A stretch of 54,775 nt of DNA from an uncultured bacterium. Its GTDB lineage: Bacteria; Omnitrophota; Omnitrophia; Omnitrophales; Aquincolibacteriaceae. The DNA lies in NCBI GenBank assembly GCA_964482725.1, contig CAYZYT010000015.1, forward strand, positions 1-54,775. The letters run 5' to 3'. The notes beneath the pieces are model-generated. The model saw only the letters and a list, made by a program, of their open reading frames with translations, did not search any database and had not been told where the DNA came from. Numbering within the stretch: the stretch's first letter is position 1; every line of letters begins with the position of its first letter. Position numbers and translations under genes: made by a program. Positions 1 through 54,775 of the stretch are shown piece after piece.

Positions 1-74
1 AAGTCAAGACTCCGACCGCGCTCACCGGTGTTCGCGGCACGGTGTTTGAAGTGACGGTTCGGGAAAAGGCCTAA
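1..74 (+). CDS. 3' end of a FecR-domain protein (partial, runs off the window start)
   Basis: Frame from nt 3 reads VKTPTALTGVRGTVFEVTVREKA*; TPTA..GVRGT.F.V is the typical FecR-domain motif; TAA at 72-74. Confidence 0.7.
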   Translation, partial: VKTPTALTGVRGTVFEVTVREKA

Positions 75-77
75 AAC

Positions 78-185
78 AGACCACAGACTAGAGACCAGAG
101 ACTGGAATTTTGGAACGTACGACGGGCGTTTGGTTTTGAGTCTCGTGTCTCGAGTCTCTCGTCTCTCGTCTCTCGTCCCAAGTCT
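78..185. repeat. Inverted heptamer-repeat element, AGAC type: (AGACNNN)4 ... (NNGTCTC)6-7
   Basis: AGACCAC AGACTAG AGACCAG AGACTGG, spacer, then GAGTCTC GTGTCTC GAGTCTC TCGTCTC TCGTCTC; sister copy at 25043-25119. Confidence 0.85.
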
Positions 186-247
186 TATCACTCACTGCTG
201 CCGTTGAGAGGCTTGCATCCTTTGCAGGGATTGATTAATATCCTCCC

Positions 248-1378
248 ATGAGCACTCCCGAAAAACAGCATCAAGCGACACATGAGCTCGGACGTGTCTA
301 TGACTCGATCACGGACAGCAAAGTTCTCACCGAATTTTTCCTGACCACCGTATCCCGGTTCATCCCCGCACGGCAAAGCTTTCTTCTCCTCGCGGCCCGG
401 AACAAAACCCTTTTATTGGAAGCCGCCGTGCCTGCTGCCGGAGAAATCCCGACGGACCTCGCGGCGGAGGCTCAAAAAATATTTGAAGACGGAAAGCCTT
501 GCGCGGTGAAAGGACGCCTGTTCCTTCCTTTGATCGCCCGGAACAGTGTCATGGGGATCGCGTGCTTGGAAAGATCGGACGAAATGCCTGCCTTTACACC
601 GGAAGAGCTCGGGATCGGGTTCGATCTGACATCGGAATTTTCCGGAGCGCTCAAGAACATCCTGCTTTTTGAAGAGAACATCAAAATGGAACGCTTGGCC
701 GCGGTCGGACAGGCCATGGGCATGGTGGTCCACGAGATCAAGAACATCATGCAGCTCGCGCGCTTTTCGGATGAAATGACCCGCATGGGGCTCAAAGAGA
801 AGAATGAGAAATTTCTCACGACCGGGCTGGCAAAAATGGAAAAAACGTTGAAGGAAATGGACGGTTTTATCTGGGAGATGTTGAGCCTGACGAAAGATTA
901 TCAGCTGGAGCCCGAAAAGGTGGACTTGGCAGCGATCCTGGCGGAACTCCAGAGCGATCTCGACGAACGGGCGGGAGGCTATCACATCCGGCTTGATTTT
1001 AAAACAGATCCGGGTTTCCCGGCCGTGGAAGGGGATGGGCGATCCCTTTATCGAGCGCTTCTGAATCTGGTGAAGAACGCCTTTGAGGCATTTCAGGATA
1101 AAAAAGATGCCTGCATCAAGATCGGCGCCCGGATCAAAGATGACGAGCATTATGAACTGATCGTGGAAGATAATGCCTGCGGGATGAGCGAAGAGGTGAA
1201 GGCGAAACTTTTTGAGGCGTTTTTTTCTACCAAAGGAAAGCGCGGAACGGGACTCGGGCTCATGGTCGTTGCCCGCACCGCGAAAATGCATCAAGGTGCC
1301 GTGCGTGTCGAAAGCCAGCTTGGTGTGGGGACGAAATTCATCCTGACACTTCGGCGGTCTTTCCCCAAGGTCCCCTAA
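248..1378 (+). CDS. GAF-like sensor histidine kinase (HisKA + HATPase_c)
   Basis: H-box VVHEIKN, N-box NLVKNAFEA, G boxes DNACGM, FFSTK..GTGLGL. Confidence 0.9.
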   Translation: MSTPEKQHQATHELGRVYDSITDSKVLTEFFLTTVSRFIPARQSFLLLAARNKTLLLEAAVPAAGEIPTDLAAEAQKIFEDGKPCAVKGRLFLPLIARNSVMGIACLERSDEMPAFTPEELGIGFDLTSEFSGALKNILLFEENIKMERLAAVGQAMGMVVHEIKNIMQLARFSDEMTRMGLKEKNEKFLTTGLAKMEKTLKEMDGFIWEMLSLTKDYQLEPEKVDLAAILAELQSDLDERAGGYHIRLDFKTDPGFPAVEGDGRSLYRALLNLVKNAFEAFQDKKDACIKIGARIKDDEHYELIVEDNACGMSEEVKAKLFEAFFSTKGKRGTGLGLMVVARTAKMHQGAVRVESQLGVGTKFILTLRRSFPKVP

Positions 1379-1428
1379 TTCTCAACCGCTCGTCGTTTTA
1401 ATTTTCCAAGGGAATGCTGGAAAACCCC

Positions 1429-1508
1429 GTCATCCTGAGCGATGTAAAACGTCGCGAAGGATCTGCGTTCGAGATTTTTCTCTCGCCGGGGGCGAGATCA
1501 GCGCTGAC
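1429..1508. repeat. REP-like palindromic element, GTCAT(T/C)CTGAG family (degenerate right end)
   Basis: GTCATCCTGAGC..GCGAAGGATCT..AGAT..TCAGCGCTGAC; related copies at 2494, 6783, 12026, 17718, 25463, 47895. Confidence 0.7.
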
Positions 1509-1630
1509 CTTGTCAAAAATTTAAAGTGGGCAGTGCAGTCCAAGTCGCCATTTTTATAAAAAAATAAAGACTTGGACAGAATAACGCAAGCGGATTTTTC
1601 AGTTGCGGGCACATTCACAGGAGCAAACGT

Positions 1631-2464
1631 ATGCCGGAACGTAAAAAAATAGGACTTTTAACCTCCTTTACGAGCGAGATCTTCAAAGGCGAGTATTTTG
1701 TCAGGATCATTACAGGGGTCATCAACGCTTTTTGGAATACGAATTATCAGCTGAAATTGATCACGGTGAGGGAAGATGAAGACCCCGCGGCCCGTCTGGC
1801 GGAAGAAGCGGTGGAGGGGCTGCTCTTTCTGACGTGGAGGATCCACGGTTCTTTTCTTGAGGCGGCCCGGAAGGCCGGGATTCCCACCGTTGTGATCAAT
1901 GATTTTGAACCGGGCTTTTCCGGCAGCATCATTTATGGCGACAATCGCGCGGGGGTTGAACAGAGCTTGCAGCATCTGAAAAAGACCGGGCGCACCAAGG
2001 TCGGCATGCTTCACGCGCCGGAGGACGCTTCAATCGATTCGCGGGAAAGACACAAGCTTTGGGAGGAACTGCTGGGGCGGTATGAGCTGACGGCCGACCC
2101 GGCGCATTACCGTAAGTGTGATTATTATTTTGAAGAGGACGGCTATCTCAAGATGCTGGATATTATCCATAACAACAAGATCCTGCCGCAAGCCATGCTG
2201 TGTTTTAATGACGATATCGCGATCGGAGCTTTGCGGGCTTTAAAGGAAAGCTGGATCATGTGCCCTGCGCAGGTGGCGGTGATCGGGTATGACGGGATCT
2301 TTAAAGGGAAAGTCGTGGAGCCTTCTCTGACCACGATCAGCCAGCCTCTGGAGGCTATGGGGGCTGAAATGGTCCGCACGGTCATTGGCTTGATCGAAGA
2401 AACAATGGAAGAGCCGGTCCAGAAAAAATTTACCCCGGAGCTTGTGATCCGCAGATCGTGCTAA
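1631..2464 (+). CDS. LacI/GalR-family ligand-binding domain protein lacking the N-terminal HTH
   Basis: CFNDDIAIGAL, VAVIGYDG, PSLTTISQP, ELVIRRSC motifs; AGGAG RBS; protein begins directly at the binding domain (KKIGLL). Confidence 0.85.
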   Translation: MPERKKIGLLTSFTSEIFKGEYFVRIITGVINAFWNTNYQLKLITVREDEDPAARLAEEAVEGLLFLTWRIHGSFLEAARKAGIPTVVINDFEPGFSGSIIYGDNRAGVEQSLQHLKKTGRTKVGMLHAPEDASIDSRERHKLWEELLGRYELTADPAHYRKCDYYFEEDGYLKMLDIIHNNKILPQAMLCFNDDIAIGALRALKESWIMCPAQVAVIGYDGIFKGKVVEPSLTTISQPLEAMGAEMVRTVIGLIEETMEEPVQKKFTPELVIRRSC

Positions 2465-2493
2465 TCAGCAAAGAGGTATTTTTTTGAGGATGT

Positions 2494-2570
2494 GTCATTC
2501 TGAGGGTTCCCGAGGAACCTGAAGAATCTCACGGAAAGCAGATCTTTCGCTACCCTTCGCTCAGGATGAC
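2494..2570. repeat. REP-like palindromic element, GTCAT(T/C)CTGAG family, between convergent genes
   Basis: GTCATTCTGAG...GAAGAATCT...AGATCTTTCG...CTCAGGATGAC. Confidence 0.85.
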
Positions 2571-2610
2571 GGGTTCGAGGGCTTTCTTGTCCGTACCGTT
2601 TGAAGCTTCG

Positions 2611-4029
2611 TCACGGGATCACAACCGTCAGTGCCGTGATGTCATCGTGTTGGTCGGCGCCCGTTGTGAACTTTCGAACATCCTCGAAGATCCTCTCCGA
2701 ATATCCGGAAGCTGAGCCAGCTTCTTCTTTGACACATTCCGCGAGCCGTTCGATGGTGTATTCTCTTCCGCGCTTGTCACGCGCCTCCACCACACCGTCC
2801 GTATAAAGGAAGAGAGCGTCGCCTTTTTCCAGGCGGGCGGTGTTCAGGAAAAAAGAAGTCTCCGCCATCAGCCCCAGGGGCGGGCTTTGCGCGCCTTTCA
2901 GCACCTCGGTCGTACCCTCCGTGAATTTTCTCAAAAGGACCGGAAGGTGCCCCGCCGAAGAATATTGGACTGTATTGGTGTTTTTGTCGATCAGAAGACA
3001 GATCATCGTCAGGAACATCCCGAACGGACTGTTGACTGAAAGGCGCTGGTTGAGGGCGGTTAAAAGCTCCGCCGGGTCTTTGGCCTGGGGCGCAAGGAAC
3101 CGGTACTCCGACATGGCGCGTACCATATAGAGGGCCGCGGGAACCCCCTTGCCGGACACATCGCCCAGGATAACACCGACACGATCCCCGTCGAGAGCGA
3201 TCACATCGTAAAGGTCGCCGCCCACGTCAAATGCCGGGAGCGTGAGCGCGCAAAGGTCCACTCCATACCGTCGGTGGGTGAGGTCCGGGAGGAAATTTTG
3301 CTGGATCTCATGAGCGATCTTCAGGGCCTGCTTGGCTTTTTCCTGTTTGACGATCTCTCCGTGAAGCTGCGCGTTCTCGATCGCGATGGCCGCCTGGTCG
3401 GCGAAGGTCTCAAAAAGATCCAGATCTTCCTGGTTGAAGCCGCCCTGCGAAGACGGGCGAGCCTCGTCCTGTTTTTTAGGCGGGCCGCCGTGGGCGAGCC
3501 TCGCCTTCCCTGATTGTTTTTCCGGGAAGGTAGGCGGGCCTGCGCGGCGCAGGGGATTGATGGCTTGGAGGACGCCGATGACCTTCCCCCTGGCTTTCAT
3601 AGGAACACAGAGGATCGCCCGCGTGACGAAACCCGTGGAATCGTCAAAGCGCCTGGCGAAGCGCGGATCCTTGTGAGGGGCATTGACGATCTCGGGTTTC
3701 CCGGAGGCTGCGACGGAACCGGCGATCCCTTCGCCCATCTTTACGCGGAATTTTTCTTCCAGCTCCGCGCCTTTGCCGCCGAGCGCCACGCGGAAGACGA
3801 GTTCTTGAGAGGTCTCGTCGATCAGCAGGAGGGATGCGACTTCGGAGCGCATGACCTCGGAGGATGTTGTCATGATAAGCGCGAGCAGTTCGTTCAGTTG
3901 GAGCGTGGAATTAAGCACCTTCGTCAGGGCCAGGACTTTGCGGAGATTTTCAACAGTATGATCCTGAGAAATGCTTTTTTCGGAACAGCGCCTGACTTTT
4001 TTGCGTCGGGGTCCGAGGGCTTTGCGCAT
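2611..4029 (-). CDS. GAF + SpoIIE/RsbU-type PP2C phosphatase, with a 35-aa palindrome-derived insert in the GAF domain
   Basis: GAF (GEGIAG.VA, ILCVPM, AAIAIENA); PP2C motifs VGGDLYD, GDVSGKG, LYTDGVVEA, DDIT. Confidence 0.9.
   Translation of the reverse strand: MRKALGPRRKKVRRCSEKSISQDHTVENLRKVLALTKVLNSTLQLNELLALIMTTSSEVMRSEVASLLLIDETSQELVFRVALGGKGAELEEKFRVKMGEGIAGSVAASGKPEIVNAPHKDPRFARRFDDSTGFVTRAILCVPMKARGKVIGVLQAINPLRRAGPPTFPEKQSGKARLAHGGPPKKQDEARPSSQGGFNQEDLDLFETFADQAAIAIENAQLHGEIVKQEKAKQALKIAHEIQQNFLPDLTHRRYGVDLCALTLPAFDVGGDLYDVIALDGDRVGVILGDVSGKGVPAALYMVRAMSEYRFLAPQAKDPAELLTALNQRLSVNSPFGMFLTMICLLIDKNTNTVQYSSAGHLPVLLRKFTEGTTEVLKGAQSPPLGLMAETSFFLNTARLEKGDALFLYTDGVVEARDKRGREYTIERLAECVKEEAGSASGYSERIFEDVRKFTTGADQHDDITALTVVIP
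3439..3541 (-). repeat. In-frame palindromic insert, two tandem units of the GGCCCGCCTA..GGCGAGGCTCGCCC family
   Basis: Closely matches the single unit at 11340-11409; encodes AGPPTFPEKQSGKARLAHGGPPKKQDEARPSSQGG. Confidence 0.85.
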
Positions 4030-4038
4030 GGAGAGCTC

Positions 4039-4746
4039 CTAGAGGATCTTTTGAAATAATAAAGTGATCAGAACGGCATAGTTCAGACTGAAAAGAAAGG
4101 CCGTCAGGTCCCTCAAGGGTTTAATCGGCAAACGGAACACGCCGACGCAGGGGATGAGGAGCAGCATCCAGGGCGAGGTGCATGCGAGCAGAACCCAGGC
4201 CACGAGCGATCTTTCGAAGATCGCATAGGCGAGCTCTGAAGAGCTGATCAAATAAAGGGGCGGGCGCCCCTTGAAATAACTTTTGGCGAAAGCGTTCAGG
4301 ACATAACTTCCGGCGAACGTGAGGATGATAAAAAAGATGGCGCCCGAGGTCCAGATTGGGGTTCTGTAAAGCGCGTCGAGAAGCGCGGAATCCGGGAATC
4401 CTCGGACGACGTGGCTGATCGGGAAAAGAAAAATAGCGCTGATCACAAGGACATGGCAGAGTTGATCGGCCATGAAATAAAGAAAAGTATGAGACGGATT
4501 TTTTTGGGTGATCGAGTACTTGATAAGGTCTTGCACCAGGTGGACCAGGACAAGACCGGCCACGAAGAGCCAGATCTGGGGGAGGTTTAGGTAAGGATAG
4601 AGAAGGACGAGGGAGACGAGGCCCTGGATCAGGGCATGGAGGAGTTGTCCTAGGAAATGCCGGACCTTGAGCTGGTAAAGCTCCTCGAACTGGAGGATGA
4701 AGTCCGCGATCAAATGCGCCAAAATAAGTTTTAAAAAGATAAACAT
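4039..4746 (-). CDS. DUF3307-like membrane protein
   Basis: N-terminal LAHLIADFILQ, conserved His residues and DQLCH motif; several hydrophobic segments. Confidence 0.7.
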   Translation of the reverse strand: MFIFLKLILAHLIADFILQFEELYQLKVRHFLGQLLHALIQGLVSLVLLYPYLNLPQIWLFVAGLVLVHLVQDLIKYSITQKNPSHTFLYFMADQLCHVLVISAIFLFPISHVVRGFPDSALLDALYRTPIWTSGAIFFIILTFAGSYVLNAFAKSYFKGRPPLYLISSSELAYAIFERSLVAWVLLACTSPWMLLLIPCVGVFRLPIKPLRDLTAFLFSLNYAVLITLLFQKIL

Positions 4747-4756
4747 GCCGCCTTTA

Positions 4757-4873
4757 CCCCGTTAGAGATAAGAAGTGCCGTTGGCACTTCTGTCTATGTG
4801 ACAGGATCGTCTGAACAAACCCTGTGATGCCAGGTGAATATTAAAAATAATCGGCCCCGAATCTCTAACGGGG
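4757..4873. mobile_element. MITE-like element with 13-bp terminal inverted repeats CCCCGTTAGAGAT
   Basis: CCCCGTTAGAGAT (4757-4769) and ATCTCTAACGGGG (4861-4873); internal hairpin AGAAGTGCC-GTT-GGCACTTCT; solo ends at 9916 and 10547. Confidence 0.7.
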
Positions 4874-4896
4874 CAAGTTATTATGGCATTTTTCCG

Positions 4897-4983
4897 GTCC
4901 TTGTCCAAAAAGATTCTCAAGGGTTGACAAGGACCGCCCCAATTTCACTTCGTGGGAATTGATAGGTATTGGGACGGCTCTTG
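4897..4983. repeat. Double-hairpin repeat, second copy at 21742-21829
   Basis: GTCCTTGTC..GACAAGGAC followed by GCCCCAATTTC..GAATTGATA.GTATTGGGAC in both copies. Confidence 0.75.
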
Positions 4984-5051
4984 AGAAGTTTTTATTTGGC
5001 AGGCCGGAGCACCTGAGCCATGAGCCAAGGACCCTCGGAAGGGGGATCTGG

Positions 5052-5588
5052 CTAATGGGGCTGGAAACCGATCGGGCCTTTGGGTTTGGGGTCGGGTGGG
5101 GCGAGGAGTTCGTGTAAAGCATCAAAAACGATCTTGAATTGCCCGTCATATTTTCGCTCCATCGCCTCGATTTTCTTCCGCAGCTTCCCGTGCGTCTCAA
5201 GCATATGACGCAATTTTGAAAAAATGCGCATGATCTGGACATTGACCCGTATGGCTGTTTTACTTTTGAGGACGCTCGAAAGCATTGCAACGCCCTGTTC
5301 TGTGAAAACGTAAGGGAGGTATTTCATATTCTGGCCCTGTTTCAAGGTCACAAATTGTGACCTTGAATTTCGCGCCTCCTCCCAGTTTAATCGGAACATA
5401 AAGTCTTTGGGGAACCGGTCTGGGTTCCTTTTAACAGCTTGGATCAAAACCTTGACTTGTATGCCGTACAGTTTTGCCAGATCACTATCCAACATGACTT
5501 TCCGTCCTCGCAGAAAATAGATCTTGGATTGGATAGCATTTTCAGGGACAAGCGGCGCTTTTTTTATCCGGAAAGCAGTTGGGTCCAT
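5052..5588 (-). CDS. ORF6N (KilA-N-like) domain DNA-binding protein
   Basis: IYFLRGRKVMLDSDLAKLYG, RFPKDFMFRL, LPYVFTEQGVAMLSSVL, terminal PIGF. Confidence 0.9.
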   Translation of the reverse strand: MDPTAFRIKKAPLVPENAIQSKIYFLRGRKVMLDSDLAKLYGIQVKVLIQAVKRNPDRFPKDFMFRLNWEEARNSRSQFVTLKQGQNMKYLPYVFTEQGVAMLSSVLKSKTAIRVNVQIMRIFSKLRHMLETHGKLRKKIEAMERKYDGQFKIVFDALHELLAPPDPKPKGPIGFQPH

Positions 5589-5695
5589 GGAAAGACGCTA
5601 TCATATTATTTATTATAAATCAAATAAATATTATAAATAGTTATTTTCTTGAATCCGAGGATGGGTGGGGTATGGAGGTTGGGAGAGGGAGGACC

Positions 5696-6742
5696 CTATC
5701 CGGCGAAATATTTTTTTCGGATCCAGAGCGCGACGGCGACAAGCGAGATCAGGACCGGGACTTCCACGAGCGGGCCGATCACGGCCGTAAACGCCACTCC
5801 GGAATGGATCCCAAAGACCGCCACGGAGACTGCGATCGCAAGCTCAAAGTTATTACTCGCCGCGGTAAAAGAGAGCGTGGCGCATTGGCCGTAGGGCGCG
5901 CCGATCTTTTTACTCATAAAAAACGAGATCAGGAACATGACGACAAAATAAATGAGAAGAGGGATCGCGATCCGGACGACATCCAGCGGGATCCGGACGA
6001 TCGTTTCTCCTTTTAAGGAAAACATGACGACGATCGTGAAGAGCAAAGCGATGAGCGTGATGGGACTGATTGCTGGAATAAATTTTGTCTCATACCAGGT
6101 CTTATCTTTAACCTTAAGCAAGATGAATCGCGTCAGGATGCCCGCGAGGAACGGAATGCCGAGATAGATGAAAACACTTTTGGCGATCTGGCCCATGGTG
6201 ATATCCACTACGGTGCTTTGTAATCCGAACCACCGCGGCAGGACCGTGATGAAGACCCAGGCGTAAAGTGAAAAAAATAAAACCTGGAAGATCGAGTTGA
6301 ACGCGACAAGCCCCGCGCAATATTCCGTGTCGCCTTCCGCGAGTTCGTTCCAGACAATGACCATGGCGATGCAGCGCGCGAGACCGATCATGATAAGCCC
6401 CACCATGTATTCCGGGTAATCGCGAAGGAAGATGATCGCCAGAGCGAACATCAAAATGGGACCGATGACCCAATTTTGGACGAGCGACAGGAGCAGCACA
6501 CGGGTGTTCTTGAAGACATCCCCCAGTTCTTCGTATTTTACCTTGGCGAGCGGGGGATACATCATGAGGATGAGGCCGATCGCGATCGGGATATTGGTCG
6601 TGCCCACCTGAAACTTGTTCCAGAACCCGACGACCGGCGGATAGAAATATCCTGCCGCGACGCCGAGGCCCATGCCGAGGAAGATCCAAAGCGTCAAAAA
6701 ACGGTCTAAAAACGATAATTGCTTCTTAGGACATTCATTCAT
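5696..6742 (-). CDS. acr3: ACR3-family arsenite efflux transporter
   Basis: [39 protein letters not shown]; start placed at ATG 6742 with GGGAGG RBS. Confidence 0.95.
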
Positions 6743-6782
6743 AAAATTCCTCCCGCGCTGTTTGTTGAAAAATTCTAGAGGT

Positions 6783-6859
6783 GTCATTCTGAGCCGTTAA
6801 GAGGCGAAGAATCTCGAATGCAGATCCTTCGCGATGTTTTGTATTACTCAGGAGGATGC
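6783..6859. repeat. REP-like palindromic element, GTCAT(T/C)CTGAG family
   Basis: GTCATTCTGAG..GCGAAGAATCT..AGATCCTTCGC..CTCAGG. Confidence 0.75.
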
Positions 6860-6875
6860 TGTTTCCAGCAGTCTC

Positions 6876-7559
6876 CTAGAGCCAGTAGGCCCAGATATAA
6901 TAGATGCCCGCGCCGATGAAGATCACGCCTGTGATCTTGCGCGTATAAAGTTCGATCCTCGTTAGTTTGTGAAACACATGACTTAGAGAAGCGACTCCGA
7001 GAGCGATGGCCAGGGAAAAACCAAGTACCGGAAGGCCCGTGCCGATCCCGTAAATAAACGGAAGGATCGCGCCTGCGGGATGGTTCAGAGCCAGAGGAAT
7101 GAGACTTCCGAAAAAGAGTGCCGCGGATATGGGACAGAACGCCAGCGCAAAAATGAAGCCCAGTAAAAAAGCTCCCGGCGCGCCGGAGTCTGCGAGCTTG
7201 CTGTGGTGTTGATGGGAAAGAGAAAGGCCGGGCAGGCGAACGGTGATGACCTCAAACAGGAGAAGTCCCGTCACGATCAAAACCGGACCCAGCGCTTTCC
7301 CCATATATTTCTGTAAGAAGAGTGCGGTCTGCGGGACGCTTACGAGAGAATGAATGATGATCCAGCCCACCGCGGCGTAAGAGACCATTCTGCCGAGGGT
7401 GTAGGCCAGACCTGAAAGGAAAACAGCCGTCGGGTGTGCGATCTTTTTTGACAGGAAAGAGACCGCGGCGATATTCGCCGTCAGGGGGCAGGGACTGAGC
7501 GAGGTCAAAATGCCGAGCCACAGCGCGGACAGCGCGCAAAGCCAAAAGGGGTCCATCAA
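6876..7559 (-). CDS. CcdA/DsbD-like membrane protein (ArsG-like organoarsenical efflux permease)
   Basis: TSLSPCPL and LAFCPISA Cys motifs; about six TM segments; lies in the ars cluster. Confidence 0.75.
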   Translation of the reverse strand: MMDPFWLCALSALWLGILTSLSPCPLTANIAAVSFLSKKIAHPTAVFLSGLAYTLGRMVSYAAVGWIIIHSLVSVPQTALFLQKYMGKALGPVLIVTGLLLFEVITVRLPGLSLSHQHHSKLADSGAPGAFLLGFIFALAFCPISAALFFGSLIPLALNHPAGAILPFIYGIGTGLPVLGFSLAIALGVASLSHVFHKLTRIELYTRKITGVIFIGAGIYYIWAYWL

Positions 7560-7990
7560 TTCTCCTTTAAGAACGCAGCCACTTCGTCCCGAACATAATT
7601 CTCGTATCGGTCTTTGTTCCCGACATATTCCCAGATCTTATCAAGGTTCTTGGCACGGACCTCTTTGCCGTTTTTTGTGAATGAAAGGACAAGGGATTTT
7701 GTGTAAAGCTGGTAGTCCTTCATATAGTGTTCGTTGCCTTGACCTTCCACATTCACGATCTTGAAGGTGAGCTTTCCGGAAGCTAAGGAGTCCTTGAAAT
7801 TACTTTCGATGGATTCTTTGGCATATTGCTCCAGCTTATGGCAGGTGGGGCAGCGGAAGGTCCCGTGAAAATAATAGGCCGTGACCGTGCCGCCTGCGGG
7901 AGCTTCCTCGGCGAAGGACGGAGGAGTTCCGAAAAACAAATGGCTTGCCAGAGCAATAGCTATCAGAAGAGTGAGAAGATAATTTTTCAT
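7556..7990 (-). CDS. Exported thioredoxin-like protein (ArsF-like)
   Basis: Signal peptide and YYFHGTFRCPTC motif; overlaps the next gene. Confidence 0.75.
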   Translation of the reverse strand: MKNYLLTLLIAIALASHLFFGTPPSFAEEAPAGGTVTAYYFHGTFRCPTCHKLEQYAKESIESNFKDSLASGKLTFKIVNVEGQGNEHYMKDYQLYTKSLVLSFTKNGKEVRAKNLDKIWEYVGNKDRYENYVRDEVAAFLKEN

Positions 7991-8036
7991 TTTTAACTCC
8001 CGTTATTTTATAAGATCTTCTGAAAAAATGAAGCCT

Positions 8037-8098
8037 GTCATCCCCGCGAAGGCGGGGATCCAGAGAGTGGATTCCCGATTTAAGCATTCGGGAATGAC
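8037..8098. repeat. Palindromic element GTCATCCCCG..GGGGATCC..GGATTCCCG..CGGGAATGAC
   Basis: Terminal GTCAT/ATGAC with two internal hairpins; second copy at 51751-51811. Confidence 0.85.
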
Positions 8099-8123
8099 AA
8101 AAAAGTGTTTACCTTAGGTTCCT

Positions 8124-8363
8124 TTATTTCGCGAGGATCTTTTTGATCTCGTCCTTGTTCAGTAATTTCCCCGATGAGACCACGGTGCCGTCGACCACCA
8201 GGGCCGGAGTGATCATGACGCCATACCCGATGATCTTGTCGATCTCCGCGACCTTCACGATCTCGGCGGTGATGGAGAGTTCTTTGACCGCGACTTCCGC
8301 GTTGGCGGTGAGCTGCTTGCATTTCGGACAACCGCTTCCGAGAATTTCAATTTTCATTGTCAT
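8124..8363 (-). CDS. Small redox-active disulfide protein (thioredoxin_3/MTH895-like)
   Basis: IEILGSGCPKC, YGVMITPALVVDG; start could be 8378, 8363 or 8357. Confidence 0.9.
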   Translation of the reverse strand: MTMKIEILGSGCPKCKQLTANAEVAVKELSITAEIVKVAEIDKIIGYGVMITPALVVDGTVVSSGKLLNKDEIKKILAK

Positions 8364-8374
8364 GGGTCTCCGAT

Positions 8375-9388
8375 TCACAGTAGCCAGTTAAAAAGAAACC
8401 CGATCAGCATGATGCCGGAGCCGACTACGCCCAAAAATACGGCGATCAGCTGCGGCTTTAAAACTTTGCGCAAAATAATAGTTTCCGGGAGCGAGAGGCC
8501 GATGACCGACATCATGAAGGCCAGGACCGTGCCGAGCGCGGCCCCTTTTTCCAGGAGCGCCTGCACCACCGGGATGATCCCCGCCGCGTTGGAGTAAAGA
8601 GGGATGCCGATCAAAACCGAGACCGGCACCGACCACCACGCTTTTTTGCCCATCACCGAGGCCAGAAAGTTCTCCGGGACGAATCCATGGATGAAGGCTC
8701 CCACCGCGATCCCCAGAAGAACAAAGAGCCAGACCTTGCCGACGATATCCTTGACCGCCCGCCCTCCGGCAGATATCCGGCCGGGCCATGTCAGCTTTTC
8801 TTCTTCGACCGAGCTGGCCATGGATTGATAAACCCAGTCTTCCACATATTTCTCCATATGCAGCCGGCCGATCAGCCAACCTGCGGCAAACGCGATCGCC
8901 AGGCCGGTCCCAAGGTAGAGAAGCGCGATCTTCCATCCGAACAGGCCGAAGAGAAGCACCAGGGCGATCTCGTTCACCATGGGCGCTGATATAAGGAAGG
9001 AAAGCGTGACACCCAGAGGAACGCCCGCAGTCACAAATCCGATAAAGAGAGGCACTGCGGAGCAAGAACAGAAGGGCGTTACCACGCCCAGAAGAGAAGC
9101 CAGGATATTCCCGACATACTCCTTTTTCCCGACGAGCATCTGACGTGTGCGCTGGGGCGTGAAGAATGTCCGGATCATCCCCACCCCAAAGACCACGAGG
9201 GCTAAGAGCATCAGTACCTTGGGGGAGTCGTACATGAAGAACTCCACGGCGGAGGCCAGGCGTGTCCCTGGGGTTAAACGGAACAGAGTGTAAGTGATCC
9301 CGTGGGAGATCGCCGGCAAATAACCATAGGTGGCGAACCACAAGACTAAAGATAAAAAAACGATCCCAAGATTTTTTTTAAGGCTCAT
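8375..9388 (-). CDS. ArsP/DUF318-family permease
   Basis: TPFCSCSAVP and IPLYSNAAG motifs; multi-TM. Confidence 0.88.
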   Translation of the reverse strand: MSLKKNLGIVFLSLVLWFATYGYLPAISHGITYTLFRLTPGTRLASAVEFFMYDSPKVLMLLALVVFGVGMIRTFFTPQRTRQMLVGKKEYVGNILASLLGVVTPFCSCSAVPLFIGFVTAGVPLGVTLSFLISAPMVNEIALVLLFGLFGWKIALLYLGTGLAIAFAAGWLIGRLHMEKYVEDWVYQSMASSVEEEKLTWPGRISAGGRAVKDIVGKVWLFVLLGIAVGAFIHGFVPENFLASVMGKKAWWSVPVSVLIGIPLYSNAAGIIPVVQALLEKGAALGTVLAFMMSVIGLSLPETIILRKVLKPQLIAVFLGVVGSGIMLIGFLFNWLL

Positions 9389-9684
9389 GATTTCCCCCTC
9401 GTTTTGCAGCAGCCCCCTTCAATCTTGATGGCCTTGAGGTTGACGAGGGCGTCGGAAACTTTGGAGCGGGCAGAGGCGAGGATCCTCGAGATCGTGGAGC
9501 GGTGAACTTTCATCTTAAGCGCGATGGCTTTTTGGTCGAAATTCAGAAGGTCGCAAAGCCGAAGGGCCTCAAATTCATCGAGCGAAAGGATCACGCCCTG
9601 AAGTTTTTCTTTAGGCCGGCAACGAGGTCTGAAGCACCGTTCGCCGGGGTTGCATTGGATCCATCTTGGTTTTTTAGGCCGCAT
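9385..9684 (-). CDS. DUF134-family predicted DNA-binding protein
   Basis: MRPKKPR, LSLDEFEALRLCD, HTH Q..IA..M.VHRSTISRIL, IKIEGG, terminal CC. Confidence 0.85.
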   Translation of the reverse strand: MRPKKPRWIQCNPGERCFRPRCRPKEKLQGVILSLDEFEALRLCDLLNFDQKAIALKMKVHRSTISRILASARSKVSDALVNLKAIKIEGGCCKTRGKS

Positions 9685-9695
9685 GGGAGGCTCGC

Positions 9696-9717
9696 ATTAT
9701 GCACATATGTGCATAAT
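9696..9717. promoter_or_regulatory. Perfect 22-bp palindrome, candidate operator of the ars cluster
   Basis: ATTATGCACATATGTGCATAAT overlapping the -10 box and start region of the minus-strand promoter. Confidence 0.75.
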
Positions 9718-9741
9718 AGGCGCCTGGACCGCTTGCGTCAA
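9713..9741 (-). promoter_or_regulatory. Sigma70-type promoter of the DUF134-ars operon
   Basis: TTGACG-17 nt-TATTAT on the minus strand. Confidence 0.65.
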
Positions 9742-9933
9742 GTTTTTGAAGCGTGTCCTGCGGGCCGGGGGACCAAGGGGAAAAAGCAGCCGCCGAGTAA
9801 GAAAGCGGGTGCTGGTTGGGCGGCGGGGAGTTGTGTTAGAATGCTCAAGAGCGGGGACTTTTTTGCGGGCAAGTAGATTTTCGCACTGTTTTGAAAATGA
9901 ACAAAAACGCTTTCTATCTCTAACGGGGGAGCC

Positions 9934-10410
9934 ATGGAATCCAAAAAGCCGATTCTGGTCAAGGATGATAATGTGAACGCCACCGAGATGGCGAAGATGG
10001 TCCTCGAAAAAAGCGGACTTTATGCTGTGAAAATGCGTGCCCCGGAAAAAAAATCGATCCTGGTCGTCGACGATAATGTGAACGCCAGCCAAATGGCAAA
10101 AATGATCCTCGAAAAAACCGGGCTCTACACGGTGATCCTTTGCAATCGCGGGAGTGAGGCTTTTCAGATGATCCAGGACACACAACCGGAGTTGGTGCTT
10201 CTCGATATTGTGATGCCGGACGCGGATGGGACGGACATTGCGAACCGGATCCAGCAGGATAAGTCGCTCACGCGTACGGGGGTTATTTTCATGACCGCTC
10301 TTGTCGCCAAGACGGAGTCCTTGATCGGAGGGCATGCGTTTATCGCCAAACCGATCTGCGCCGAAATTCTTCTCAAACGAGTGAAGGCTTTTTTCGAAGC
10401 AAGGAATTGA
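9934..10410 (+). CDS. Stand-alone response regulator receiver with a duplicated 35-aa N-terminus
   Basis: ILVVDD, LLDIVMP, MTA, AKP; first 35 aa repeated. Confidence 0.85.
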   Translation: MESKKPILVKDDNVNATEMAKMVLEKSGLYAVKMRAPEKKSILVVDDNVNASQMAKMILEKTGLYTVILCNRGSEAFQMIQDTQPELVLLDIVMPDADGTDIANRIQQDKSLTRTGVIFMTALVAKTESLIGGHAFIAKPICAEILLKRVKAFFEARN

Positions 10411-10564
10411 TCTCAAGACTTCCAGCTCTTTTTAACGGAGGCTTGCCTGGCGTCTATTTTCTTCTGAATAAGGTTGATCGGGACTCGCCCGATTAATTTC
10501 GCACTGTTTTGAAAATGAACGAAAGCGCTTCTCAAAAGCGCTTCCTATCTCTAACGGGGGAGTT

Positions 10565-10948
10565 ATGGGACAAAAAAAATCGATCCTGATCGTCGACGAT
10601 GATATGGATGCCAGTCAGATGGTGAAGATGATACTCGATAGGACAGGGCTTTACGCCGTGAGTATTTGTAACCGCGGCAGCGAGGCTTTTAAGCTTATTC
10701 AGGAGACTCAGCCCGAGCTGGTGCTTCTGGATATTATGATGCCGGACGCGGATGGGACGGATATCGCAGACCGGATCCAAAAAGACAAATTCCTTACGAA
10801 TACGAGGATCGTGTTCATGACGTCGCTTGTCTCCGAGCAAGAAGTGCTTAAGAACGCCGTGATCGGGGGACACCCGTTCATTTCCAAGCCCATCAGTGGG
10901 GAGGCGCTTCTCGAGAGGATTCGGGGATTTTTCGAAATTGGGAATTGA
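10565..10948 (+). CDS. Stand-alone response regulator receiver, paralog of the upstream gene
   Basis: ILIVDD, LLDIMMP, MTS, SKP. Confidence 0.9.
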   Translation: MGQKKSILIVDDDMDASQMVKMILDRTGLYAVSICNRGSEAFKLIQETQPELVLLDIMMPDADGTDIADRIQKDKFLTNTRIVFMTSLVSEQEVLKNAVIGGHPFISKPISGEALLERIRGFFEIGN

Positions 10949-12002
10949 CTTCAAGAAGTCTGAAGTCCTGTTCGCGCTCGAGTTGATCCGCGGCGGTTCG
11001 GAGTTGGCTCGAGGCATTCGCTCGGGGACCTCCATTCGTTCTATCCTCAAGCCGGACCATTCTCCTGTGACGCTCGCCGATATGGGTATTCAAGCGCTCG
11101 CCGGAGCACTTCTCGAACAGTATCTTCCCGAAGCAGTGCTTGTGGCCGAAGAAGATGCCGATCATCTTCAAACCCCGGAAGGTGATGAAGACCTTAAAAA
11201 GATCACCGACCGTGTGCATGCCTTTTTCCCGAAGGCGACCCCGGGCGATATTTGCCGGTGGATCCAGCGAGGGCAGGGTCGGCCGGGCGAATCCTTTTGG
11301 ACGCTCGATCCGATCGACGGGACCAAGGGATTTTTGAGAGGCGGCCCGCCTACTGTCTCAAAAAAAATATTTGAGAAAGGCGAGGCTCGCCCGTTTTCGC
11401 AGGGCGGCCAGTATGTGACCGCGCTGGCGTTCATCCAAAATGGGAAAGTGGAGCTGGCGGCGATCGGATGCCCGGAACTGGAATTGCGCGGGCATAAAGC
11501 TTTGGGTCAAGGCGTCGGGATCTTTGCGGCCCGAGGTCAGGGCTGCTGGGCGTTCTCCCTGGGAGCGAGTGAAGATTTCAAACGATGGGTCCGTTTGGCG
11601 GTTTCCCCTTGCCGGGAAATCAGCAAGGCTCGTGTCCTGGATTCTTTTGACCCGGAACATAAGAATGCTGAAAAGGACCGGCGCGTTCGCGAGGGGCTCG
11701 GGATTCATCAGGAGACGATCGTTTTAGACAGTATGGCAAAACACGTTGTGCTTGCCTCCGGCGACGCGGAGATCTTCTTCAGGACTTTGCCGAGGAAAGA
11801 GCCGGGCTATCGGGAAAAAATATGGGATGTCGCGGCCGGCGCTTTGGTGATCGAGGAGGCGGGGGGGCGCGTGACGGATCTCGAAGGCCGGGAGCTTGAT
11901 TTTAGCGCGGGGCTCACGCTGGCGAGGAATCCCGGGTTTGTGGCGACGAACGGTCTTTTACATGAGGCTGTCCTCGAAGTCCTTAAAAAAGCGAGTGGAT
12001 AA
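10938..12002 (+). CDS. Inositol monophosphatase family / 3'(2'),5'-bisphosphate nucleotidase, with a 21-aa in-frame insert
   Basis: SPVTLAD, AEED, WTLDPIDGTKGF, IWDVAAG..IEEAGG; probable TTG start at 10938 (ORF open from 10896). Confidence 0.88.
   Translation: MGIDFKKSEVLFALELIRGGSELARGIRSGTSIRSILKPDHSPVTLADMGIQALAGALLEQYLPEAVLVAEEDADHLQTPEGDEDLKKITDRVHAFFPKATPGDICRWIQRGQGRPGESFWTLDPIDGTKGFLRGGPPTVSKKIFEKGEARPFSQGGQYVTALAFIQNGKVELAAIGCPELELRGHKALGQGVGIFAARGQGCWAFSLGASEDFKRWVRLAVSPCREISKARVLDSFDPEHKNAEKDRRVREGLGIHQETIVLDSMAKHVVLASGDAEIFFRTLPRKEPGYREKIWDVAAGALVIEEAGGRVTDLEGRELDFSAGLTLARNPGFVATNGLLHEAVLEVLKKASG
11340..11409 (+). repeat. In-frame 63-bp palindromic insert flanked by a GGCGGCC direct repeat
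   Basis: GGCGGCC at 11340-11346 and 11403-11409; same family as 3439-3541. Confidence 0.85.
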
Positions 12003-12607
12003 TGGGAACGTCTTTCAAAAATTTCGTCATCCTGAGAGGAGCGAAGGATCCCGCCCGAGGCGGGACAAGAAGCAATCCTCAGAATGACACGGGGGCTCTG
12101 GGTCGAAAAAGGGAGAGAGTTGCACTTTTCTCTAGGCCCCAAAAGAAATGGATGCGGCTTGCGATAAGATCCGCGCAAGCGGGGATCCGGCGGCCCGAAG
12201 GAGGCCCCTTCGGCGCGGTGATCGTGCAGGGGAGTCGGGGGGTCGCGGTCGCGCACAATACCGTTCTTCTGGATCAAGATGCTACGTGTCATGCGGAAAT
12301 AAAGGCGATCCGGCTCGCGTCCCGGAAACTCAAACGGTTCGATCTTTCGGATTGCGTGATCTATTCCACCACGGAGCCCTGCCCGATGTGTTTTTCCGCG
12401 ATCCATTGGGCCCGGATCGCGAAGGTGATCTTCGGGACGAGTATCGCGGATGTTCAAAAAAGAGGTTTTCATGAACTGTCCATCCCGAGCCGCAAAATGA
12501 AGCGTGAAGGAAAAAGCCCGGTCTCCCTTCAGGCAGGTTTCATGAAAAAAGAATGCCGGGCTTTGCTTTCTGACTGGGATCGAAGAGGATCTCAAGAAGT
12601 CTACTGA
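12002..12607 (+). CDS. Nucleoside/guanine deaminase (cytidine deaminase superfamily) with a repeat-derived N-terminal extension
   Basis: GGPFGAVIV, HAE, EPCPMC; ATG overlaps the upstream stop (TAATG). Confidence 0.88.
   Translation: MGTSFKNFVILRGAKDPARGGTRSNPQNDTGALGRKRERVALFSRPQKKWMRLAIRSAQAGIRRPEGGPFGAVIVQGSRGVAVAHNTVLLDQDATCHAEIKAIRLASRKLKRFDLSDCVIYSTTEPCPMCFSAIHWARIAKVIFGTSIADVQKRGFHELSIPSRKMKREGKSPVSLQAGFMKKECRALLSDWDRRGSQEVY
12026..12088. repeat. GTCAT(T/C)CTGAG-family element in frame in the deaminase N-terminus
   Basis: GTCATCCTGAG...CTCAGAATGAC, 63 nt, with nested TCCCGCC-CGA-GGCGGGA. Confidence 0.8.
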
Positions 12608-12724
12608 GATCCGTCTTTTTTCGGGGGAAGGGTTCCCCTGGTTTTTTTGCTGTTTCTGGTATTTTAATGAGGGGTCGTGTATAATTCCGACGAATTTTCT
12701 ATAAAAAAGAAAACGGGAAATCCC

Positions 12725-13471
12725 ATGCCATTCAAATTTAGTTTTTTCAAAAAACAACGAGAGGAATATACCGGTACGGTCTATTCCGTCTATCAGCCGA
12801 TCGTGGATATCGCGACCGGGGATGTGATCGGGTATGAAGCCCTGGCCCGGAGCGAGAGGGAAATGCCCGCGGAGATGTTCCGCCGGTCCTATGAAAAAGG
12901 AACGGTGATCCCGTTCGATTTCCATTGCCTGGAGTCTGCCATCAAGGTGCTTCCCGAGTTGCAGGAAGGCCAGTATCTTTTCCTCAATATCGAGCCGCTT
13001 ACCCTGGAACAAGCCTTTTCGAAAGGGAAAGAGGGAGAAGAATTTTTGAAAGGTCTGAAGGCTTACTCTGACAAAGTCGTTTTTGAATTGACCGAAGGCG
13101 TGAAGAAATCGGATTTCGCGTTCATCCAGCGCGGGGTGGAATTTATCCGGGCTTTCGGTTATCGTTTTGCCCTGGATGACATCGATGATATCAGCGTCAA
13201 GACCTCGCAGCTGGCGTCGCTTCGGCCGGATTTTCTGAAGATCGATCTTCAGCTGGTGCAGGGGATCGCGAGCAATTATCTCAACCAGCAGATCGTCCGT
13301 GAGATGGTCCATCTCGGGCGCGTGAACGGTTCCGAAATGGTCGCCGAGGGTGTGGAGCACAAATCGGATCTTGATTTTATTCGTAATATGGGGATCCGTT
13401 ACGGCCAGGGATTCTTTTTCGCCAAGCCTTCCAAGGAATTGATCCTTTCTCTCCAGCTGCCGCAGGAATAA
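12725..13471 (+). CDS. Stand-alone EAL-domain protein (c-di-GMP phosphodiesterase family)
   Basis: YQPIVD, YEALAR, FELTE, ALDD, LKID, AEGVE, QGFFF. Confidence 0.9.
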   Translation: MPFKFSFFKKQREEYTGTVYSVYQPIVDIATGDVIGYEALARSEREMPAEMFRRSYEKGTVIPFDFHCLESAIKVLPELQEGQYLFLNIEPLTLEQAFSKGKEGEEFLKGLKAYSDKVVFELTEGVKKSDFAFIQRGVEFIRAFGYRFALDDIDDISVKTSQLASLRPDFLKIDLQLVQGIASNYLNQQIVREMVHLGRVNGSEMVAEGVEHKSDLDFIRNMGIRYGQGFFFAKPSKELILSLQLPQE

Positions 13472-13649
13472 CCCCAAAATTCAGTCTCTCGGCAGATTCA
13501 TCCCCGCGCCGGTGACGCCGGGACAACCCTTGTTTTGCATGGAGTGTTTTGCCTGGGCGACAAGGCCGGGACTGATTTCCCATTTAGATCATTCGATAAA
13601 ATGAGAATCCGTGCGGACGACCGTGGACGCGAAGAAAATAAAAGGCAGG

Positions 13650-14093
13650 TTAGGAAGCCGAATCCATCGTTTTTGCGAAATCCTCGGCGTTGCGGTCGAT
13701 CCATATCTTCGCGGCTTCTTCTTCTGAAAAGGGCTGCCCCCTGAGAAGCGACATTTTTTCGCGATATTGTCGGATCTGGATGATCTCTTCGGCGAGTTTG
13801 GCGCGGAAGGAACTTACGGAATCTTCAAAACAGACGCCGGTTTTGAAAAGGCCGGTGGTGGCGTCTTTTTCAGAGTGTGTGACGTGGGCCTTCATTTTAA
13901 AGAGCTGCTTTTCGACGGGGATGGAGAGTTGCAGATAGGTTCCTTCAGGGATGGGGTCCGGCCAAAAGAAGGCCAATCCTCCCTGCGAAAGATCCTCGGC
14001 GCGACCGTTTAACGCCGTGTCATCGTCGACCTTTGTGAGTTGGATCGGAACTTTGATCGGGTGTCTGAAGAACTTGCGTTTTTCATTTTCCAT
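13650..14093 (-). CDS. PilZ-domain protein
   Basis: RKFFR (RxxxR) and DLSQGG (DxSxxG) c-di-GMP motifs; start placed at ATG 14093. Confidence 0.88.
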   Translation of the reverse strand: MENEKRKFFRHPIKVPIQLTKVDDDTALNGRAEDLSQGGLAFFWPDPIPEGTYLQLSIPVEKQLFKMKAHVTHSEKDATTGLFKTGVCFEDSVSSFRAKLAEEIIQIRQYREKMSLLRGQPFSEEEAAKIWIDRNAEDFAKTMDSAS

Positions 14094-14226
14094 GCCCAAA
14101 GTATAACCTATAAATTCATTTTTGCCATAGCTGGGCTCTTTTTTGTATAATACTTGGGAATCGTAGATTTTCATACCTACGCTCAGGATCTTTTGATCGA
14201 TCAAAATATAGCAAAAACAATCAATT

Positions 14227-17200
14227 ATGACACTCACGGAAGTCCAAAAAAAAGCGGTCCAAACGGTCGGAAAGAACATTCTCGTGTCGGCGGGGGCCGG
14301 GACCGGGAAAACGAGGGTTCTGGTCGAGAGGATTTTGCACCTGCTCCGCACACAAAAAGCCACGATCACCGAGCTGCTCGTCCTCACCTTTACGGAGAAA
14401 GCCGCCAACGAGATCAAAACGCGTCTTTCGCGGGGATTTCGGGAAATGAGTCTTGTCGGCCCCCGGCGGGATCTTGAAAAAGCCGCGATCTCCACTTTCC
14501 ACAGTTTTGCTTCACGCCTTTTGAAGGAGCATCCGATCGAAGCGGGAGTGGATCCGGATTTTCGCGTGATCGAGACGGAACAATCCGAGCTCTTAAAAGA
14601 AGAAGCGATGCGCGAGATGATCGCGAAGATCTATGATGAAAAAAAGGAAGCTTTCGAACTCCTGCCGGCGTACGGAGAGACGGTCGCCTGCGACGGCCTC
14701 CTGAAGGTCTTCACCGCGGCGCGCCACGAAGGGAAGGGTCTCCGGGAGTTCTTCCTCGAGAATGAACAAAAAGAGCGGGAGATCTCCGCGAGAAGGGAAA
14801 AGGAATTGCCCGGGGAAGCGCGGGAGCTCCTCGCGAAACTCGAAGAGATCGACGCGGCGGCTTGGGAGCGATTTCTCAGTAACACGCCATGGGATGCCGG
14901 GACGTTCCGGGATTTCAGGGAATGGGCCGCACTCTATAAAGGAAAGCGCAAGGCCGGCTGGAAGGAATGGCGCGCGCTTCTGGAGGATCTTGCGGCGCTT
15001 CGAAGGGGGCCCCTGGCCGCGCCCTGGAAAGAAAAATTTGAACAGATGGCGCTTGCGTTCGAGGCGGCCTACAGTGCCAAGAAAAAAGAAAAAGGCTTTT
15101 TAGATTTTGACGACCTGCAGATGAAGGCCGTGGGGCTTTTTCGAGGAGAGAAGCCGGCGCTCCAGAAGCTCCGGGAGCGGTACCAGCGCGAGTTCAAATT
15201 CATCCTGGTCGACGAGTTCCAGGATACGAATTTTCTTCAGATGGAATTTGTCGAGCTGCTTTCCTCCGGAAACAACCTTTTCATGGTCGGCGATTACAAA
15301 CAGTCGATCTACGGGTTCCGCGGCGCGGAGCCGGGGATCTTTCTGGCCCAAGAAAAGCTTTATGCGGACGGCGCTCAAGGAGAGCGGATCTTTCTCGATG
15401 AAAGTTTTCGGAGCGATCCTCCCGTGCTCGACTTCGCGAACCAGTTTTTCAAAACGCTTTGGGCCGAAGACCTCTTTCCTTTCGAACCGCTTCGTCCTCA
15501 CTTCTTGCCTCAAGAAGGGAAGGTCCCGCAGGCTCCCGCCGTGGAGGTCCTTGTGACCGAACTGAAAGAAAATGAGGATATGCGCTGCGCCCGGTTGCGA
15601 GAGGCCCGAAGGATCGCGGCACGCATTTGCGAACTCCATGAAAAAGACAAGATCCCTTACGGCGATATCGCGGTGCTTTTCCAGGCCATGACCCTGAGCG
15701 GGATCTATGAGGATGCCTTCAAATCTGCCGGCGTGCCCTACTTTATCGTCGCAGGCCGCGGGTTTTACGAGCAGCCCGAGATCCAGGACATGATGAGTTT
15801 TCTCTCCCATCTCGAGCGGCCGCTTGCGGATATCCCCCTGGCCGCGACGCTCCGCTCGCCTCTTTTTCACATTACCGATGACACGCTCTTCTGGCTCTGC
15901 CGTCAGGTCAAGGAAAAGAACGAAGAGGCGCCCCTTTATCATGCGGTCAAAGCCTTCGATCGTGTTCCGGAGATCTCCGAAGATCAAAAGGTGCGCCTGG
16001 AGGCCTTCCTGAAATTCACACACACGTTGGCGGAACTCAAAGACAGGATCCCTCTTTCGGAGCTACTCGACAAGATGCTTGAGGGCACGGGCTATGAGCT
16101 TTCGGTTCTTATGGATCCGAAGGGCGTGCGCCGGTACGCGAACCTCAAGAAACTCATCGCGATGGTCCGAGAATATGAAACTTATGAGCGAATGTCGCTC
16201 GCGTCTTTTTTGAATGTTCTAAAACGGTTGAAGGCTCAGGAAGTCCGCGAGTCCGAGGCTCAGATCGCGCTTGAAACGAGCGTGGAGGCGGTGCGCATGA
16301 TGAGCGTGCACGCGGCGAAAGGGCTGGAATTCCCGGTCGTGTTCGTGGCGGACATGGGGCATCAGAGGTCGCGGTCGGATTCCAAAGCCGTGATCGCGCA
16401 TGCTTCCGACGGTTACGCCCTGCAGGTGCCCGAGGGAGCGGATCGTGAGATGCAAAGGCCTTACTTTTTTCAGTGGGTCGATGGGGCGATCGCCAAGCGC
16501 GATACCGAGGAATGGAAACGTCTTTTTTATGTGGCGGTGACGCGCGCGAAGTCGCGGCTTTTCTTGAGCGGCGTCCATAAAAAGAAAAAAGAAGAGAAGG
16601 AAAACTTCCGAGAGATGGCTTCCTGGATGGATTGGGCCATGGCGATCTGCGACGACGGGGCGTCCAAACCCCGCGAGCGTGCTGGGGGCAGTGAGACTCC
16701 AGCCTGTGAAGGTTTGTCCTTAAAAATGACGCGCGACACGGAATGCCCGGCAGGACCCCACCCCGGGGCGAAAGAGAACTTTCTTGAGAGGGTGGAAGCT
16801 TCCATTAAAACCATAGAGTGGAAAGAGGACCTTTCGACGAGGAACGAGTCCCGAGGAACGAGTCCCTCTCTTCCCCGCAGCATCGACCTCCCGGTTTCAG
16901 CGTATGTGCTTTTCCGCAAAGATCCGCAGGAGTTTTGGCGCACCTATCAGATCGGATGGCCGGTCTCGGCTTTTAATTTTTTCACAGAGAGGGCAGACGA
17001 GACCGCCCCATCCCGCCTTTGCGCCGGCGGGATGACAAGTATGGGGACGGTCGGAGAGAACGAGTGGGCCGGAGAAGAAACGATCTTCCGCGAGGATGAT
17101 TTTTCCGCCTCGGATTTCGGGACGGCCATGCATGGATTTTTTGAGCATCTGGATTTTGGGAAGCCCGAACGCTTTCTGGCGGCCGAGACGCTCGAGCGTG

Positions 17201-17685
17201 TCTTTGGTCGTTTTGGGAAAGAGGCCCTCAGCGACGCGCGAACGATCATCCAGGATTTTATGAAGCAACCCCTTTTTCAAGAGCTCGGAAAAGCCCAACA
17301 GATCCAACGCGAGATCGATTTTGTCTTAAACGAGCGCCGCGGGCTCATCCATGGCAAGATCGATCTGTTGTTCGAGGATGGCAAAGGCCAGTGGCATATC
17401 CTGGATTACAAGACTGCGGCGGGGGATGAAGAAGCGGCGCGCAAGAGCGCCTACGACCTTCAGCTGGAGATCTACGCGCTCGCCGCTGAAAGGATCCTGA
17501 AACTCCCGGTCCGTTCTGCTATTATTTATTATCTCAAGAATCAAAAAGCGGTGACGATTTCGTTCCCTTCGGAAAAGTCAGGGGCTTTTTTTGACGATCT
17601 TGAGAACAAGATCCGTAACTTGCAGCAGAAGATCCTGGATTATTCCAACGAACGGATGGCCAAGGAAAGCGAGGCGAATTCATGA
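14227..17685 (+). CDS. addA: UvrD/AddA-like ATP-dependent helicase with C-terminal PD-(D/E)xK nuclease
   Basis: AGAGTGKT, VDEFQDTN, VGDYKQSIYGFRGA, HAAKGLEF, YVAVTRA, GKIDLL..ILDYKT. Confidence 0.85.
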   Translation: MTLTEVQKKAVQTVGKNILVSAGAGTGKTRVLVERILHLLRTQKATITELLVLTFTEKAANEIKTRLSRGFREMSLVGPRRDLEKAAISTFHSFASRLLKEHPIEAGVDPDFRVIETEQSELLKEEAMREMIAKIYDEKKEAFELLPAYGETVACDGLLKVFTAARHEGKGLREFFLENEQKEREISARREKELPGEARELLAKLEEIDAAAWERFLSNTPWDAGTFRDFREWAALYKGKRKAGWKEWRALLEDLAALRRGPLAAPWKEKFEQMALAFEAAYSAKKKEKGFLDFDDLQMKAVGLFRGEKPALQKLRERYQREFKFILVDEFQDTNFLQMEFVELLSSGNNLFMVGDYKQSIYGFRGAEPGIFLAQEKLYADGAQGERIFLDESFRSDPPVLDFANQFFKTLWAEDLFPFEPLRPHFLPQEGKVPQAPAVEVLVTELKENEDMRCARLREARRIAARICELHEKDKIPYGDIAVLFQAMTLSGIYEDAFKSAGVPYFIVAGRGFYEQPEIQDMMSFLSHLERPLADIPLAATLRSPLFHITDDTLFWLCRQVKEKNEEAPLYHAVKAFDRVPEISEDQKVRLEAFLKFTHTLAELKDRIPLSELLDKMLEGTGYELSVLMDPKGVRRYANLKKLIAMVREYETYERMSLASFLNVLKRLKAQEVRESEAQIALETSVEAVRMMSVHAAKGLEFPVVFVADMGHQRSRSDSKAVIAHASDGYALQVPEGADREMQRPYFFQWVDGAIAKRDTEEWKRLFYVAVTRAKSRLFLSGVHKKKKEEKENFREMASWMDWAMAICDDGASKPRERAGGSETPACEGLSLKMTRDTECPAGPHPGAKENFLERVEASIKTIEWKEDLSTRNESRGTSPSLPRSIDLPVSAYVLFRKDPQEFWRTYQIGWPVSAFNFFTERADETAPSRLCAGGMTSMGTVGENEWAGEETIFREDDFSASDFGTAMHGFFEHLDFGKPERFLAAETLERVFGRFGKEALSDARTIIQDFMKQPLFQELGKAQQIQREIDFVLNERRGLIHGKIDLLFEDGKGQWHILDYKTAAGDEEAARKSAYDLQLEIYALAAERILKLPVRSAIIYYLKNQKAVTISFPSEKSGAFFDDLENKIRNLQQKILDYSNERMAKESEANS
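17001..17052. repeat. Nested palindromic insert in the AddA coding region
   Basis: GACCGCCCCAT ... ATGGGGACGGTC enclosing CATCCCGCC..GGCGGGATG. Confidence 0.6.
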
Positions 17686-18596
17686 GAAAAGTGATTTCCA
17701 GAGACTCTGACAACGCCGTCATTCTGAGGACGAAGGCCGAAGAATCTAAATGGAGATCCTTCGCTTCGCTCAGGATGACGGGGCTTTTGTTAGGAACTCT
17801 TAGTCTTTGCGCTATGCTAAGTATGAACGCGTCGGTGGGTGCGGCGTCCTCCAAACGGGATTCCTCGGTAGTCGACGTCGTTCGTGACTGGGGATCGAAC
17901 GTGGTCAATATCGGTACGGAAAAGGTCGCCCTTCTCCGGCAGCAGCCTTTTTGGCGGGGGTATGGACACGAGTACGACGCAGCTTTTCAAAACTTTTTTG
18001 GGCCCCAAATGATCAGCCAGGTCAAAGTTAAAAGCATCGGCTCTGGAGTGATCCTGGATTCCACCGGGCTTATCGTCACCAACGCTCATGTGGTCAATAG
18101 GGCGAGCCGCGTCTACGTGACTCTCAGCGATGGCGTGAGCGTCGAAGGGACGATCCTCGCGGTCAATCAGCCCGATGACCTGGCTTTGGTGAAAATCGAG
18201 CCGATGCATCCTTTTAAAGAGATGAAAATGATCGCGGCCCGGGATGTTCTTGTGGGGGAGACCGTGATCGCGATCGGCAATCCCCTGGGCCTTGAGAATT
18301 CTGTTTCGGCAGGCGTCGTGAGTGGGAAGAAAAGGGTTTTCGGGAATCCGCAAAGAGGCGTTGTCATGACCGATCTTATCCAAACCGATGCCGCGATCAA
18401 TGCCGGGAACAGCGGGGGCGCTCTCTTGAACCTGGATGGGGAGCTTGTCGGCGTCAATCTCGCGGTCGCGCAAAATGCCGTCAATATCGGCTTCGTGGTT
18501 CCCACGGACAAGATCAAGGCTTTGGTCGAGCAATATCACGTACGGCAACAGGAAAAAGAAAATCAATCTCCGGCTGCCGGGATTTCTATTCGCTGA
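17682..18596 (+). CDS. Trypsin-like S1C (HtrA-type) serine protease without PDZ domain
   Basis: GSGVI..IVTNAHVV, DLAL, QTDAAINAGNSGGAL; start uncertain because a repeat occupies 17718-17779. Confidence 0.88.
   Translation: MRKVISRDSDNAVILRTKAEESKWRSFASLRMTGLLLGTLSLCAMLSMNASVGAASSKRDSSVVDVVRDWGSNVVNIGTEKVALLRQQPFWRGYGHEYDAAFQNFFGPQMISQVKVKSIGSGVILDSTGLIVTNAHVVNRASRVYVTLSDGVSVEGTILAVNQPDDLALVKIEPMHPFKEMKMIAARDVLVGETVIAIGNPLGLENSVSAGVVSGKKRVFGNPQRGVVMTDLIQTDAAINAGNSGGALLNLDGELVGVNLAVAQNAVNIGFVVPTDKIKALVEQYHVRQQEKENQSPAAGISIR
17718..17779. repeat. GTCAT(T/C)CTGAG-family element within the protease N-terminal region
   Basis: GTCATTCTGAG..GAAGAATCT..AGATCCTTCGCTTCGCTCAGGATGAC. Confidence 0.85.
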
Positions 18597-18686
18597 AGGC
18601 ATGGTAAGGCGCGTGTTTTATGAAGCGATGGATTCTTTAAGGTCGTGGCAGGCCATGGGCCGACACGCCTCAGGACATGAGATGTT

Positions 18687-19262
18687 ATGAAAAAAATACT
18701 CGTTATTAATGGGAGCCCGAAAAAAGACGGGAATACGGCGGCCCTGGCGGAGTGGTTCCGGGAAGGGGCGCATGCCCAAGGCGCTGCGGTGGAGGTGGTT
18801 CACGCCGCGTTCCTTAAAACAAAATATGCGGGGTGCAATGCCTGCCGGAAATGCCAGGAAGCAAAACCGTATGGCTGCGTGATCGAAGATGAAGTGAGCT
18901 CGGTATTATTGAAAATGCTTGAGGCGGATGCGATCGTAATGGCCTCGCCTCTTTATTTTTTTTCCGTGAGCGCGCAGCTCAAGATCCTTATGGACCGGAT
19001 GTTCTCGCTTTATAAATGGGACAATGCGGCGGGCACTCTGGAGACCCGGCTCAAAGGGAAGACCCTGGTCCTTCTCGGAAGCGCCTATGAAGATCTGGGT
19101 ATGGAGGCTTTTGAAAAACCTTTTTTGCTGACAGCGGAATATACAGGGATGCCCTATAGCTCTTTATTGGTTCCGAATGCTGGCGTTTCCGGAGAGATCC
19201 AAAACAAGCCCGGGGTTCGTGAAAAAGCGATGGTTTTGGGTGCGAAGATCGCACGCGAATGA
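18687..19262 (+). CDS. Flavodoxin-like iron-sulfur flavoprotein / NADPH-dependent FMN reductase family
   Basis: INGSPKKDGNT, CxxCxxC...C, ASPLYF. Confidence 0.88.
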   Translation: MKKILVINGSPKKDGNTAALAEWFREGAHAQGAAVEVVHAAFLKTKYAGCNACRKCQEAKPYGCVIEDEVSSVLLKMLEADAIVMASPLYFFSVSAQLKILMDRMFSLYKWDNAAGTLETRLKGKTLVLLGSAYEDLGMEAFEKPFLLTAEYTGMPYSSLLVPNAGVSGEIQNKPGVREKAMVLGAKIARE

Positions 19263-19328
19263 TCCTAGAGAAAAACCTACGGAGAGGAAGGCGGTCCTGT
19301 GTTGAAGGTGCCGCTTAATTTCTAAATA

Positions 19329-19979
19329 ATGAAAAAGCTGATCCTTTACGATCTCGACGGAACGCTGGTGGACACGCGTCAGGATATTATCAACGGCGTG
19401 CGGTATGCCCTTGACGCGCTGAAAGGGCCGGACCTCACGGATGATGAGATCAAGGATTGCGTTGGGACCGGTCTTCATGCTCTTATTAAACAAGTGTTCC
19501 GCACGGAAGATGAGAAGCTCGCCGAACGGGGCTCGAAGCTTTACCGGGAGCATTACAAAAAGCACATGCTGGACCACACCCATCTTTATGCCGGGGCGCG
19601 TGAATTTCTGGAATATTTCCAGGATCGCAAGCAGGCGGTCATCACGAACAAGCCGAATCCTTTTTCTTCGCAGATCCTCGAGGCGCTCGGCGTGGCTCAT
19701 TTTTTTATCGCGATATTGGCCGGCGACAATGGCCTTCCCTTTAAGCCGGATCCGGCGGCGATCCATCACTTGATCGAAAAAACGGATGCAACGGAGGACG
19801 AAGTGCTCTTTGTGGGGGATAGCCCCATCGATATCCAGGCGGCGCGGAATGCGGGGGTGGAAGTCGTGACGCTCTCGCACGGGTTCGCAAGTGAGGCGAC
19901 GCTGCGCGAAGCGAAGCCCGATCACATTGTTCGCGATTTTGAGGAGTTGACGAAGCTTTCGAAGCAAATGCACTGGTAG
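19329..19979 (+). CDS. HAD-family hydrolase (phosphoglycolate phosphatase-like)
   Basis: DLDGTLVD, TNK, KPDP, VGDS..DI. Confidence 0.88.
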   Translation: MKKLILYDLDGTLVDTRQDIINGVRYALDALKGPDLTDDEIKDCVGTGLHALIKQVFRTEDEKLAERGSKLYREHYKKHMLDHTHLYAGAREFLEYFQDRKQAVITNKPNPFSSQILEALGVAHFFIAILAGDNGLPFKPDPAAIHHLIEKTDATEDEVLFVGDSPIDIQAARNAGVEVVTLSHGFASEATLREAKPDHIVRDFEELTKLSKQMHW

Positions 19980-20028
19980 TGAACGACCTCGCTGCGAGAA
20001 GGCCGGAGAAAAAGGATGGTAAAGTTTG

Positions 20029-20922
20029 ATGAAAGAAGCTAATGTACCCGCCATGAATGAACCTATTTCTCAGCCCATTCCCGGAGCGATCGCCGTCGGG
20101 GATCTTGTCCTCGTGTATTTCGATGACGAGCGGACCTACATGATCGATGTCACTCCCGGAAAACGTGTGTCGATCCATTGCGGGAAACCTCTCTCCGTGG
20201 ATGAATGGATCGGTCAGCCGTTCGGTAAGAAGATCATTTGCGAACACGGTTTTTGTTATCTTCTGAAGCCCACGATGGAAGACCTCATGATGAAGGCCTC
20301 ACGCGAGAGCGGCATTATTTATCCTAAAGATGCTGCGCTTCTTATTATGAAAGCCGGCATCCACAGCGGCTCCAAGGTCATGGAGATCGGCACGGGCTCC
20401 GGGTCGCTGACCATGGCGCTCGCGCAGGCTGTAGCTCCGAACGGTCACGTGTTCTCATATGACCGTCGCGAAGACCTTCCCAAAAATGCGTACAAGAATA
20501 TTCAGCGTGCCGGGCTCAGCAGCTTTGTTACCTTTTGCCAGCGGCAGGCGATGGATTCTTTTTCCGAAAAAGATTTTGATGCGGTGACTCTGGATATCCC
20601 TCAGCCCTGGGAAGAAGTGACCGTCGTGAAGCAGGCCCTGAAACCCGGCGGCCGCCTCGTGAGTCTGAACCCGACCTTCAATCAGATCGAAAAGATGGCG
20701 GAGGCGCTTCGCGAGCAGGGGTTTATTCTCGTGGAAGCCCGGGAACTTTTGGAGCGAGAGATCCTTGCTCGTGCCGGAAAGACCCGGCCCGTGCAGCGTA
20801 TGATCGGGCATACCGAATTCATGCTTTTCGCTGTTCGGCCTGCCGATGGGACCGGAACTCCGAGCCCCGAAACTCCAGGCGCTCAAGATCCGAGCTTGCA
20901 GGCTCCCGGAAATATTATCTAA
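20029..20922 (+). CDS. trmI: tRNA (adenine(58)-N1)-methyltransferase
   Basis: IIYPKD, EIGTGSGSLT, LDIPQPW, MIGHTEF. Confidence 0.9.
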   Translation: MKEANVPAMNEPISQPIPGAIAVGDLVLVYFDDERTYMIDVTPGKRVSIHCGKPLSVDEWIGQPFGKKIICEHGFCYLLKPTMEDLMMKASRESGIIYPKDAALLIMKAGIHSGSKVMEIGTGSGSLTMALAQAVAPNGHVFSYDRREDLPKNAYKNIQRAGLSSFVTFCQRQAMDSFSEKDFDAVTLDIPQPWEEVTVVKQALKPGGRLVSLNPTFNQIEKMAEALREQGFILVEARELLEREILARAGKTRPVQRMIGHTEFMLFAVRPADGTGTPSPETPGAQDPSLQAPGNII

Positions 20923-20994
20923 GAGACCCTTGGTTTTTACGTGTTAGGACTTTTGGGCTCGGGACTCAACTCGGTTGTTTCAAGTCTTTTGTCG

Positions 20995-21023
20995 TTGATT
21001 TCAAAAATTCAATCTGATACACT
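20995..21023 (+). promoter_or_regulatory. Probable sigma70 promoter for the lipoprotein gene
   Basis: TTGATT-17 nt-TACACT with TGn extension. Confidence 0.5.
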
Positions 21024-21082
21024 TTGAACCTGCGAACGGAATAATTTTTCTAACCAACGCATAGACTCACAGGAGAAAAACA

Positions 21083-21550
21083 ATGGGAAAAGCTACACGT
21101 TTAACAATGCTGATGTTGATGGTCTGCTTGATTGCTTTGAGCGGTTGCGCCTCAAGGAAAACCGGAAAGAAAGTGGATACGATTCAGGCGCAAGTCAACG
21201 CGATGACCGATGAGCTCGTGCGTTTGGATCAGTCGCTCCAGGATACTCGCGCTGCGTTGCAGACCCAAGAAGGCGGAGGTGTTTCGGGATCCGGGGCTGT
21301 TTCTTCGGGTGAAGGCGCCACGGTCGGCGGAATGTATCGCACGCCATCCGGTTTTGAAATTCCTTCCGTGAACATCCAGAAGGCCCTCAAGAAAGCCGGT
21401 TATTACAATGGCGCGATTGATGGCAAGGTCGGTCCGGGAACCCGTGACTCGATCGCTTCTTTCCAGAAGGATAACGGACTTACCGCGGACGGTGTTTGTG
21501 GACGCGGGACTTGGGCCAAGCTCAAGAGTTATCTCGAAGCCATTAAGTAA
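21083..21550 (+). CDS. Lipoprotein with coiled coil and C-terminal peptidoglycan-binding domain
   Basis: Lipobox LSGC; IQKALKKAGYY.G.IDG.VG..T...I..FQ..NGL.ADG. Confidence 0.88.
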   Translation: MGKATRLTMLMLMVCLIALSGCASRKTGKKVDTIQAQVNAMTDELVRLDQSLQDTRAALQTQEGGGVSGSGAVSSGEGATVGGMYRTPSGFEIPSVNIQKALKKAGYYNGAIDGKVGPGTRDSIASFQKDNGLTADGVCGRGTWAKLKSYLEAIK

Positions 21551-21573
21551 GCTTTAAAGTTTTCGGATTTTTC

Positions 21574-21613
21574 AAAAGGGGCAGTTCCGGTAATCGGAAC
21601 TGCCCCTTTTTTT
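21574..21613 (+). terminator. Rho-independent terminator
   Basis: AAAAGGGGCAGTTCCG-GTAAT-CGGAACTGCCCC followed by a T run. Confidence 0.9.
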
Positions 21614-21665
21614 CTTTCCACGTGTCGAATGGGGCGGCTTAGTCCAATTGCACTTCGATCAATTA

Positions 21666-22038
21666 CAAAAGAGAATGCTTCGGGCCTGAGCCTCGTCATC
21701 ACTCAGGAATCCCCGGCGAGGATTCCCTCGTTCGCCCTCCAGTCCTTGTCTCTTATTCATTTTCATGATGGCGACAAGGACAGCCCCAATTTCCACTCTG
21801 TGGAAATTGATAAGTATTGGGACAGTCCTCGCTCCTTCTCTTCGAGAAGTCCCTGCCCGCTCGTCCTTCCAGCGTGCCTCGTCTCAACCCTTCGCCTTCT
21901 CTTGTGCTGAGGAGGCGGGAAGTGTGGTAAGCCACGCTAAGGAGGCCGAGTGCCAAGGTTTTACAGCGAGGCCGACGCTCGCGAGTGAGGCCATGCCTCG
22001 GTGGGGCAGGGCGAACGTTGGCGAAACACACTTCCCGC
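21666..22038. repeat. Cluster of nested palindromic / MITE-like elements
   Basis: Contains the 21742-21829 repeat (copy at 4897) and a 12-bp inverted repeat GCGGGAAGTGTG (21915-21926) / CACACTTCCCGC (22027-22038). Confidence 0.55.
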
Positions 22039-22214
22039 TGAATCTCTTGATTGTGGACAGCGTGCTAGTTGAGAGTGGAATTGGGACTGTTCCTTTTGTT
22101 TTTGATGCTTCCTTGTTACAATACCCGCCTCATGTCCTGGCCTCCATTTTATTTTCATAAAAGGTTGCCAGGACTTGCCCAATTAACCTTTAAATTTTGA
22201 ATAGAGAATTGGAC

Positions 22215-23483
22215 ATGTTATCCCGCGCACTTCGATCTATTATGTTTCCGGTTTTATTTTTCTGTGCGATCGTGCCGGCTTTTTCGGCCGATTCGCTCAG
22301 AGATCTTTCCCTTTCCTTGCCCAAGGACCTCAAGGCTTTTTGCAAGATCCGCATTCTTGTTCAGCGCGATAAACCTCAGGTCCAGGTCAGCGTTCCGGCT
22401 TCTTTCGAAGTGCTTGATGACCAGGGACGTTCGATCACCCGCGGGGAGAAACTCGCGGGCGCGACCGTGAAGCCCGTCGGGCAAGGTATTCAGTGGTGGG
22501 ACAGAATCGTTCCCACGCGTTTTCTTGTCGTAAAAAGCATGGGCAATGGGATACGAGTCGGCGCGAGCGGGGTTTATCGTGACGAAGTTCTGATCTACAA
22601 GAATTCCAAAGGAAGTCTGGATGTTATCAGCAGGCTCGAGCTCGAAGATTATTTGAAAAGCGTGATCCCCTTCGAGGGAAATCCCAAGTGGGCCCTTGAA
22701 TCGCTTAAAGCGCAGGCCATTGTATCGCGGACGTTCGCGCTCACAAAAATGCTCGCCCGCCGCGAAGAGGAATACGATGTGTCGGCGGGTTTCATGAGCC
22801 AGGTTTATGCCGGCAAGCAGATCGAGAACGAGCGAACCAATCAGGCGGTCGACGCGACCCGCGGGCAAGTACTGCTTTATAAGGAAAAGATCTTTCCCGC
22901 TTATTTTCATTCGACATGCGGGGGCGCGACGACGGCAGCCGATCTCGTGTGGCGCGTGAAGCCGCTAGCGCCCTTAGGTGGTGTGGAATGCAAGTTTTGC
23001 CAGCGTTCTCCTCATTATAAATGGGAAGCGGTCGTCACACCGGCCGAGATCAAACAAAAATTGGCAAAACAAGAGATGCCGGTCCAGGACGTGCTCGCTA
23101 TCCGGACGGACAAGATCGACCGGACGGGCCGCGCGCATAAATTCGTGATCCAAAGCACCTGGGCGGAGAAGGTCGTGGACGCGGACGCATTCCGGGTATG
23201 GATCGATCCGATGCGCCTTAAAAGTAATTTGATCACGAAGATCAGAGCGAATGACGCGGGGGCTTTCGTCTTCAAGGGAAAAGGCTGGGGCCATGGCGTG
23301 GGGATGTGCCAGTACGGGATGAAATATCTCGGAGAACTGGGTTATACCTATCAGGGGATCCTGGAGTATTATTATCCGGGTGCGACGATCGCCAGTCTTC
23401 CGGGGTCCTCCGATCCGGCCCCAGCGGACGCCCCGGCGAAGAAATCGGGAACAAGCCTCTGGAGTGACCTGGTCGGCGATTAG
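22215..23483 (+). CDS. SpoIID/LytB-domain protein (lytic transglycosylase family)
   Basis: LEDYLKSVIP.E, LKAQAIVSRT, YFHSTCGG, GWGHGVGMCQYG, ILEYYYPG; start between 22197 and 22242. Confidence 0.9.
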   Translation: MLSRALRSIMFPVLFFCAIVPAFSADSLRDLSLSLPKDLKAFCKIRILVQRDKPQVQVSVPASFEVLDDQGRSITRGEKLAGATVKPVGQGIQWWDRIVPTRFLVVKSMGNGIRVGASGVYRDEVLIYKNSKGSLDVISRLELEDYLKSVIPFEGNPKWALESLKAQAIVSRTFALTKMLARREEEYDVSAGFMSQVYAGKQIENERTNQAVDATRGQVLLYKEKIFPAYFHSTCGGATTAADLVWRVKPLAPLGGVECKFCQRSPHYKWEAVVTPAEIKQKLAKQEMPVQDVLAIRTDKIDRTGRAHKFVIQSTWAEKVVDADAFRVWIDPMRLKSNLITKIRANDAGAFVFKGKGWGHGVGMCQYGMKYLGELGYTYQGILEYYYPGATIASLPGSSDPAPADAPAKKSGTSLWSDLVGD

Positions 23484-23488
23484 CTGTT

Positions 23489-23516
23489 TTGGAAATCGCT
23501 CCTTTTCCGCTATAAT
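23489..23516 (+). promoter_or_regulatory. Probable tRNA promoter
   Basis: TTGGAA-16 nt-TATAAT followed by GC-rich discriminator GCCGC. Confidence 0.55.
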
Positions 23517-23696
23517 GCCGCACCTGTTAAGATGGGAAGGCTGGATTCGATAAGTTAAAAGAAATCATAAGGTTGCATGCGCGCGCACCGCGGTGCCGGC
23601 GCGAGCAAGACGTCTATTAAAAGAAAGATGCATGCGCCCGCCCCACAGGGGCTGGTCGCAAACAAGCTTTTATTAAAAGAAAAATGAATGTGGTTT

Positions 23697-23770
23697 GCGC
23701 CCGTAGCTCAATTGGATAGAGTGTCGCCCTCCGAAGGCGAAGGTTGGCAGTTCGACCCTGCCCGGGCGCA
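23697..23770 (+). tRNA. tRNA-Arg(CCG), CCA not encoded
   Basis: Acceptor GCGCCCG/CGGGCGC, D-arm GCTC..GAGT, anticodon stem TCGCC/GGCGA with loop CT-CCG-AA, T-loop GTTCGAC. Confidence 0.95.
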
Positions 23771-23829
23771 TTTTTTATAACGGTAGAGAAATCACTCCGA
23801 AAAACCCCATTGAAGGAGTCGTCCCCACC

Positions 23830-24522
23830 ATGAAAACTTCAAAAATATTTAACATGGTTTTGCTCGGCATCTTGGGTGTCGCGATCGTGCTGGCCGGAGT
23901 CGGTGTGAACCAGTGGATCCAAAAAGAGCGCGTGCTGCGCAAGGTGATTGAGCGGCTTCACGCGGTGACACGCATGGCGGATGTGCTTGTCACCAAAAGC
24001 GAGTTCGATGAAGCCACGAAGAAGATCAAGACGACGATCAAGTTCCTCGAGTATGACGCGCAGGGGAAGCCCCTGGAGCCGAAGTATTTTTCTTTTGAGG
24101 GCAACATTATCCAGTTCCAGTCGCTTGTGATCCGCTTCAATGACAAGCTTGTCGAGGCCGGAGACCGGTTGCGGGGGAAAAGCGCGGCCTTTTTCATGAA
24201 AGCCTTTGTGCTGGATGGGGCTAACACTCAGGAATTCGAGATCACAAAAGCGAATGGAGTTCCGGGAGGTTACGAGGTTTCCGGAAAAACGAACGAGTTC
24301 GAGCTGAAACTTTGGAAGGAATTCTGGGATTACGCGCTCGATCCTAAAAAGCGCGACCGCGCCGGGATCAAAAATGCGCAGATCGAAGCTCCGGGCTCTA
24401 TGTTTCTTCCGGGCACCATTTATACGTTAAAGATCGAACATGACGGGGGTCTTCGGATCGACGCGAGCCCCGTTCCCGAGATCCTCAAAGGCGAAAGAAT
24501 CGAGAATGCCGCGAAGCCCTAA
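23830..24522 (+). CDS. Hypothetical membrane-anchored protein
   Basis: 230-aa ORF with AAGGAG RBS and an N-terminal TM helix. Confidence 0.75.
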   Translation: MKTSKIFNMVLLGILGVAIVLAGVGVNQWIQKERVLRKVIERLHAVTRMADVLVTKSEFDEATKKIKTTIKFLEYDAQGKPLEPKYFSFEGNIIQFQSLVIRFNDKLVEAGDRLRGKSAAFFMKAFVLDGANTQEFEITKANGVPGGYEVSGKTNEFELKLWKEFWDYALDPKKRDRAGIKNAQIEAPGSMFLPGTIYTLKIEHDGGLRIDASPVPEILKGERIENAAKP

Positions 24523-25036
24523 AAAAAAGATCCGCCGGATCAGTGTTCTTGGGAGCGGCAAAGTTCGGGCGGGGGATCCTGTCTACCAACAGGCCGTAAA
24601 GCTCGGGAAAGCTCTCGGGCAGGAAGGATTTACGGTGTTTCATGGCGGGTTCCGAGGTGTCATGGAAGCGGTCGCCAGGGGTTCTCGAGAGGCCAAAGGA
24701 CGCAATGTCGGCGTTACGATTCGCGGAGCTTCAAAGAAAGAGCACTCCCTTGTCGATGCCGAGATCAAGATGCCCTGTTGGCAAAGCCGCCTTTTCAAGC
24801 TGATCGAGATGGGTGAGGCGTATGTTTTTCTGGAGGGTGCGACAGGTACGCTTGCGGAACTCTTTGTCGTTATTGAAATGACAAACCGTGGGCTGCTTAA
24901 GAAGCCCATCATCATTTTAGGAAAAAAACTTAAGCTGTTTCTCCGGATGTTAAAAAAAGATCCGCATTTCGATCTGCCCCGGACGGTCCATTTTGCCGCA
25001 TCGATCCCGCAAGTAATGAAGCTGCTCAAAAGGTGA
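24506..25036 (+). CDS. LOG/SLOG-family Rossmann-fold nucleotide-binding protein
   Basis: ISVLGS, HGGFRGVMEAVARG, EGATGTLAEL. Confidence 0.85.
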   Translation: MPRSPKKKIRRISVLGSGKVRAGDPVYQQAVKLGKALGQEGFTVFHGGFRGVMEAVARGSREAKGRNVGVTIRGASKKEHSLVDAEIKMPCWQSRLFKLIEMGEAYVFLEGATGTLAELFVVIEMTNRGLLKKPIIILGKKLKLFLRMLKKDPHFDLPRTVHFAASIPQVMKLLKR

Positions 25037-25042
25037 TGTGTG

Positions 25043-25119
25043 GGACCACAGACTAGAGACTTGAGACCAGAGCTTTTTTGGTTTTTAGTCTCCAGTCTCT
25101 CGTCTCATGTCTCCGGTCT
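25043..25119. repeat. Inverted heptamer-repeat element, AGAC type, abutting the queA ATG
   Basis: GGACCAC AGACTAG AGACTTG AGACCAG ... TAGTCTC CAGTCTC TCGTCTC ATGTCTC CGGTCT-ATG. Confidence 0.85.
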
Positions 25120-26298
25120 ATGAAATTATCCGATCTCGATTATCCGCTCCCGAAAGAAAAGATCGCTTTATTCCCGACGGACGACAGGCCGGCAGCGAAG
25201 CTTCTTTGCGTGGACCGCACAAGCGGCGTCTGCTCGCACAGGATCTTTCGCGATCTTCCGGAACTTTTGAAACCGACGGATCTCCTTGTTCTCAACGATA
25301 CCAAGGTTCTGCCCGCACGGCTTTTGGGTAAAAGGACGACCGGCGGCAAAGTGGAAGCGCTTCTCTTGAAGGAAGTCGGCGACAACGTTTGGGAGGCTTT
25401 GCTTAAACCCGGCGGACGTATTAAGGATGGCGAGCGGATCGTTTTTTCGAACGCGTCTCTCCGTCATCCTGAGGAACGAAGAGACGAAGGATCTCAAAAT
25501 GAGATTCTTCCCTCTGATCTTGCTTTCATAAGAAAGCACAGAGGTCAGAATGACGAAATGTTCGGGGGCGAGCTCGCGGGAACGGTCCTGAGTCCCGTTG
25601 AACCGGATTCCGGGAAACGCAGAATCCGGTTCGAGGGAGAACATGTAAAAGCAAAAATCAAACAACTCGGCCATATCCCGCTTCCTCCTTATATCACCCG
25701 GCCGGACGAGATGGCGGATCATGAGAACTATCAGACGGTCTTTGCCAAAGAAGAGGGGGCTGTGGCCGCGCCCACCGCAGGACTTCATTTTGATAAGCTG
25801 CTCCTCGAGAAACTAACCGCGATGGGGGTTGAGATCGCGCACGTGACGCTTCATGTGAGCTACGGGACTTTTCAACCGATCACGGCAGAACGTATCGAAG
25901 ACCATAAAATGTTCGAGGAAGAGTATGAGATCACAGAAGCCGCAGCCCGAAAGATCAATAAGGCAAAACAAGAAGGCCGGCGCGTGATCGTCTGCGGCAC
26001 CACCTGCGTTCGTGCGCTGGAGTCGGCGGTGATAACCAGGAACAACCTGGCAGGTTGCCACGGAAATTCAACCTGCCAGGTTGAATCGGGTTCGAAGGCC
26101 ACCTCCATCTTCATTTATCCGCCGTATGATTTCAAGATCGTCGACGGCCTGATCACGAACTTTCACATGCCCAAGAGCACGCTTCTGGCCATGGTTTCCG
26201 CATTTTTAGGATACGAAAAGTTGATGTCTGCGTATAATACCGCCCTCAGTTCGGACTATCGCTTTGCGTCGTACGGTGACGCCATGCTCATTAGCTAG
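25120..26298 (+). CDS. queA: S-adenosylmethionine:tRNA ribosyltransferase-isomerase, with two in-frame palindromic inserts
   Basis: LVLNDTKVLPARL, IPLPPYI, AAPTAGLHF, TNFHMPKST, SYGDAMLI. Confidence 0.95.
   Translation: MKLSDLDYPLPKEKIALFPTDDRPAAKLLCVDRTSGVCSHRIFRDLPELLKPTDLLVLNDTKVLPARLLGKRTTGGKVEALLLKEVGDNVWEALLKPGGRIKDGERIVFSNASLRHPEERRDEGSQNEILPSDLAFIRKHRGQNDEMFGGELAGTVLSPVEPDSGKRRIRFEGEHVKAKIKQLGHIPLPPYITRPDEMADHENYQTVFAKEEGAVAAPTAGLHFDKLLLEKLTAMGVEIAHVTLHVSYGTFQPITAERIEDHKMFEEEYEITEAAARKINKAKQEGRRVIVCGTTCVRALESAVITRNNLAGCHGNSTCQVESGSKATSIFIYPPYDFKIVDGLITNFHMPKSTLLAMVSAFLGYEKLMSAYNTALSSDYRFASYGDAMLIS
25463..25554. repeat. GTCAT(T/C)CTGAG-family element in frame in queA
   Basis: GTCATCCTGAG..GAAGGATCTC..GAGATTCTTC..TCAGAATGAC. 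Confidence 0.85.
26043..26083. repeat. Perfect 15-bp inverted repeat in frame in queA
   Basis: CAACCTGGCAGGTTG-11 nt-CAACCTGCCAGGTTG. Confidence 0.75.
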
Positions 26299-26341
26299 GG
26301 GATAGGTGAAAAATAGGAAATGGTAAAGGGCATGGAAAATC

Positions 26342-27199
26342 ATGAATAAGGAAATCATCGTAAGGCTTAATCAGACGTTCGAAGGGTCCGCGTTCACGCA
26401 CGAGGGGCTGGAATACTGGATGGCGCGGGATTTGCAAAGGCTGTTGGATTATACGGAGTGGCGTAATTTCTTGTTAGTGATCGATAAGGCCAAGACCGCT
26501 TGCGTGAACTCGGGGCAGAATATTCGAGACCATTTTGTTGACGTCAACAAAATGGTTTCTTTGGGATCGGGCAGTGAGCGTGAAGTTGATGACATGATGC
26601 TGACCCGTTATGCCTGTTATCTGATCGCGCAAAACGGCGATCCGCGCAAAGAACAGATTGCTTTCGCACAAAGCTATTTTGCCATTCAGACGCGCAAGCA
26701 GGAATTGCTTGAGCAAAGAATCGCCCTTACCGAGCGGGTCCTTGCCCGGCAGAAGCTTGCGGGAACCGAATTGGAGCTCTCGGGCATTGTTTATGAAAGA
26801 GGCGTGGACGGACAGGGATTCGCCCGGTTAAGAAGCAAGGGGGACCACACGCTTTTCGGCGGTAAGACCACGCTGGAGATGAAGAACAAGCTCGGTATTC
26901 CCGAAAAAAGAGCGCTGGCGGATTTTCTGCCGACGATCACGATCAAAGCGAAGGATCTTGCCGCTGAGATCACGAGTTTTAATACCAAGAAGAATAATCT
27001 CCGCGGAGAAGCGCCGATCACAGCTGAGCATGTGAAGAATAACAGGGATGTGCGGCAGCTTCTTGGGAAAAGCGGGATCAAGCCCGAAGAGCTTTTTCCT
27101 GAGGAAGATATCAAAAAGTTGGAATGCAGGCTTCGGTCCGAGAATAAGAAATTGTTAAAAGGGACGGCCGGCAAAAAAAACAGTAAGAGCCTCTCATGA
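26342..27199 (+). CDS. dinD: DNA damage-inducible protein D (Bro-N domain) family
   Basis: EYWMARDLQ.LL.Y..WRNF, LTRYACYLIAQNGDPRK, AQSYFAIQTRKQE. Confidence 0.88.
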   Translation: MNKEIIVRLNQTFEGSAFTHEGLEYWMARDLQRLLDYTEWRNFLLVIDKAKTACVNSGQNIRDHFVDVNKMVSLGSGSEREVDDMMLTRYACYLIAQNGDPRKEQIAFAQSYFAIQTRKQELLEQRIALTERVLARQKLAGTELELSGIVYERGVDGQGFARLRSKGDHTLFGGKTTLEMKNKLGIPEKRALADFLPTITIKAKDLAAEITSFNTKKNNLRGEAPITAEHVKNNRDVRQLLGKSGIKPEELFPEEDIKKLECRLRSENKKLLKGTAGKKNSKSLS

Positions 27200-28323
27200 A
27201 ATCCAAAAAATTCGGATTTAAGTTCATCGCGAAGGATAAGAAATGCGAGGCGCGGGTCGGGAAGGTGACGACGGCGCACGGGAGTTTTGAGACGCCGGTC
27301 TTCATGCCGGTGGGGACTCAAGGAACAGTTAAAGCCGTGCTGCCGCGCGATCTCAAGGAATCCGGCTCCGAGATCATTCTTTCGAATGCCTATCATCTTT
27401 ATATACGCCCCGGCCTCGAGGTGATCCAGAAACTCAAAGGGCTCCATAAATTCATGGCCTGGGACCGGCCGATCCTGACCGACAGCGGCGGCTATCAGGT
27501 GTTTTCCTTAAGCAAGCTGCGGAGCATCACAGAAGAAGGCGTGAAGTTCAATTCCTACTTTGACGGGCGGGAGATATTCCTCACGCCGGAAAAGGTGATG
27601 GAGATCCAGCAGGTGCTCGGGAGCGATATTGCGATGATCTTTGATGAATGTCCGGCCGCCAGCAAAGATAAACCCTCGATCGAAAAGGCCGTTAATATAA
27701 CCCTGCGTTGGTCGGCAAGAGCCAAGAAATGTCACAAGTTAAAAACGCAGGCGCTCTTTGGCATCATTCAGGGTGGGACGTTCAAGGATCTTCGCAGGGA
27801 ATCACTTGAACGAACCGTCGAGATCGGCTTTGACGGCTACGCGCTCGGAGGTCTCAGCGTGGGGGAACCCAAGCCCGAAATGCTTGAGGCCCTGACGGAT
27901 ATCCTGCCGAGAATGCCCGCGGACAAGCCGCGTTATCTGATGGGGGTCGGCACTCCGATCGATTTCTTTGAAGCGGTGGAACGCGGTGCCGATATGTTCG
28001 ATTGCGTGAACCCGACGCGCTATGGGCGGAACGGGACAGCGTTCACAAGCGACGGACTGGTGGTCCTGCGGAATACTCGATATAAGGAAGACGCCAAGCC
28101 GATCCAACGGGATTGCACTTGTTATGCCTGCAAGAACTTCTCGAGAGCGTACCTCAGGCATTTGGTGAATAGCCATGAGATCCTGGCCGCTGAATTGATT
28201 ACCTTGCATAATATCCATTTTTTCGTAAACTTAGTGAAGTCGATGCGGGAAAAGATACGGAAAAGCCAGTTCCTGCAGTTCAAAAAGCAATTTTTAAACC
28301 GTTTTGATCCACACACGAGATAG
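27196..28323 (+). CDS. tgt: tRNA guanosine(34) transglycosylase
   Basis: TPVFMPVGT, LTDSGGYQVFSL, YLMGVG, DMFDCV, CTCYAC. Confidence 0.97.
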   Translation: MKSKKFGFKFIAKDKKCEARVGKVTTAHGSFETPVFMPVGTQGTVKAVLPRDLKESGSEIILSNAYHLYIRPGLEVIQKLKGLHKFMAWDRPILTDSGGYQVFSLSKLRSITEEGVKFNSYFDGREIFLTPEKVMEIQQVLGSDIAMIFDECPAASKDKPSIEKAVNITLRWSARAKKCHKLKTQALFGIIQGGTFKDLRRESLERTVEIGFDGYALGGLSVGEPKPEMLEALTDILPRMPADKPRYLMGVGTPIDFFEAVERGADMFDCVNPTRYGRNGTAFTSDGLVVLRNTRYKEDAKPIQRDCTCYACKNFSRAYLRHLVNSHEILAAELITLHNIHFFVNLVKSMREKIRKSQFLQFKKQFLNRFDPHTR

Positions 28324-28402
28324 GGTATAGGGTATAGCGGATAGGGGATAGAAAAGTACAAGCCCTTAAGACTAAACCCTAACCCCTATCCCCTAAACGC
28401 TA
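28321..28402. repeat. Inverted TAGGG heptamer element (empty), tgt/yajC
   Basis: TAGGGTA TAGGGTA TAGCGGA TAGGGGA TAG ... CTAAACC CTAACCC CTATCCC CTAAACG CTA; first TAG is the tgt stop. Confidence 0.9.
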
Positions 28403-28415
28403 AAGAGGTTTTATC

Positions 28416-28730
28416 ATGTTCGAATCGATCGCGTACGCCGCCGAAGCCGTTGAAGGAGCCGCCCCCCAGGTCAATCCGTTAGTTCAGTTCATGCCCATTA
28501 TCCTTATGTTCGTGATCTTTTATTTTCTGCTTATCCGGCCCCAGCAGAAAAAGGCCAAGGATCTTCAGGCGATGATTGCCGGTATTAAAAAAGGGGACAA
28601 AGTGGTCACCACGGGCGGCATTCTCGGAGTGGTTTCGAGTCTTCAGGACGATTATGTGGTTCTTGCGGTCGGGGGTTCAGACACCAAAATCGAAGTGCTA
28701 AAGAGCGCGATCGCGGGACTTAGACAATAG
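28416..28730 (+). CDS. yajC: Preprotein translocase subunit YajC
   Basis: IFYFLLIRPQQKK, KKGDKVVTTGGILG. Confidence 0.95.
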   Translation: MFESIAYAAEAVEGAAPQVNPLVQFMPIILMFVIFYFLLIRPQQKKAKDLQAMIAGIKKGDKVVTTGGILGVVSSLQDDYVVLAVGGSDTKIEVLKSAIAGLRQ

Positions 28731-29121
28731 GGTTTAGGGGGTAGGGTATAGTGAAAGCCAGATCCTTTAAAGATCTGATCGTTTGGCAAAAGTCTTACAG
28801 TCTAGTTCTCGAAATATACAGGCTTACGGATCTTTTTCCGAAACATGAAATATATGGTTTGGCCCAGCAAATAAGAAGAGTCGCTGTTTCCATCCCGTCC
28901 AATATTGCCGAAGGGTACGGGCGTCAATACAATAAAGAGTATCGCCAGTTTTTATCGATAGCCTATGGTTCGTTGTGCGAATTAGAAACCCAGTATCTTT
29001 TGAGCGTAGACCTAAACTATATTGAGCGAAGCAGCGTGATTGAAGGTTTGATGAAGGAAGTCGGGGCAATGCTCTACCGGATCATCAATCCTAAACCCTA
29101 ACCCCTATACCCTAAACGCTA
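28728..29121 (+). mobile_element. Filled TAGGG heptamer cassette: left arm + four-helix-bundle gene + right arm
   Basis: TAGGGTT TAGGGGG TAGGGTA TAGTG (yajC stop to GTG start) ... CTAAACC CTAACCC CTATACC CTAAACG CTA (contains the ORF stop); interrupts the usual yajC-secD adjacency; mobility is inferred. Confidence 0.7.
28751..29101 (+). CDS. Four helix bundle protein (23S rRNA IVP / Avd-like family)
   Basis: FKDLIVWQKS, FPKHEIYGLAQQIRR..VSIPSNIAEG, FLSIAYGSL.ELETQ; visibly more AT-rich than its neighbours. Confidence 0.93.
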   Translation: MKARSFKDLIVWQKSYSLVLEIYRLTDLFPKHEIYGLAQQIRRVAVSIPSNIAEGYGRQYNKEYRQFLSIAYGSLCELETQYLLSVDLNYIERSSVIEGLMKEVGAMLYRIINPKP

Positions 29122-29136
29122 GAAAGGTTTTTAAAA

Positions 29137-31311
29137 ATGGACAAACATTATAAGTGGAAAGTCATGCTGATCATCGGGCTCGTCGCCTTTTCTCTCTGGA
29201 AGGTTTATCCTCCGAGTCAAACGATCAATCTCGGGCTTGATCTTCAGGGCGGCGTCCAGTTGCTCCTTCAGGTCGATATGGACAAGGTCCCCGAAGAGGC
29301 GCGTAAAGACGTGACCGCGCGTGTGGCCGAGATCATCCGTAACCGTATTGATGAATTCGGCGTCAAGGAGCCGGAGATCACGACCCAGGGCAAGAACCAG
29401 GTCGTTGTGAAGTTGCCGGGCGTGACAGACCGCGAACGTGCCAAGGAGATCGCCGGCAAGGCCGCTCATTTGGAGTTCAAGATCGTGTCGGAAGATGTGG
29501 ATCTGATCCAGAAGGCAGACGCCGGGACGATCCCTCCTGGATTCGAATATAAGAAAGTTAAAGGAAGTCCGAACGAGGAAATGGTGTTGCTTGCTTTGCT
29601 GCCGGTGCTGACCGGAGAGCATTTGACGACCGCTTCCGTGGGTTTCGACCAGTACGGTTCGGCGATCGTTCAGCTGACGCTCGATCGTGAGGGTGGGAAG
29701 ACCTTTGATAAAGTGACGTTCCAGAATATCGGCAAGCGTCTCGCCATTGTGATGGACGGCCAGGTCTATTCTGCGCCGGTCATCCGTGACAGGATCCCGA
29801 ACGGCAAGGCCCAGATCTCCGGGAATTTCAAGGCTGACGAAGCTGCCGATCTTGCGCTCGTGCTTCGCGCCGGTGCACTTCCTGCGCCTGTGACGGTTGT
29901 GGAAGAAAGAACGATCGGTCCGAGTCTCGGCAAAGATTCTATCGACAGCGGCATCCGCGCCAGTCTTTACGGGGTGCTTTTTGTCGTCCTGTTCATGCCG
30001 ATCTACTATCTTTTCTGCGGATGGGTCGCAAATCTTGGGCTTGTCGTCTATATGATCCTTGTCGCCGGAGCCATGGCGGCTTTCGGATCGACCTTGACCC
30101 TCCCCGGTATCGCGGGTTTCATTTTGTCCGTCGGGATGGCGGTGGATGCCAACGTTCTGATCTTTGAAAGAATGCGCGAAGAAATGGGGACGGGGAAGAC
30201 CGCGCGCGCTGTGGTTTCTGCCGGGTATCACCGTGCTTTTTCGGCCATTTTAGATTCGAACGTCACGACCTTGATCACCTCCGCCCTGCTTTTTATTTTC
30301 GGGACCGGGCCGATCCAGGGTTTTGCCGTAACACTCTCCATCGGTATTATCGCGAGCATGTTCTCTTCGATCTTTGTGACGCGTGTTATTTTTGACTATA
30401 TCGTCAAAAAGAATCCGAACAAGGTTTTCAAGATGCTCCAGCTTTTTAAGAATCCGAACATCGCGTTTTTGAAGAGCCGTCGTTGGGCCTACGGATTTTC
30501 CGTGATCTGTCTCGGGCTCGGGATCTTTGCCCTTACGGCGCGCGGGGCGAAGAATTATGGCGTGGAATTCACCGGGGGGACGCTTGTCCAAGTGGAGTTC
30601 AAGAAGGGGCTGGATCAGGCGAAATTCCGCTCTGAACTTGAGAAACAGGGTCTCAAGTCCCTGACACTTCAGCATTTTGGAGACACCAAGAGTCATCAAT
30701 ATATCGTGAAAATGGCCGAAGGCAATCCGTCGAAAGTGGGGGCGGCTGCGGAGGCGACCGCAGGAAAAGATGCCTACTCGATCCTGAAGGTGGACCAGGT
30801 GGGACCTTCGGTGAGCGGCAGCCTCAGGGATAAGGCGTTTTGGGCCATCGTTTGGTCATGGCTTGGGATCCTGATCTATTTGGGGTGGCGATTTCATTGG
30901 AAATATTCAGCAGCAGCCGTCGTGGCCCTTGTTCATGACACGGTGTTCGCTTTTGGTGTGTATGCCCTTAGCGGACGCGAAATCAACCTCGCAACGATCG
31001 CGGCGATTATGACGATCATCGGTTTTTCCGTGAACGATACGATCGTGACATTTGACCGGATCCGGGACAATGTGAAGCTGATGCGCAAGACGCCTTTTGC
31101 GGACATCGTGAACCTGAGCGTCAACCAAACATTGAGCCGCACTGTTTTGACGTCCATGACCGTGCTATTTGGGACACTGGCGCTTTTTTTCTTCGGGGGA
31201 AGCGCGATCGCAGATTTCGCATTCATCTTGATCATCGGCTTCCTGATTGGGACGTATTCCTCCGTCTTCGTGGCGTCGGCGTTGGTGGTGGATTGGAAAG
31301 CCCATAAATAA
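29137..31311 (+). CDS. secDF: Fused protein translocase subunit SecDF
   Basis: LGLDLQGG, GMAVDANVLIFER, GVEFTGG, GFSVNDTIVTFDRIR. Confidence 0.95.
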   Translation: MDKHYKWKVMLIIGLVAFSLWKVYPPSQTINLGLDLQGGVQLLLQVDMDKVPEEARKDVTARVAEIIRNRIDEFGVKEPEITTQGKNQVVVKLPGVTDRERAKEIAGKAAHLEFKIVSEDVDLIQKADAGTIPPGFEYKKVKGSPNEEMVLLALLPVLTGEHLTTASVGFDQYGSAIVQLTLDREGGKTFDKVTFQNIGKRLAIVMDGQVYSAPVIRDRIPNGKAQISGNFKADEAADLALVLRAGALPAPVTVVEERTIGPSLGKDSIDSGIRASLYGVLFVVLFMPIYYLFCGWVANLGLVVYMILVAGAMAAFGSTLTLPGIAGFILSVGMAVDANVLIFERMREEMGTGKTARAVVSAGYHRAFSAILDSNVTTLITSALLFIFGTGPIQGFAVTLSIGIIASMFSSIFVTRVIFDYIVKKNPNKVFKMLQLFKNPNIAFLKSRRWAYGFSVICLGLGIFALTARGAKNYGVEFTGGTLVQVEFKKGLDQAKFRSELEKQGLKSLTLQHFGDTKSHQYIVKMAEGNPSKVGAAAEATAGKDAYSILKVDQVGPSVSGSLRDKAFWAIVWSWLGILIYLGWRFHWKYSAAAVVALVHDTVFAFGVYALSGREINLATIAAIMTIIGFSVNDTIVTFDRIRDNVKLMRKTPFADIVNLSVNQTLSRTVLTSMTVLFGTLALFFFGGSAIADFAFILIIGFLIGTYSSVFVASALVVDWKAHK

Positions 31312-31391
31312 TAGGGGATAGCGTATAGAATATAGGGAATAGAAAAAGCCTTTCAATTTCTTTCCCTATACGCTAAACCCTAAACCCTATG
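31312..31391. repeat. Inverted TAGGG heptamer element (empty), secDF/recJ
   Basis: TAGGGGA TAGCGTA TAGAATA TAGGGAA TAG ... CTATACG CTAAACC CTAAACC CTATG; last unit contains the recJ ATG. Confidence 0.9.
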
Positions 31392-33026
31392 CCTTACTCT
31401 CCCGCCTTCCTCAAACTTCTTTCTAAACGTGGTTTTACGGACAATGCTGCGATAGACACCTTTCTTTTTTCCGGCCTTTCCTCGCTCCATGATCCCTTTC
31501 TTATGAAAAACATGCGGGAAGTGAAGGCCCGCATCGAAAAAGCGGTTCATGCTCGGGAAAAGATCTTTATTCACGGAGACTACGATGTGGACGGGATCAC
31601 CGGAGTTGCGGTCCTGGCACGGACGCTTGAGAAACTTGGCGGCGAATGCACCACCTTTCTTCCGGAGCGCGAACGCGACGGTTATGGCGTGAGCGAGGCT
31701 GCGATCCACCAAGCGCGCGAGCAGGGCGTGGGTCTTATCGTGACGGTTGATTGCGGGATCACGGCTAAAAAAGAGATCGAGATCGCCCGCGCTCATGGCA
31801 TGGATGTGATCGTGATCGACCATCATCGTTTGCCTGCGGAGGGTCTTCCCAACACGCATCTTATTTTGAACCCACTCCAGGAAGATTGTCCGTATCCCTT
31901 TAAAGAGCTCTCGGCCGCGGGGCTCGCGTTCAAATTAAGTCAGGCCTTGACCGGAGACGCGGCATTCGAGCATCTGGATCTTGTGGCGCTTTCCACGATC
32001 AGTGATATTGCGCCGCTCACGGGAGAGAACCGGATTCTTGTGAAGAGCGGGCTTGCCATGCTGTCGGAACGGAAAAACATCGGCATCCGTGCACTGTCGG
32101 AGGTGGCCAAGATGAAAACCTCCCAGGTTAATACCGGACATGTGGGATTCATGCTGGGGCCACGGTTGAACGCGGCGGGGCGGATGAGTTCCGCGGACAC
32201 GGCGCTCCAGCTTTTGCTGACCAAAGTGCCCCGCGAAGCGGAAAGTCTCGCGAAGATCCTGGATGAGGAGAACAAAGCCCGTCAGAAGATGGAGCGCGAG
32301 ACCACCCAGGAAGCAATGCGTAAGGTTGAGAGGACGGTGAATTTCAACCGTGAGCGCGTGATCGTGGTCGACGGGCAGGGTTGGCACCGCGGCGTGATTG
32401 GGATCGTGGCGTCGAGGCTTGTGGAAAAGTACGAGCGGCCGGCGATCGTGATCTCAGTGGAGGAAGGTGTGGGGCGCGGGTCAGGACGCTCCATCAAAAG
32501 CTTCCATCTTTTCAACGCGCTTTCCTCCTGTGAAGCGGTCCTCGAAGGATTCGGAGGACACGCGCAAGCGGCCGGGCTTACGATCACTGAAAAAAATATT
32601 CCCCTTTTGCGTGAAAAGATCAACGCCTTCGCGCTCGAGCATCTCCCGGTTGAAGAATTAAAGCGGCATGTGACTGTGGATATGGAATTGCAGCTGGGTG
32701 AATTGACGAGTGGCTTTCTGGAGGAGCTTGAGCTTTTGGAGCCGCACGGTATGGGGAACCCGCGACCGGTTTTTAAAAGCGACGATCTTCAGCTAAGGTC
32801 GAAGCCGCGGCGTCTTTATGGTGAGACTTATGAGGTGGTGCTGACGGAGGGTTCTCAGAACTATCAGGCCAATCTTAATGAAAAGCAGATGCTTCTTTGT
32901 GCGACTTCCGGTGCCACAACTCGTTTTGAAGCAGCTTATTCTCTCAAGACAAAACAGTGGAATGGCCTGAAGACACTCGTCTTGGCTGTGAAAGAATTCA
33001 GGGAGAAGCTTACGACGCCTTCTTAA
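31389..33026 (+). CDS. recJ: Single-stranded-DNA-specific exonuclease RecJ
   Basis: GDYDVDG, TVDCG, IDHH, PRLNAAGR, GSGRS, FGGHAQAAG. Confidence 0.95.
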   Translation: MPYSPAFLKLLSKRGFTDNAAIDTFLFSGLSSLHDPFLMKNMREVKARIEKAVHAREKIFIHGDYDVDGITGVAVLARTLEKLGGECTTFLPERERDGYGVSEAAIHQAREQGVGLIVTVDCGITAKKEIEIARAHGMDVIVIDHHRLPAEGLPNTHLILNPLQEDCPYPFKELSAAGLAFKLSQALTGDAAFEHLDLVALSTISDIAPLTGENRILVKSGLAMLSERKNIGIRALSEVAKMKTSQVNTGHVGFMLGPRLNAAGRMSSADTALQLLLTKVPREAESLAKILDEENKARQKMERETTQEAMRKVERTVNFNRERVIVVDGQGWHRGVIGIVASRLVEKYERPAIVISVEEGVGRGSGRSIKSFHLFNALSSCEAVLEGFGGHAQAAGLTITEKNIPLLREKINAFALEHLPVEELKRHVTVDMELQLGELTSGFLEELELLEPHGMGNPRPVFKSDDLQLRSKPRRLYGETYEVVLTEGSQNYQANLNEKQMLLCATSGATTRFEAAYSLKTKQWNGLKTLVLAVKEFREKLTTPS

Positions 33027-33286
33027 GCCGCTGTAGGAGCGACGTAGGAGCGGCGGGAAGGGGCTTTTTTGACTTTCCCAGCCTTCAAACAACTCACGCA
33101 AACATTGATACGGCGCACGGTTCCGTTCAAAAAGACGGCTTTCACCTTCTGAATGTTCGGAAAGAAACGGCGACGCGTAATGCCGGAGATCTTTTTACCG
33201 ATGCCGCCGGTCTTCTTTGCGAGACCGCGACGTACGATCGAGTTCCCCGTTAAAGGCTTCTTCTTGCAGATGGCACATGTTCTCAT
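33023..33286 (-). CDS. rpmB: 50S ribosomal protein L28
   Basis: MRTCAICKK, RRFFPNIQKV, CVSCLKAGKV. Confidence 0.93.
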   Translation of the reverse strand: MRTCAICKKKPLTGNSIVRRGLAKKTGGIGKKISGITRRRFFPNIQKVKAVFLNGTVRRINVCVSCLKAGKVKKAPSRRSYVAPTAA

Positions 33287-33404
33287 AGGCCGGCTATTAT
33301 AGTGAGGAGATGTTTCTTGGCAAGCGGTTTTTTCTGATATATAATTTTCACGCCGCAATTTTTTTATGCGTATTTTTCCACTATCAAACCGGAAGGAGTT
33401 CATC

Positions 33405-33716
33405 ATGGCGAAAGTGACGACGAAATGCTGCGCTAGCACCAGCGCGAGTACCTGCGATAAAACGACCGATTTCAAATTCTACGCCCCTCAGGCCAAAAAG
33501 GTCGAGGTGGGCGGTGATTTTAACGGTTGGAAAGCTGACAAAACTCCTCTTAAAAAAGACGCGACCGGAAATTGGAAAACAGCTCTGAAACTCAAGGCCG
33601 GGCGTTATCAGTACCGCTATCTCGTGGACGGAGTCTGGCAAAACGCGCAAGAGCCGGTCGAGTGCGTTCCCAACGCTTTCGGTAGCTGGAATTGCGTTGT
33701 TGAAGTTGCCAAGTAA
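33405..33716 (+). CDS. CBM48/AMPK-type glycogen-binding domain protein
   Basis: AKKVEVGGDFNGW, YQYRYLVDGVW, PNAFG; GAAGGAG RBS; upstream of glgA. Confidence 0.85.
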   Translation: MAKVTTKCCASTSASTCDKTTDFKFYAPQAKKVEVGGDFNGWKADKTPLKKDATGNWKTALKLKAGRYQYRYLVDGVWQNAQEPVECVPNAFGSWNCVVEVAK

Positions 33717-33738
33717 GCGGTCGCGCGCTTAGTTTCCC

Positions 33739-35211
33739 TTGAAGATACTCTTCATCAGTTCCGAAATGGCCCCCTTCGCCAAGACAGGGGGTCTCGGGGA
33801 TGTTGTCGGTTCTCTCGCTGGTGCGGTTCGCGCTTTAGGCCACGAAGTCTCGGTTTTTTTGCCGCGGTACCGATCGATTGACGTCCAACAGTGGGGACTC
33901 GAAACCGCGATCGATTATTTTGAATTGATCGTTGGGAATCAACTCGAGGCCACACGTGTTTTCTCCAAAAAACTCGACAACGGGGTCAAAGTCTTCTTTG
34001 TCGAACACCCCGATTATTTCATGCGCGAGGAACTTTACGGGACGCTCGTTGGGGATTATCAGGATAACGATCGCCGTTTCACCTATTTCCAGCGGGCCGC
34101 GCTCAAAGCGGCCGAGAAATTGAAACTGGCCCCGGATATTGTCCATTGCCACGACTGGCAGACAGGTCTTGTCCCAGTGTATCTCAAGACCACGGAAACG
34201 GGTTATGCCCCTTTCCATAAAGCACGGAGCGTATTCACGATCCACAACCTTGCGTATCAAGGGAATTTCCCTCCGGATTCTTTCCCGGCCACCGGTTTTG
34301 GCTGGGACCTCTACAAATCTGACTTCTTGGAATTCTACGGAAAGTTCAGTTTTATGAAAGGGGGTCTTGTGTTTGCCGACGCCGTGACTGCGGTCAGCGA
34401 GCGCTATAGCTGCGAGATCCAGACCCAGGAGTTCGGGTGCGGGATGGAAGGGGTGCTTGTCGCTCGCAAGGAGAGCGTGACCGGCATCATCAACGGGATC
34501 GATCCAAAGGAGTGGGACCCGGCCACGGACCCGGACCTTGACGCGACCTATGATCTGAAAGATCTTTCCGGGAAAAAACTTAATAAGGCCGCGCTCCAGA
34601 AAGAGAACGGCTTTAAAGTCGATCCGAATGTTCCTCTCTTGGGTTTTGTGGCGCGCCTCGTCAACCAGAAGGGATTGGATATTTTGGTCCCGGTGCTCGA
34701 ACAACTTTCCCAGCAGCAGGATGTTCAAATGGTGTTGCTCGGGACCGGCGAAGACCAGTACCACCAGATCCTCCGGGACCTTGCGAAAAAAAATAAAAAG
34801 TGGTTCGGAGTGCATATCCTGTTCGATCCGAAGATGGCCAAAAAGATCTACGCGGGTTGTGACATGTTGCTCATCCCTTCGTATTATGAGCCCTGCGGGT
34901 TGGGGCAGATCATTGCGTTGCGTTATGGCACCGTTCCGATCGTTCGCGCCACCGGCGGCCTGGCGGATACCATCCAGAACTTTGAGCCTGTGACGCAACA
35001 GGGGAACGGATTTATTTTTGAGGATTATACGAGTGATGCGCTCCATGCCGCGATGCTTCGCGCGGTGAAGACCTTCAAGCAGGAGAAACTCTGGAAGGCT
35101 CTTGTGAAGAACGCCATGGAAAGTGATTTTTCATGGGATGCCTCGGCCAAGAAATACGAAAAACTTTATGAGACCGTGAAGCGGCGTCCTTTCCGGATCG
35201 AGAAAAATTAA
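33739..35211 (+). CDS. glgA: Glycogen synthase
   Basis: SEMAPFAKTGGLGDV, HCHDWQ, TIHNLAYQG, EPCGL; TTG start. Confidence 0.95.
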   Translation: MKILFISSEMAPFAKTGGLGDVVGSLAGAVRALGHEVSVFLPRYRSIDVQQWGLETAIDYFELIVGNQLEATRVFSKKLDNGVKVFFVEHPDYFMREELYGTLVGDYQDNDRRFTYFQRAALKAAEKLKLAPDIVHCHDWQTGLVPVYLKTTETGYAPFHKARSVFTIHNLAYQGNFPPDSFPATGFGWDLYKSDFLEFYGKFSFMKGGLVFADAVTAVSERYSCEIQTQEFGCGMEGVLVARKESVTGIINGIDPKEWDPATDPDLDATYDLKDLSGKKLNKAALQKENGFKVDPNVPLLGFVARLVNQKGLDILVPVLEQLSQQQDVQMVLLGTGEDQYHQILRDLAKKNKKWFGVHILFDPKMAKKIYAGCDMLLIPSYYEPCGLGQIIALRYGTVPIVRATGGLADTIQNFEPVTQQGNGFIFEDYTSDALHAAMLRAVKTFKQEKLWKALVKNAMESDFSWDASAKKYEKLYETVKRRPFRIEKN

Positions 35212-35266
35212 AAATATTCTCCGAGAGTCCCCCCGGACCTCGGACCTTTAAACCAAGAGAAAAACC

Positions 35267-36346
35267 ATGCGTAAAATAATTGTTTTTCCGGGAGACGGGA
35301 TCGGCCCCGAAGTGACCGCGCAAGCGATGCGGGTTCTTGATAAGGTCGGGAAAATCTCGAATTTTAAATTTGAAACAGAAGAACTTCTGGCCGGCGGCGC
35401 GTCGATTGATAAATACGGTATTCCTCTGACGCCCGAGGCGCTTCTCGCGGCGCAAAAGGCGGACGCGGTATTTTTAGGAGCGGTAGGCGGACCGAAATGG
35501 GACAGCCTTCCGTCGGATAAAAGACCGGAAAAAGGATTGCTGGGTCTGCGTAAAGGGCTCAATGCTTTTGCGAATCTCCGTCCCGTGAAAATGTTCCCGC
35601 AGCTTGAACAGCGCTCTCCCCTCAAGCAGGAGATCGTGAAGGGGCTTGATTTTCTTATCCTTCGTGAGCTTGTGAGCGGGGTTTATTTCGGGACGCCGCG
35701 CGGGATCGAAAAACTTCCAAATGGCGAAGAGCGCGGGTTCAATACCATGGCTTACACGACTTCCGAGATCACAAGGATTGCGAAAATGGCTTTCGAGCTG
35801 TCCCGTAAGCGCCGGAAGAAAGTTACTTCGGTGGATAAGGCGAATGTGCTCGAGGTCAGCCAGCTTTGGCGCAAGGTTGTGATTGACGTCGCAAAAGACT
35901 ATCCGGATGTCGAACTCAATCACCGGTATGTGGATGATTGCGCGATGCAACTGATTCGCGATCCCAAGCAATTCGATGTGATCGTTACAAGTAATCTGTT
36001 CGGGGATATTTTAAGCGATGAATCCGCGATGCTCACCGGTTCGATCGGGATGCTCCCCTCCGCCTCGGTCGGGGATAAAGTAGCGATGTACGAACCCGTG
36101 CACGGTTCGGCGCCTGACATCGCGGGAAAAGATGTGGGGAATCCGTTAGCGACCATTCTTTCGGTCGCGATGATGCTCGAATATAGTTTTCATCAGCCGG
36201 ACGCAGCGCGCGCCATCGAACAAGCGGTCGGGAAAACACTGGCGGACGGTTATCGCACGGCGGACATTTATTCTGAAGGTACGACCAAAGTCGGTTGTTC
36301 GAAAATGGGCGATCTGGTGGTTCAAAATCTAGGCGATAGGGGATAG
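35267..36346 (+). CDS. leuB: 3-isopropylmalate dehydrogenase
   Basis: [37 protein letters not shown]. Confidence 0.96.
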
Positions 36347-36396
36347 CGTGAAGGGTTTAGTTTTTCTATACCCTAACCCCTATACCCTAAACGCTA
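36330..36396. repeat. Inverted TAGGG heptamer element (empty), leuB/asd
   Basis: TAGGCGA TAGGGGA TAGCGTG AAGGGTT TAG ... CTATACC CTAACCC CTATACC CTAAACG CTA; third TAG is the leuB stop. Confidence 0.9.
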
Positions 36397-36412
36397 CAGG
36401 AGAAATAACAAA

Positions 36413-37417
36413 ATGAAAAAATTAAAAGTTGCGATTTTAGGTGTCACCGGTGCAGTGGGTCAGGAACTTTTAGCCATTCTTGAAGAACGGAAGTTCCCGT
36501 TTGCCGAACTCAAGATGCTGGCCTCCGGTCGTTCCGCCGGGAAGAAGATGCAGTTTATGGGGAAGACGTACAATATCGAAGAAGCAACCCCGGACTCTTT
36601 TAAGGGGATCGATCTTGTGCTGGCGAGTGCCGGAGGTTCGATCTCTAAAGCGCTTGCGCCGTATGCCGTGAAGGCCGGGGCGCTTGTGGTGGATAACACC
36701 AGCGCATTCCGCATGGACCCGGAAGTGCCGCTTGTGATCCCCGAGATCAATCCTGAAGATATTGCGAAGCACAAAGGGATCATCGCGAATCCGAACTGTT
36801 CCACCATCATTGCGTTGGTTCCTCTTTGGCCGATCCATAAAGTGGCGAAGATCAAGCGTTTTGTCGCGGCGACCTATCAGGCCGCGAGCGGCGCCGGCGC
36901 GAAGGCGATGGAAGAGCTCAAGATCCAGGCCCAGGACTTTCTGGCCGGCCGGCCCGTCAAAAAAGAGGTTCTGCCGCATCAGATCGCGTTCAACGTGTTT
37001 TCACACAACTCCAAGATCGGGCCGGACGGCTATAACGAGGAAGAGACCAAGATGGTGAAAGAGACCAGGAAGATCTTCCACGACCCGGATATCCGGATCT
37101 CTGCGACCTGCGTGCGCGTGCCGGTCCTTCGGGCGCACTCCGAAGCGCTCAATATAGAGACCGAAAGACCGATCACGGTGGAGGAAGCGCGGGCCCTTCT
37201 CGCGAAGGCCCCGGGCGTGAAGATCGTCGATGACCGCGAAAAGAATTATTTTCCGATGCCTCTCGAAACGACGGGGCAGGATGATATTTTTGTCGGCCGT
37301 CTGCGTATCGATCCGTCTGTGACGAACGGCCTCGCGATGTTCGTCTCAGGCGACCAGATCCGCAAAGGCGCCGCGACGAATGCTATCCAGATCGCTGAAT
37401 TAGCGTTTAGGGAATAG
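36413..37417 (+). CDS. asd: Aspartate-semialdehyde dehydrogenase
   Basis: GVTGAVG, IIANPNCST, TCVRVPV..HSE, KGAATNAIQIAE. Confidence 0.96.
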   Translation: MKKLKVAILGVTGAVGQELLAILEERKFPFAELKMLASGRSAGKKMQFMGKTYNIEEATPDSFKGIDLVLASAGGSISKALAPYAVKAGALVVDNTSAFRMDPEVPLVIPEINPEDIAKHKGIIANPNCSTIIALVPLWPIHKVAKIKRFVAATYQAASGAGAKAMEELKIQAQDFLAGRPVKKEVLPHQIAFNVFSHNSKIGPDGYNEEETKMVKETRKIFHDPDIRISATCVRVPVLRAHSEALNIETERPITVEEARALLAKAPGVKIVDDREKNYFPMPLETTGQDDIFVGRLRIDPSVTNGLAMFVSGDQIRKGAATNAIQIAELAFRE

Positions 37418-37480
37418 GGTATAGGGGATAGAGGGCAATAAAAGATTTTCTATACCCTAAACCCTATACGCTATACCCTA
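37401..37480. repeat. Inverted TAGGG heptamer element (empty), asd/truA
   Basis: TAGCGTT TAGGGAA TAGGGTA TAGGGGA TAG ... CTATACC CTAAACC CTATACG CTATACC CTA; third TAG is the asd stop. Confidence 0.9.
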
Positions 37481-37484
37481 TTGT

Positions 37485-38228
37485 ATGCGTAATATCAAAC
37501 TCGTTCTCGAATACAACGGCTCGATGTTCTTCGGGTTCCAAAAACAACCCGGTCATCCCACCATCCAGGAAGTTCTTGAAAAGGCCCTCTCCGGATTTTT
37601 TAACCGCAAGATGAAGATCGCTGCCGCGAGTGGCCGCACGGATACCGGTGTTCATGCCGAAGGCCAAGTCGTCAATTTCAAGACCTCAAGCGTTCACGAG
37701 CTTGGAAAAATCCAAAAAGGTCTGAACGCGCTTTTGCCGCCGCCGGTCGTTGTAAAAGAAATAGAGGAAGTGGCAGCCGATTTTCATGCCCGCTATAGCG
37801 TTCGCTCCAAGGTCTACGAATACCGGATCTGGAATCACTCCTGCCGTTCTCCGCTTATCGCCGGTCGCGCATTCCATGTTCCTTATGCTTTGAATGTTTC
37901 GAAGATGCGGTATGCCGCCAAGGCTTTCATAGGAAAAAACGATTTCCGTTCATTCACTTCCGTATCGGCCCTGAAAAAAGGAGCCTCCTGTGTCCGGACG
38001 ATCAAGCGCTTTCAGATCAAAAAACAAGGGCATCTCATCCTCATACGCGTCGAGGCGAATGGATTCCTTTACCACATGATCCGGAACATGGTTGGAACGC
38101 TTCTCGAGGTGGGGAGAGGGAAGCGGGCGGCCGAGGAGATAGCCGCTATTTTAAAGGCCCGAGACCGGCGCTATGCCGGCGCAACAGCCCCATCCGAAGG
38201 CCTTACACTGATTAAGGTTACGTACTGA
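37485..38228 (+). CDS. truA: tRNA pseudouridine(38-40) synthase
   Basis: SGRTDTGVHA, FHARYS, GFLYHMIRNMVG. Confidence 0.96.
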   Translation: MRNIKLVLEYNGSMFFGFQKQPGHPTIQEVLEKALSGFFNRKMKIAAASGRTDTGVHAEGQVVNFKTSSVHELGKIQKGLNALLPPPVVVKEIEEVAADFHARYSVRSKVYEYRIWNHSCRSPLIAGRAFHVPYALNVSKMRYAAKAFIGKNDFRSFTSVSALKKGASCVRTIKRFQIKKQGHLILIRVEANGFLYHMIRNMVGTLLEVGRGKRAAEEIAAILKARDRRYAGATAPSEGLTLIKVTY

Positions 38229-38332
38229 TTAGTGGGAGCGGTTTTAATGGGCGGGGGTCCTTGTAAAATCCGGATTATATGTTAGCCTATCGGCAGAGAC
38301 AGTTTTTTAAAAAAGTTGGGACGGCAATCCTG

Positions 38333-38365
38333 ACCGCAGGCTCGAGAGGGCCTGCGGTTTTTTTT
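38333..38365 (+). terminator. Rho-independent terminator downstream of truA
   Basis: ACCGCAGGC-loop-GCCTGCGGT followed by a T run. Confidence 0.8.
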
Positions 38366-38426
38366 GCCCTGAGGAGGTCCCCCTTTTGGAGGGCAAGGAG
38401 CCGGGGATAAAAAAAAAGGTAAAAGT

Positions 38427-38455
38427 TTGACACTCCTAGGGGTTTTTGCTATACT
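38427..38455 (+). promoter_or_regulatory. Sigma70 promoter of rplM-rpsI
   Basis: TTGACA-17 nt-TATACT with TGn extension and GC-rich discriminator. Confidence 0.8.
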
Positions 38456-38615
38456 CCGCGGACTTTTCAATATACTTTGAGTCGCAAGAAGGTTTCTCGC
38501 CTTTCCGACTGCCCGTTCCAAACTATACCGGTTTTTTTTATTTTTATGGGTAACGGTATGGTGCTGCGAACCCGTAAAATGAATAGTAACGCAGTGCTAA
38601 ACAGAAAAGAAAATT

Positions 38616-39044
38616 ATGAAGACTTTTATTCCGACGGAAAAAGACATTGCACGAAAAACGTATTTGATCGATGCCGACGGGAAGACTCTCGGGCGGATGT
38701 CCACAAAGATCGCGTCCCTTTTGATCGGTAAACACAAGACCTGCTTCCAGCCGGATAAGCTTACCGGCGACCAGGTGATCGTGATCAATGCCAAGAAGGT
38801 CCATGTGACGGGCAATAAGAAAGAAGATAAGATCTATACTCACTACACAGGTTTTTCGAGCGGTCTGAAGACGTACACTTACGAGCAGCTCATGGAAAAG
38901 AATCCGGCCGAGATCATCATGCGTTCCGTCAAACGCATGCTTCCGAAGAACCGGATCGGTGATGTGATGCTCAAGAGACTTCGCGTTTATCCCGGTGTCG
39001 AGCACCGGAATAAGTCGCAACAACCCACTAAGATCGAGGTTTAA
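38616..39044 (+). CDS. rplM: 50S ribosomal protein L13
   Basis: IDADGKTLGR, GKHK, GDQVIVINA, MLPKNR. Confidence 0.96.
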   Translation: MKTFIPTEKDIARKTYLIDADGKTLGRMSTKIASLLIGKHKTCFQPDKLTGDQVIVINAKKVHVTGNKKEDKIYTHYTGFSSGLKTYTYEQLMEKNPAEIIMRSVKRMLPKNRIGDVMLKRLRVYPGVEHRNKSQQPTKIEV

Positions 39045-39049
39045 TCCGT

Positions 39050-39448
39050 ATGACCGCTCCCGCGACACTTATGTATGCTACAGGACGCCGTAAAACCGCC
39101 ATCGCTCGTGTGTGGGTGTTCCCCGGGCAAAAAGGTTTTATAGTGAATGGACAGGATTCCGCGAAATATTTGAAACGAGCGAATCTTCAAATGTTGGTCG
39201 AAATGCCGCTTAAATCCGCAAATCTTCTTGGGCAGGTGCGTGTTCGCGCCCGCGTCCAGGGTGGCGGGGTGGCGGGGCAGGCCGGTGCGATCCAACTCGG
39301 GATCGCCCGCGCGCTTGTCGGTCTTAATCCCGAAATGCGTGCCACGCTGCGCAAGGGCGGTTTTATGACCCGTGATCCCAGAGAAAAAGAAAGAAAGAAA
39401 CCGGGTCGTAAAGGCGCTCGCAGAAGCTTCCAGTTCACCAAGCGTTAA
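39050..39448 (+). CDS. rpsI: 30S ribosomal protein S9
   Basis: TGRRKTAIARV, GGGVAGQAGAI, TRDPREKERKKPG, QFTKR. Confidence 0.97.
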   Translation: MTAPATLMYATGRRKTAIARVWVFPGQKGFIVNGQDSAKYLKRANLQMLVEMPLKSANLLGQVRVRARVQGGGVAGQAGAIQLGIARALVGLNPEMRATLRKGGFMTRDPREKERKKPGRKGARRSFQFTKR

Positions 39449-39669
39449 TGCGGCATCTGATACTCCTTCATTTTAAAACGAAGGTTATCCGTGTTGTCCA
39501 AGTCGCCGTTAGTAAAACGGAAAAAAGACTTGGGAGGTCCCAATACCGGTCGCTTGTTTTCAGCCTTTTTTTCCTCGCGCTTGTTTTCATCCTGACCGGT
39601 TGCCAGGGGTTTATGGACGATTACAATTGCACGCCGGTGGGCGCGATGCCGTTAAATTCGAACCAATAA
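39448..39669 (+). CDS. Small hypothetical (possible lipo)protein
   Basis: ATG overlaps the rpsI stop; hydrophobic stretch ending LTGC; start uncertain. Confidence 0.4.
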   Translation: MRHLILLHFKTKVIRVVQVAVSKTEKRLGRSQYRSLVFSLFFLALVFILTGCQGFMDDYNCTPVGAMPLNSNQ

Positions 39670-39780
39670 CCGCGATTTCCGTCCCAATTCTTATTCATTT
39701 CCACGAAGCGGAAATTGGGGCAGTCCTTGGTATCCCTTCTAGAAATAAAAAAAGGCAAGGACAGCAAGAGATCAGGAGCC

Positions 39781-42264
39781 ATGAAAAAAAGCCAGGCACT
39801 GTCGCTATCGGCCGTTCTTCTCCTTATTCTTTTTGTCTTAGGTCTCTGGTTTCAGTCGCATCGTTTTCTTCCCTCCGCAAAACTTCATGAATCCCTGATC
39901 CAGAAAATCCAAGCACTCACCGACAGTGCGTTTAAATATCAAAATGTTCGGGTCGGTTATTTTCCCCAACCCAAGATCGTTTTTGAACGCGTGCAATTGA
40001 CCTTTTCCGATCAGCCGCTCACGATCGATGCGGAAACGATCCAATTTGATTTTACGATCCTTCCTCTTCTTTTCGGGCGCGTGGAACCCGCAGCTTTTTA
40101 TGTGCAATCAGGCAAGGCCGATTTTTCACTTCCAGGCCTGAACTTTCTTAATCCGGTTCGTTTCGAAAATTTCTCGCTCCAGGTCGGCGCCGTCCGTTCC
40201 AAGATCCCCATCCCTTTCCACTTCACCTCGGGAATGGCCGGGAAACCGGACGCGCTTGTGATGAAAGGGAATGTGGTGCTGGATTCTATCGAGCAATGGA
40301 ACTGGGAGAAGGCGAGCGGATCCATCATGGTGGAGCTCAAAGGTCTGTCGGCAGGGGGTGGGGCGGCCCAAGGGCTCGCGGATCCGCGGCGGGCTTTCTT
40401 CTTTAAAGGGGGGCAGATCGATACCTCGGTGGAGATCAAGAAAAAGGCGCAAGAGATTTTTCTGGAATTAAGCGCGACCGGTACCGGGAAGGGCCTTGTT
40501 TATGAAGTTCCTCAGGGGAGTGCCTGGGTTGCGTCGCCGGCGCTTGACGCCGAGTGGAATGTGACGGCCGCGTGGAATAATGACACGAGCGAGCTGAAAC
40601 TCCATAAAGGGCGTGTGAAACTTCCGTTTGGCGAGATCGAGGCGAACGGGAGCATGAAACTAAATACCGGGGAGATCAGCGGCATGCACGTGGCGGGTTC
40701 GAATATGGCGCTTGAGGATCTTTTGAAGTATTGGCCGAGTCTCGAGAATGCGCTCCCTTTTCAAATCGGTTTTTCTGGCCCCGGGAAGTGGGTTCTTTCT
40801 TTAGAAGGGACGTTGGACCATTTGTCACTCCATTTCGGTTGGGATCTCGCGCAGGTGCTTCTGTCTTACGGGCAATATTTTACAAAACCCAAGGACATTC
40901 CTCTGGATCTGAATGTCGATCTTCTTCTTCAAAAAGGCGCCACGTTGGGCGGCGATTTTGCCGTGAAATTCAAGGAATTGAGCATGAAGGGGAATCTCAA
41001 GGATCTGGATCTGAAGACCGGGGGAGGACAGCTCAATCTGATCACGAACAAATTCTCCGTGACCGGTTGGGAGCAATATATCCCCGCGCTCCAGGGTTAC
41101 AAGCTGGAGGGCGATGCCAAATTGATGGCGAATTGGAAAGGGGATCTTCGCAAGATCGAGAAGGCCGAACACATTTTTAACGTTTCATTGGATAAAGCCT
41201 CCTGGACGATCCCTGACGGGCCGGGGGTCCGGAATGCCTCACTTTCTTTAGACTATAGCCCGCTCATGCTGGAGGGCCGGCAAATGCAGTTTGAGATCGG
41301 CGGCTCGACGGTGGTGGCCGATCTGAAAATCGCCGGATTAAAAGAAAAACCCAAAGTCATCGTGAAGGCCTCTGCGGGAGAATTGAAGCCCCTGGAAGTT
41401 TGGCAGGCGGTCGCAGCTCTCTTGCAGCGCAAGGGCGAAGCTGCCGGAGCCAACAAGTATGCCCAGGCGAAAGAATTCATTCAGATGCTTTGTCCGAAGG
41501 ACCAGACCCTTAAAAATGTTTTGGTCGATGTCCTCTATGAGGAAGGGGTGTGGAACGTCCCAGCCCTTCATTTTGAGGGGTACGGCGGAAAGGCCGATCT
41601 TAAAGGGGCGATGAACTTCGACGGCGCAGAAGTGGAGTATGGGTTTGACGGCGAAGTCCGAGGCGTGGATCTCGGTCTTTTCCTGGGTCGAAAGGACGAG
41701 GCTCAAAAAGTTCTTGAAGGAGCGCTCGATCTTAAATGTTCGATGGCGGGGACCGGGTGGGGACCGGAAGCCTGGAGTAAGTCCTTAGCGGGTCAAGGGG
41801 AGTGGACGCTCACGGGCGGGAAGTTTCGAACCTTTGATCTCAAAGACGCTCTTTCAACGATTGAGCATTTCATAGATCTTCCAGAGATCCGGTCCAGTTT
41901 GAAAGATTTTGATTCGATGGATTTCGCGTGGAAGATCTTGGATGGCAAAGTTACGACGGACAACCTGCTTGTCAAAAGCAAAGATTATGTCATGGATGGT
42001 GAGGGGACGCTCGGGTTTGACGGCCTTGCGAATTTCCGGATGGACGTGTTCCTGTCCAGCGCGATCGCGGTGAAATTGTTGCCGGACATGGTCGCTTCTT
42101 TCAAGAAGGATCCGCAAGCCCATCTGGGGCCTATCCCCATGCTGTTTTCAGGATCGCTGCTGACTCCCGAAATAAAACCCGACCCGGCCCAAGCCGAAGA
42201 ATTGACGGAAAAGATCCGTAAGGGGAAGGCGAAGGATTTTCTCTACGAGCTCGTGACCGAATAA
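39781..42264 (+). CDS. AsmA-family protein
   Basis: N-terminal TM anchor, beta-rich repeats, YGGK, C-terminal F..LDGKVTT.NL..; AGGAG RBS. Confidence 0.75.
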   Translation: MKKSQALSLSAVLLLILFVLGLWFQSHRFLPSAKLHESLIQKIQALTDSAFKYQNVRVGYFPQPKIVFERVQLTFSDQPLTIDAETIQFDFTILPLLFGRVEPAAFYVQSGKADFSLPGLNFLNPVRFENFSLQVGAVRSKIPIPFHFTSGMAGKPDALVMKGNVVLDSIEQWNWEKASGSIMVELKGLSAGGGAAQGLADPRRAFFFKGGQIDTSVEIKKKAQEIFLELSATGTGKGLVYEVPQGSAWVASPALDAEWNVTAAWNNDTSELKLHKGRVKLPFGEIEANGSMKLNTGEISGMHVAGSNMALEDLLKYWPSLENALPFQIGFSGPGKWVLSLEGTLDHLSLHFGWDLAQVLLSYGQYFTKPKDIPLDLNVDLLLQKGATLGGDFAVKFKELSMKGNLKDLDLKTGGGQLNLITNKFSVTGWEQYIPALQGYKLEGDAKLMANWKGDLRKIEKAEHIFNVSLDKASWTIPDGPGVRNASLSLDYSPLMLEGRQMQFEIGGSTVVADLKIAGLKEKPKVIVKASAGELKPLEVWQAVAALLQRKGEAAGANKYAQAKEFIQMLCPKDQTLKNVLVDVLYEEGVWNVPALHFEGYGGKADLKGAMNFDGAEVEYGFDGEVRGVDLGLFLGRKDEAQKVLEGALDLKCSMAGTGWGPEAWSKSLAGQGEWTLTGGKFRTFDLKDALSTIEHFIDLPEIRSSLKDFDSMDFAWKILDGKVTTDNLLVKSKDYVMDGEGTLGFDGLANFRMDVFLSSAIAVKLLPDMVASFKKDPQAHLGPIPMLFSGSLLTPEIKPDPAQAEELTEKIRKGKAKDFLYELVTE

Positions 42265-42304
42265 TCCGTCGGTTGCTGATCAAGGGGACAGGCTGAATCC
42301 CCCT

Positions 42305-43030
42305 TTATTTCCTGCCAAATTCCTTCCGCAATCGCCGGACCAAAGCCCTGGCTGCCAGGACCTCGGATTCCCGCTTGATCTTATGAATTGCCGAGGCTTT
42401 TCGTTTGCCTCCGGCCGAAACCGTGGTTTTTACACCCTTTTCCGAGAAGGCGTGTGTGTACTCCGGGAGCTTTTGCCATTTTTTTAAGGTCATTTCCTGA
42501 AGCGTGCTTTTGGGGTTCGGGTCGAGCCGGAAAAGAAGCTTGGGGTCAAAATATCTTTTGAAATGTTTCAGGATGAACGCTTCGACCTTGGTGTGGCCCT
42601 GATCAAAGTAGATCGCCGCAAAAAGCGCCTCAAGCGCGTCGGTAAGCAACTTGGCCTTGAGGAAGTCTTTAAAATTCTGGCGCATATTTTTGCTGATCAG
42701 GAGGATGCGATGGAGTTTCATGCCCTGGGCGATGCGACTGAGGATCTTTTGAGAGACGAGGATCGAACGGAGTTTCGAGAGCATGCCTTCATCGGCTTCC
42801 GGGAATTTCTCGAATAATTTCTGACAAATGACTTCGTTTAAAATGGAATCTCCGAGGAATTCCAGCCGGTCAAAATCTTCGAGTCCCTTCGTGATGCGGA
42901 AGTTCTCATTGCGAAACGAGGGGTGTGTCAGCGCGGCGCGATAGACCGGGAGGGATTTGACCTGGAAACCAAGGACTTTGCGCAGGGAAGTCTTGATGTG
43001 AGGATCTTTGGGGGATATTTTCTTTCGCAT
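42305..43030 (-). CDS. rnc: Ribonuclease III
   Basis: ALTHPS, DRLEFLGDSIL, DALEALFAAIYFD, dsRBD NPKSTLQE. Confidence 0.92.
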   Translation of the reverse strand: MRKKISPKDPHIKTSLRKVLGFQVKSLPVYRAALTHPSFRNENFRITKGLEDFDRLEFLGDSILNEVICQKLFEKFPEADEGMLSKLRSILVSQKILSRIAQGMKLHRILLISKNMRQNFKDFLKAKLLTDALEALFAAIYFDQGHTKVEAFILKHFKRYFDPKLLFRLDPNPKSTLQEMTLKKWQKLPEYTHAFSEKGVKTTVSAGGKRKASAIHKIKRESEVLAARALVRRLRKEFGRK

Positions 43031-43224
43031 GTGCGTACCATAGTCATATTTTGACCTAAAATCAATCTATATCTGGCATTAGCGCTATAAGGGAGATCTT
43101 AAATTCCCATGGTAGGGTAAGGCGAGCCCCGCGGGGCTGCTTTGCCGCGCCATTCCCCGTAAGGGGAAGAGGATCCCCCATACGCTTTATGTTGTCAACC
43201 TCACGGATTTCATAACTTCTTAAA

Positions 43225-43253
43225 TTGACAAAGGATAGAGCCATTTCTATAAT
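43225..43253 (+). promoter_or_regulatory. Consensus sigma70 promoter of the arg operon
   Basis: TTGACA-17 nt-TATAAT. Confidence 0.85.
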
Positions 43254-43338
43254 ACCGAGTCTTTAAGGGGGACAGTCCCTTTAAAAGCTTCAGAGCGATT
43301 GTCCACTTAATTTCCGCAAAGGAGAAAAACACACTCAA

Positions 43339-44361
43339 ATGCTGAATTGTGCGGTTCTTGGCGCCACGGGATATACCGGAGCCGAACTCACGAAGTTGCT
43401 TCTGGCCCATCCCCATGTCCGGGTCTCTCTCTTGACCACCCGGCAGGAAAAACCTATTGCCCTTCGCGAAATCCTGCCCGCGGTTTCAAAAGATATCACT
43501 CTTGAGATCACGCCTTATTCGTTCGATGCGGTGAAAAAAAAAGCGGATGTGGTCTTTTTGTGCCTGCCCCATACCGAGGCGATGGCCGCGGCCGAACAGC
43601 TTCTTGCGGCCGGGAAAATCGTGATCGATCTTTCAGCGGATTTCCGACTGAAGGATAAAAGGATCTATGAGAAATGGTACGGGGTGAATCATGTTGCGCC
43701 TCAGTATCTTTCCAAGGCGGTTTATGGGCTTTGTGAGGTGTATCGGGAAAAGATTAAAAAAGCGACCCTGATCGCGAATCCCGGCTGTTATCCCACGGGA
43801 CCCTCGCTGGCACTCATCCCGCTTCTTAAGAAAAAACTGATCAAGTCGGATTCTATCATCATCAATGCGGCGTCCGGCGTCAGCGGTGCCGGGAAAAAGC
43901 TTGTGACCACGACGCATTTCTGTGAAGCGAGCGAAAATTATAGCGCTTATAAAGTGAACCGGCATCAGCACACCCCGGAGATCGAACAGACGCTTTCCGT
44001 GGCAGCCGGAAAACCCGTCAAGATCACGTTTGTGCCGCACCTATTGCCGGTGAACCGGGGTATTCTCGCGACGATCTATGCCGAAGCGACGGCGAAAGCC
44101 ACGGAATCGCTGATCCGGAAGACGCTGGAGAGCGCTTATGCCAAAGCGCCTTTTGTAAGGATCAAACCCGCAGGGCAGTACCCGTCCCTCAGGGATGTTC
44201 AACACACGAATTTTTGCGATGTCGGCATCAGTGTCCAGGAAGAAACAGGGCGTGTGGTGATCATTACAGCGATCGACAATCTTGTGAAGGGTGCGGCCGG
44301 TCAGGCCGTACAGAACATGAACCTCCGGTTCGGTTTTCCGGAAGAAGCGGGGCTTCTTTAG
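43339..44361 (+). CDS. argC: N-acetyl-gamma-glutamyl-phosphate reductase
   Basis: GATGYTGAEL, IANPGCYPT, IDNLVKGAAGQAVQNMN. Confidence 0.96.
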   Translation: MLNCAVLGATGYTGAELTKLLLAHPHVRVSLLTTRQEKPIALREILPAVSKDITLEITPYSFDAVKKKADVVFLCLPHTEAMAAAEQLLAAGKIVIDLSADFRLKDKRIYEKWYGVNHVAPQYLSKAVYGLCEVYREKIKKATLIANPGCYPTGPSLALIPLLKKKLIKSDSIIINAASGVSGAGKKLVTTTHFCEASENYSAYKVNRHQHTPEIEQTLSVAAGKPVKITFVPHLLPVNRGILATIYAEATAKATESLIRKTLESAYAKAPFVRIKPAGQYPSLRDVQHTNFCDVGISVQEETGRVVIITAIDNLVKGAAGQAVQNMNLRFGFPEEAGLL

Positions 44362-44439
44362 TACCGCTTTAAGATCGGATTTTGGGGTTAGCGGTACCAT
44401 GTGGACAATCCGTTAAAATTAAAGGGAGAGCCATTCTCG

Positions 44440-45660
44440 ATGAAAAAGATTTTTTGGAAAAAAGAAAAGAACGGTTCCGTAACGACCCCGAAAGGTTTTG
44501 TCGCGGGCGGTATCCATGCGGGGATCAAGAAGAAAAAGAAAAAGTATGATGTTTCTCTGACCTATTCAAAAACGCCTTGCGTCGCGGCTGGGACTTTTAC
44601 CACGAACCGAGCGAAGGCGTGGCCGGTGCTCTATTCGATGAAGGCCATCCATGCCTCGAAACATCACGCGATCCTCGGGACAAGCGGGAATGCGAATTGT
44701 CTGAATGGTCCGATCGGGAAGAAGGCGGTCGACGAGATCACATGGGAGGCCGCAAAATATCTGGATATTCTTCCTCATGAAATCCTGCTCGCACAGACCG
44801 GCATCATTGGCGTTCCTTTCCCGATCACCTGCGTGAAGCGGGCGATCCCCAAACTCGTGAAACGTCTTTCCGAGACCGGGGGGCACGGTGCGGCCAAAGG
44901 GATACTGACCACCGATCTTTCCAGTAAAGAGATCGCGCTGTCGGTGGAGCTGGGCGGCAAAAAGGTGACGATCGCGGCGTGCGCGAAGGGCGCCGGGATG
45001 GTGCATCCGAACATGGCCACCATGCTTTGTTTTATCACGACCGATTGTGCGATCACGAAATCGCTTCTCCGCCGGGCCGTGCGCCACGCCGCGGACGATA
45101 CGTTCAACCAAATGGCGATCGACAATGACATGAGCACGAACGATATGGTGCTCTGTCTCGCGAACGGGGAAGCGGGGAATCCTTCGATCCAGAAGATCGG
45201 TAAAGATTACTGGATGTTCCGGGAAACCCTGGAAGAAGTGATGCGGCACATTGCTCATGAAATGGTGACAGACGGCGAGGGTGTGACGCATGTCTGCCGG
45301 CTCCGGGTCTCGGGTGCAAAAAAACCGACGGATGCGGAACGGGCCGCGCGGCAGATCGCTAATTCCATGCTTTTTAAGACGATGCTTGCGGGTTCTAATC
45401 CGAACTGGGGCCGCATCGCGGCTGCGGTTGGGGCAAGCGGCGTAGATTTTAACCCTAATAATCTGAGCATCTGGTTCGGGGATGCTCAAGTGGTCAGTCA
45501 GGGAAGGTTGCGGGTGCTGAACCTCCCGAAGGCCCGGCGCATTCTGCAGAAAAAAGAATACACGATCGATGTTGTGATTGGGAAAGGTCGCGGGCGGGCG
45601 GAGTTCATCACTTGCGATCTCACGACGAAGTACGTGTTGATCAACGCGGCGTACTCATAA
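44440..45660 (+). CDS. argJ: Bifunctional glutamate N-acetyltransferase ArgJ
   Basis: PKGF, TTD, KGAGMVHPNMATML, STND, PNWGRI. Confidence 0.96.
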   Translation: MKKIFWKKEKNGSVTTPKGFVAGGIHAGIKKKKKKYDVSLTYSKTPCVAAGTFTTNRAKAWPVLYSMKAIHASKHHAILGTSGNANCLNGPIGKKAVDEITWEAAKYLDILPHEILLAQTGIIGVPFPITCVKRAIPKLVKRLSETGGHGAAKGILTTDLSSKEIALSVELGGKKVTIAACAKGAGMVHPNMATMLCFITTDCAITKSLLRRAVRHAADDTFNQMAIDNDMSTNDMVLCLANGEAGNPSIQKIGKDYWMFRETLEEVMRHIAHEMVTDGEGVTHVCRLRVSGAKKPTDAERAARQIANSMLFKTMLAGSNPNWGRIAAAVGASGVDFNPNNLSIWFGDAQVVSQGRLRVLNLPKARRILQKKEYTIDVVIGKGRGRAEFITCDLTTKYVLINAAYS

Positions 45661-45668
45661 AAAAAGGA

Positions 45669-45737
45669 TAGGGTATAGGGTGTAGGGTATAGAAACAAGA
45701 ATTTTTCTAAACCCTATCCGCTAAACCCTAAACGCTA
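45669..45737. repeat. Inverted TAGGG heptamer element (empty), argJ/argB
   Basis: TAGGGTA TAGGGTG TAGGGTA TAG ... CTAAACC CTATCCG CTAAACC CTAAACG CTA. Confidence 0.9.
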
Positions 45738-45742
45738 AAAAG

Positions 45743-46597
45743 ATGAAAGAATATATCGCAAAAGCGCAGGCCCTGATCGAGGCGCTTCCTTACATCCAGA
45801 AGTTTCGCGGAAAAGAAGTCTTGATCAAATATGGCGGCGCGGCTCTGACCTATCAGGAAGTTCGCGACATGGTGCTTCAGGATCTTGTCTTCATGAGTTA
45901 TGTGGGGATCCGGCCGATCCTGATCCACGGGGGCGGCAAATTTATCACCGATGCCATGAAGAAAAAAGGCGTGCAAAGCCAGTTCGTGAACGGTCTCCGC
46001 GTGACGGACAAAGCAACGATTGAAGTCGTGAACGAAACGCTTGCGGACCTGAACCGGAGCATTGTCCATGACATTGAACGTCTCGGAGGTTCCGCGGTCG
46101 GGCTTTCCGGCTATGACGCCGAGATCCTGAACGTCGTGAAGCATACCGAGAACGGCGACGTGGGTTTTGTCGGCGATGTTTCTTCCGTCAACACGGTGCT
46201 CCTCAAGGAACTCACGGAATTCGGAAGGATCCCCGTGATCTTTCCGGTGGGCAAGGGACCGGATGGTGAAATGTATAACGTGAATGCGGACGAAGCCGCG
46301 GCCAATATCGCGGCAGCCATGCATGTGCCGAAGTTTATGGTGCTGACGAATGTCAAAGGCATTCTCCGTGATCCGGCCCATGAAGAGACGCTCATTCCTT
46401 CGCTTCGCGTGAGCGAGACGCAACAACTGATCGACCAGAAGATCATTACCGGGGGCATGATCCCCAAGGTTAAGGCTTGCATCGACGCGCTTCAGGGCGG
46501 TGTTCAGAAAGCCCACATCATTGACGGCCGCATCACGCACGCCCTTTTGCTCGAAATTTTTACGGACCAAGGGATCGGGACGGAAATTACACTCTAG
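45743..46597 (+). CDS. argB: Acetylglutamate kinase
   Basis: EALPYIQKF, KYGG, HGGG, NVNAD, GGMIPKV. Confidence 0.96.
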   Translation: MKEYIAKAQALIEALPYIQKFRGKEVLIKYGGAALTYQEVRDMVLQDLVFMSYVGIRPILIHGGGKFITDAMKKKGVQSQFVNGLRVTDKATIEVVNETLADLNRSIVHDIERLGGSAVGLSGYDAEILNVVKHTENGDVGFVGDVSSVNTVLLKELTEFGRIPVIFPVGKGPDGEMYNVNADEAAANIAAAMHVPKFMVLTNVKGILRDPAHEETLIPSLRVSETQQLIDQKIITGGMIPKVKACIDALQGGVQKAHIIDGRITHALLLEIFTDQGIGTEITL

Positions 46598-46672
46598 GGA
46601 ATAGGGTTCAGGGGATAGGGTATAGAAAAGCAAAAGAATTTCTAAACCCTAAACGCTATACCCTATACGCTA
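46595..46672. repeat. Inverted TAGGG heptamer element (empty), argB/argD
   Basis: TAGGGAA TAGGGTT CAGGGGA TAGGGTA TAG ... CTAAACC CTAAACG CTATACC CTATACG CTA; first TAG is the argB stop. Confidence 0.9.
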
Positions 46673-46678
46673 AAAAAT

Positions 46679-47890
46679 ATGAAAACAGCCGACGTTCAAA
46701 AATTATACGAACAATACGTGATGCCGACCTACACCCGGCTGCCGGTGTGCCTGGTCAAAGGGAAAGGCTCGCGTGTCTGGGACCTCGAGGGAAAAGTGTA
46801 CCTCGATTTTTTCCCAGGCTGGGCGGTTTCCGGCATCGGGCATTGTCATCCCATCGTGGTGAATGCGATCAAGGAACAGTCGCGGAAAATGCTCCACATC
46901 GCGAACAATTTCCTGAATGTGAAGCAGGCCGAGCTTGCAAAGACTCTTTCCGAAGCCTCGTTTCCCGCGAGGATCTTCTTCTGCAACAGCGGCGCCGAGG
47001 CGAACGAAGGCGCTATCAAATTCGCCAAGAAATATGGGAGTGAAACCGGACGTTTCGAGATCATCACCATGAAAAATTCTTTTCATGGGAGGACGCTCGC
47101 GGCGATGACTGCGACGGGACAGGAAAAATTCCATAAGGGATTCGAACCGCTCTTGGAAAAATTCCGCCATGCGGAGTTTAATGATCTGGAGTCGGTTAAA
47201 AAGCTTGTGACCGATAAAACGATTGCGATCATGCTGGAGCCGATCCAGGGAGAGGGAGGGGTCTCCGTGGCGAGCCGGGATTTCCTAGAAGGGCTCCGGA
47301 AGCTCTGCGATGAAAAAGATATGCTTCTGATCCTAGATGAAGTACAGACCGGCATGGGACGCACGGGGAAAATGTTCGCGTATCAGCATTATTCTCTGGA
47401 ACCGGATATTATGACGCTGGCCAAGACCTTGGGCGGGGGAGTTCCGATCGGAGCTTTTGTTGTGAGCCGGAAGATCAAGCGTGAAGTGCTCACCGCCGGG
47501 ATGCACGGGTCGACCTTTGGCGGAAACCCGCTTGTGTGCGCGGCGAGTCTTGCGGTCTTTAAGGCGATCAAAAAGGAAAAGCTGCTCACGAACACGATCC
47601 GGATGGGAGAGCTTCTCGAGCAGGAGTTTGAGAAGCTGAAAGCCAAATATCCCGTGATCGAAAGCACCCGGGGAGTGGGACTGATGCGGGGCCTGAAGCT
47701 CAAGGAACCGTCTGCGCCCTATGCGGATGAAGCGCGCGCGCAGGGGTTTCTTATCAATGCGACGCAGGGCGATATCCTGAGGATCATGCCGCCCATGACG
47801 GTTTCGGTCAAAGAGATCAAGCTTGGCATGAAGATCCTGGACAATGTTTTTGCCAAGGTCACGGCACAGGCCGCGAAGGCGACTTTATAA
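46679..47890 (+). CDS. argD: Acetylornithine aminotransferase
   Basis: NSGAEANE, SFHGRT, EPIQGEGG, DEVQTG, LAKTLGGG. Confidence 0.94.
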   Translation: MKTADVQKLYEQYVMPTYTRLPVCLVKGKGSRVWDLEGKVYLDFFPGWAVSGIGHCHPIVVNAIKEQSRKMLHIANNFLNVKQAELAKTLSEASFPARIFFCNSGAEANEGAIKFAKKYGSETGRFEIITMKNSFHGRTLAAMTATGQEKFHKGFEPLLEKFRHAEFNDLESVKKLVTDKTIAIMLEPIQGEGGVSVASRDFLEGLRKLCDEKDMLLILDEVQTGMGRTGKMFAYQHYSLEPDIMTLAKTLGGGVPIGAFVVSRKIKREVLTAGMHGSTFGGNPLVCAASLAVFKAIKKEKLLTNTIRMGELLEQEFEKLKAKYPVIESTRGVGLMRGLKLKEPSAPYADEARAQGFLINATQGDILRIMPPMTVSVKEIKLGMKILDNVFAKVTAQAAKATL

Positions 47891-47894
47891 TTTC

Positions 47895-47964
47895 GTCATT
47901 CTGATCCCGCCCGGAGGCGGGAGAAGAATCTCAAAACGGGATCCTTCGCCGCGCTCAGGATGAC
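47895..47964. repeat. GTCAT(T/C)CTGA-family palindromic element, argD/argF
   Basis: GTCATTCTGA-TCCCGCC..GGCGGGA-GAAGAATCT..GGATCCTTCG..CTCAGGATGAC. Confidence 0.85.
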
Positions 47965-47995
47965 GAGTTTGTAGTGAAAAAAAAGAAGGGTATCT

Positions 47996-48925
47996 ATGTT
48001 CAAATCATTGATCTCGATCAACGACCTTAGCTCCGAAGAGATACGGAACATTATGGCGCTGGCGGCCAAGGTTAAGGCGCGCCCGCAAGAAGTTCGGGAC
48101 GCGCTCGAAGGGCACATCTTTGGTTTTATTTTTGAGAAGCCCTCGACCCGGACTTGGGTTTCTTTTCAGGCCGGCATTTATTCCATGGGCGGCGGGGCGA
48201 TCTATCTCGGGCCTGAGGATATCAAACTGGGCGTTCGGGAAGAAGTGCGGGACGTGGCGCGTGTGCTTTCTCGCTATCTTTCGGGCGTGGTCATGCGGAC
48301 CTTTTCACACTGGACCATCACCGAGTTTCAGGATTATTTTGAGAAGCCCGTCATCAACGGCTTGAGCGATCTTGAGCACCCGTGTCAGGCGCTTGCCGAT
48401 TACATGACACTTTATGAAAAAATCCCGGCGGAACGTGACCCCGTACTGGCGTTTGTGGGAGACGGAAATAACGTCCTGCACTCCCTGATGCTCGTGGCCG
48501 CGAAACTGGGGGCGAAGATCCGGTACGCAACGCCCAAGCAATACCAGCCTAAGCCCAAGCTTCTCGCGCTGGCCAAGCAGATCGCGAAAAAGACAGGGGC
48601 CGTGATCGAAGGATTCTTGGATCCAGCGGAAGCCGTGAAGGACGCGGATGCGATCTACACGGATGTGTGGGTGAGTATGGGGGAAGAGGCCCTGCGGCAG
48701 AAAAAGCTCAAAGATTTCAAAGGCATGCAGGTCAATAAGGAACTCTTGAAGCATGCGAAAAAAGACGCTCTTGTGATGCACTGCCTTCCGGCGCACCGGG
48801 GCGAAGAGATCACCAATGACGTGATGGAGAGCAAGCATTGCGTCGTGTTTGACGAGGCCGAGAACCGGCTCCATATTCAGAAAGCCATTTTGCTTTATCT
48901 CTTTAACCCAGGGGCGATCCAGTAA
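47996..48925 (+). CDS. argF: Ornithine carbamoyltransferase
   Basis: STRT, HPCQ, TDVWVSMG, HCLPAHRG. Confidence 0.96.
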   Translation: MFKSLISINDLSSEEIRNIMALAAKVKARPQEVRDALEGHIFGFIFEKPSTRTWVSFQAGIYSMGGGAIYLGPEDIKLGVREEVRDVARVLSRYLSGVVMRTFSHWTITEFQDYFEKPVINGLSDLEHPCQALADYMTLYEKIPAERDPVLAFVGDGNNVLHSLMLVAAKLGAKIRYATPKQYQPKPKLLALAKQIAKKTGAVIEGFLDPAEAVKDADAIYTDVWVSMGEEALRQKKLKDFKGMQVNKELLKHAKKDALVMHCLPAHRGEEITNDVMESKHCVVFDEAENRLHIQKAILLYLFNPGAIQ

Positions 48926-48930
48926 AGCCC

Positions 48931-49070
48931 TCGGTAACGGGAACGGTTACGAAGCCAGTCACGGTGAGGGTGCCGTGACCAAATTTTTAAAAGACGCCAC
49001 CGCCTGCAAAGCGGCGGGGTCCCGCCCAAGGCGGGAAAACGGGCATCGTGGCCTTGGCCGTAACCGAATC
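48931..49070. repeat. Inverted hexamer-period repeat element with a nested palindrome, argF/argG
   Basis: CGGTAA CGGGAA CGGTTA CGAAGC CAGTCA CGGTGA ... CGTGGC CTTGGC CGTAAC CGAATC; loop holds TCCCGCC-CAA-GGCGGGA. Confidence 0.6.
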
Positions 49071-49088
49071 ATACGAAAGGGTGTTTTT

Positions 49089-50273
49089 ATGAAAAAGGTT
49101 GTTCTTGCGTACTCCGGGGGTCTCGATACCTCCTGCGCGGTGAAATGGCTCGGGGAGAACCACGGGTTGGATGTGATCTGTTTTTGCGCGTTTATCGGCG
49201 AGGTGAAAGACAAGGCGCCGCTCATCAAGCGGGCCGAGGCCGCGGGCGCGATCAAGACCTTTATCGTGGATCTTAAAGAAGAATTCGCGAAAGATTACAT
49301 TATGCCGGCGCTTTGGGCGCACGCGCGTTACGAAGGCAAGTACCCGCTTGCGACAGCGCTTGGCCGTCCGCTCATTGCGAAACATCTTGTGGCCGTCGCT
49401 CAAAAAGAAGGCGCAGAATTTGTGGCGCATGGCTGTACGGGGAAGGGGAACGATCAGGTGCGGCTTGAGGTGGGTGTGAGGACCCTCGATCCGGACCTCA
49501 AGATCATCGCGCCGCTTCGCGACTGGGAATTCAAAACGCGCGAAGAAGAGATCGAGTATGCCCTGGAACGGAAGATCCCGATCGACGTGACAAAGAAAAG
49601 CCCTTATTCCATCGATAAGAACATTTGGGGCATTGCGATCGAAGCGGGGATCCTGGAAGATCCCATGGTCGAGCCGCCGGAAGACGCCTATGTCATGACA
49701 TGCTCTCCGGGCAAGGCGCCGAAGAAGCCGTGTTATATCGAGATCTCTTTTGAGAAAGGCGTGCCGGTGAAATTGAACGGCACCCGGATGCCGCTGGTCG
49801 AGTTGATCGAAAAGTTGAACACGATCGCAGGCAAGTACGGCGTCGGACGCTTCGACATGATCGAGAACCGGCTTGTGGGGATCAAAAGCCGCGAGGTTTA
49901 TGAAGCCCCCGCCGCCGATGTGCTCCTCAAAGCGCATGAAGAGCTCGAAGGGTTCGTGATGGACCGGGAATTTCTCCATTATAAGAGACTGCTGACCGAG
50001 AAATATGCGGAGCTTGTGTATTTCGGGCTCTGGTTCTCACCGCTCAAAAGATCGCTGGATGCTTTTTTTGCGGCAAACCAAAATCGCGTGACGGGAAAGG
50101 TCCGGTTCAAACTGGACCGGGGTCACGCGATCTGCGTCGGCCGTGAATCCAAATATGCTCTTTATAAAGAAAAACTCGCCACGTATTCCAAGGGCGATCT
50201 GTTTGACCGGAAGGCTGCAACCGGATTCATGAAGATCTGGGGACTTCCGTACGAGGGAATGTATAAATCATAG
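49089..50273 (+). CDS. argG: Argininosuccinate synthase
   Basis: VLAYSGGLDTS, HGCTGKGNDQVR, GIKSREVYE. Confidence 0.97.
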   Translation: MKKVVLAYSGGLDTSCAVKWLGENHGLDVICFCAFIGEVKDKAPLIKRAEAAGAIKTFIVDLKEEFAKDYIMPALWAHARYEGKYPLATALGRPLIAKHLVAVAQKEGAEFVAHGCTGKGNDQVRLEVGVRTLDPDLKIIAPLRDWEFKTREEEIEYALERKIPIDVTKKSPYSIDKNIWGIAIEAGILEDPMVEPPEDAYVMTCSPGKAPKKPCYIEISFEKGVPVKLNGTRMPLVELIEKLNTIAGKYGVGRFDMIENRLVGIKSREVYEAPAADVLLKAHEELEGFVMDREFLHYKRLLTEKYAELVYFGLWFSPLKRSLDAFFAANQNRVTGKVRFKLDRGHAICVGRESKYALYKEKLATYSKGDLFDRKAATGFMKIWGLPYEGMYKS

Positions 50274-50338
50274 GGTATAGTGAGTAGGGTATAGCGGTTA
50301 GAAAAAACTATGCCCTATCCCCTAAACCCTAAACGCTA
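50271..50338. repeat. Inverted TAGGG heptamer element (empty), argG/argH
   Basis: TAGGGTA TAGTGAG TAGGGTA TAGCGGT TAG ... CTATGCC CTATCCC CTAAACC CTAAACG CTA; first TAG is the argG stop. Confidence 0.9.
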
Positions 50339-50348
50339 AGGTGAATTT

Positions 50349-51725
50349 ATGGCAAAACAACTGTGGGGCGGAAGGTTCAAGAAGGACATGCATCCGGCGC
50401 TTAAGTGTTTCAGCTACTCCCTGGCGACGGATAAAGAGCTTTTTGATGCAGAACTCCGCGTGAATACCGCATGGGCAAAGATGCTTGCGAAAACAGGGAT
50501 CATTGCCGGTGCGGAAGCCAAAGCCATCCTAAAAGGCCTTGAGGCCATCGGAAAAAAATTCGGCCCACAGGACCTGGCGGCCTATGCCTGCCAGTATGAA
50601 GACGTCCATACGCTCATTCAGATGGAACTTGAAAAAAAGGCCGGGGCCGTTGCAAAAAAACTGCACACGGGTCGGAGCCGGAATGACCTCGTGATCACCT
50701 CGACCCGCATTTATCTCCGGGAAAAGGTCGCGGAGATCTGGCTGGGGGTCAAAAAACTGCAAAAGGCGCTATTGACCACGGCGGAGAAAGCGGAAAGCCT
50801 TCTCATCCCCGGGATGACTCATTTGAGGAAAGCCCAGCCCGTGCTCCTCGCACATCACCTCTTGGCTTACGTCGAAATGCTGGAGGAGGACAACGCGCGT
50901 TTTGCGGATTCCATGAAGAGGATCAATATCCTGCCGCTCGGGGCCGCAGCCCTCGCGGGTTCTGCGCTCCCCTTGGACCAGAAATTCCTCGCGAAGGAAT
51001 TGGGTTTTTCCGGGATCGCCAAGAACAGTATGGCCGCGGTAAGCGACCGGGGATCTCTCGCGGAGATCTTGAGCGTGCTTTCTATCCTGTGGGTACATCT
51101 CTCCCGACTTTCGGAGGATTTCATCCTTTGGAACTCGGAAGCGTTTGGTTTCGTGGAACTTGATGACGCGTTCGCGACCGGTTCCAGCCTCATGCCGCAG
51201 AAAAAAAATCCGGACGTGTTCGAGCTTGTACGCGGCCGGGCCGGCGTGATCTTCGGGGCGCTTCAGGCCCTCCTCACCGTGCAAAAAGGCCTGCCGCTTT
51301 CCTATAACCGGGACCTCCAGGAAGACAAACCCGGGTTATTCGACGCCGTGAAAAAGACCACGATCGCCCTGGAGCTTTTGGCGCTTACCGTGGGTTCGGC
51401 GAGCTGGCACAAAAAAGCCATTTTGAGATCTTTGGACGATGACAGTCTTTTTGCGACCGACGTTCTGGAGTATCTTGTTCGGAAAAAAGTCCCATTCGCC
51501 GAAGCGCATCATCTGGTCGGGCAGACCGTGCGCCATGCGGTCGAATCCGAAAAGCGGCTTCGCGAGTGGTCCGTCCAGGAATGGCAGAAATTCTCGACCA
51601 AGTTCGGCGCGGACATCCATGATCTTTTTGATGCGAAAGAATCCGTAAGAGGTAAAAAGACGATCGGGAGTACGCATCCCGCGCGGGTGAAGCAAGTGAT
51701 CGCGGAGTGGAAAAAGGCGTTGTAG
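50349..51725 (+). CDS. argH: Argininosuccinate lyase
   Basis: LWGGRF, LHTGRSRND, GSSLMPQKKNPD, YNRDLQEDK. Confidence 0.96.
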   Translation: MAKQLWGGRFKKDMHPALKCFSYSLATDKELFDAELRVNTAWAKMLAKTGIIAGAEAKAILKGLEAIGKKFGPQDLAAYACQYEDVHTLIQMELEKKAGAVAKKLHTGRSRNDLVITSTRIYLREKVAEIWLGVKKLQKALLTTAEKAESLLIPGMTHLRKAQPVLLAHHLLAYVEMLEEDNARFADSMKRINILPLGAAALAGSALPLDQKFLAKELGFSGIAKNSMAAVSDRGSLAEILSVLSILWVHLSRLSEDFILWNSEAFGFVELDDAFATGSSLMPQKKNPDVFELVRGRAGVIFGALQALLTVQKGLPLSYNRDLQEDKPGLFDAVKKTTIALELLALTVGSASWHKKAILRSLDDDSLFATDVLEYLVRKKVPFAEAHHLVGQTVRHAVESEKRLREWSVQEWQKFSTKFGADIHDLFDAKESVRGKKTIGSTHPARVKQVIAEWKKAL

Positions 51726-51750
51726 GAAAAGAGCTGTGATTTTTCCCTTT

Positions 51751-51811
51751 GTCATCCCCGGATGCATGGATCGGGGATCCGGTGCTGGATTCCCGCTTTC
51801 GCGGGAATGAC
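51751..51811. repeat. Palindromic element of the 8037-8098 family, argH/lysA
   Basis: GTCATCCCCG..CGGGGATCC..TGGATTCCCGCTTTCGCGGGAATGAC. Confidence 0.85.
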
Positions 51812-51870
51812 AGATGTATTTTTAAAGAGGAGGTGCTAAGATGCCCCGGACTGATTTTCACGAAGAAAAG

Positions 51871-53118
51871 ATGCACGATTTTTACTACAAGAACGGCGAG
51901 CTTTACTGCGACAAGGCTCGCGTCAGCAAGATCCTGAAAAAGACCGGGACCCCGGCCTATATCTACAGCTACAAGACCTTCACCGAACACCTCTCCAAGC
52001 TTCAAAAGGCGTTTCGCTCGGTCAAGCCGCTTATCTGCTATTCCGTGAAAGCCAACTCCAATCTTGCGGTGCTTCGCACCCTTGTCAAAAAAGGCGCGGG
52101 CCTCGACATTGTTTCAGGCGGTGAGCTTTTCCGGGCCCGGAAAGTGAAATGCCAGGGGCGGAAGATCGTCTATGCCGGAGTCGGAAAGACGGCCGAGGAG
52201 ATCCGTGATGCGATCAAAGCTCGCATCCTTCTTTTTAATGTGGAATCCATACCCGAACTTGAGCAGATCAACACGATCGCCAAGAAGATGCGTAAAAAAG
52301 TGAACGTGTCGCTTCGGATCAATCCCAACGTGGATCCGCACACCCATGAATACATCACGACCGGCAAGGCCGAGACCAAGTTCGGCATCGATTTCGAAAA
52401 AGCCCGCGAGATCTTCAAGGATGCCCAACGTTTCACGCATGCCATCGTCTGCGGCGTTCATGTGCATATCGGCTCCCAGATCGAGACCGGAGATCCTTTT
52501 GTCGAGGCGTTCCAGAAGATCCTGGAATTTATCAACGAGATTGAAGAAACGGGAACTAAGATCAAATTCCTGAATTTGGGCGGGGGCTTGGGCGCGATCT
52601 ATAGCGACGAGAATCCTCAGACTGCGGAGGAATTCGCCAGGAAGATCCTTCCGATCTTCAGGAAAAGAAAGTGGCAGCTTATTTTCGAGCCCGGTCGTTT
52701 TATCGCGGCCAATAGCGGCATTCTTGCCACCCGGGTGATCTATGTCAAAGAAACCGACGTGAAGAAATTTGTGATCGTCGACGCCGGCATGAACGATTTT
52801 ATCCGGCCCGCTTTCTACAATGCATTTCACCATATCTGGTCTGTCGTAAAAAATGAAAAAGCGCACGGGTGGATCTATGATGTGGTCGGCCCGATCTGCG
52901 AAAGTGGGGATTTTTTCGCGAAGGACCGGGAGCTTCTGGAGATGCGGGCCGGTGATTTTCTCGCCATTATGACGACAGGAGCCTATGGTTTTACCATGGC
53001 CTCGAACTATAATTCCCGCCCTCGCGCCTGCGAGGTGATGGTCAAGGGCAGCCTCTTCAAAGTTGTTCGTAAACGCGAAACTTACCAAGATCTTATTCGT
53101 GGCGAACGCGCAGCCTAA
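51871..53118 (+). CDS. lysA: Diaminopimelate decarboxylase
   Basis: YSVKANSN, HVHIGSQI, LNLGGG, EPGRFI, GPICESGD, SNYNSRPR; start 51841 or 51871. Confidence 0.95.
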   Translation: MHDFYYKNGELYCDKARVSKILKKTGTPAYIYSYKTFTEHLSKLQKAFRSVKPLICYSVKANSNLAVLRTLVKKGAGLDIVSGGELFRARKVKCQGRKIVYAGVGKTAEEIRDAIKARILLFNVESIPELEQINTIAKKMRKKVNVSLRINPNVDPHTHEYITTGKAETKFGIDFEKAREIFKDAQRFTHAIVCGVHVHIGSQIETGDPFVEAFQKILEFINEIEETGTKIKFLNLGGGLGAIYSDENPQTAEEFARKILPIFRKRKWQLIFEPGRFIAANSGILATRVIYVKETDVKKFVIVDAGMNDFIRPAFYNAFHHIWSVVKNEKAHGWIYDVVGPICESGDFFAKDRELLEMRAGDFLAIMTTGAYGFTMASNYNSRPRACEVMVKGSLFKVVRKRETYQDLIRGERAA

Positions 53119-53163
53119 TTGATTTTTTGAAGCGAGGTCGTAACCCTCAGAAGGAGAACGCCA

Positions 53164-53861
53164 ATGTCTAAAAAAATTTTCCCCATGCTAGTTATTTCCG
53201 CCTTGGTACTAGTGCCTTCTGCTTATGCCGGGAAAGTGGAGTTGACGACTTACTATCCCGCGCCGGCCGGAGAATATAAAACATTAAGCACCTCAGAGGC
53301 CGCCTCATTTGCCTCAACGGCAGGGAGCGTTAATGTGGGATCAACCACGAATCATACGATTCTGGCCGTGGACAACACCCTGACACTGGCTCCGGTTACC
53401 GGCAATGCCGGCGCCCAAGCGGGCGGGACGGCGGGTTCCCTGCGCTATACATCAGACGCCGGCGGTAGCCTCCTTTATAAAAACAGTTCAGGTTGGCAGA
53501 GCTTGGGCGGGCTTGGGTGTCGGTAGGGGGCGGGTATATCGCTGGCGATCAAGAGGTGAATCTTGGAAGCGATTCGAACTTTATTATTTTGAATGGCATA
53601 GATAATCAAACAAATAATAATTTTGGAGGAGGTTATATTTATAAAGATGCGAGCGGCGTAAGAAAAGCGTATCTTTTTATGGGGGTGGCGATTAGTAATA
53701 CATTCACGCTAAGTTCGGCTTATCAATCCATCAATGTGGGCGACCACAGGCGGATGTCTGTCAAATTAGATAATAGTGATAATGTGTGGGTGTCCACTAA
53801 GCAGCAGACCGGCGGATTAGCATCTCAGTATGAGGCCATTCATTATTTCGAATGCAAGTAA
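53164..53861 (+). pseudogene. Secreted TYYPAP-motif protein split into two out-of-frame parts (53164-53526 and about 53514-53861)
   Basis: Signal peptide + ELTTYYPAP.GEY; WQSLGG followed 20 nt later, in another frame, by WVSVGGG and an AT-rich ORF ending ECK*. Confidence 0.6.
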
Positions 53862-54003
53862 TTTGTTGCTATCGGCAACTCGTTGACACGAGCCTCGACC
53901 GTGCAACATGTTTTCCCCAGGGTATCCCTTGATGTGAAAAATGTTTTGATGTAATATCCACGCCCTGTCCCCCTTAACTTAGAAGCTGGAGAAAAGAAAC
54001 AAA

Positions 54004-54775
54004 ATGAGCTCATTTAAATACCCGAAAGTGAAAGCCGTTATTCCGAAAACAAAAGTGAAATTCGGAGGCAAACTCCTTATCATCGGGTGCGGCGGCGTGT
54101 CGCAATGCACGGTGCCGCTCGTTCTGCGCCACTTTGATATGCCGGCCACGAAGGTCACGATCATGGATCCCATCGACAATCGCTCCCGGGTCAAAGACGC
54201 CCTCAAGCGCGGCGTACGCTATGTTTTCGATACGGTCACTCAATCCAATTACAAGAAGCTGCTCGCCAAGTATGTCGGTCCGGGAGATATGATCATCGAT
54301 CTCGCGTGGAACATCGGCTGCTGGGAGATCCTTGACTGGTGTCGCACGAACGAAGTGCTGTATGTGAACACTTCGGTCGAAGAGTGGGATCCTTACCGGG
54401 ACGAGAAACGCACGGACCCGAGGCTTTACACGCTTTACGCGCGGCAGATGATCCTCCGGGAAAAAATGGCCAGGTACTGGAAGGGCGTGAAAGGCACGAC
54501 CGCGGTCGTGGACCACGGCGCGAACCCGGGGCTCGTGTCGCATTTTACGAAAAAGGCGCTGATCGATATCACGGAAAAGATCCTCAAAGAAAAGCCTAAG
54601 GATCCGCGGCGTAACGCGCTTGAAACGGCGCTACTTGAGCGGAATTTTCCGAAGCTTGCTCAGCTCACGGGTGTGAAGGTCATCCATATCAGTGAACGCG
54701 ATCTGCAGATCACGGATGTCCCCAAGAAGATGAACGAATTCGTGAACACATGGTCGATCGAAGGTTTCTATGAAG
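54004..54775 (+). CDS. hss: Homospermidine synthase (partial, runs off the window end)
   Basis: Frame from ATG 54004: LLIIGCGGVSQC, VVDHGANPGLVSHF, EFVNTWSIEGFYE; absent from the ORF track because it has no stop. Confidence 0.9.
   Translation, partial: MSSFKYPKVKAVIPKTKVKFGGKLLIIGCGGVSQCTVPLVLRHFDMPATKVTIMDPIDNRSRVKDALKRGVRYVFDTVTQSNYKKLLAKYVGPGDMIIDLAWNIGCWEILDWCRTNEVLYVNTSVEEWDPYRDEKRTDPRLYTLYARQMILREKMARYWKGVKGTTAVVDHGANPGLVSHFTKKALIDITEKILKEKPKDPRRNALETALLERNFPKLAQLTGVKVIHISERDLQITDVPKKMNEFVNTWSIEGFYE

What the first reader, a model, noticed from the sequence alone, without database searches (positions are those of the whole stretch)
28321..50338. Candidate new system: inverted TAGGG heptamer cassettes at operon junctions, one carrying a four-helix-bundle (IVP/Avd-like) gene
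Seen: eight elements with one architecture, a left arm of 3-4 (TAGGGNN) units plus TAG, a short A/T-rich spacer and a complementary right arm of (CTANNCC) units, six ending CTA(A/T)ACGCTA. They lie at tgt/yajC (28321), yajC/secDF (28728-29121), secDF/recJ (31312), leuB/asd (36330), asd/truA (37401), argJ/argB (45669), argB/argD (46595) and argG/argH (50271). All are between co-transcribed genes, always G-rich arm first. In one, the spacer is replaced by a complete four-helix-bundle gene whose start and stop codons lie inside the arms. Known: this family (23S rRNA IVP, TIGR02436) was first found inside excised 23S rRNA intervening sequences and is structurally related to Avd, the RNA-binding partner of DGR reverse transcriptases. 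Inference: filled and empty forms of one mobile or intervening cassette whose arms pair in mRNA and loop out the cargo. No recombinase or RT is visible here, so any machinery would act in trans.
Basis: partly seen in the sequence, partly recalled or inferred. Interest (0 to 1): 0.9.

Follow-up and report, generated by a model that had tools for sequence, protein, structure and literature searches.

The report
Heptamer-armed palindromic cassettes carrying IVP genes
The eight hairpins are real and belong to a genome-wide population of small palindromic elements built from inverted 7-base repeats, some of which carry a gene for a small four-helix-bundle protein of unknown function, a pairing that recurs across many bacterial phyla and some viral contigs.

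Summary
All eight inverted TAGGGNN hairpins sit at the stated junctions, and one encloses a 116-aa PF05635 (23S-rRNA-IVP) gene. The genome (2.3 Mb) holds 76 such "empty" hairpins, all with period 7, in at least 8 unit families. All six of its IVP genes lie between inverted repeat arms, each with a different unit. Among IVP genes from many phyla, 52 of 74 loci have complementary period-7/8 arms, against 11 of 1654 other genes here. Orthologous junctions in congeners are filled, empty, absent or occupied by another unit family. Five IVP-less relatives show 0 hairpins in 0.92 Mb, where about 32 would be expected. The IVP gene is under purifying selection (dN/dS 0.07). I read these as IVS-type palindromic cassettes (gene-bearing and gene-less) that spread by copying and sit in intergenic spacers next to stop codons. 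Not shown: pairing in mRNA, RNase III cutting, the mobility mechanism, and any IVP binding to the arms. Two tests for RNA-level selection were negative. I found no paper linking IVP genes to heptamer arrays beyond one Coxiella IVS. Verdict: a new variant of a known kind, of high interest.

The parts
28321..28402 (+). Empty TAGGGNN hairpin between tgt and yajC. Its first TAG is the tgt stop codon.
   Evidence: Fold -29.0 kcal/mol, z -3.1. Absent from the same junction in 7 of 16 congener loci and skipped in DNA contigs of two lake runs.
28721..29121 (+). Filled cassette between yajC and secDF: left arm 28721-28751, IVP gene 28751-29101, right arm 29091-29121.
   Evidence: The arms close the MFE fold of the 414-nt RNA. 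The same filled cassette is present in G017 (91% aa identity) and G004 (80%).
28751..29101 (+). 116-aa four-helix-bundle protein gene (PF05635 / TIGR02436, 23S-rRNA-IVP family).
   Evidence: PF05635 E 1.5e-37. TIGR02436 E 8.6e-36; Avd model 28.7 bits, below its cut-off of 80. PDB 2gsc E 3e-23. dN/dS 0.07 against G017.
31312..31389 (+). Empty TAGGGNN hairpin between secDF and recJ.
   Evidence: Fold -30.5 kcal/mol, z -5.4. Congeners have either a terminator-like hairpin or arrays of other units at this junction.
36330..36396 (+). Empty TAGGGNN hairpin between leuB and asd.
   Evidence: Fold -24.9 kcal/mol, z -2.8.
37401..37480 (+). Empty TAGGGNN hairpin between asd and truA.
   Evidence: Fold -34.6 kcal/mol, z -5.1. 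G016 has a hairpin of another unit at the same site.
45669..45737 (+). Empty TAGGGNN hairpin between argJ and argB.
   Evidence: Fold -30.3 kcal/mol, z -5.6. A DNA contig of run X5 joins 45661 to 45743 with 2 letters between (table 5c).
46595..46672 (+). Empty TAGGGNN hairpin between argB and argD.
   Evidence: Fold -33.6 kcal/mol, z -6.7.
50271..50338 (+). Empty TAGGGNN hairpin between argG and argH.
   Evidence: Fold -25.9 kcal/mol, z -3.5.
75..184 (.).
   Evidence: It shares its loop with elements at G000 C3:166724 and C7:4259 but has different flanks.
25044..25107 (.). Second (G/C)AGACNN hairpin in the window.
42305..43030 (-). RNase III gene (rnc), the only one found in the genome. It is the candidate enzyme for cutting the stems (inference only).
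   Evidence: (PF14622, E 2.3e-26).

Best explanation
The eight TAGGG hairpins are gene-less members, and the yajC/secDF element a gene-bearing member, of a class of small palindromic cassettes. Each cassette has two inverted arms of about 4-5 tandem heptamers (octamers in some lineages) around either a short loop or an IVP gene. They are the same kind of object as the ORF-bearing intervening sequences (IVS) of 23S rRNA, here lodged in intergenic spacers right after stop codons. Shown: the architecture; its genome-wide multiplicity in several unit families; its association with IVP genes across phyla and in viral contigs; gain, loss and replacement at orthologous sites; copies that share long exact words; co-occurrence of hairpins with IVP genes; and purifying selection on the IVP gene. 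Inferred: the cassette is co-transcribed with its host genes; the arms fold into an imperfect stem of about 30 bp; that stem is cut by RNase III without rejoining, as published for rRNA IVS, so the flanking cistrons stay usable and only such 'safe' sites are tolerated; and gene-less copies are non-autonomous derivatives that spread by copying. Most speculative step: the pentameric IVP protein binds the heptamer arrays and is needed to keep or spread them.
For: Architecture and excess over chance. Generic scan of the genome: 94 inverted array pairs, 76 of them with a gap of at most 120 nt, 76 of 76 at period 7, 110 of 152 arms with 4-5 units, median element length 78 nt. All 6 IVP genes of the genome lie between inverted arrays, each with its own unit. 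In 74 usable of 80 IVP loci from many phyla, 52 have complementary period-7/8 arms, against 11 of 1654 other genes of this array-rich genome. The right arm core starts a median of 1 nt after the IVP stop, and the 5' arm is purine-rich in 50 of 55 loci. In 7 viral-contig loci, arrays are visible by eye in 7 and pass the numeric test in 3. Polymorphism: yajC/secDF is filled in 3, absent in 7 and otherwise occupied in 7 of 17 genus loci; tgt/yajC is occupied in 9 and short in 7 of 16. DNA contigs of related lake populations lack the 28321 and 45669 elements. Copying: 43 of 76 elements share an exact word of at least 20 nt with an element elsewhere, where random 78-mers share at most 13. Co-occurrence: 3.3, 4.5 and 4.2 hairpins per 100 kb in three genomes with 6 IVP genes, 0.5 in one genome with a single weak IVP, and 0 in 921,906 bases of five IVP-less genomes, where about 32 would be expected. 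IVP dN/dS is 0.07, like secDF at 0.07-0.09. Elements begin a median of 2.5 nt after the upstream stop and end a median of 15.5 nt before the next start. An rnc gene is present. Published, passages read: the Coxiella IVS carries an IVP-family ORF, a 28-bp terminal stem cut by RNase III, and tandem heptamers upstream of the ORF (PMC4990558).
Against: I found no direct evidence of RNA pairing or cleavage. Sense and antisense folds are equally stable: the sense fold is better in 18 of 42, mean difference -0.01 kcal/mol, p 0.84. An element's own two arms are not more complementary than arms taken from different copies of the same family: GGATGG 14.3 own against 15.8 cross, AGAC 15.2 against 16.1. 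So there is no compensatory evolution, and stems carry regular mismatches at the variable unit positions. Hairpin contexts (42 co-directional, 8 divergent, 6 convergent, 18 inside crude ORF calls, 2 at contig ends) mirror the genome's background of gene pairs, so the elements are not specific to operon interiors. No target-site duplication could be established. The largest family (GGATGG, 23 copies) has no IVP gene with matching arms in this 95%-complete assembly; one exists in congener G001. At 8 of 9 orthologous sites, G016 has a hairpin of a different unit, which also fits selection for 'a hairpin here'. The co-occurrence rests on related genomes and could simply reflect that IVP genes live inside such arms. 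G029 (6 IVP genes) gave 0 hairpins, but only 35.6 kb could be sampled.
Confidence: 0.55

Rival explanations
1. IVP regulon. The heptamer arrays are binding sites for IVP proteins acting as ring-shaped nucleic-acid-binding regulators, and each IVP gene is flanked by its own sites for autoregulation. Arrays at many junctions are shaped by selection and slippage towards the motifs of the resident IVP paralogues. The elements are host regulatory devices rather than selfish ones.
For: There is no own-versus-cross complementarity and no strand asymmetry, as expected if the arms are protein sites rather than optimised stems. Units have about 5 fixed and 2 free positions, and arms have mostly 4-5 units. 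The solved relative 2gsc has 5 chains, and its paper's title, seen only in a reference list, describes five four-helix bundles. Sites are conserved but the unit family turns over between G000 and G016 at 8 of 9 sites. IVP-less genomes have no arrays.
Against: Insertion boundaries are sharp next to intact empty sites. Loops are shared, and exact words up to 30 nt with the same order of unit variants occur at separate loci; these point to copying, not convergent in-place evolution. The genome has at least 8 unit families but only 6 IVP genes, and the largest family has no matching IVP here. No binding has been tested.
Confidence: 0.2
2. Ordinary host hairpins. These are REP-like mRNA-stabilising or processing stems that expand in place by slippage of a 7-nt seed. 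The IVP gene is an unrelated passenger that happens to be tolerated in such loops.
For: The position immediately after stop codons and before the next ribosome-binding site. At the same sites, IVP-less G013 has plain small hairpins, and several congeners have a terminator-like hairpin at secDF/recJ. Orthologous sites tend to stay occupied. Heptamer repeats are reported as the commonest long simple repeats in bacteria (passages in PMC4679880 and PMC4692102).
Against: Genome-wide unit families with shared loops and long shared words. A roughly 100-fold enrichment of such arms around IVP genes in unrelated phyla and in viral contigs. Empty sites only 14 nt long in congeners. The hairpins disappear completely in IVP-less relatives.
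Confidence: 0.12
3. Classical DNA-level MITEs. The arms are terminal inverted repeats recognised by a conventional transposase encoded elsewhere (for example a Y1/RAYT-type or DDE enzyme), and the IVP gene is cargo.
For: Terminal inverted repeats, many dispersed copies, presence/absence polymorphism, equal own and cross arm complementarity, and no RNA strand bias. Half of the roughly 16 TAGGG copies cluster in 22 kb, reminiscent of local hopping.
Against: The two Y1_Tnp genes of the genome (one with an internal stop) have no arrays within 1.5 kb and carry their own different inverted repeats. No consistent target-site duplication was found. The one gene that recurs inside the arms across phyla is IVP, never a transposase. 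DDE and other transposase families were not searched.
Confidence: 0.1
4. Retroelement-linked. The IVP protein acts like DGR Avd with a reverse transcriptase in trans, and the cassettes spread through an RNA intermediate.
For: Distant homology of IVP to Avd: PF22296 E 5.5e-4 and the NCBIfam Avd model E 1.3e-6.
Against: No PF00078 match in the 95%-complete genome. Both Avd models score below their cut-offs.
Confidence: 0.03

Closest known systems
ORF-bearing intervening sequences of 23S rRNA (Leptospira, Coxiella). Source: PMC4990558, passages read. Ralph & McClelland 1993 was seen only as a citation.
   Same: An IVP-family ORF enclosed by terminal inverted repeats that form a long stem. In Coxiella there are tandem heptamers upstream of the ORF. 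Both ORF-bearing and ORF-deleted forms exist. Distribution is sporadic, and a mobile origin was proposed long ago.
   Different: Here the host RNA is mRNA (intercistronic and other intergenic spacers), not rRNA helices 25/45. The arms are built wholly of 7-8-nt tandem units. There are dozens of gene-less copies per genome in several unit families. Excision by RNase III is shown for rRNA IVS but only inferred here.
Unexplained inverted heptamer repeat pairs: Xanthomonas GGGAATC and Nostoc GGGGA(C/T)T (PMC4692102); Geobacter metallireducens heptanucleotide sites (PMC2700814).
   Same: Intergenic arrays of tandem heptamers. Xanthomonas has 70-75 convergent pairs. They lie close to the end of the upstream ORF, vary in length between relatives, and in Geobacter consist of 4-5 units.
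   Different: Neither paper contains 'S23'. 'Four helix' was searched only in PMC4692102 and 'intervening sequence' only in PMC2700814, both with 0 occurrences. Those papers propose G-quadruplexes or regulator sites. Whether the Xanthomonas IVP protein XCC0516 (PDB 2gsc) lies between such arrays could not be checked here.
REP/BIME elements with RAYT transposases, and Correia elements of Neisseria (recalled, not from a call; a REP/RAYT paper, PMC2817692, was seen only in a search listing).
   Same: Short palindromic multi-copy elements in intergenic DNA that are co-transcribed with genes. In REPtrons the mobilising gene is itself flanked by the repeats. Correia elements are reported to be RNase III substrates.
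   Different: The enclosed gene is a 116-aa four-helix bundle with no nuclease or recombinase motif known to me. The arms are tandem heptamer arrays rather than a single palindrome. The Y1 transposases in this genome are not associated with the arrays.
DGR accessory protein Avd.
   Same: Same fold family, and a pentamer that binds nucleic acid (PMC10053308, passage read). Weak HMM similarity.
   Different: Scores are below both Avd cut-offs. No reverse transcriptase, template repeat or variable repeat is nearby or anywhere in the genome.
Ring proteins that read spaced short RNA repeats (TRAP, HutP). Recalled, not from a call.
   Same: A possible working analogy for the boldest reading: one subunit per repeat, with fixed core bases and free spacer bases.
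   Different: No homology, and no binding data for IVP.

Membership tests
PF05635 / TIGR02436 (23S-rRNA-IVP, four-helix-bundle protein) | Profile score above the curated cut-off | tested here: met
   PF05635 128.5 bits against a cut-off of 33.8. TIGR02436 122.5 bits against 24.
PF05635 / TIGR02436 (23S-rRNA-IVP, four-helix-bundle protein) | Small single-domain protein with the conserved R..S..N..E motif (given as GxxRxxxSxxxNxxE in PMC3936711) | tested here: met
   The protein is 116 aa. Reading the sequence gives R43, S47, N51 and E54 at the stated spacing. The leading G is not at that spacing.
PF05635 / TIGR02436 (23S-rRNA-IVP, four-helix-bundle protein) | Homopentamer of four-helix bundles | not tested
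   The relative 2gsc has 5 chains. No fold or complex job was run for this protein.
rRNA intervening sequence (IVS) | Inserted in a 23S (or 16S) rRNA helix | tested here: not met
   All eight elements lie between protein-coding genes. Rfam finds only one tRNA in the window.
rRNA intervening sequence (IVS) | Terminal inverted repeats forming a long stem around the insert | tested here: met
rRNA intervening sequence (IVS) | Excised from the transcript by RNase III without religation | not testable with these tools
   An rnc gene is present. The only RNA data were contigs with no cover over the cassette.
MITE / REP-type non-autonomous element | Many dispersed copies with inverted termini and presence/absence polymorphism | tested here: met
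MITE / REP-type non-autonomous element | Target-site duplication | tested here: inconclusive
   At tgt/yajC the original stop codon plus ribosome-binding site survive 3' of the insert. One congener shows a 6-nt direct repeat, others do not.
MITE / REP-type non-autonomous element | Cognate autonomous copy encoding a transposase | tested here: not met
   The gene-bearing copies encode only IVP. Y1_Tnp genes are not associated with the arrays. Other transposase families were not searched.
Diversity-generating retroelement (Avd) | Avd model above cut-off and an adjacent reverse transcriptase | tested here: not met
   28.7 bits against a cut-off of 80. No PF00078 match in the genome.
Inverted heptamer repeat pairs (Xanthomonas type) | Convergent arrays of tandem heptamers in intergenic DNA, close to the upstream ORF's end | tested here: met
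   76 of 76 at period 7; start a median of 2.5 nt after the stop.

The most novel reading that the evidence does not exclude
IVP pentamers are sequence-specific readers of heptamer arrays, roughly one subunit per unit and 4-5 units per arm. An IVP gene plus its arms would then form a self-propagating palindromic element with no recognisable recombinase or reverse transcriptase, a new class of mobile or self-maintaining element. Its gene-less copies would be the long-unexplained heptamer repeats of Xanthomonas, Geobacter and cyanobacteria, and its rRNA-borne copies the classical IVS.
Probability: 0.25. Interest if true: 0.92.

Novelty: new variant of a known kind. Interest (0 to 1): 0.8.

Why it matters
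PF05635 is a very large family with no known function: 22,829 clusters at 50% identity match this protein at E <= 1e-3. Its genes have been read as rRNA IVS cargo, as 'cas-associated' genes (PMC3936711) or as Avd look-alikes. The finding gives the family a defining genomic context, enclosure by inverted 7-8-nt repeat arrays, which holds from this freshwater bacterium to CPR, Bacteroidota, Desulfobacterota and viral contigs. It ties that context to a population of gene-less palindromes that come and go between close relatives and are missing where IVP is missing. That links three separate puzzles: rRNA intervening sequences, intergenic heptamer repeats, and the function of IVP proteins. It also makes them testable, by asking whether IVP binds its arms, whether RNase III cuts them, and whether hairpins persist without IVP. 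On the practical side, such insertions between cistrons can mislead guilt-by-association annotation and break assemblies. Arm-to-arm chimeric joints were seen.

Tried and rejected

Rfam at gathering thresholds finds no family at any element. PADLOC has no match for the IVP protein.

The reverse-transcriptase route is rejected: no PF00078 match in the genome. Y1/RAYT as mobiliser is not supported.

The RNA strand-asymmetry test and the own-versus-cross arm complementarity test were both negative. I keep RNA pairing only as an inference from the rRNA IVS literature.

My first association metric, RNAduplex energies of 136-nt flanks, was too unspecific: own median -63.8 against cross -48.2, and only 15 of 74 below the first percentile of cross pairs. 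Two stricter array detectors passed 31 of 74 and 30 of 74 loci, because units with two free positions fall under a 0.78 self-match. The criterion finally reported was chosen after seeing those results, so all four thresholds and their controls are given there.

Read-laying used contigs only. The RNA contigs of X10 and X13 cover parts of secDF and nothing over the cassette, so nothing about transcription or cleavage can be said. Joints between arms of different elements look like assembly-graph effects of the repeats.

The G001 205-nt insert at yajC/secDF was tested as a decayed cassette. It has no ORF and no similarity to the IVP gene beyond the ends, so I do not claim it as an intermediate.

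The tgt and yajC rows of the dN/dS table were misaligned because the lengths were unequal, and I dropped them.

I could not define a target-site duplication.

G029 (6 IVP genes) yielded only 35.6 kb and 0 hairpins, which is uninformative.

C3:166724 and C7:4259 share flanks, so they are a segmental duplicate, not independent insertions.

Whether Xanthomonas XCC0516 lies between GGGAATC arrays could not be checked, because no route to that genome was open. Supplementary files of the Geobacter and Xanthomonas papers, which list their repeat loci, were not seen. PMC47033 (Ralph & McClelland 1993) is not held.

My statement that the IVP-array link is not in print rests on searches and the passages read.

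No structure, complex or atlas job was run.

Full report
OBSERVATION. The period-7 pattern TAGGGNNTAGGGNNTAG, with up to 1 mismatch, occurs 42 times in the window and never in 100 dinucleotide-preserving shuffles. Each element has a left arm of 3-5 TAG-phased heptamers, a short A...T-bounded loop, and a complementary right arm. Six of the eight right arms end CTA(A/T)ACGCTA. Pfam confirms every flanking gene: tgt, yajC, secDF, recJ, leuB-type, asd and truA, and argJ, argB, argD, argG and argH. The element at 28721-29121 encloses a 116-aa ORF that matches PF05635 at E 1.5e-37 and TIGR02436 at E 8.6e-36. Its GTG start overlaps the last TAG of the left arm, and its TAA stop lies inside the right arm. 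As RNA, the seven empty elements each fold into one long imperfect hairpin: 5-6-bp helices separated by 1-2-nt mismatches, -24.9 to -34.6 kcal/mol, z -2.8 to -6.7. In the 414-nt filled element the arms close the minimum-energy fold. 'G-rich arm first' is correct but holds on both strands of any such palindrome, so it carries no information about gene orientation.

The window is contig C15 of a 2.33-Mb, 24-contig, 95%-complete assembly. I ran a generic scan for tandem arrays of period 6-9 that face a reverse-complementary array. It finds 94 pairs, 76 of them with at most 120 nt between the arrays. All 76 have period 7 in both arms. Of 152 arms, 110 have 4-5 units, and the median element is 78 nt. 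They fall into at least eight unit families: GGATGGN (23 copies by my classifier), (G/C)AGACNN (25), TAGGGNN (about 16, of which 8 are in this window), AACGGGN, AAGCGNT, CGTATGT, CAACGNN and GTACGGN. Two (G/C)AGACNN elements lie in the window itself, at 75-184 and 25044-25107. The purine-rich arm is the 5' arm in 72 of 76.

IVP GENES LIVE INSIDE SUCH ARMS, GENERALLY. The genome has six PF05635 genes. Read directly, each lies between inverted short tandem repeats, and each has a different unit: TAGGGNN, GAGACNG, GGGGAAC, an 8-mer GTGTCAAA, AAATNCG nested in TAGGGTT, and a more complex repeat. I fetched 80 loci encoding relatives (51-78% identity) from Planctomycetota, Omnitrophota, Atribacterota, Desulfobacterota, Bacteroidota, CPR groups, Acidobacteriota, Clostridia and others. 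Seventy-four had enough clean flank. Of these, 52 have a complementary upstream/downstream pair (ungapped score >= 13) whose arm has period 7 or 8. The same test passes 11 of 1654 other genes of this array-rich genome (other thresholds are listed there, and stricter detectors gave 30-31 of 74). In IVP-less G013, under the stricter criterion, 1 of 328 genes passes. The right arm core starts a median of 1 nt after the IVP stop, overlapping or abutting it in 27 of 55. The 5' arm is purine-rich in 50 of 55. Seven loci from viral contigs show the same architecture by eye, and three pass the numeric test. Twenty further IVP loci from congeners again show their own unit types, including one with GGATGG arms. 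IVP genes share the strand of the upstream neighbour in 61 of 70 loci and of the downstream neighbour in 65 of 75.

GAIN, LOSS AND REPLACEMENT. I compared the tgt-yajC-secDF-recJ region in 20 relatives. At yajC/secDF in the genus (17 loci), the IVP cassette is present in G000, G017 (91% aa identity) and G004 (80%). The spacer is only 29-36 nt in 7. In the other 7 it holds something else, including empty hairpins of the AAGCGNT family (G016, G012b). At tgt/yajC (16 loci), 7 have a 14-44-nt spacer with no array, and 9 are occupied: three by TAGGGNN, the rest by other units. In the cleanest comparison the insert sits exactly at the tgt stop codon. The element's first TAG becomes the stop, and the original stop plus ribosome-binding site survive on its 3' side. 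DNA contigs from two lake metagenomes that hold a related population skip 28324-28414, and a contig of one of them (X5) joins 45661 to 45743. Among the G000 elements whose site I could locate in the sampled 400 kb of G016, 8 of 9 sites are occupied there too, but by a hairpin of a different unit. In G019 it is 3 of 4. In IVP-less G013 the two located sites carry only plain small hairpins. Copies are related by copying, not only by motif: 43 of 76 elements share an exact word of at least 20 nt (22 share at least 24 nt, up to 30) with an element elsewhere, where random 78-mers share at most 13. A 45-nt loop recurs at loci with different flanks. The TAGGG pattern is patchy even within the genus: 73 hits here, 91 in G017, 34 in G004, and control level in most others.

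HAIRPINS AND IVP GENES GO TOGETHER. IVP gene counts come, and densities of close inverted pairs from the same scan. G000 has 6 IVP genes and 3.3 per 100 kb. G016 has 6 and 4.5 (400 kb sampled). G030 has 6 and 4.2 (400 kb). G019 has one weak match and 0.5 (218 kb). G013, G022, G024, G035 and G021 have no IVP gene and 0 pairs in 400, 82, 139, 185 and 117 kb. At the rate of the IVP-rich genomes, about 32 would be expected in those 921,906 bases. G029 (6 IVP genes) gave 0, but only 35.6 kb could be fetched. These genomes are relatives, so the count overstates independence, and the direction of dependence is open. The IVP gene itself is constrained: dN/dS is 0.07 between G000 and G017, against 0.07-0.09 for secDF.

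HOW IT MOST LIKELY WORKS. What is shown is a class of palindromic cassettes, gene-bearing and gene-less, that spread by copying, turn over fast, sit next to stop codons and travel with IVP genes. The closest documented object is the ORF-bearing IVS of 23S rRNA. In Coxiella it carries an IVP-family ORF and has a 28-bp terminal stem cut by RNase III. It also has tandem heptamers upstream of the ORF, with the 5' cut at the first repeat (PMC4990558, passages read). IVP ORFs also occur in 16S and 23S insertions of CPR bacteria (preprint 10.1101/2024.02.27.582315, passages) and between cmr genes in cas operons (PMC3936711, passage). I therefore infer the following. The cassettes are co-transcribed with their hosts. 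The arms form a stem that RNase III cuts without rejoining; rnc is present, as it happens in this window at 42305-43030. Only places where such a cut is harmless persist: rRNA helix tips and spacers between a stop codon and the next ribosome-binding site. The universal purine-first chirality would fit RNA-level constraints. One such constraint is that a purine-rich 5' arm lies just upstream of the IVP start. Another is that a C-rich arm transcribed first would lie unpaired and could invite Rho. Both are my inferences.

WHAT SPEAKS AGAINST THE RNA PART. Folding energy is the same for sense and antisense: sense is better in 18 of 42, p 0.84. An element's own arms are no more complementary than arms from different copies of its family. 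So there is no sign of compensatory evolution. Complementarity comes from the family consensus (about 5 fixed, 2 free positions per unit). Contexts mirror the background of gene-pair orientations. These results fit arms that are recognised as arrays of units, at DNA or RNA level, by a protein. The obvious candidate is the protein they enclose: its solved relative 2gsc has five chains, and arms have mostly 4-5 units. That is the boldest reading and it is untested. No reverse transcriptase is present. The two Y1 transposase genes are not near arrays. No target-site duplication could be defined.

COMPARISON AND NOVELTY. Known: rRNA IVS with IVP ORFs and inverted termini; heptamers in the Coxiella IVS; unexplained inverted heptamer pairs in Xanthomonas (70-75 per genome) and heptanucleotide sites in Geobacter (PMC4692102, PMC2700814; passages); and IVP as an uncharacterised Avd relative (PMC10053308). 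In six full-text searches I found no paper stating that IVP genes are generally enclosed by inverted 7-8-nt arrays, that gene-less copies populate intergenic spacers, or that the two co-occur. I rate this a new variant of a known kind (IVS-type elements outside rRNA, with a MITE-like gene-less population). There is a one-in-four chance that it is a mechanistically new kind of element centred on an array-reading pentamer.

VERDICT. Interest 0.8.

Noticed in passing
window 42305-43030 (-): The genome's only RNase III gene (PF14622, PF00636) lies inside the same window, between the two clusters of TAGGG hairpins. This is probably coincidence.
   Followed up: partly
window 26296-26335: Between the ORFs ending at 26298 and starting at 26342 there is a degenerate run that looks like a solo left arm (TAG-phased, purine-rich) with no right arm. 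It may be a decayed ninth TAGGG element.
   Followed up: no
L083 (G014), yajC/secDF spacer: The 30-nt 'absent' spacer of G014 still contains the last right-arm unit and the ribosome-binding site seen at the 3' end of the G000 cassette. It may be a footprint of a lost element, or a seed for one.
   Followed up: no
G000 C4:104696-106203; also C7:60731-61325 and C14:57416-58880: Several hairpins of two families are packed within 1-1.5 kb, apparently bracketing very small ORFs. My crude gene calls labelled many of them 'intragenic'.
   Followed up: no
G000 C4:102058-102369 (-) and orthologous loci L195, L196, L198, L203: At one conserved chromosomal locus the IVP gene carries a long low-complexity N-terminal open frame. 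It is only 44-63% identical between congeners, apart from G009-G005 at 77% (housekeeping proteins are 85-90%). The arm unit differs with the IVP lineage (GGGGAAC, GGATGG, CAACG, GGGACTC). This suggests whole-cassette replacement or fast co-evolution.
   Followed up: partly
window 31312-31389 versus L084, L088-L090, L093, L094, L097: At secDF/recJ most congeners carry a GC-rich terminator-like hairpin with a T-run, some preceded by heptamer remnants. G000 has the TAGGG element there instead.
   Followed up: no
L215 (viral contig): One viral IVP locus has the opposite chirality (pyrimidine-rich repeats upstream, purine-rich downstream) and a longer period of about 11. It is an exception to the purine-first rule.
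   Followed up: no
G000 C4:13524-13832 and C17:13061-13384: Two Y1 (IS200/RAYT-like) transposase genes, one with an internal stop. Each is bracketed by its own different inverted repeat, unrelated to the heptamer arrays.
   Followed up: partly

Follow-up and report, generated by a model that had tools for sequence, protein, structure and literature searches.

Short multicopy palindromes at gene junctions, polymorphic for presence and absence and accompanied by a longer gene-carrying parent copy, are known as MITE or REP-type elements. Another kind of insert occurs in ribosomal RNA. ORF-bearing intervening sequences (IVS) are found in 23S rRNA, at helix 45 in Coxiella burnetii and also in Leptospira, Brucella and Xanthomonas as cited in the same article, which traces the first description of their ORFs to papers of the 1990s (PMC4990558). 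The Coxiella IVS is regarded there as selfish and horizontally acquired (PMC4990558). The protein family concerned (IVP/S23p, PF05635) is very large, with at least 590 relatives confirmed in one scan, and has a solved structure but no known function. Tandem heptamers between genes have been described separately: GGGAATC in Xanthomonas and GGGGA(C/T)T in Nostoc (PMC4692102), and TAACTGA in Beggiatoaceae, cyanobacteria and Bacteroidetes (PMC4679880). As presented in these two accounts, the repeats lack an explanation, their mechanism of spread included.

We analysed a 54,775-nucleotide stretch of DNA (the window) from an uncultured bacterium of the Omnitrophales, together with its congeners (G-numbers denote genomes, G000 being that of the window). 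Between yajC and secDF lies a gene for an IVP, with inverted arrays of the heptamer TAGGGKW on either side (Table 1). We consider it reasonably likely that this gene and its opposed arrays form a selfish cassette of the intervening-sequence type, residing in an mRNA operon rather than in an rRNA gene. In the openly accessible journals searched we found no description of an IVP cassette outside rRNA.

Like the 23S rRNA IVS, the cassette is an insert of about 0.4 kb that carries a PF05635/S23p four-helix-bundle ORF in its loop and is bounded by inverted repeats that can pair into a stem (PMC4990558). The Coxiella IVS is likewise described as having tandem heptamers, in strain-variable number, immediately before its ORF start (PMC4990558), and the left arms of our cassettes differ in unit number between species. 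In contrast to the IVS, the cassette sits in a protein-coding operon, and its arms overlap stop or start codons of three genes. Both arms are whole heptamer arrays, whereas the Coxiella IVS has a stem of 28 bp that is near-perfect (PMC4990558). Its ORF, according to the same article, is decaying and probably not translated, while the IVP studied here is under purifying selection. Excision by RNase III has been shown for rRNA IVS (PMC4990558) and is putative for the cassette. ORF-less derivatives at other junctions, which the cassette has, do not feature in that description of the IVS (PMC4990558).

The published heptamer repeats resemble the cassette arms in being tandem 7-nt units that are intergenic, lie near the end of the upstream ORF and vary in length and sequence between close relatives (PMC4692102, PMC4679880). 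Some Xanthomonas pairs could form inverted repeats (PMC4692102). However, they are presented without an apparent link to any gene (PMC4692102, PMC4679880), whereas here the arms of a gene cassette, and those of its ORF-less relatives, are built from heptamer units. MITE and REP-type elements share with our elements the short multicopy palindromes at junctions, the polymorphism and a longer parent with a gene. Unlike theirs, the sole gene of the parent here encodes no known transposase or recombinase, and the arms are arrays of short units instead of unique termini. A RAYT/REPIN reading was ruled out, since the two Y1_Tnp (RAYT-like) genes of the genome are flanked by the palindrome GGGACGGTTCTC and not by heptamers.

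Table 1. Position and character of the cassette, its neighbours, the ORF-less hairpins and the RNase III gene in the window
Feature	Position	Strand	Remarks
Hairpin, tgt|yajC	28321..28402	+	first TAG serves as tgt stop; fold -28.2 kcal/mol, z -5.6
yajC	28416..28730	+	PF02699 5.8e-30; TIGR00739
Left (G-rich) arm	28728..28751	+	TAGGGTT TAGGGGG TAGGGTA TAG; 3.5 tandem heptamers TAGGGKW
IVP gene	28751..29101	+	116 aa from a GTG start; member of the 23S-rRNA-intervening-sequence family of four-helix-bundle proteins
Right (C-rich) arm	29087/29091-29121	+	4.5-5 heptamers WMCCCTA
RBS-like module GAAAGGTTTTTAAAA	29122..29136	+	between right arm and secDF start
Fused secDF	29137..31311	+	NF009583 804.8 bits
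Hairpin, secDF|recJ	31312..31389	+	last unit overlapped by recJ ATG
Hairpin	36330..36396	+	orthologous junction carries full IVP cassettes in G017 and G001
Hairpin	37401..37480	+	upstream gene stops at third TAG; next gene starts 4 nt beyond
RNase III gene	42305..43030	-	PF14622 93.1 bits at 42560-42940
Hairpin	45669..45737	+	orthologous in G017, G004, G012, G016; absent in G014, G019
Hairpin	46595..46672	+	ORF-less
Hairpin	50271..50338	+	ORF-less

The arms are interlocked with the reading frames around them. A previous sequence-only reading had placed the yajC stop in the first repeat unit, the IVP start in the last unit of the left arm and the C-terminus of the protein in the right arm, and all three placements proved correct. 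The TAG at 28728-28730 ends yajC and opens the left arm; in congeners without the insert, yajC terminates in TAA. The GTG at 28751, which overlaps the final TAG of the arm, is the sole possible ORF start ahead of the Pfam match, and the codons CCT AAA CCC TAA at 29090-29101 lie inside the right arm, which supplies the final four codons and the stop of the IVP. TAG is present in all three frames of the left arm, along with G-runs resembling Shine-Dalgarno sequences. One of these runs, 9-13 nt upstream of the GTG, is a candidate Shine-Dalgarno sequence; orthologues carry AGGAGG or AGAGGA at spacings unlike that of the G-run in the window. A G-quadruplex role of the G-rich arm was dropped, as four G-runs occur in some arms only and in none of the other unit families.

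As inverted repeats, the two arms are 79% complementary over 24 nt with a perfect core of 11 nt, and the 31-nt degenerate pattern of the right arm matched five times in the window versus never in 100 shuffles. A GAAAGGTTTT module sits ahead of secDF. The GAAAGGTTTTTAAAA module belongs to a 41-nt direct repeat shared, at 93% identity, with the right end of the tgt|yajC hairpin. It is retained in G017, in G004, in a shortened derivative in G001 and in a scar in G014, but is absent from the short alleles of the junction. GGTTTT was found 3' of the arm in 5 of 18 close relatives, compared to 2.4% of background windows. Across the right arm and the RBS module (about 40 nt), the three orthologues differ by a single base. 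The earlier reading describes yajC and secD as usually adjacent, and 29-36 nt separate yajC and secDF in 7 of the 19 congeners. Its further suggestion of an insert that spares the operon also agrees with our data: the cassette is co-directional with the operon, its arms provide the yajC stop and the IVP start and stop, and promoter and terminator signals of its own (sigma-70-type sites scanned) were no more frequent than in shuffled sequences.

Such an arrangement may explain how the operon tolerates its guest. The cassette would be transcribed along with the operon, and its arms would render it harmless: TAG in three frames would terminate the upstream gene, the G-rich arm and the GTG would start the IVP, and the right arm would terminate it and bring an RBS-like module to secDF. 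The arms may pair in the transcript (about -33 kcal/mol), placing the yajC stop beside the secDF start. Paired arms could preserve translational coupling or, by analogy with rRNA intervening sequences, present an RNase III site. The essential operon tgt-yajC-secDF can bear such an insert in the long term, with the repeats of the insert serving as gene boundaries.

The identity of the encoded protein is clear. It scores 128.5 bits against PF05635 (cut-off 33.8; model positions 1-105 of 106), 122.5 bits against TIGR02436 (cut-off 24) and 137.7 bits against NF008911 (cut-off 137). The nearest solved structure is 2GSC (XCC0516; E 3e-23 over residues 5-104), a pentamer according to PMC4990558, which cites Lin 2006. 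The IVP is the only ORF with a family match in the cassette, and no recombinase or transposase belongs to the latter. The cassette lies outside the 23S rRNA gene, and an Rfam scan of the window gave one tRNA only. Since no PADLOC family matched the IVP at E values up to 0.01, an anti-phage defence reading was ruled out.

Among the congeners, the IVP cassette occupies yajC|secDF in only 3 of 19. G000, G017 and G004 share this junction, and the right end of the cassette is nearly the same in all three. At this junction G001 carries a 205-nt derivative that retains the arms and the ORF start, which gives the direction of decay, from cassette to hairpin. In G014 a 30-nt spacer with the right end of the cassette remains as a scar. 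These alleles, together with the G000 hairpin at 36330-36396, whose junction carries cassettes in G017 and G001, demonstrate, at the level of sequence comparison, that the cassette decays to ORF-less hairpins and scars. The short alleles are not simple deletions, because their RBS region differs from that of the cassette alleles; between filled and empty yajC|secDF the spacer is wholly different. With regard to a target-site duplication, TA at both ends would be consistent with the filled and empty alleles of tgt|yajC, but TA also forms the beginning and the end of the element. Different congeners have different unit families at their junctions. In a tree of the flanking genes (372 aligned residues, 4 of 20 inner branches well supported) the cassette-bearing genomes do not form one clade. 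An AU test gave p=0.041 for the three ORF-bearers and p=0.003 after addition of G001 and G014, with groups named after the tree had been seen and on this short, poorly resolved tree. A single old insertion therefore requires several losses or early exchange among congeners. The genus offers a natural series at single junctions, namely full cassette, internally deleted cassette, scar, ORF-less hairpin and empty site, that makes recognition of its own units by the IVP, action of the arms in RNA and the route of copying testable.

The combination of gene and arms is met again in other phyla, on viral contigs and at a second G017 junction, in line with the self-contained cassette proposed by the sequence-only reading. 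The second IVP copy of G017 falls inside the G000/G017/G004 clade (99/97) and has the same left-arm sequence as the cassette of the window. Within the lineage, the cassette has been copied to a second junction. The IVP copy of G001 clusters with copies from Planctomycetales and Omnitrophota (91/94), and the genus holds two cassette lineages with different units. Other phyla contain IVPs of 65-78% identity with the same kind of arms, whereas yajC is only 43-64% identical within the order. By eye, at least 35 of 40 loci from other phyla, among those listed, have both arms; in a count, 33 of 76 lay above the 95th percentile of a cross-locus control. All six PF05635 copies of the window's genome adjoin repeat arrays, each with its own unit. 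Both opposed arms are present in four, and the remaining two are incomplete or complex. Relatives that are 41-60% identical are also carried by 7 viral contigs and 35 plasmid records; six of the seven viral copies have both arms and the seventh the upstream arm only. A tblastn search of phage records gave no match at 1e-5. With its presence/absence polymorphism, several copies and copies at new sites, the cassette shows traits of transposons and MITEs.

Elsewhere in the window, seven gene junctions are filled by hairpins that have the same heptamers but no ORF (Table 1). Their predicted folds range from -18 to -34 kcal/mol (z -1.7 to -9.1). Taking hairpins and cassette together, the upstream stop lies in an arm TAG or directly before the arm in 7 of the 8 elements, downstream genes start 0-16 nt past the arm, and the flanking genes are co-directional. 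The window makes up 2.4% of the genome, yet contains 8 of the 13 two-armed elements found genome-wide. With the TAGGGKW unit, ORF-less hairpins outnumber cassettes by 12 to 1 in G000. Matches to the heptamer pattern number 55, 48 and 13 in the three genomes with the window's IVP lineage versus 0-11 in the other 17, and are lacking altogether in 9 of the 20 genomes. Hairpins persist in G014, G012, G003 and G015, which are without an IVP of this lineage, and the hairpin junctions of the window are empty in some close relatives without visible consequence. Fillers of different junctions within a genome resemble each other (cosine 0.389, n=117) more than fillers of the same junction across genomes do (0.289, n=109), a difference reached in 0 of 2,000 permutations. 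Repeat type, as these sequence comparisons demonstrate, tracks the genome and not the site.

Arms of the same element pair at 81% versus 84% for arms of different elements (P=0.009), and by eye no compensatory changes were seen among the arms of the three orthologues. The idea of a stem kept by compensatory change was therefore dropped, given that own arms pair slightly worse than those of other elements. As the conserved thing is the repeat unit and not arm-to-arm pairing, the units probably have a reader, either the IVP or another factor.

The sequence-only reading had interpreted the AT-richness of the gene as a mark of recent horizontal transfer of a foreign cassette, which we now regard as very unlikely. 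Its compositional observation was accurate: GC is 42.5% compared to 52.7±2.7%, and GC3 47.9% compared to 61.1±5.5%, in 1,163 background ORFs, so that among host ORFs the IVP ranks at the 0.8th percentile for GC and at the 2nd for GC3. The restriction to few congeners and the close relatives in other phyla also agree with a recent arrival. However, dS between G000 and G017 is 0.69 for the IVP, similar to the 0.87-1.05 of the flanking genes, and between G000 and G004 it is saturated. Junction and right end are common to all three species, decayed copies exist in G001 and G014, and low GC3 is retained in all five copies of the lineage (0.41-0.52) as well as in all six paralogues of the genome. 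Since it is kept in every copy of the lineage, AT-richness is a lasting trait of the gene and not a sign of recency. The comparison with the G017 orthologue (dN 0.049, dN/dS about 0.07) shows the protein to be under purifying selection, and by divergence and shared junction the cassette at yajC|secDF predates the split of the three congeneric species. As evidence against recent acquisition the earlier reading had named a lineage-wide position together with host-like composition and a vertical phylogeny. We found something in between: an old position, occupied in a minority of the congeners, and a composition unlike that of the host. Even less credible, and in our judgement extremely improbable, is an assignment of the IVP as the Avd accessory protein of a diversity-generating retroelement. 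Avd has a homologous four-helix-bundle fold, its resemblance to PF05635 is noted in PMC10053308 (PDB 2GSC, 4DWL), and the IVP weakly matches Avd models (NF033474 28.7 bits, PF22296 20.8 bits, phrog_3206 3.2e-08). But the first two scores lie beneath the curated cut-offs of 80 and 40 bits, the 95%-complete genome has no match to the reverse transcriptase model PF00078, and there is no template or variable repeat nearby. This reading was rejected on the scores and the missing PF00078 match.

The remaining alternatives concern what drives the repeats. Hairpins might have come first, spreading by slippage and gene conversion, with the IVP gene as a passenger that moves between hairpins of matching units via recombination of the arms. 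The excess of ORF-less hairpins in G000, their persistence without the window's IVP lineage, the junction-wise differences in unit family, the variable left arms and the gene-unlinked heptamers of Xanthomonas, Nostoc and Beggiatoaceae, as published (PMC4692102, PMC4679880), would all fit. We nevertheless hold this order of events to be unlikely: gene and unit type travel jointly across phyla, the G001 derivative keeps the ORF start, and the genomes with the IVP lineage have the highest pattern counts. Quite unlikely, too, is a regulatory service to the host, in which hairpins would act between the cistrons of an mRNA, in its stability, processing or coupling, and the IVP would be kept as their trans-acting binder. 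Purifying selection on the protein, the exact placement of hairpins between co-directional genes with stops and starts at their edges, and the clustering of most elements in one housekeeping region are what such a role predicts. It is at odds with the patchiness of cassette and pattern within the genus, with empty junctions in close relatives and with a family spread over phyla, plasmids and viral contigs. The selfish, intervening-sequence-like cassette that we prefer may be extended by a bolder proposal, to which we give a modest chance: each IVP would specifically recognise the sequence of its own heptamer arrays, and the gene together with these arrays would constitute a novel, transposase-free type of mobile element. 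The IVP would bind the units on single-stranded DNA or RNA hairpins and drive copying or homogenisation of hairpins into gene junctions, while the arms would double as portable stop, start and coupling signals, harmless in operons and rRNA helices alike. If true, this would account together for the IVP family and for the heptamer repeats of many bacteria.

At the RNA level, the predicted fold of the two cassette arms, connected by a linker, has -33.2 kcal/mol. The sense fold was weakly more stable than the antisense fold (27 versus 13 of 40, p=0.046, with rows that are not independent; 4 versus 4 in G000). Three metatranscriptome runs that contained 5-6% of the sampled words gave nothing on the cassette; yajC and secDF were covered by short contigs, most of them from relatives. 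RNase III, which cuts intervening sequences out of rRNA, has its gene in the same genome (Table 1).

The ORF between yajC and secDF encodes a full-length member of PF05635 (profile match of 128.5 bits versus a cut-off of 33.8) that also belongs to TIGR02436, 'four helix bundle protein', and has 2GSC of Xanthomonas campestris as closest solved relative (E 3e-23). We refer to this protein of the rRNA intervening-sequence family as IVP. The arms of the cassette are tandem TAGGGKW heptamers in opposed orientation. The sequence-only reading had the translation signals supplied by these arms, and this was correct: yajC stops at the first left-arm TAG, the IVP GTG overlaps the last left-arm TAG, with no alternative start upstream of the Pfam match, and the right arm holds the last four IVP codons plus the stop. 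The AT-richness suspected for the ORF was also borne out (GC 42.5%, GC3 47.9%, versus 52.7±2.7% and 61.1±5.5% in 1163 background ORFs). A degenerate 31-nt right-arm pattern had five matches in the window and none in 100 shuffles. A 41-nt direct repeat (93% identity) spans the right arms of the tgt-yajC hairpin and of the cassette and runs 10 nt beyond, including an RBS-like AGGTTTT; the copied unit therefore reaches beyond the heptamers.

Features of the yajC-secDF cassette and of the second junction compared
Feature	Position	Strand	Remark
tgt	27196..28323	+	
41-nt repeat, first copy	28372-28412		
yajC	28416..28730	+	
Left arm	28728-28751		TAGGGTT TAGGGGG TAGGGTA TAG
IVP ORF	28751..29101	+	116 codons
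Right arm	29087/29091-29121		reverse-complement type
41-nt repeat, second copy	29091-29131		
secDF	29137..31311	+	fused
359-aa gene	35267-36346		
ORF-less hairpin	36330-36396		
Next gene	36413..37417		

Genomes of 40 relatives were compared, and the yajC locus was present in 19 genomes of the same genus, including that of the window (G000). The full cassette fills the yajC-secDF gap in three of the 19: G000, G017 (IVP 91% identical) and G004 (80%). One genome, G001, has a 205-nt derivative with the arms and the first ORF bases, and another, G014, a 30-nt spacer retaining the right end of the cassette. Repeat-free spacers of 29-36 nt were found in seven genomes (G008, G019, G018, G011, G005, G010, G013), a hairpin of about 88 nt in three (built of TAAGCGN-type units in G016 and in G012, and a different palindrome in G002), and other palindromic fillers of 139-209 nt in four (G003, G007, G006, G009). 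The three full cassettes have the left junction, the yajC stop, in common; their right ends are the same but for a single base over about 40 nt, and the number of left-arm units varies.

Between G000 and G017 the dS of IVP was 0.69, and that of the flanking genes 0.87-1.05; between G000 and G004 it was saturated. Low GC3 (0.41-0.52) is retained in all five copies of this IVP lineage, with flanks at 0.55-0.69. From the shared junction, the flank-like dS and the retained GC3 it follows that the cassette is old at this site. The proposal of a self-contained cassette that spares an important operon thus stands in kind, but not in its timing: 'recently acquired' is at odds with a dS near that of the flanks and with one junction in three congeners. 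AT-richness is a stable trait of the IVP gene, and the protein is under selection (dN/dS about 0.07).

One old insertion followed by deletions alone does not fit easily with the flanking-gene tree or with the different RBS region of the short alleles. This short tree, with its poor resolution, does not unite the genomes that carry the cassette (AU p=0.041 for the three with the ORF, p=0.003 once G001 and G014 join them, the groups having been named after the tree was seen). Congeners may have exchanged the cassette early on, or it may have inserted more than once at a junction that it prefers. In five 'empty' spacers of 29-33 nt (L010, L015, L017, L018 and L022, from G019, G018, G011, G005 and G010), AAAGCCA, the first bases after the cassette GTG, is followed by TCAA(C), the last bases before the right arm. 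The match could be due to chance or be a scar left by complete loss; by our estimate, about 0.6 occurrences of a shared 7-mer alone are expected.

A second IVP copy of G017 (85-86% identical) lies upstream of the orthologue of the window gene that follows the ORF-less hairpin at 36330, and so occupies the site of that hairpin. It has the same left arm as the window cassette and falls inside the G000/G017/G004 clade of the IVP tree (99/97); therefore one lineage was copied within a genome. The IVP copy of G001, with KAGCGKA arms, sits at the same junction and clusters with IVPs of Planctomycetales and of a further Omnitrophota genome (91/94). Two lineages have therefore occupied one junction. 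The 359-aa gene upstream shares just 36% identity with its positional counterpart, also of 359 aa, in G017 (C143, L118); the next gene is 83% identical to that of G017, and other congeners are 74-84% identical at the C-terminus of the 359-aa gene. G017 may have had this gene replaced, beside the second cassette.

The genome of the window (2.33 Mb in 24 contigs, 95% complete) carries six PF05635 genes. Short tandem repeats adjoin each, with a unit that differs from copy to copy: GTGTCAAA / CTTTGACA, GAGACNG / CNGTCTC, CGTTCCC on the downstream side only, AT-rich units at a fourth copy and long complex direct repeats at a fifth. Clear opposed arms on both sides were seen at four of the six. At the IVP copy C2:203244-203546 (L005), long direct repeats of about 100 nt rather than simple heptamer arms lie on both sides. 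The subfamily of C4:102058-102369 (relatives L002, L126, L127 and others) has a long N-terminal extension, with open frames of 160-228 aa, and a heptamer array downstream only, after which come a short hairpin and a further stretch, both conserved.

In addition to the cassette, G000 contains 12 ORF-less TAGGGKW hairpins, each 66-95 nt long. The window, at 2.4% of the genome, has seven of these and, counting the cassette, 8/13 two-armed elements (binomial P 1e-10). Every one of these eight occupies a gap between two co-directional genes. The upstream stop is an arm TAG in six and lies directly before the arm in one (7/8 together); because the repeat period is 7, three units offer TAG in all three frames. 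Downstream starts follow 0-16 nt past the arm, often without a Shine-Dalgarno-like sequence. Folding energies of the hairpins range from -18 to -34 kcal/mol (z between -1.7 and -9.1, 100 shuffles each), and the stems consist of 5-6-pair runs interrupted by 1-2 unpaired bases per unit. Downstream of the hairpins, at 31387-31391, 37480-37487, 45737-45745 and 46672-46681, genes begin 0-6 nt beyond the last heptamer and lack a Shine-Dalgarno-like sequence, and stem formation would put these starts inside or against the stem.

A comparison of all eight junctions, with as many as seven congeners, showed sites that were either filled by hairpins of one or other unit family or empty at 6-30 nt. The 5-mer cosine was 0.389 across junctions of one genome (n=117) versus 0.289 for the same junction across genomes (n=109), and when genome labels were permuted within junctions, none of 2000 rounds gave so high a within-genome likeness. 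Repeat type tracks the genome, not the site. A two-unit pattern had 55, 48 and 13 matches in the three genomes that carry this IVP lineage, as against 0-11 in the remaining 17 (one-sided rank test, 0.003, among kin that are not independent). Hairpins persist without this lineage, with 7 matches in G014 (96% complete), 11 each in G012 and G003, and 9 in G015.

The better fit expected between an element's own arms was absent (81% paired versus 84% across elements, P 0.009), and by eye no compensatory change was seen in the arms of the three orthologues, so it is the unit sequence that is kept and not exact pairing. Right arms are nearly alike in three neighbouring elements and in orthologues, and left arms vary. 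This conservation fits a factor reading the units or a process writing them, and speaks less strongly for selection on the stem itself. The stability of sense transcripts exceeds that of antisense ones only weakly.

At least 590 IVP relatives were found with one genome scanned for each species. Among the best 80 are IVPs with 65-78% identity in Pirellulales, Phycisphaerales, Sedimentisphaerales, Atribacterota and other Omnitrophota; in contrast, yajC is just 43-64% identical within the order of the window. Among the best relatives listed, both arms were recognized by eye at at least 35 of 40 loci from other taxa, and arm counts at 33 of 76 loci exceeded the 95th percentile of a control in which flanks from different loci were paired, and whose own level is lifted by unit families that loci have in common. 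Units are TAGCGKA or TAGGGKW in the closest relatives and other 7- or 8-mers in more distant ones, among the matches listed. IVP copies on viral contigs had both arms in six of seven cases and the upstream arm alone in one, and 35 plasmid records, mostly cyanobacterial, carry relatives. One viral-contig copy (L181) has reversed polarity, with a C-rich array upstream of the gene and a G-rich one downstream; in all others seen the G-rich array is 5'.

The closest described thing is the ORF-bearing 23S rRNA intervening sequence. According to the available text of PMC4990558, that of Coxiella is 428 nt long with a 28-bp terminal stem, is excised by RNase III and carries an S23p ORF preceded by three tandem heptamers, whose number varies among strains. 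It resembles the cassette in gene, size, inverted ends and heptamers. The present cassette differs by its place in an mRNA operon, by having arrays for both arms and by its ORF-less relatives. Heptamer repeats between genes are known in Xanthomonas, Nostoc and Beggiatoaceae (PMC4692102, PMC4679880); 'four helix', 'S23' and 'intervening' are absent from the available text of both sources. We found no description of the cassette outside rRNA in the literature covered, which leaves out most subscription journals. The locus adds a within-genus series that dates the insert and reveals decay and copying, and a unit type conserved rather than pairing.

Sequence comparison establishes anatomy, age, protein selection, decay series, second copy, cross-phylum spread and genome-specific unit families; the working of the cassette is proposed as follows. 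Operon transcription would read through it (no promoter or terminator signals above chance were found there). Three metatranscriptome runs gave short contigs on yajC and secDF, mostly of relatives, with no cassette sequence among them. The left arm would end yajC and offer G-rich sequence ahead of the GTG, and the right arm would end IVP, with GAAAGGTTTT then ahead of secDF. Every allele derived from the cassette retains this module, which the short alleles lack; after the arm, GGTTTT is present in 5/18 close relatives versus 2.4% of background windows, three of the five being one orthologous locus. The arms may pair in RNA and place the yajC stop beside the secDF start, which would preserve translational coupling or, by analogy with rRNA intervening sequences, give a target for RNase III, whose gene is present in the window. 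IVP had no match among defence models, and no reverse transcriptase was found in the 95% complete genome. Two Y1-transposase (RAYT/IS200-like) genes lie outside the window (C4:13524-13832 and C17:13061-13384, one with an internal TAG), and were rejected as partner of the heptamers since both have their own, different palindromes. These, GGGACGGTTCTC / GAGAACCGTCCC, flank each gene, with a solo copy near C1:308370, and are a second palindromic element family unrelated to the heptamers.
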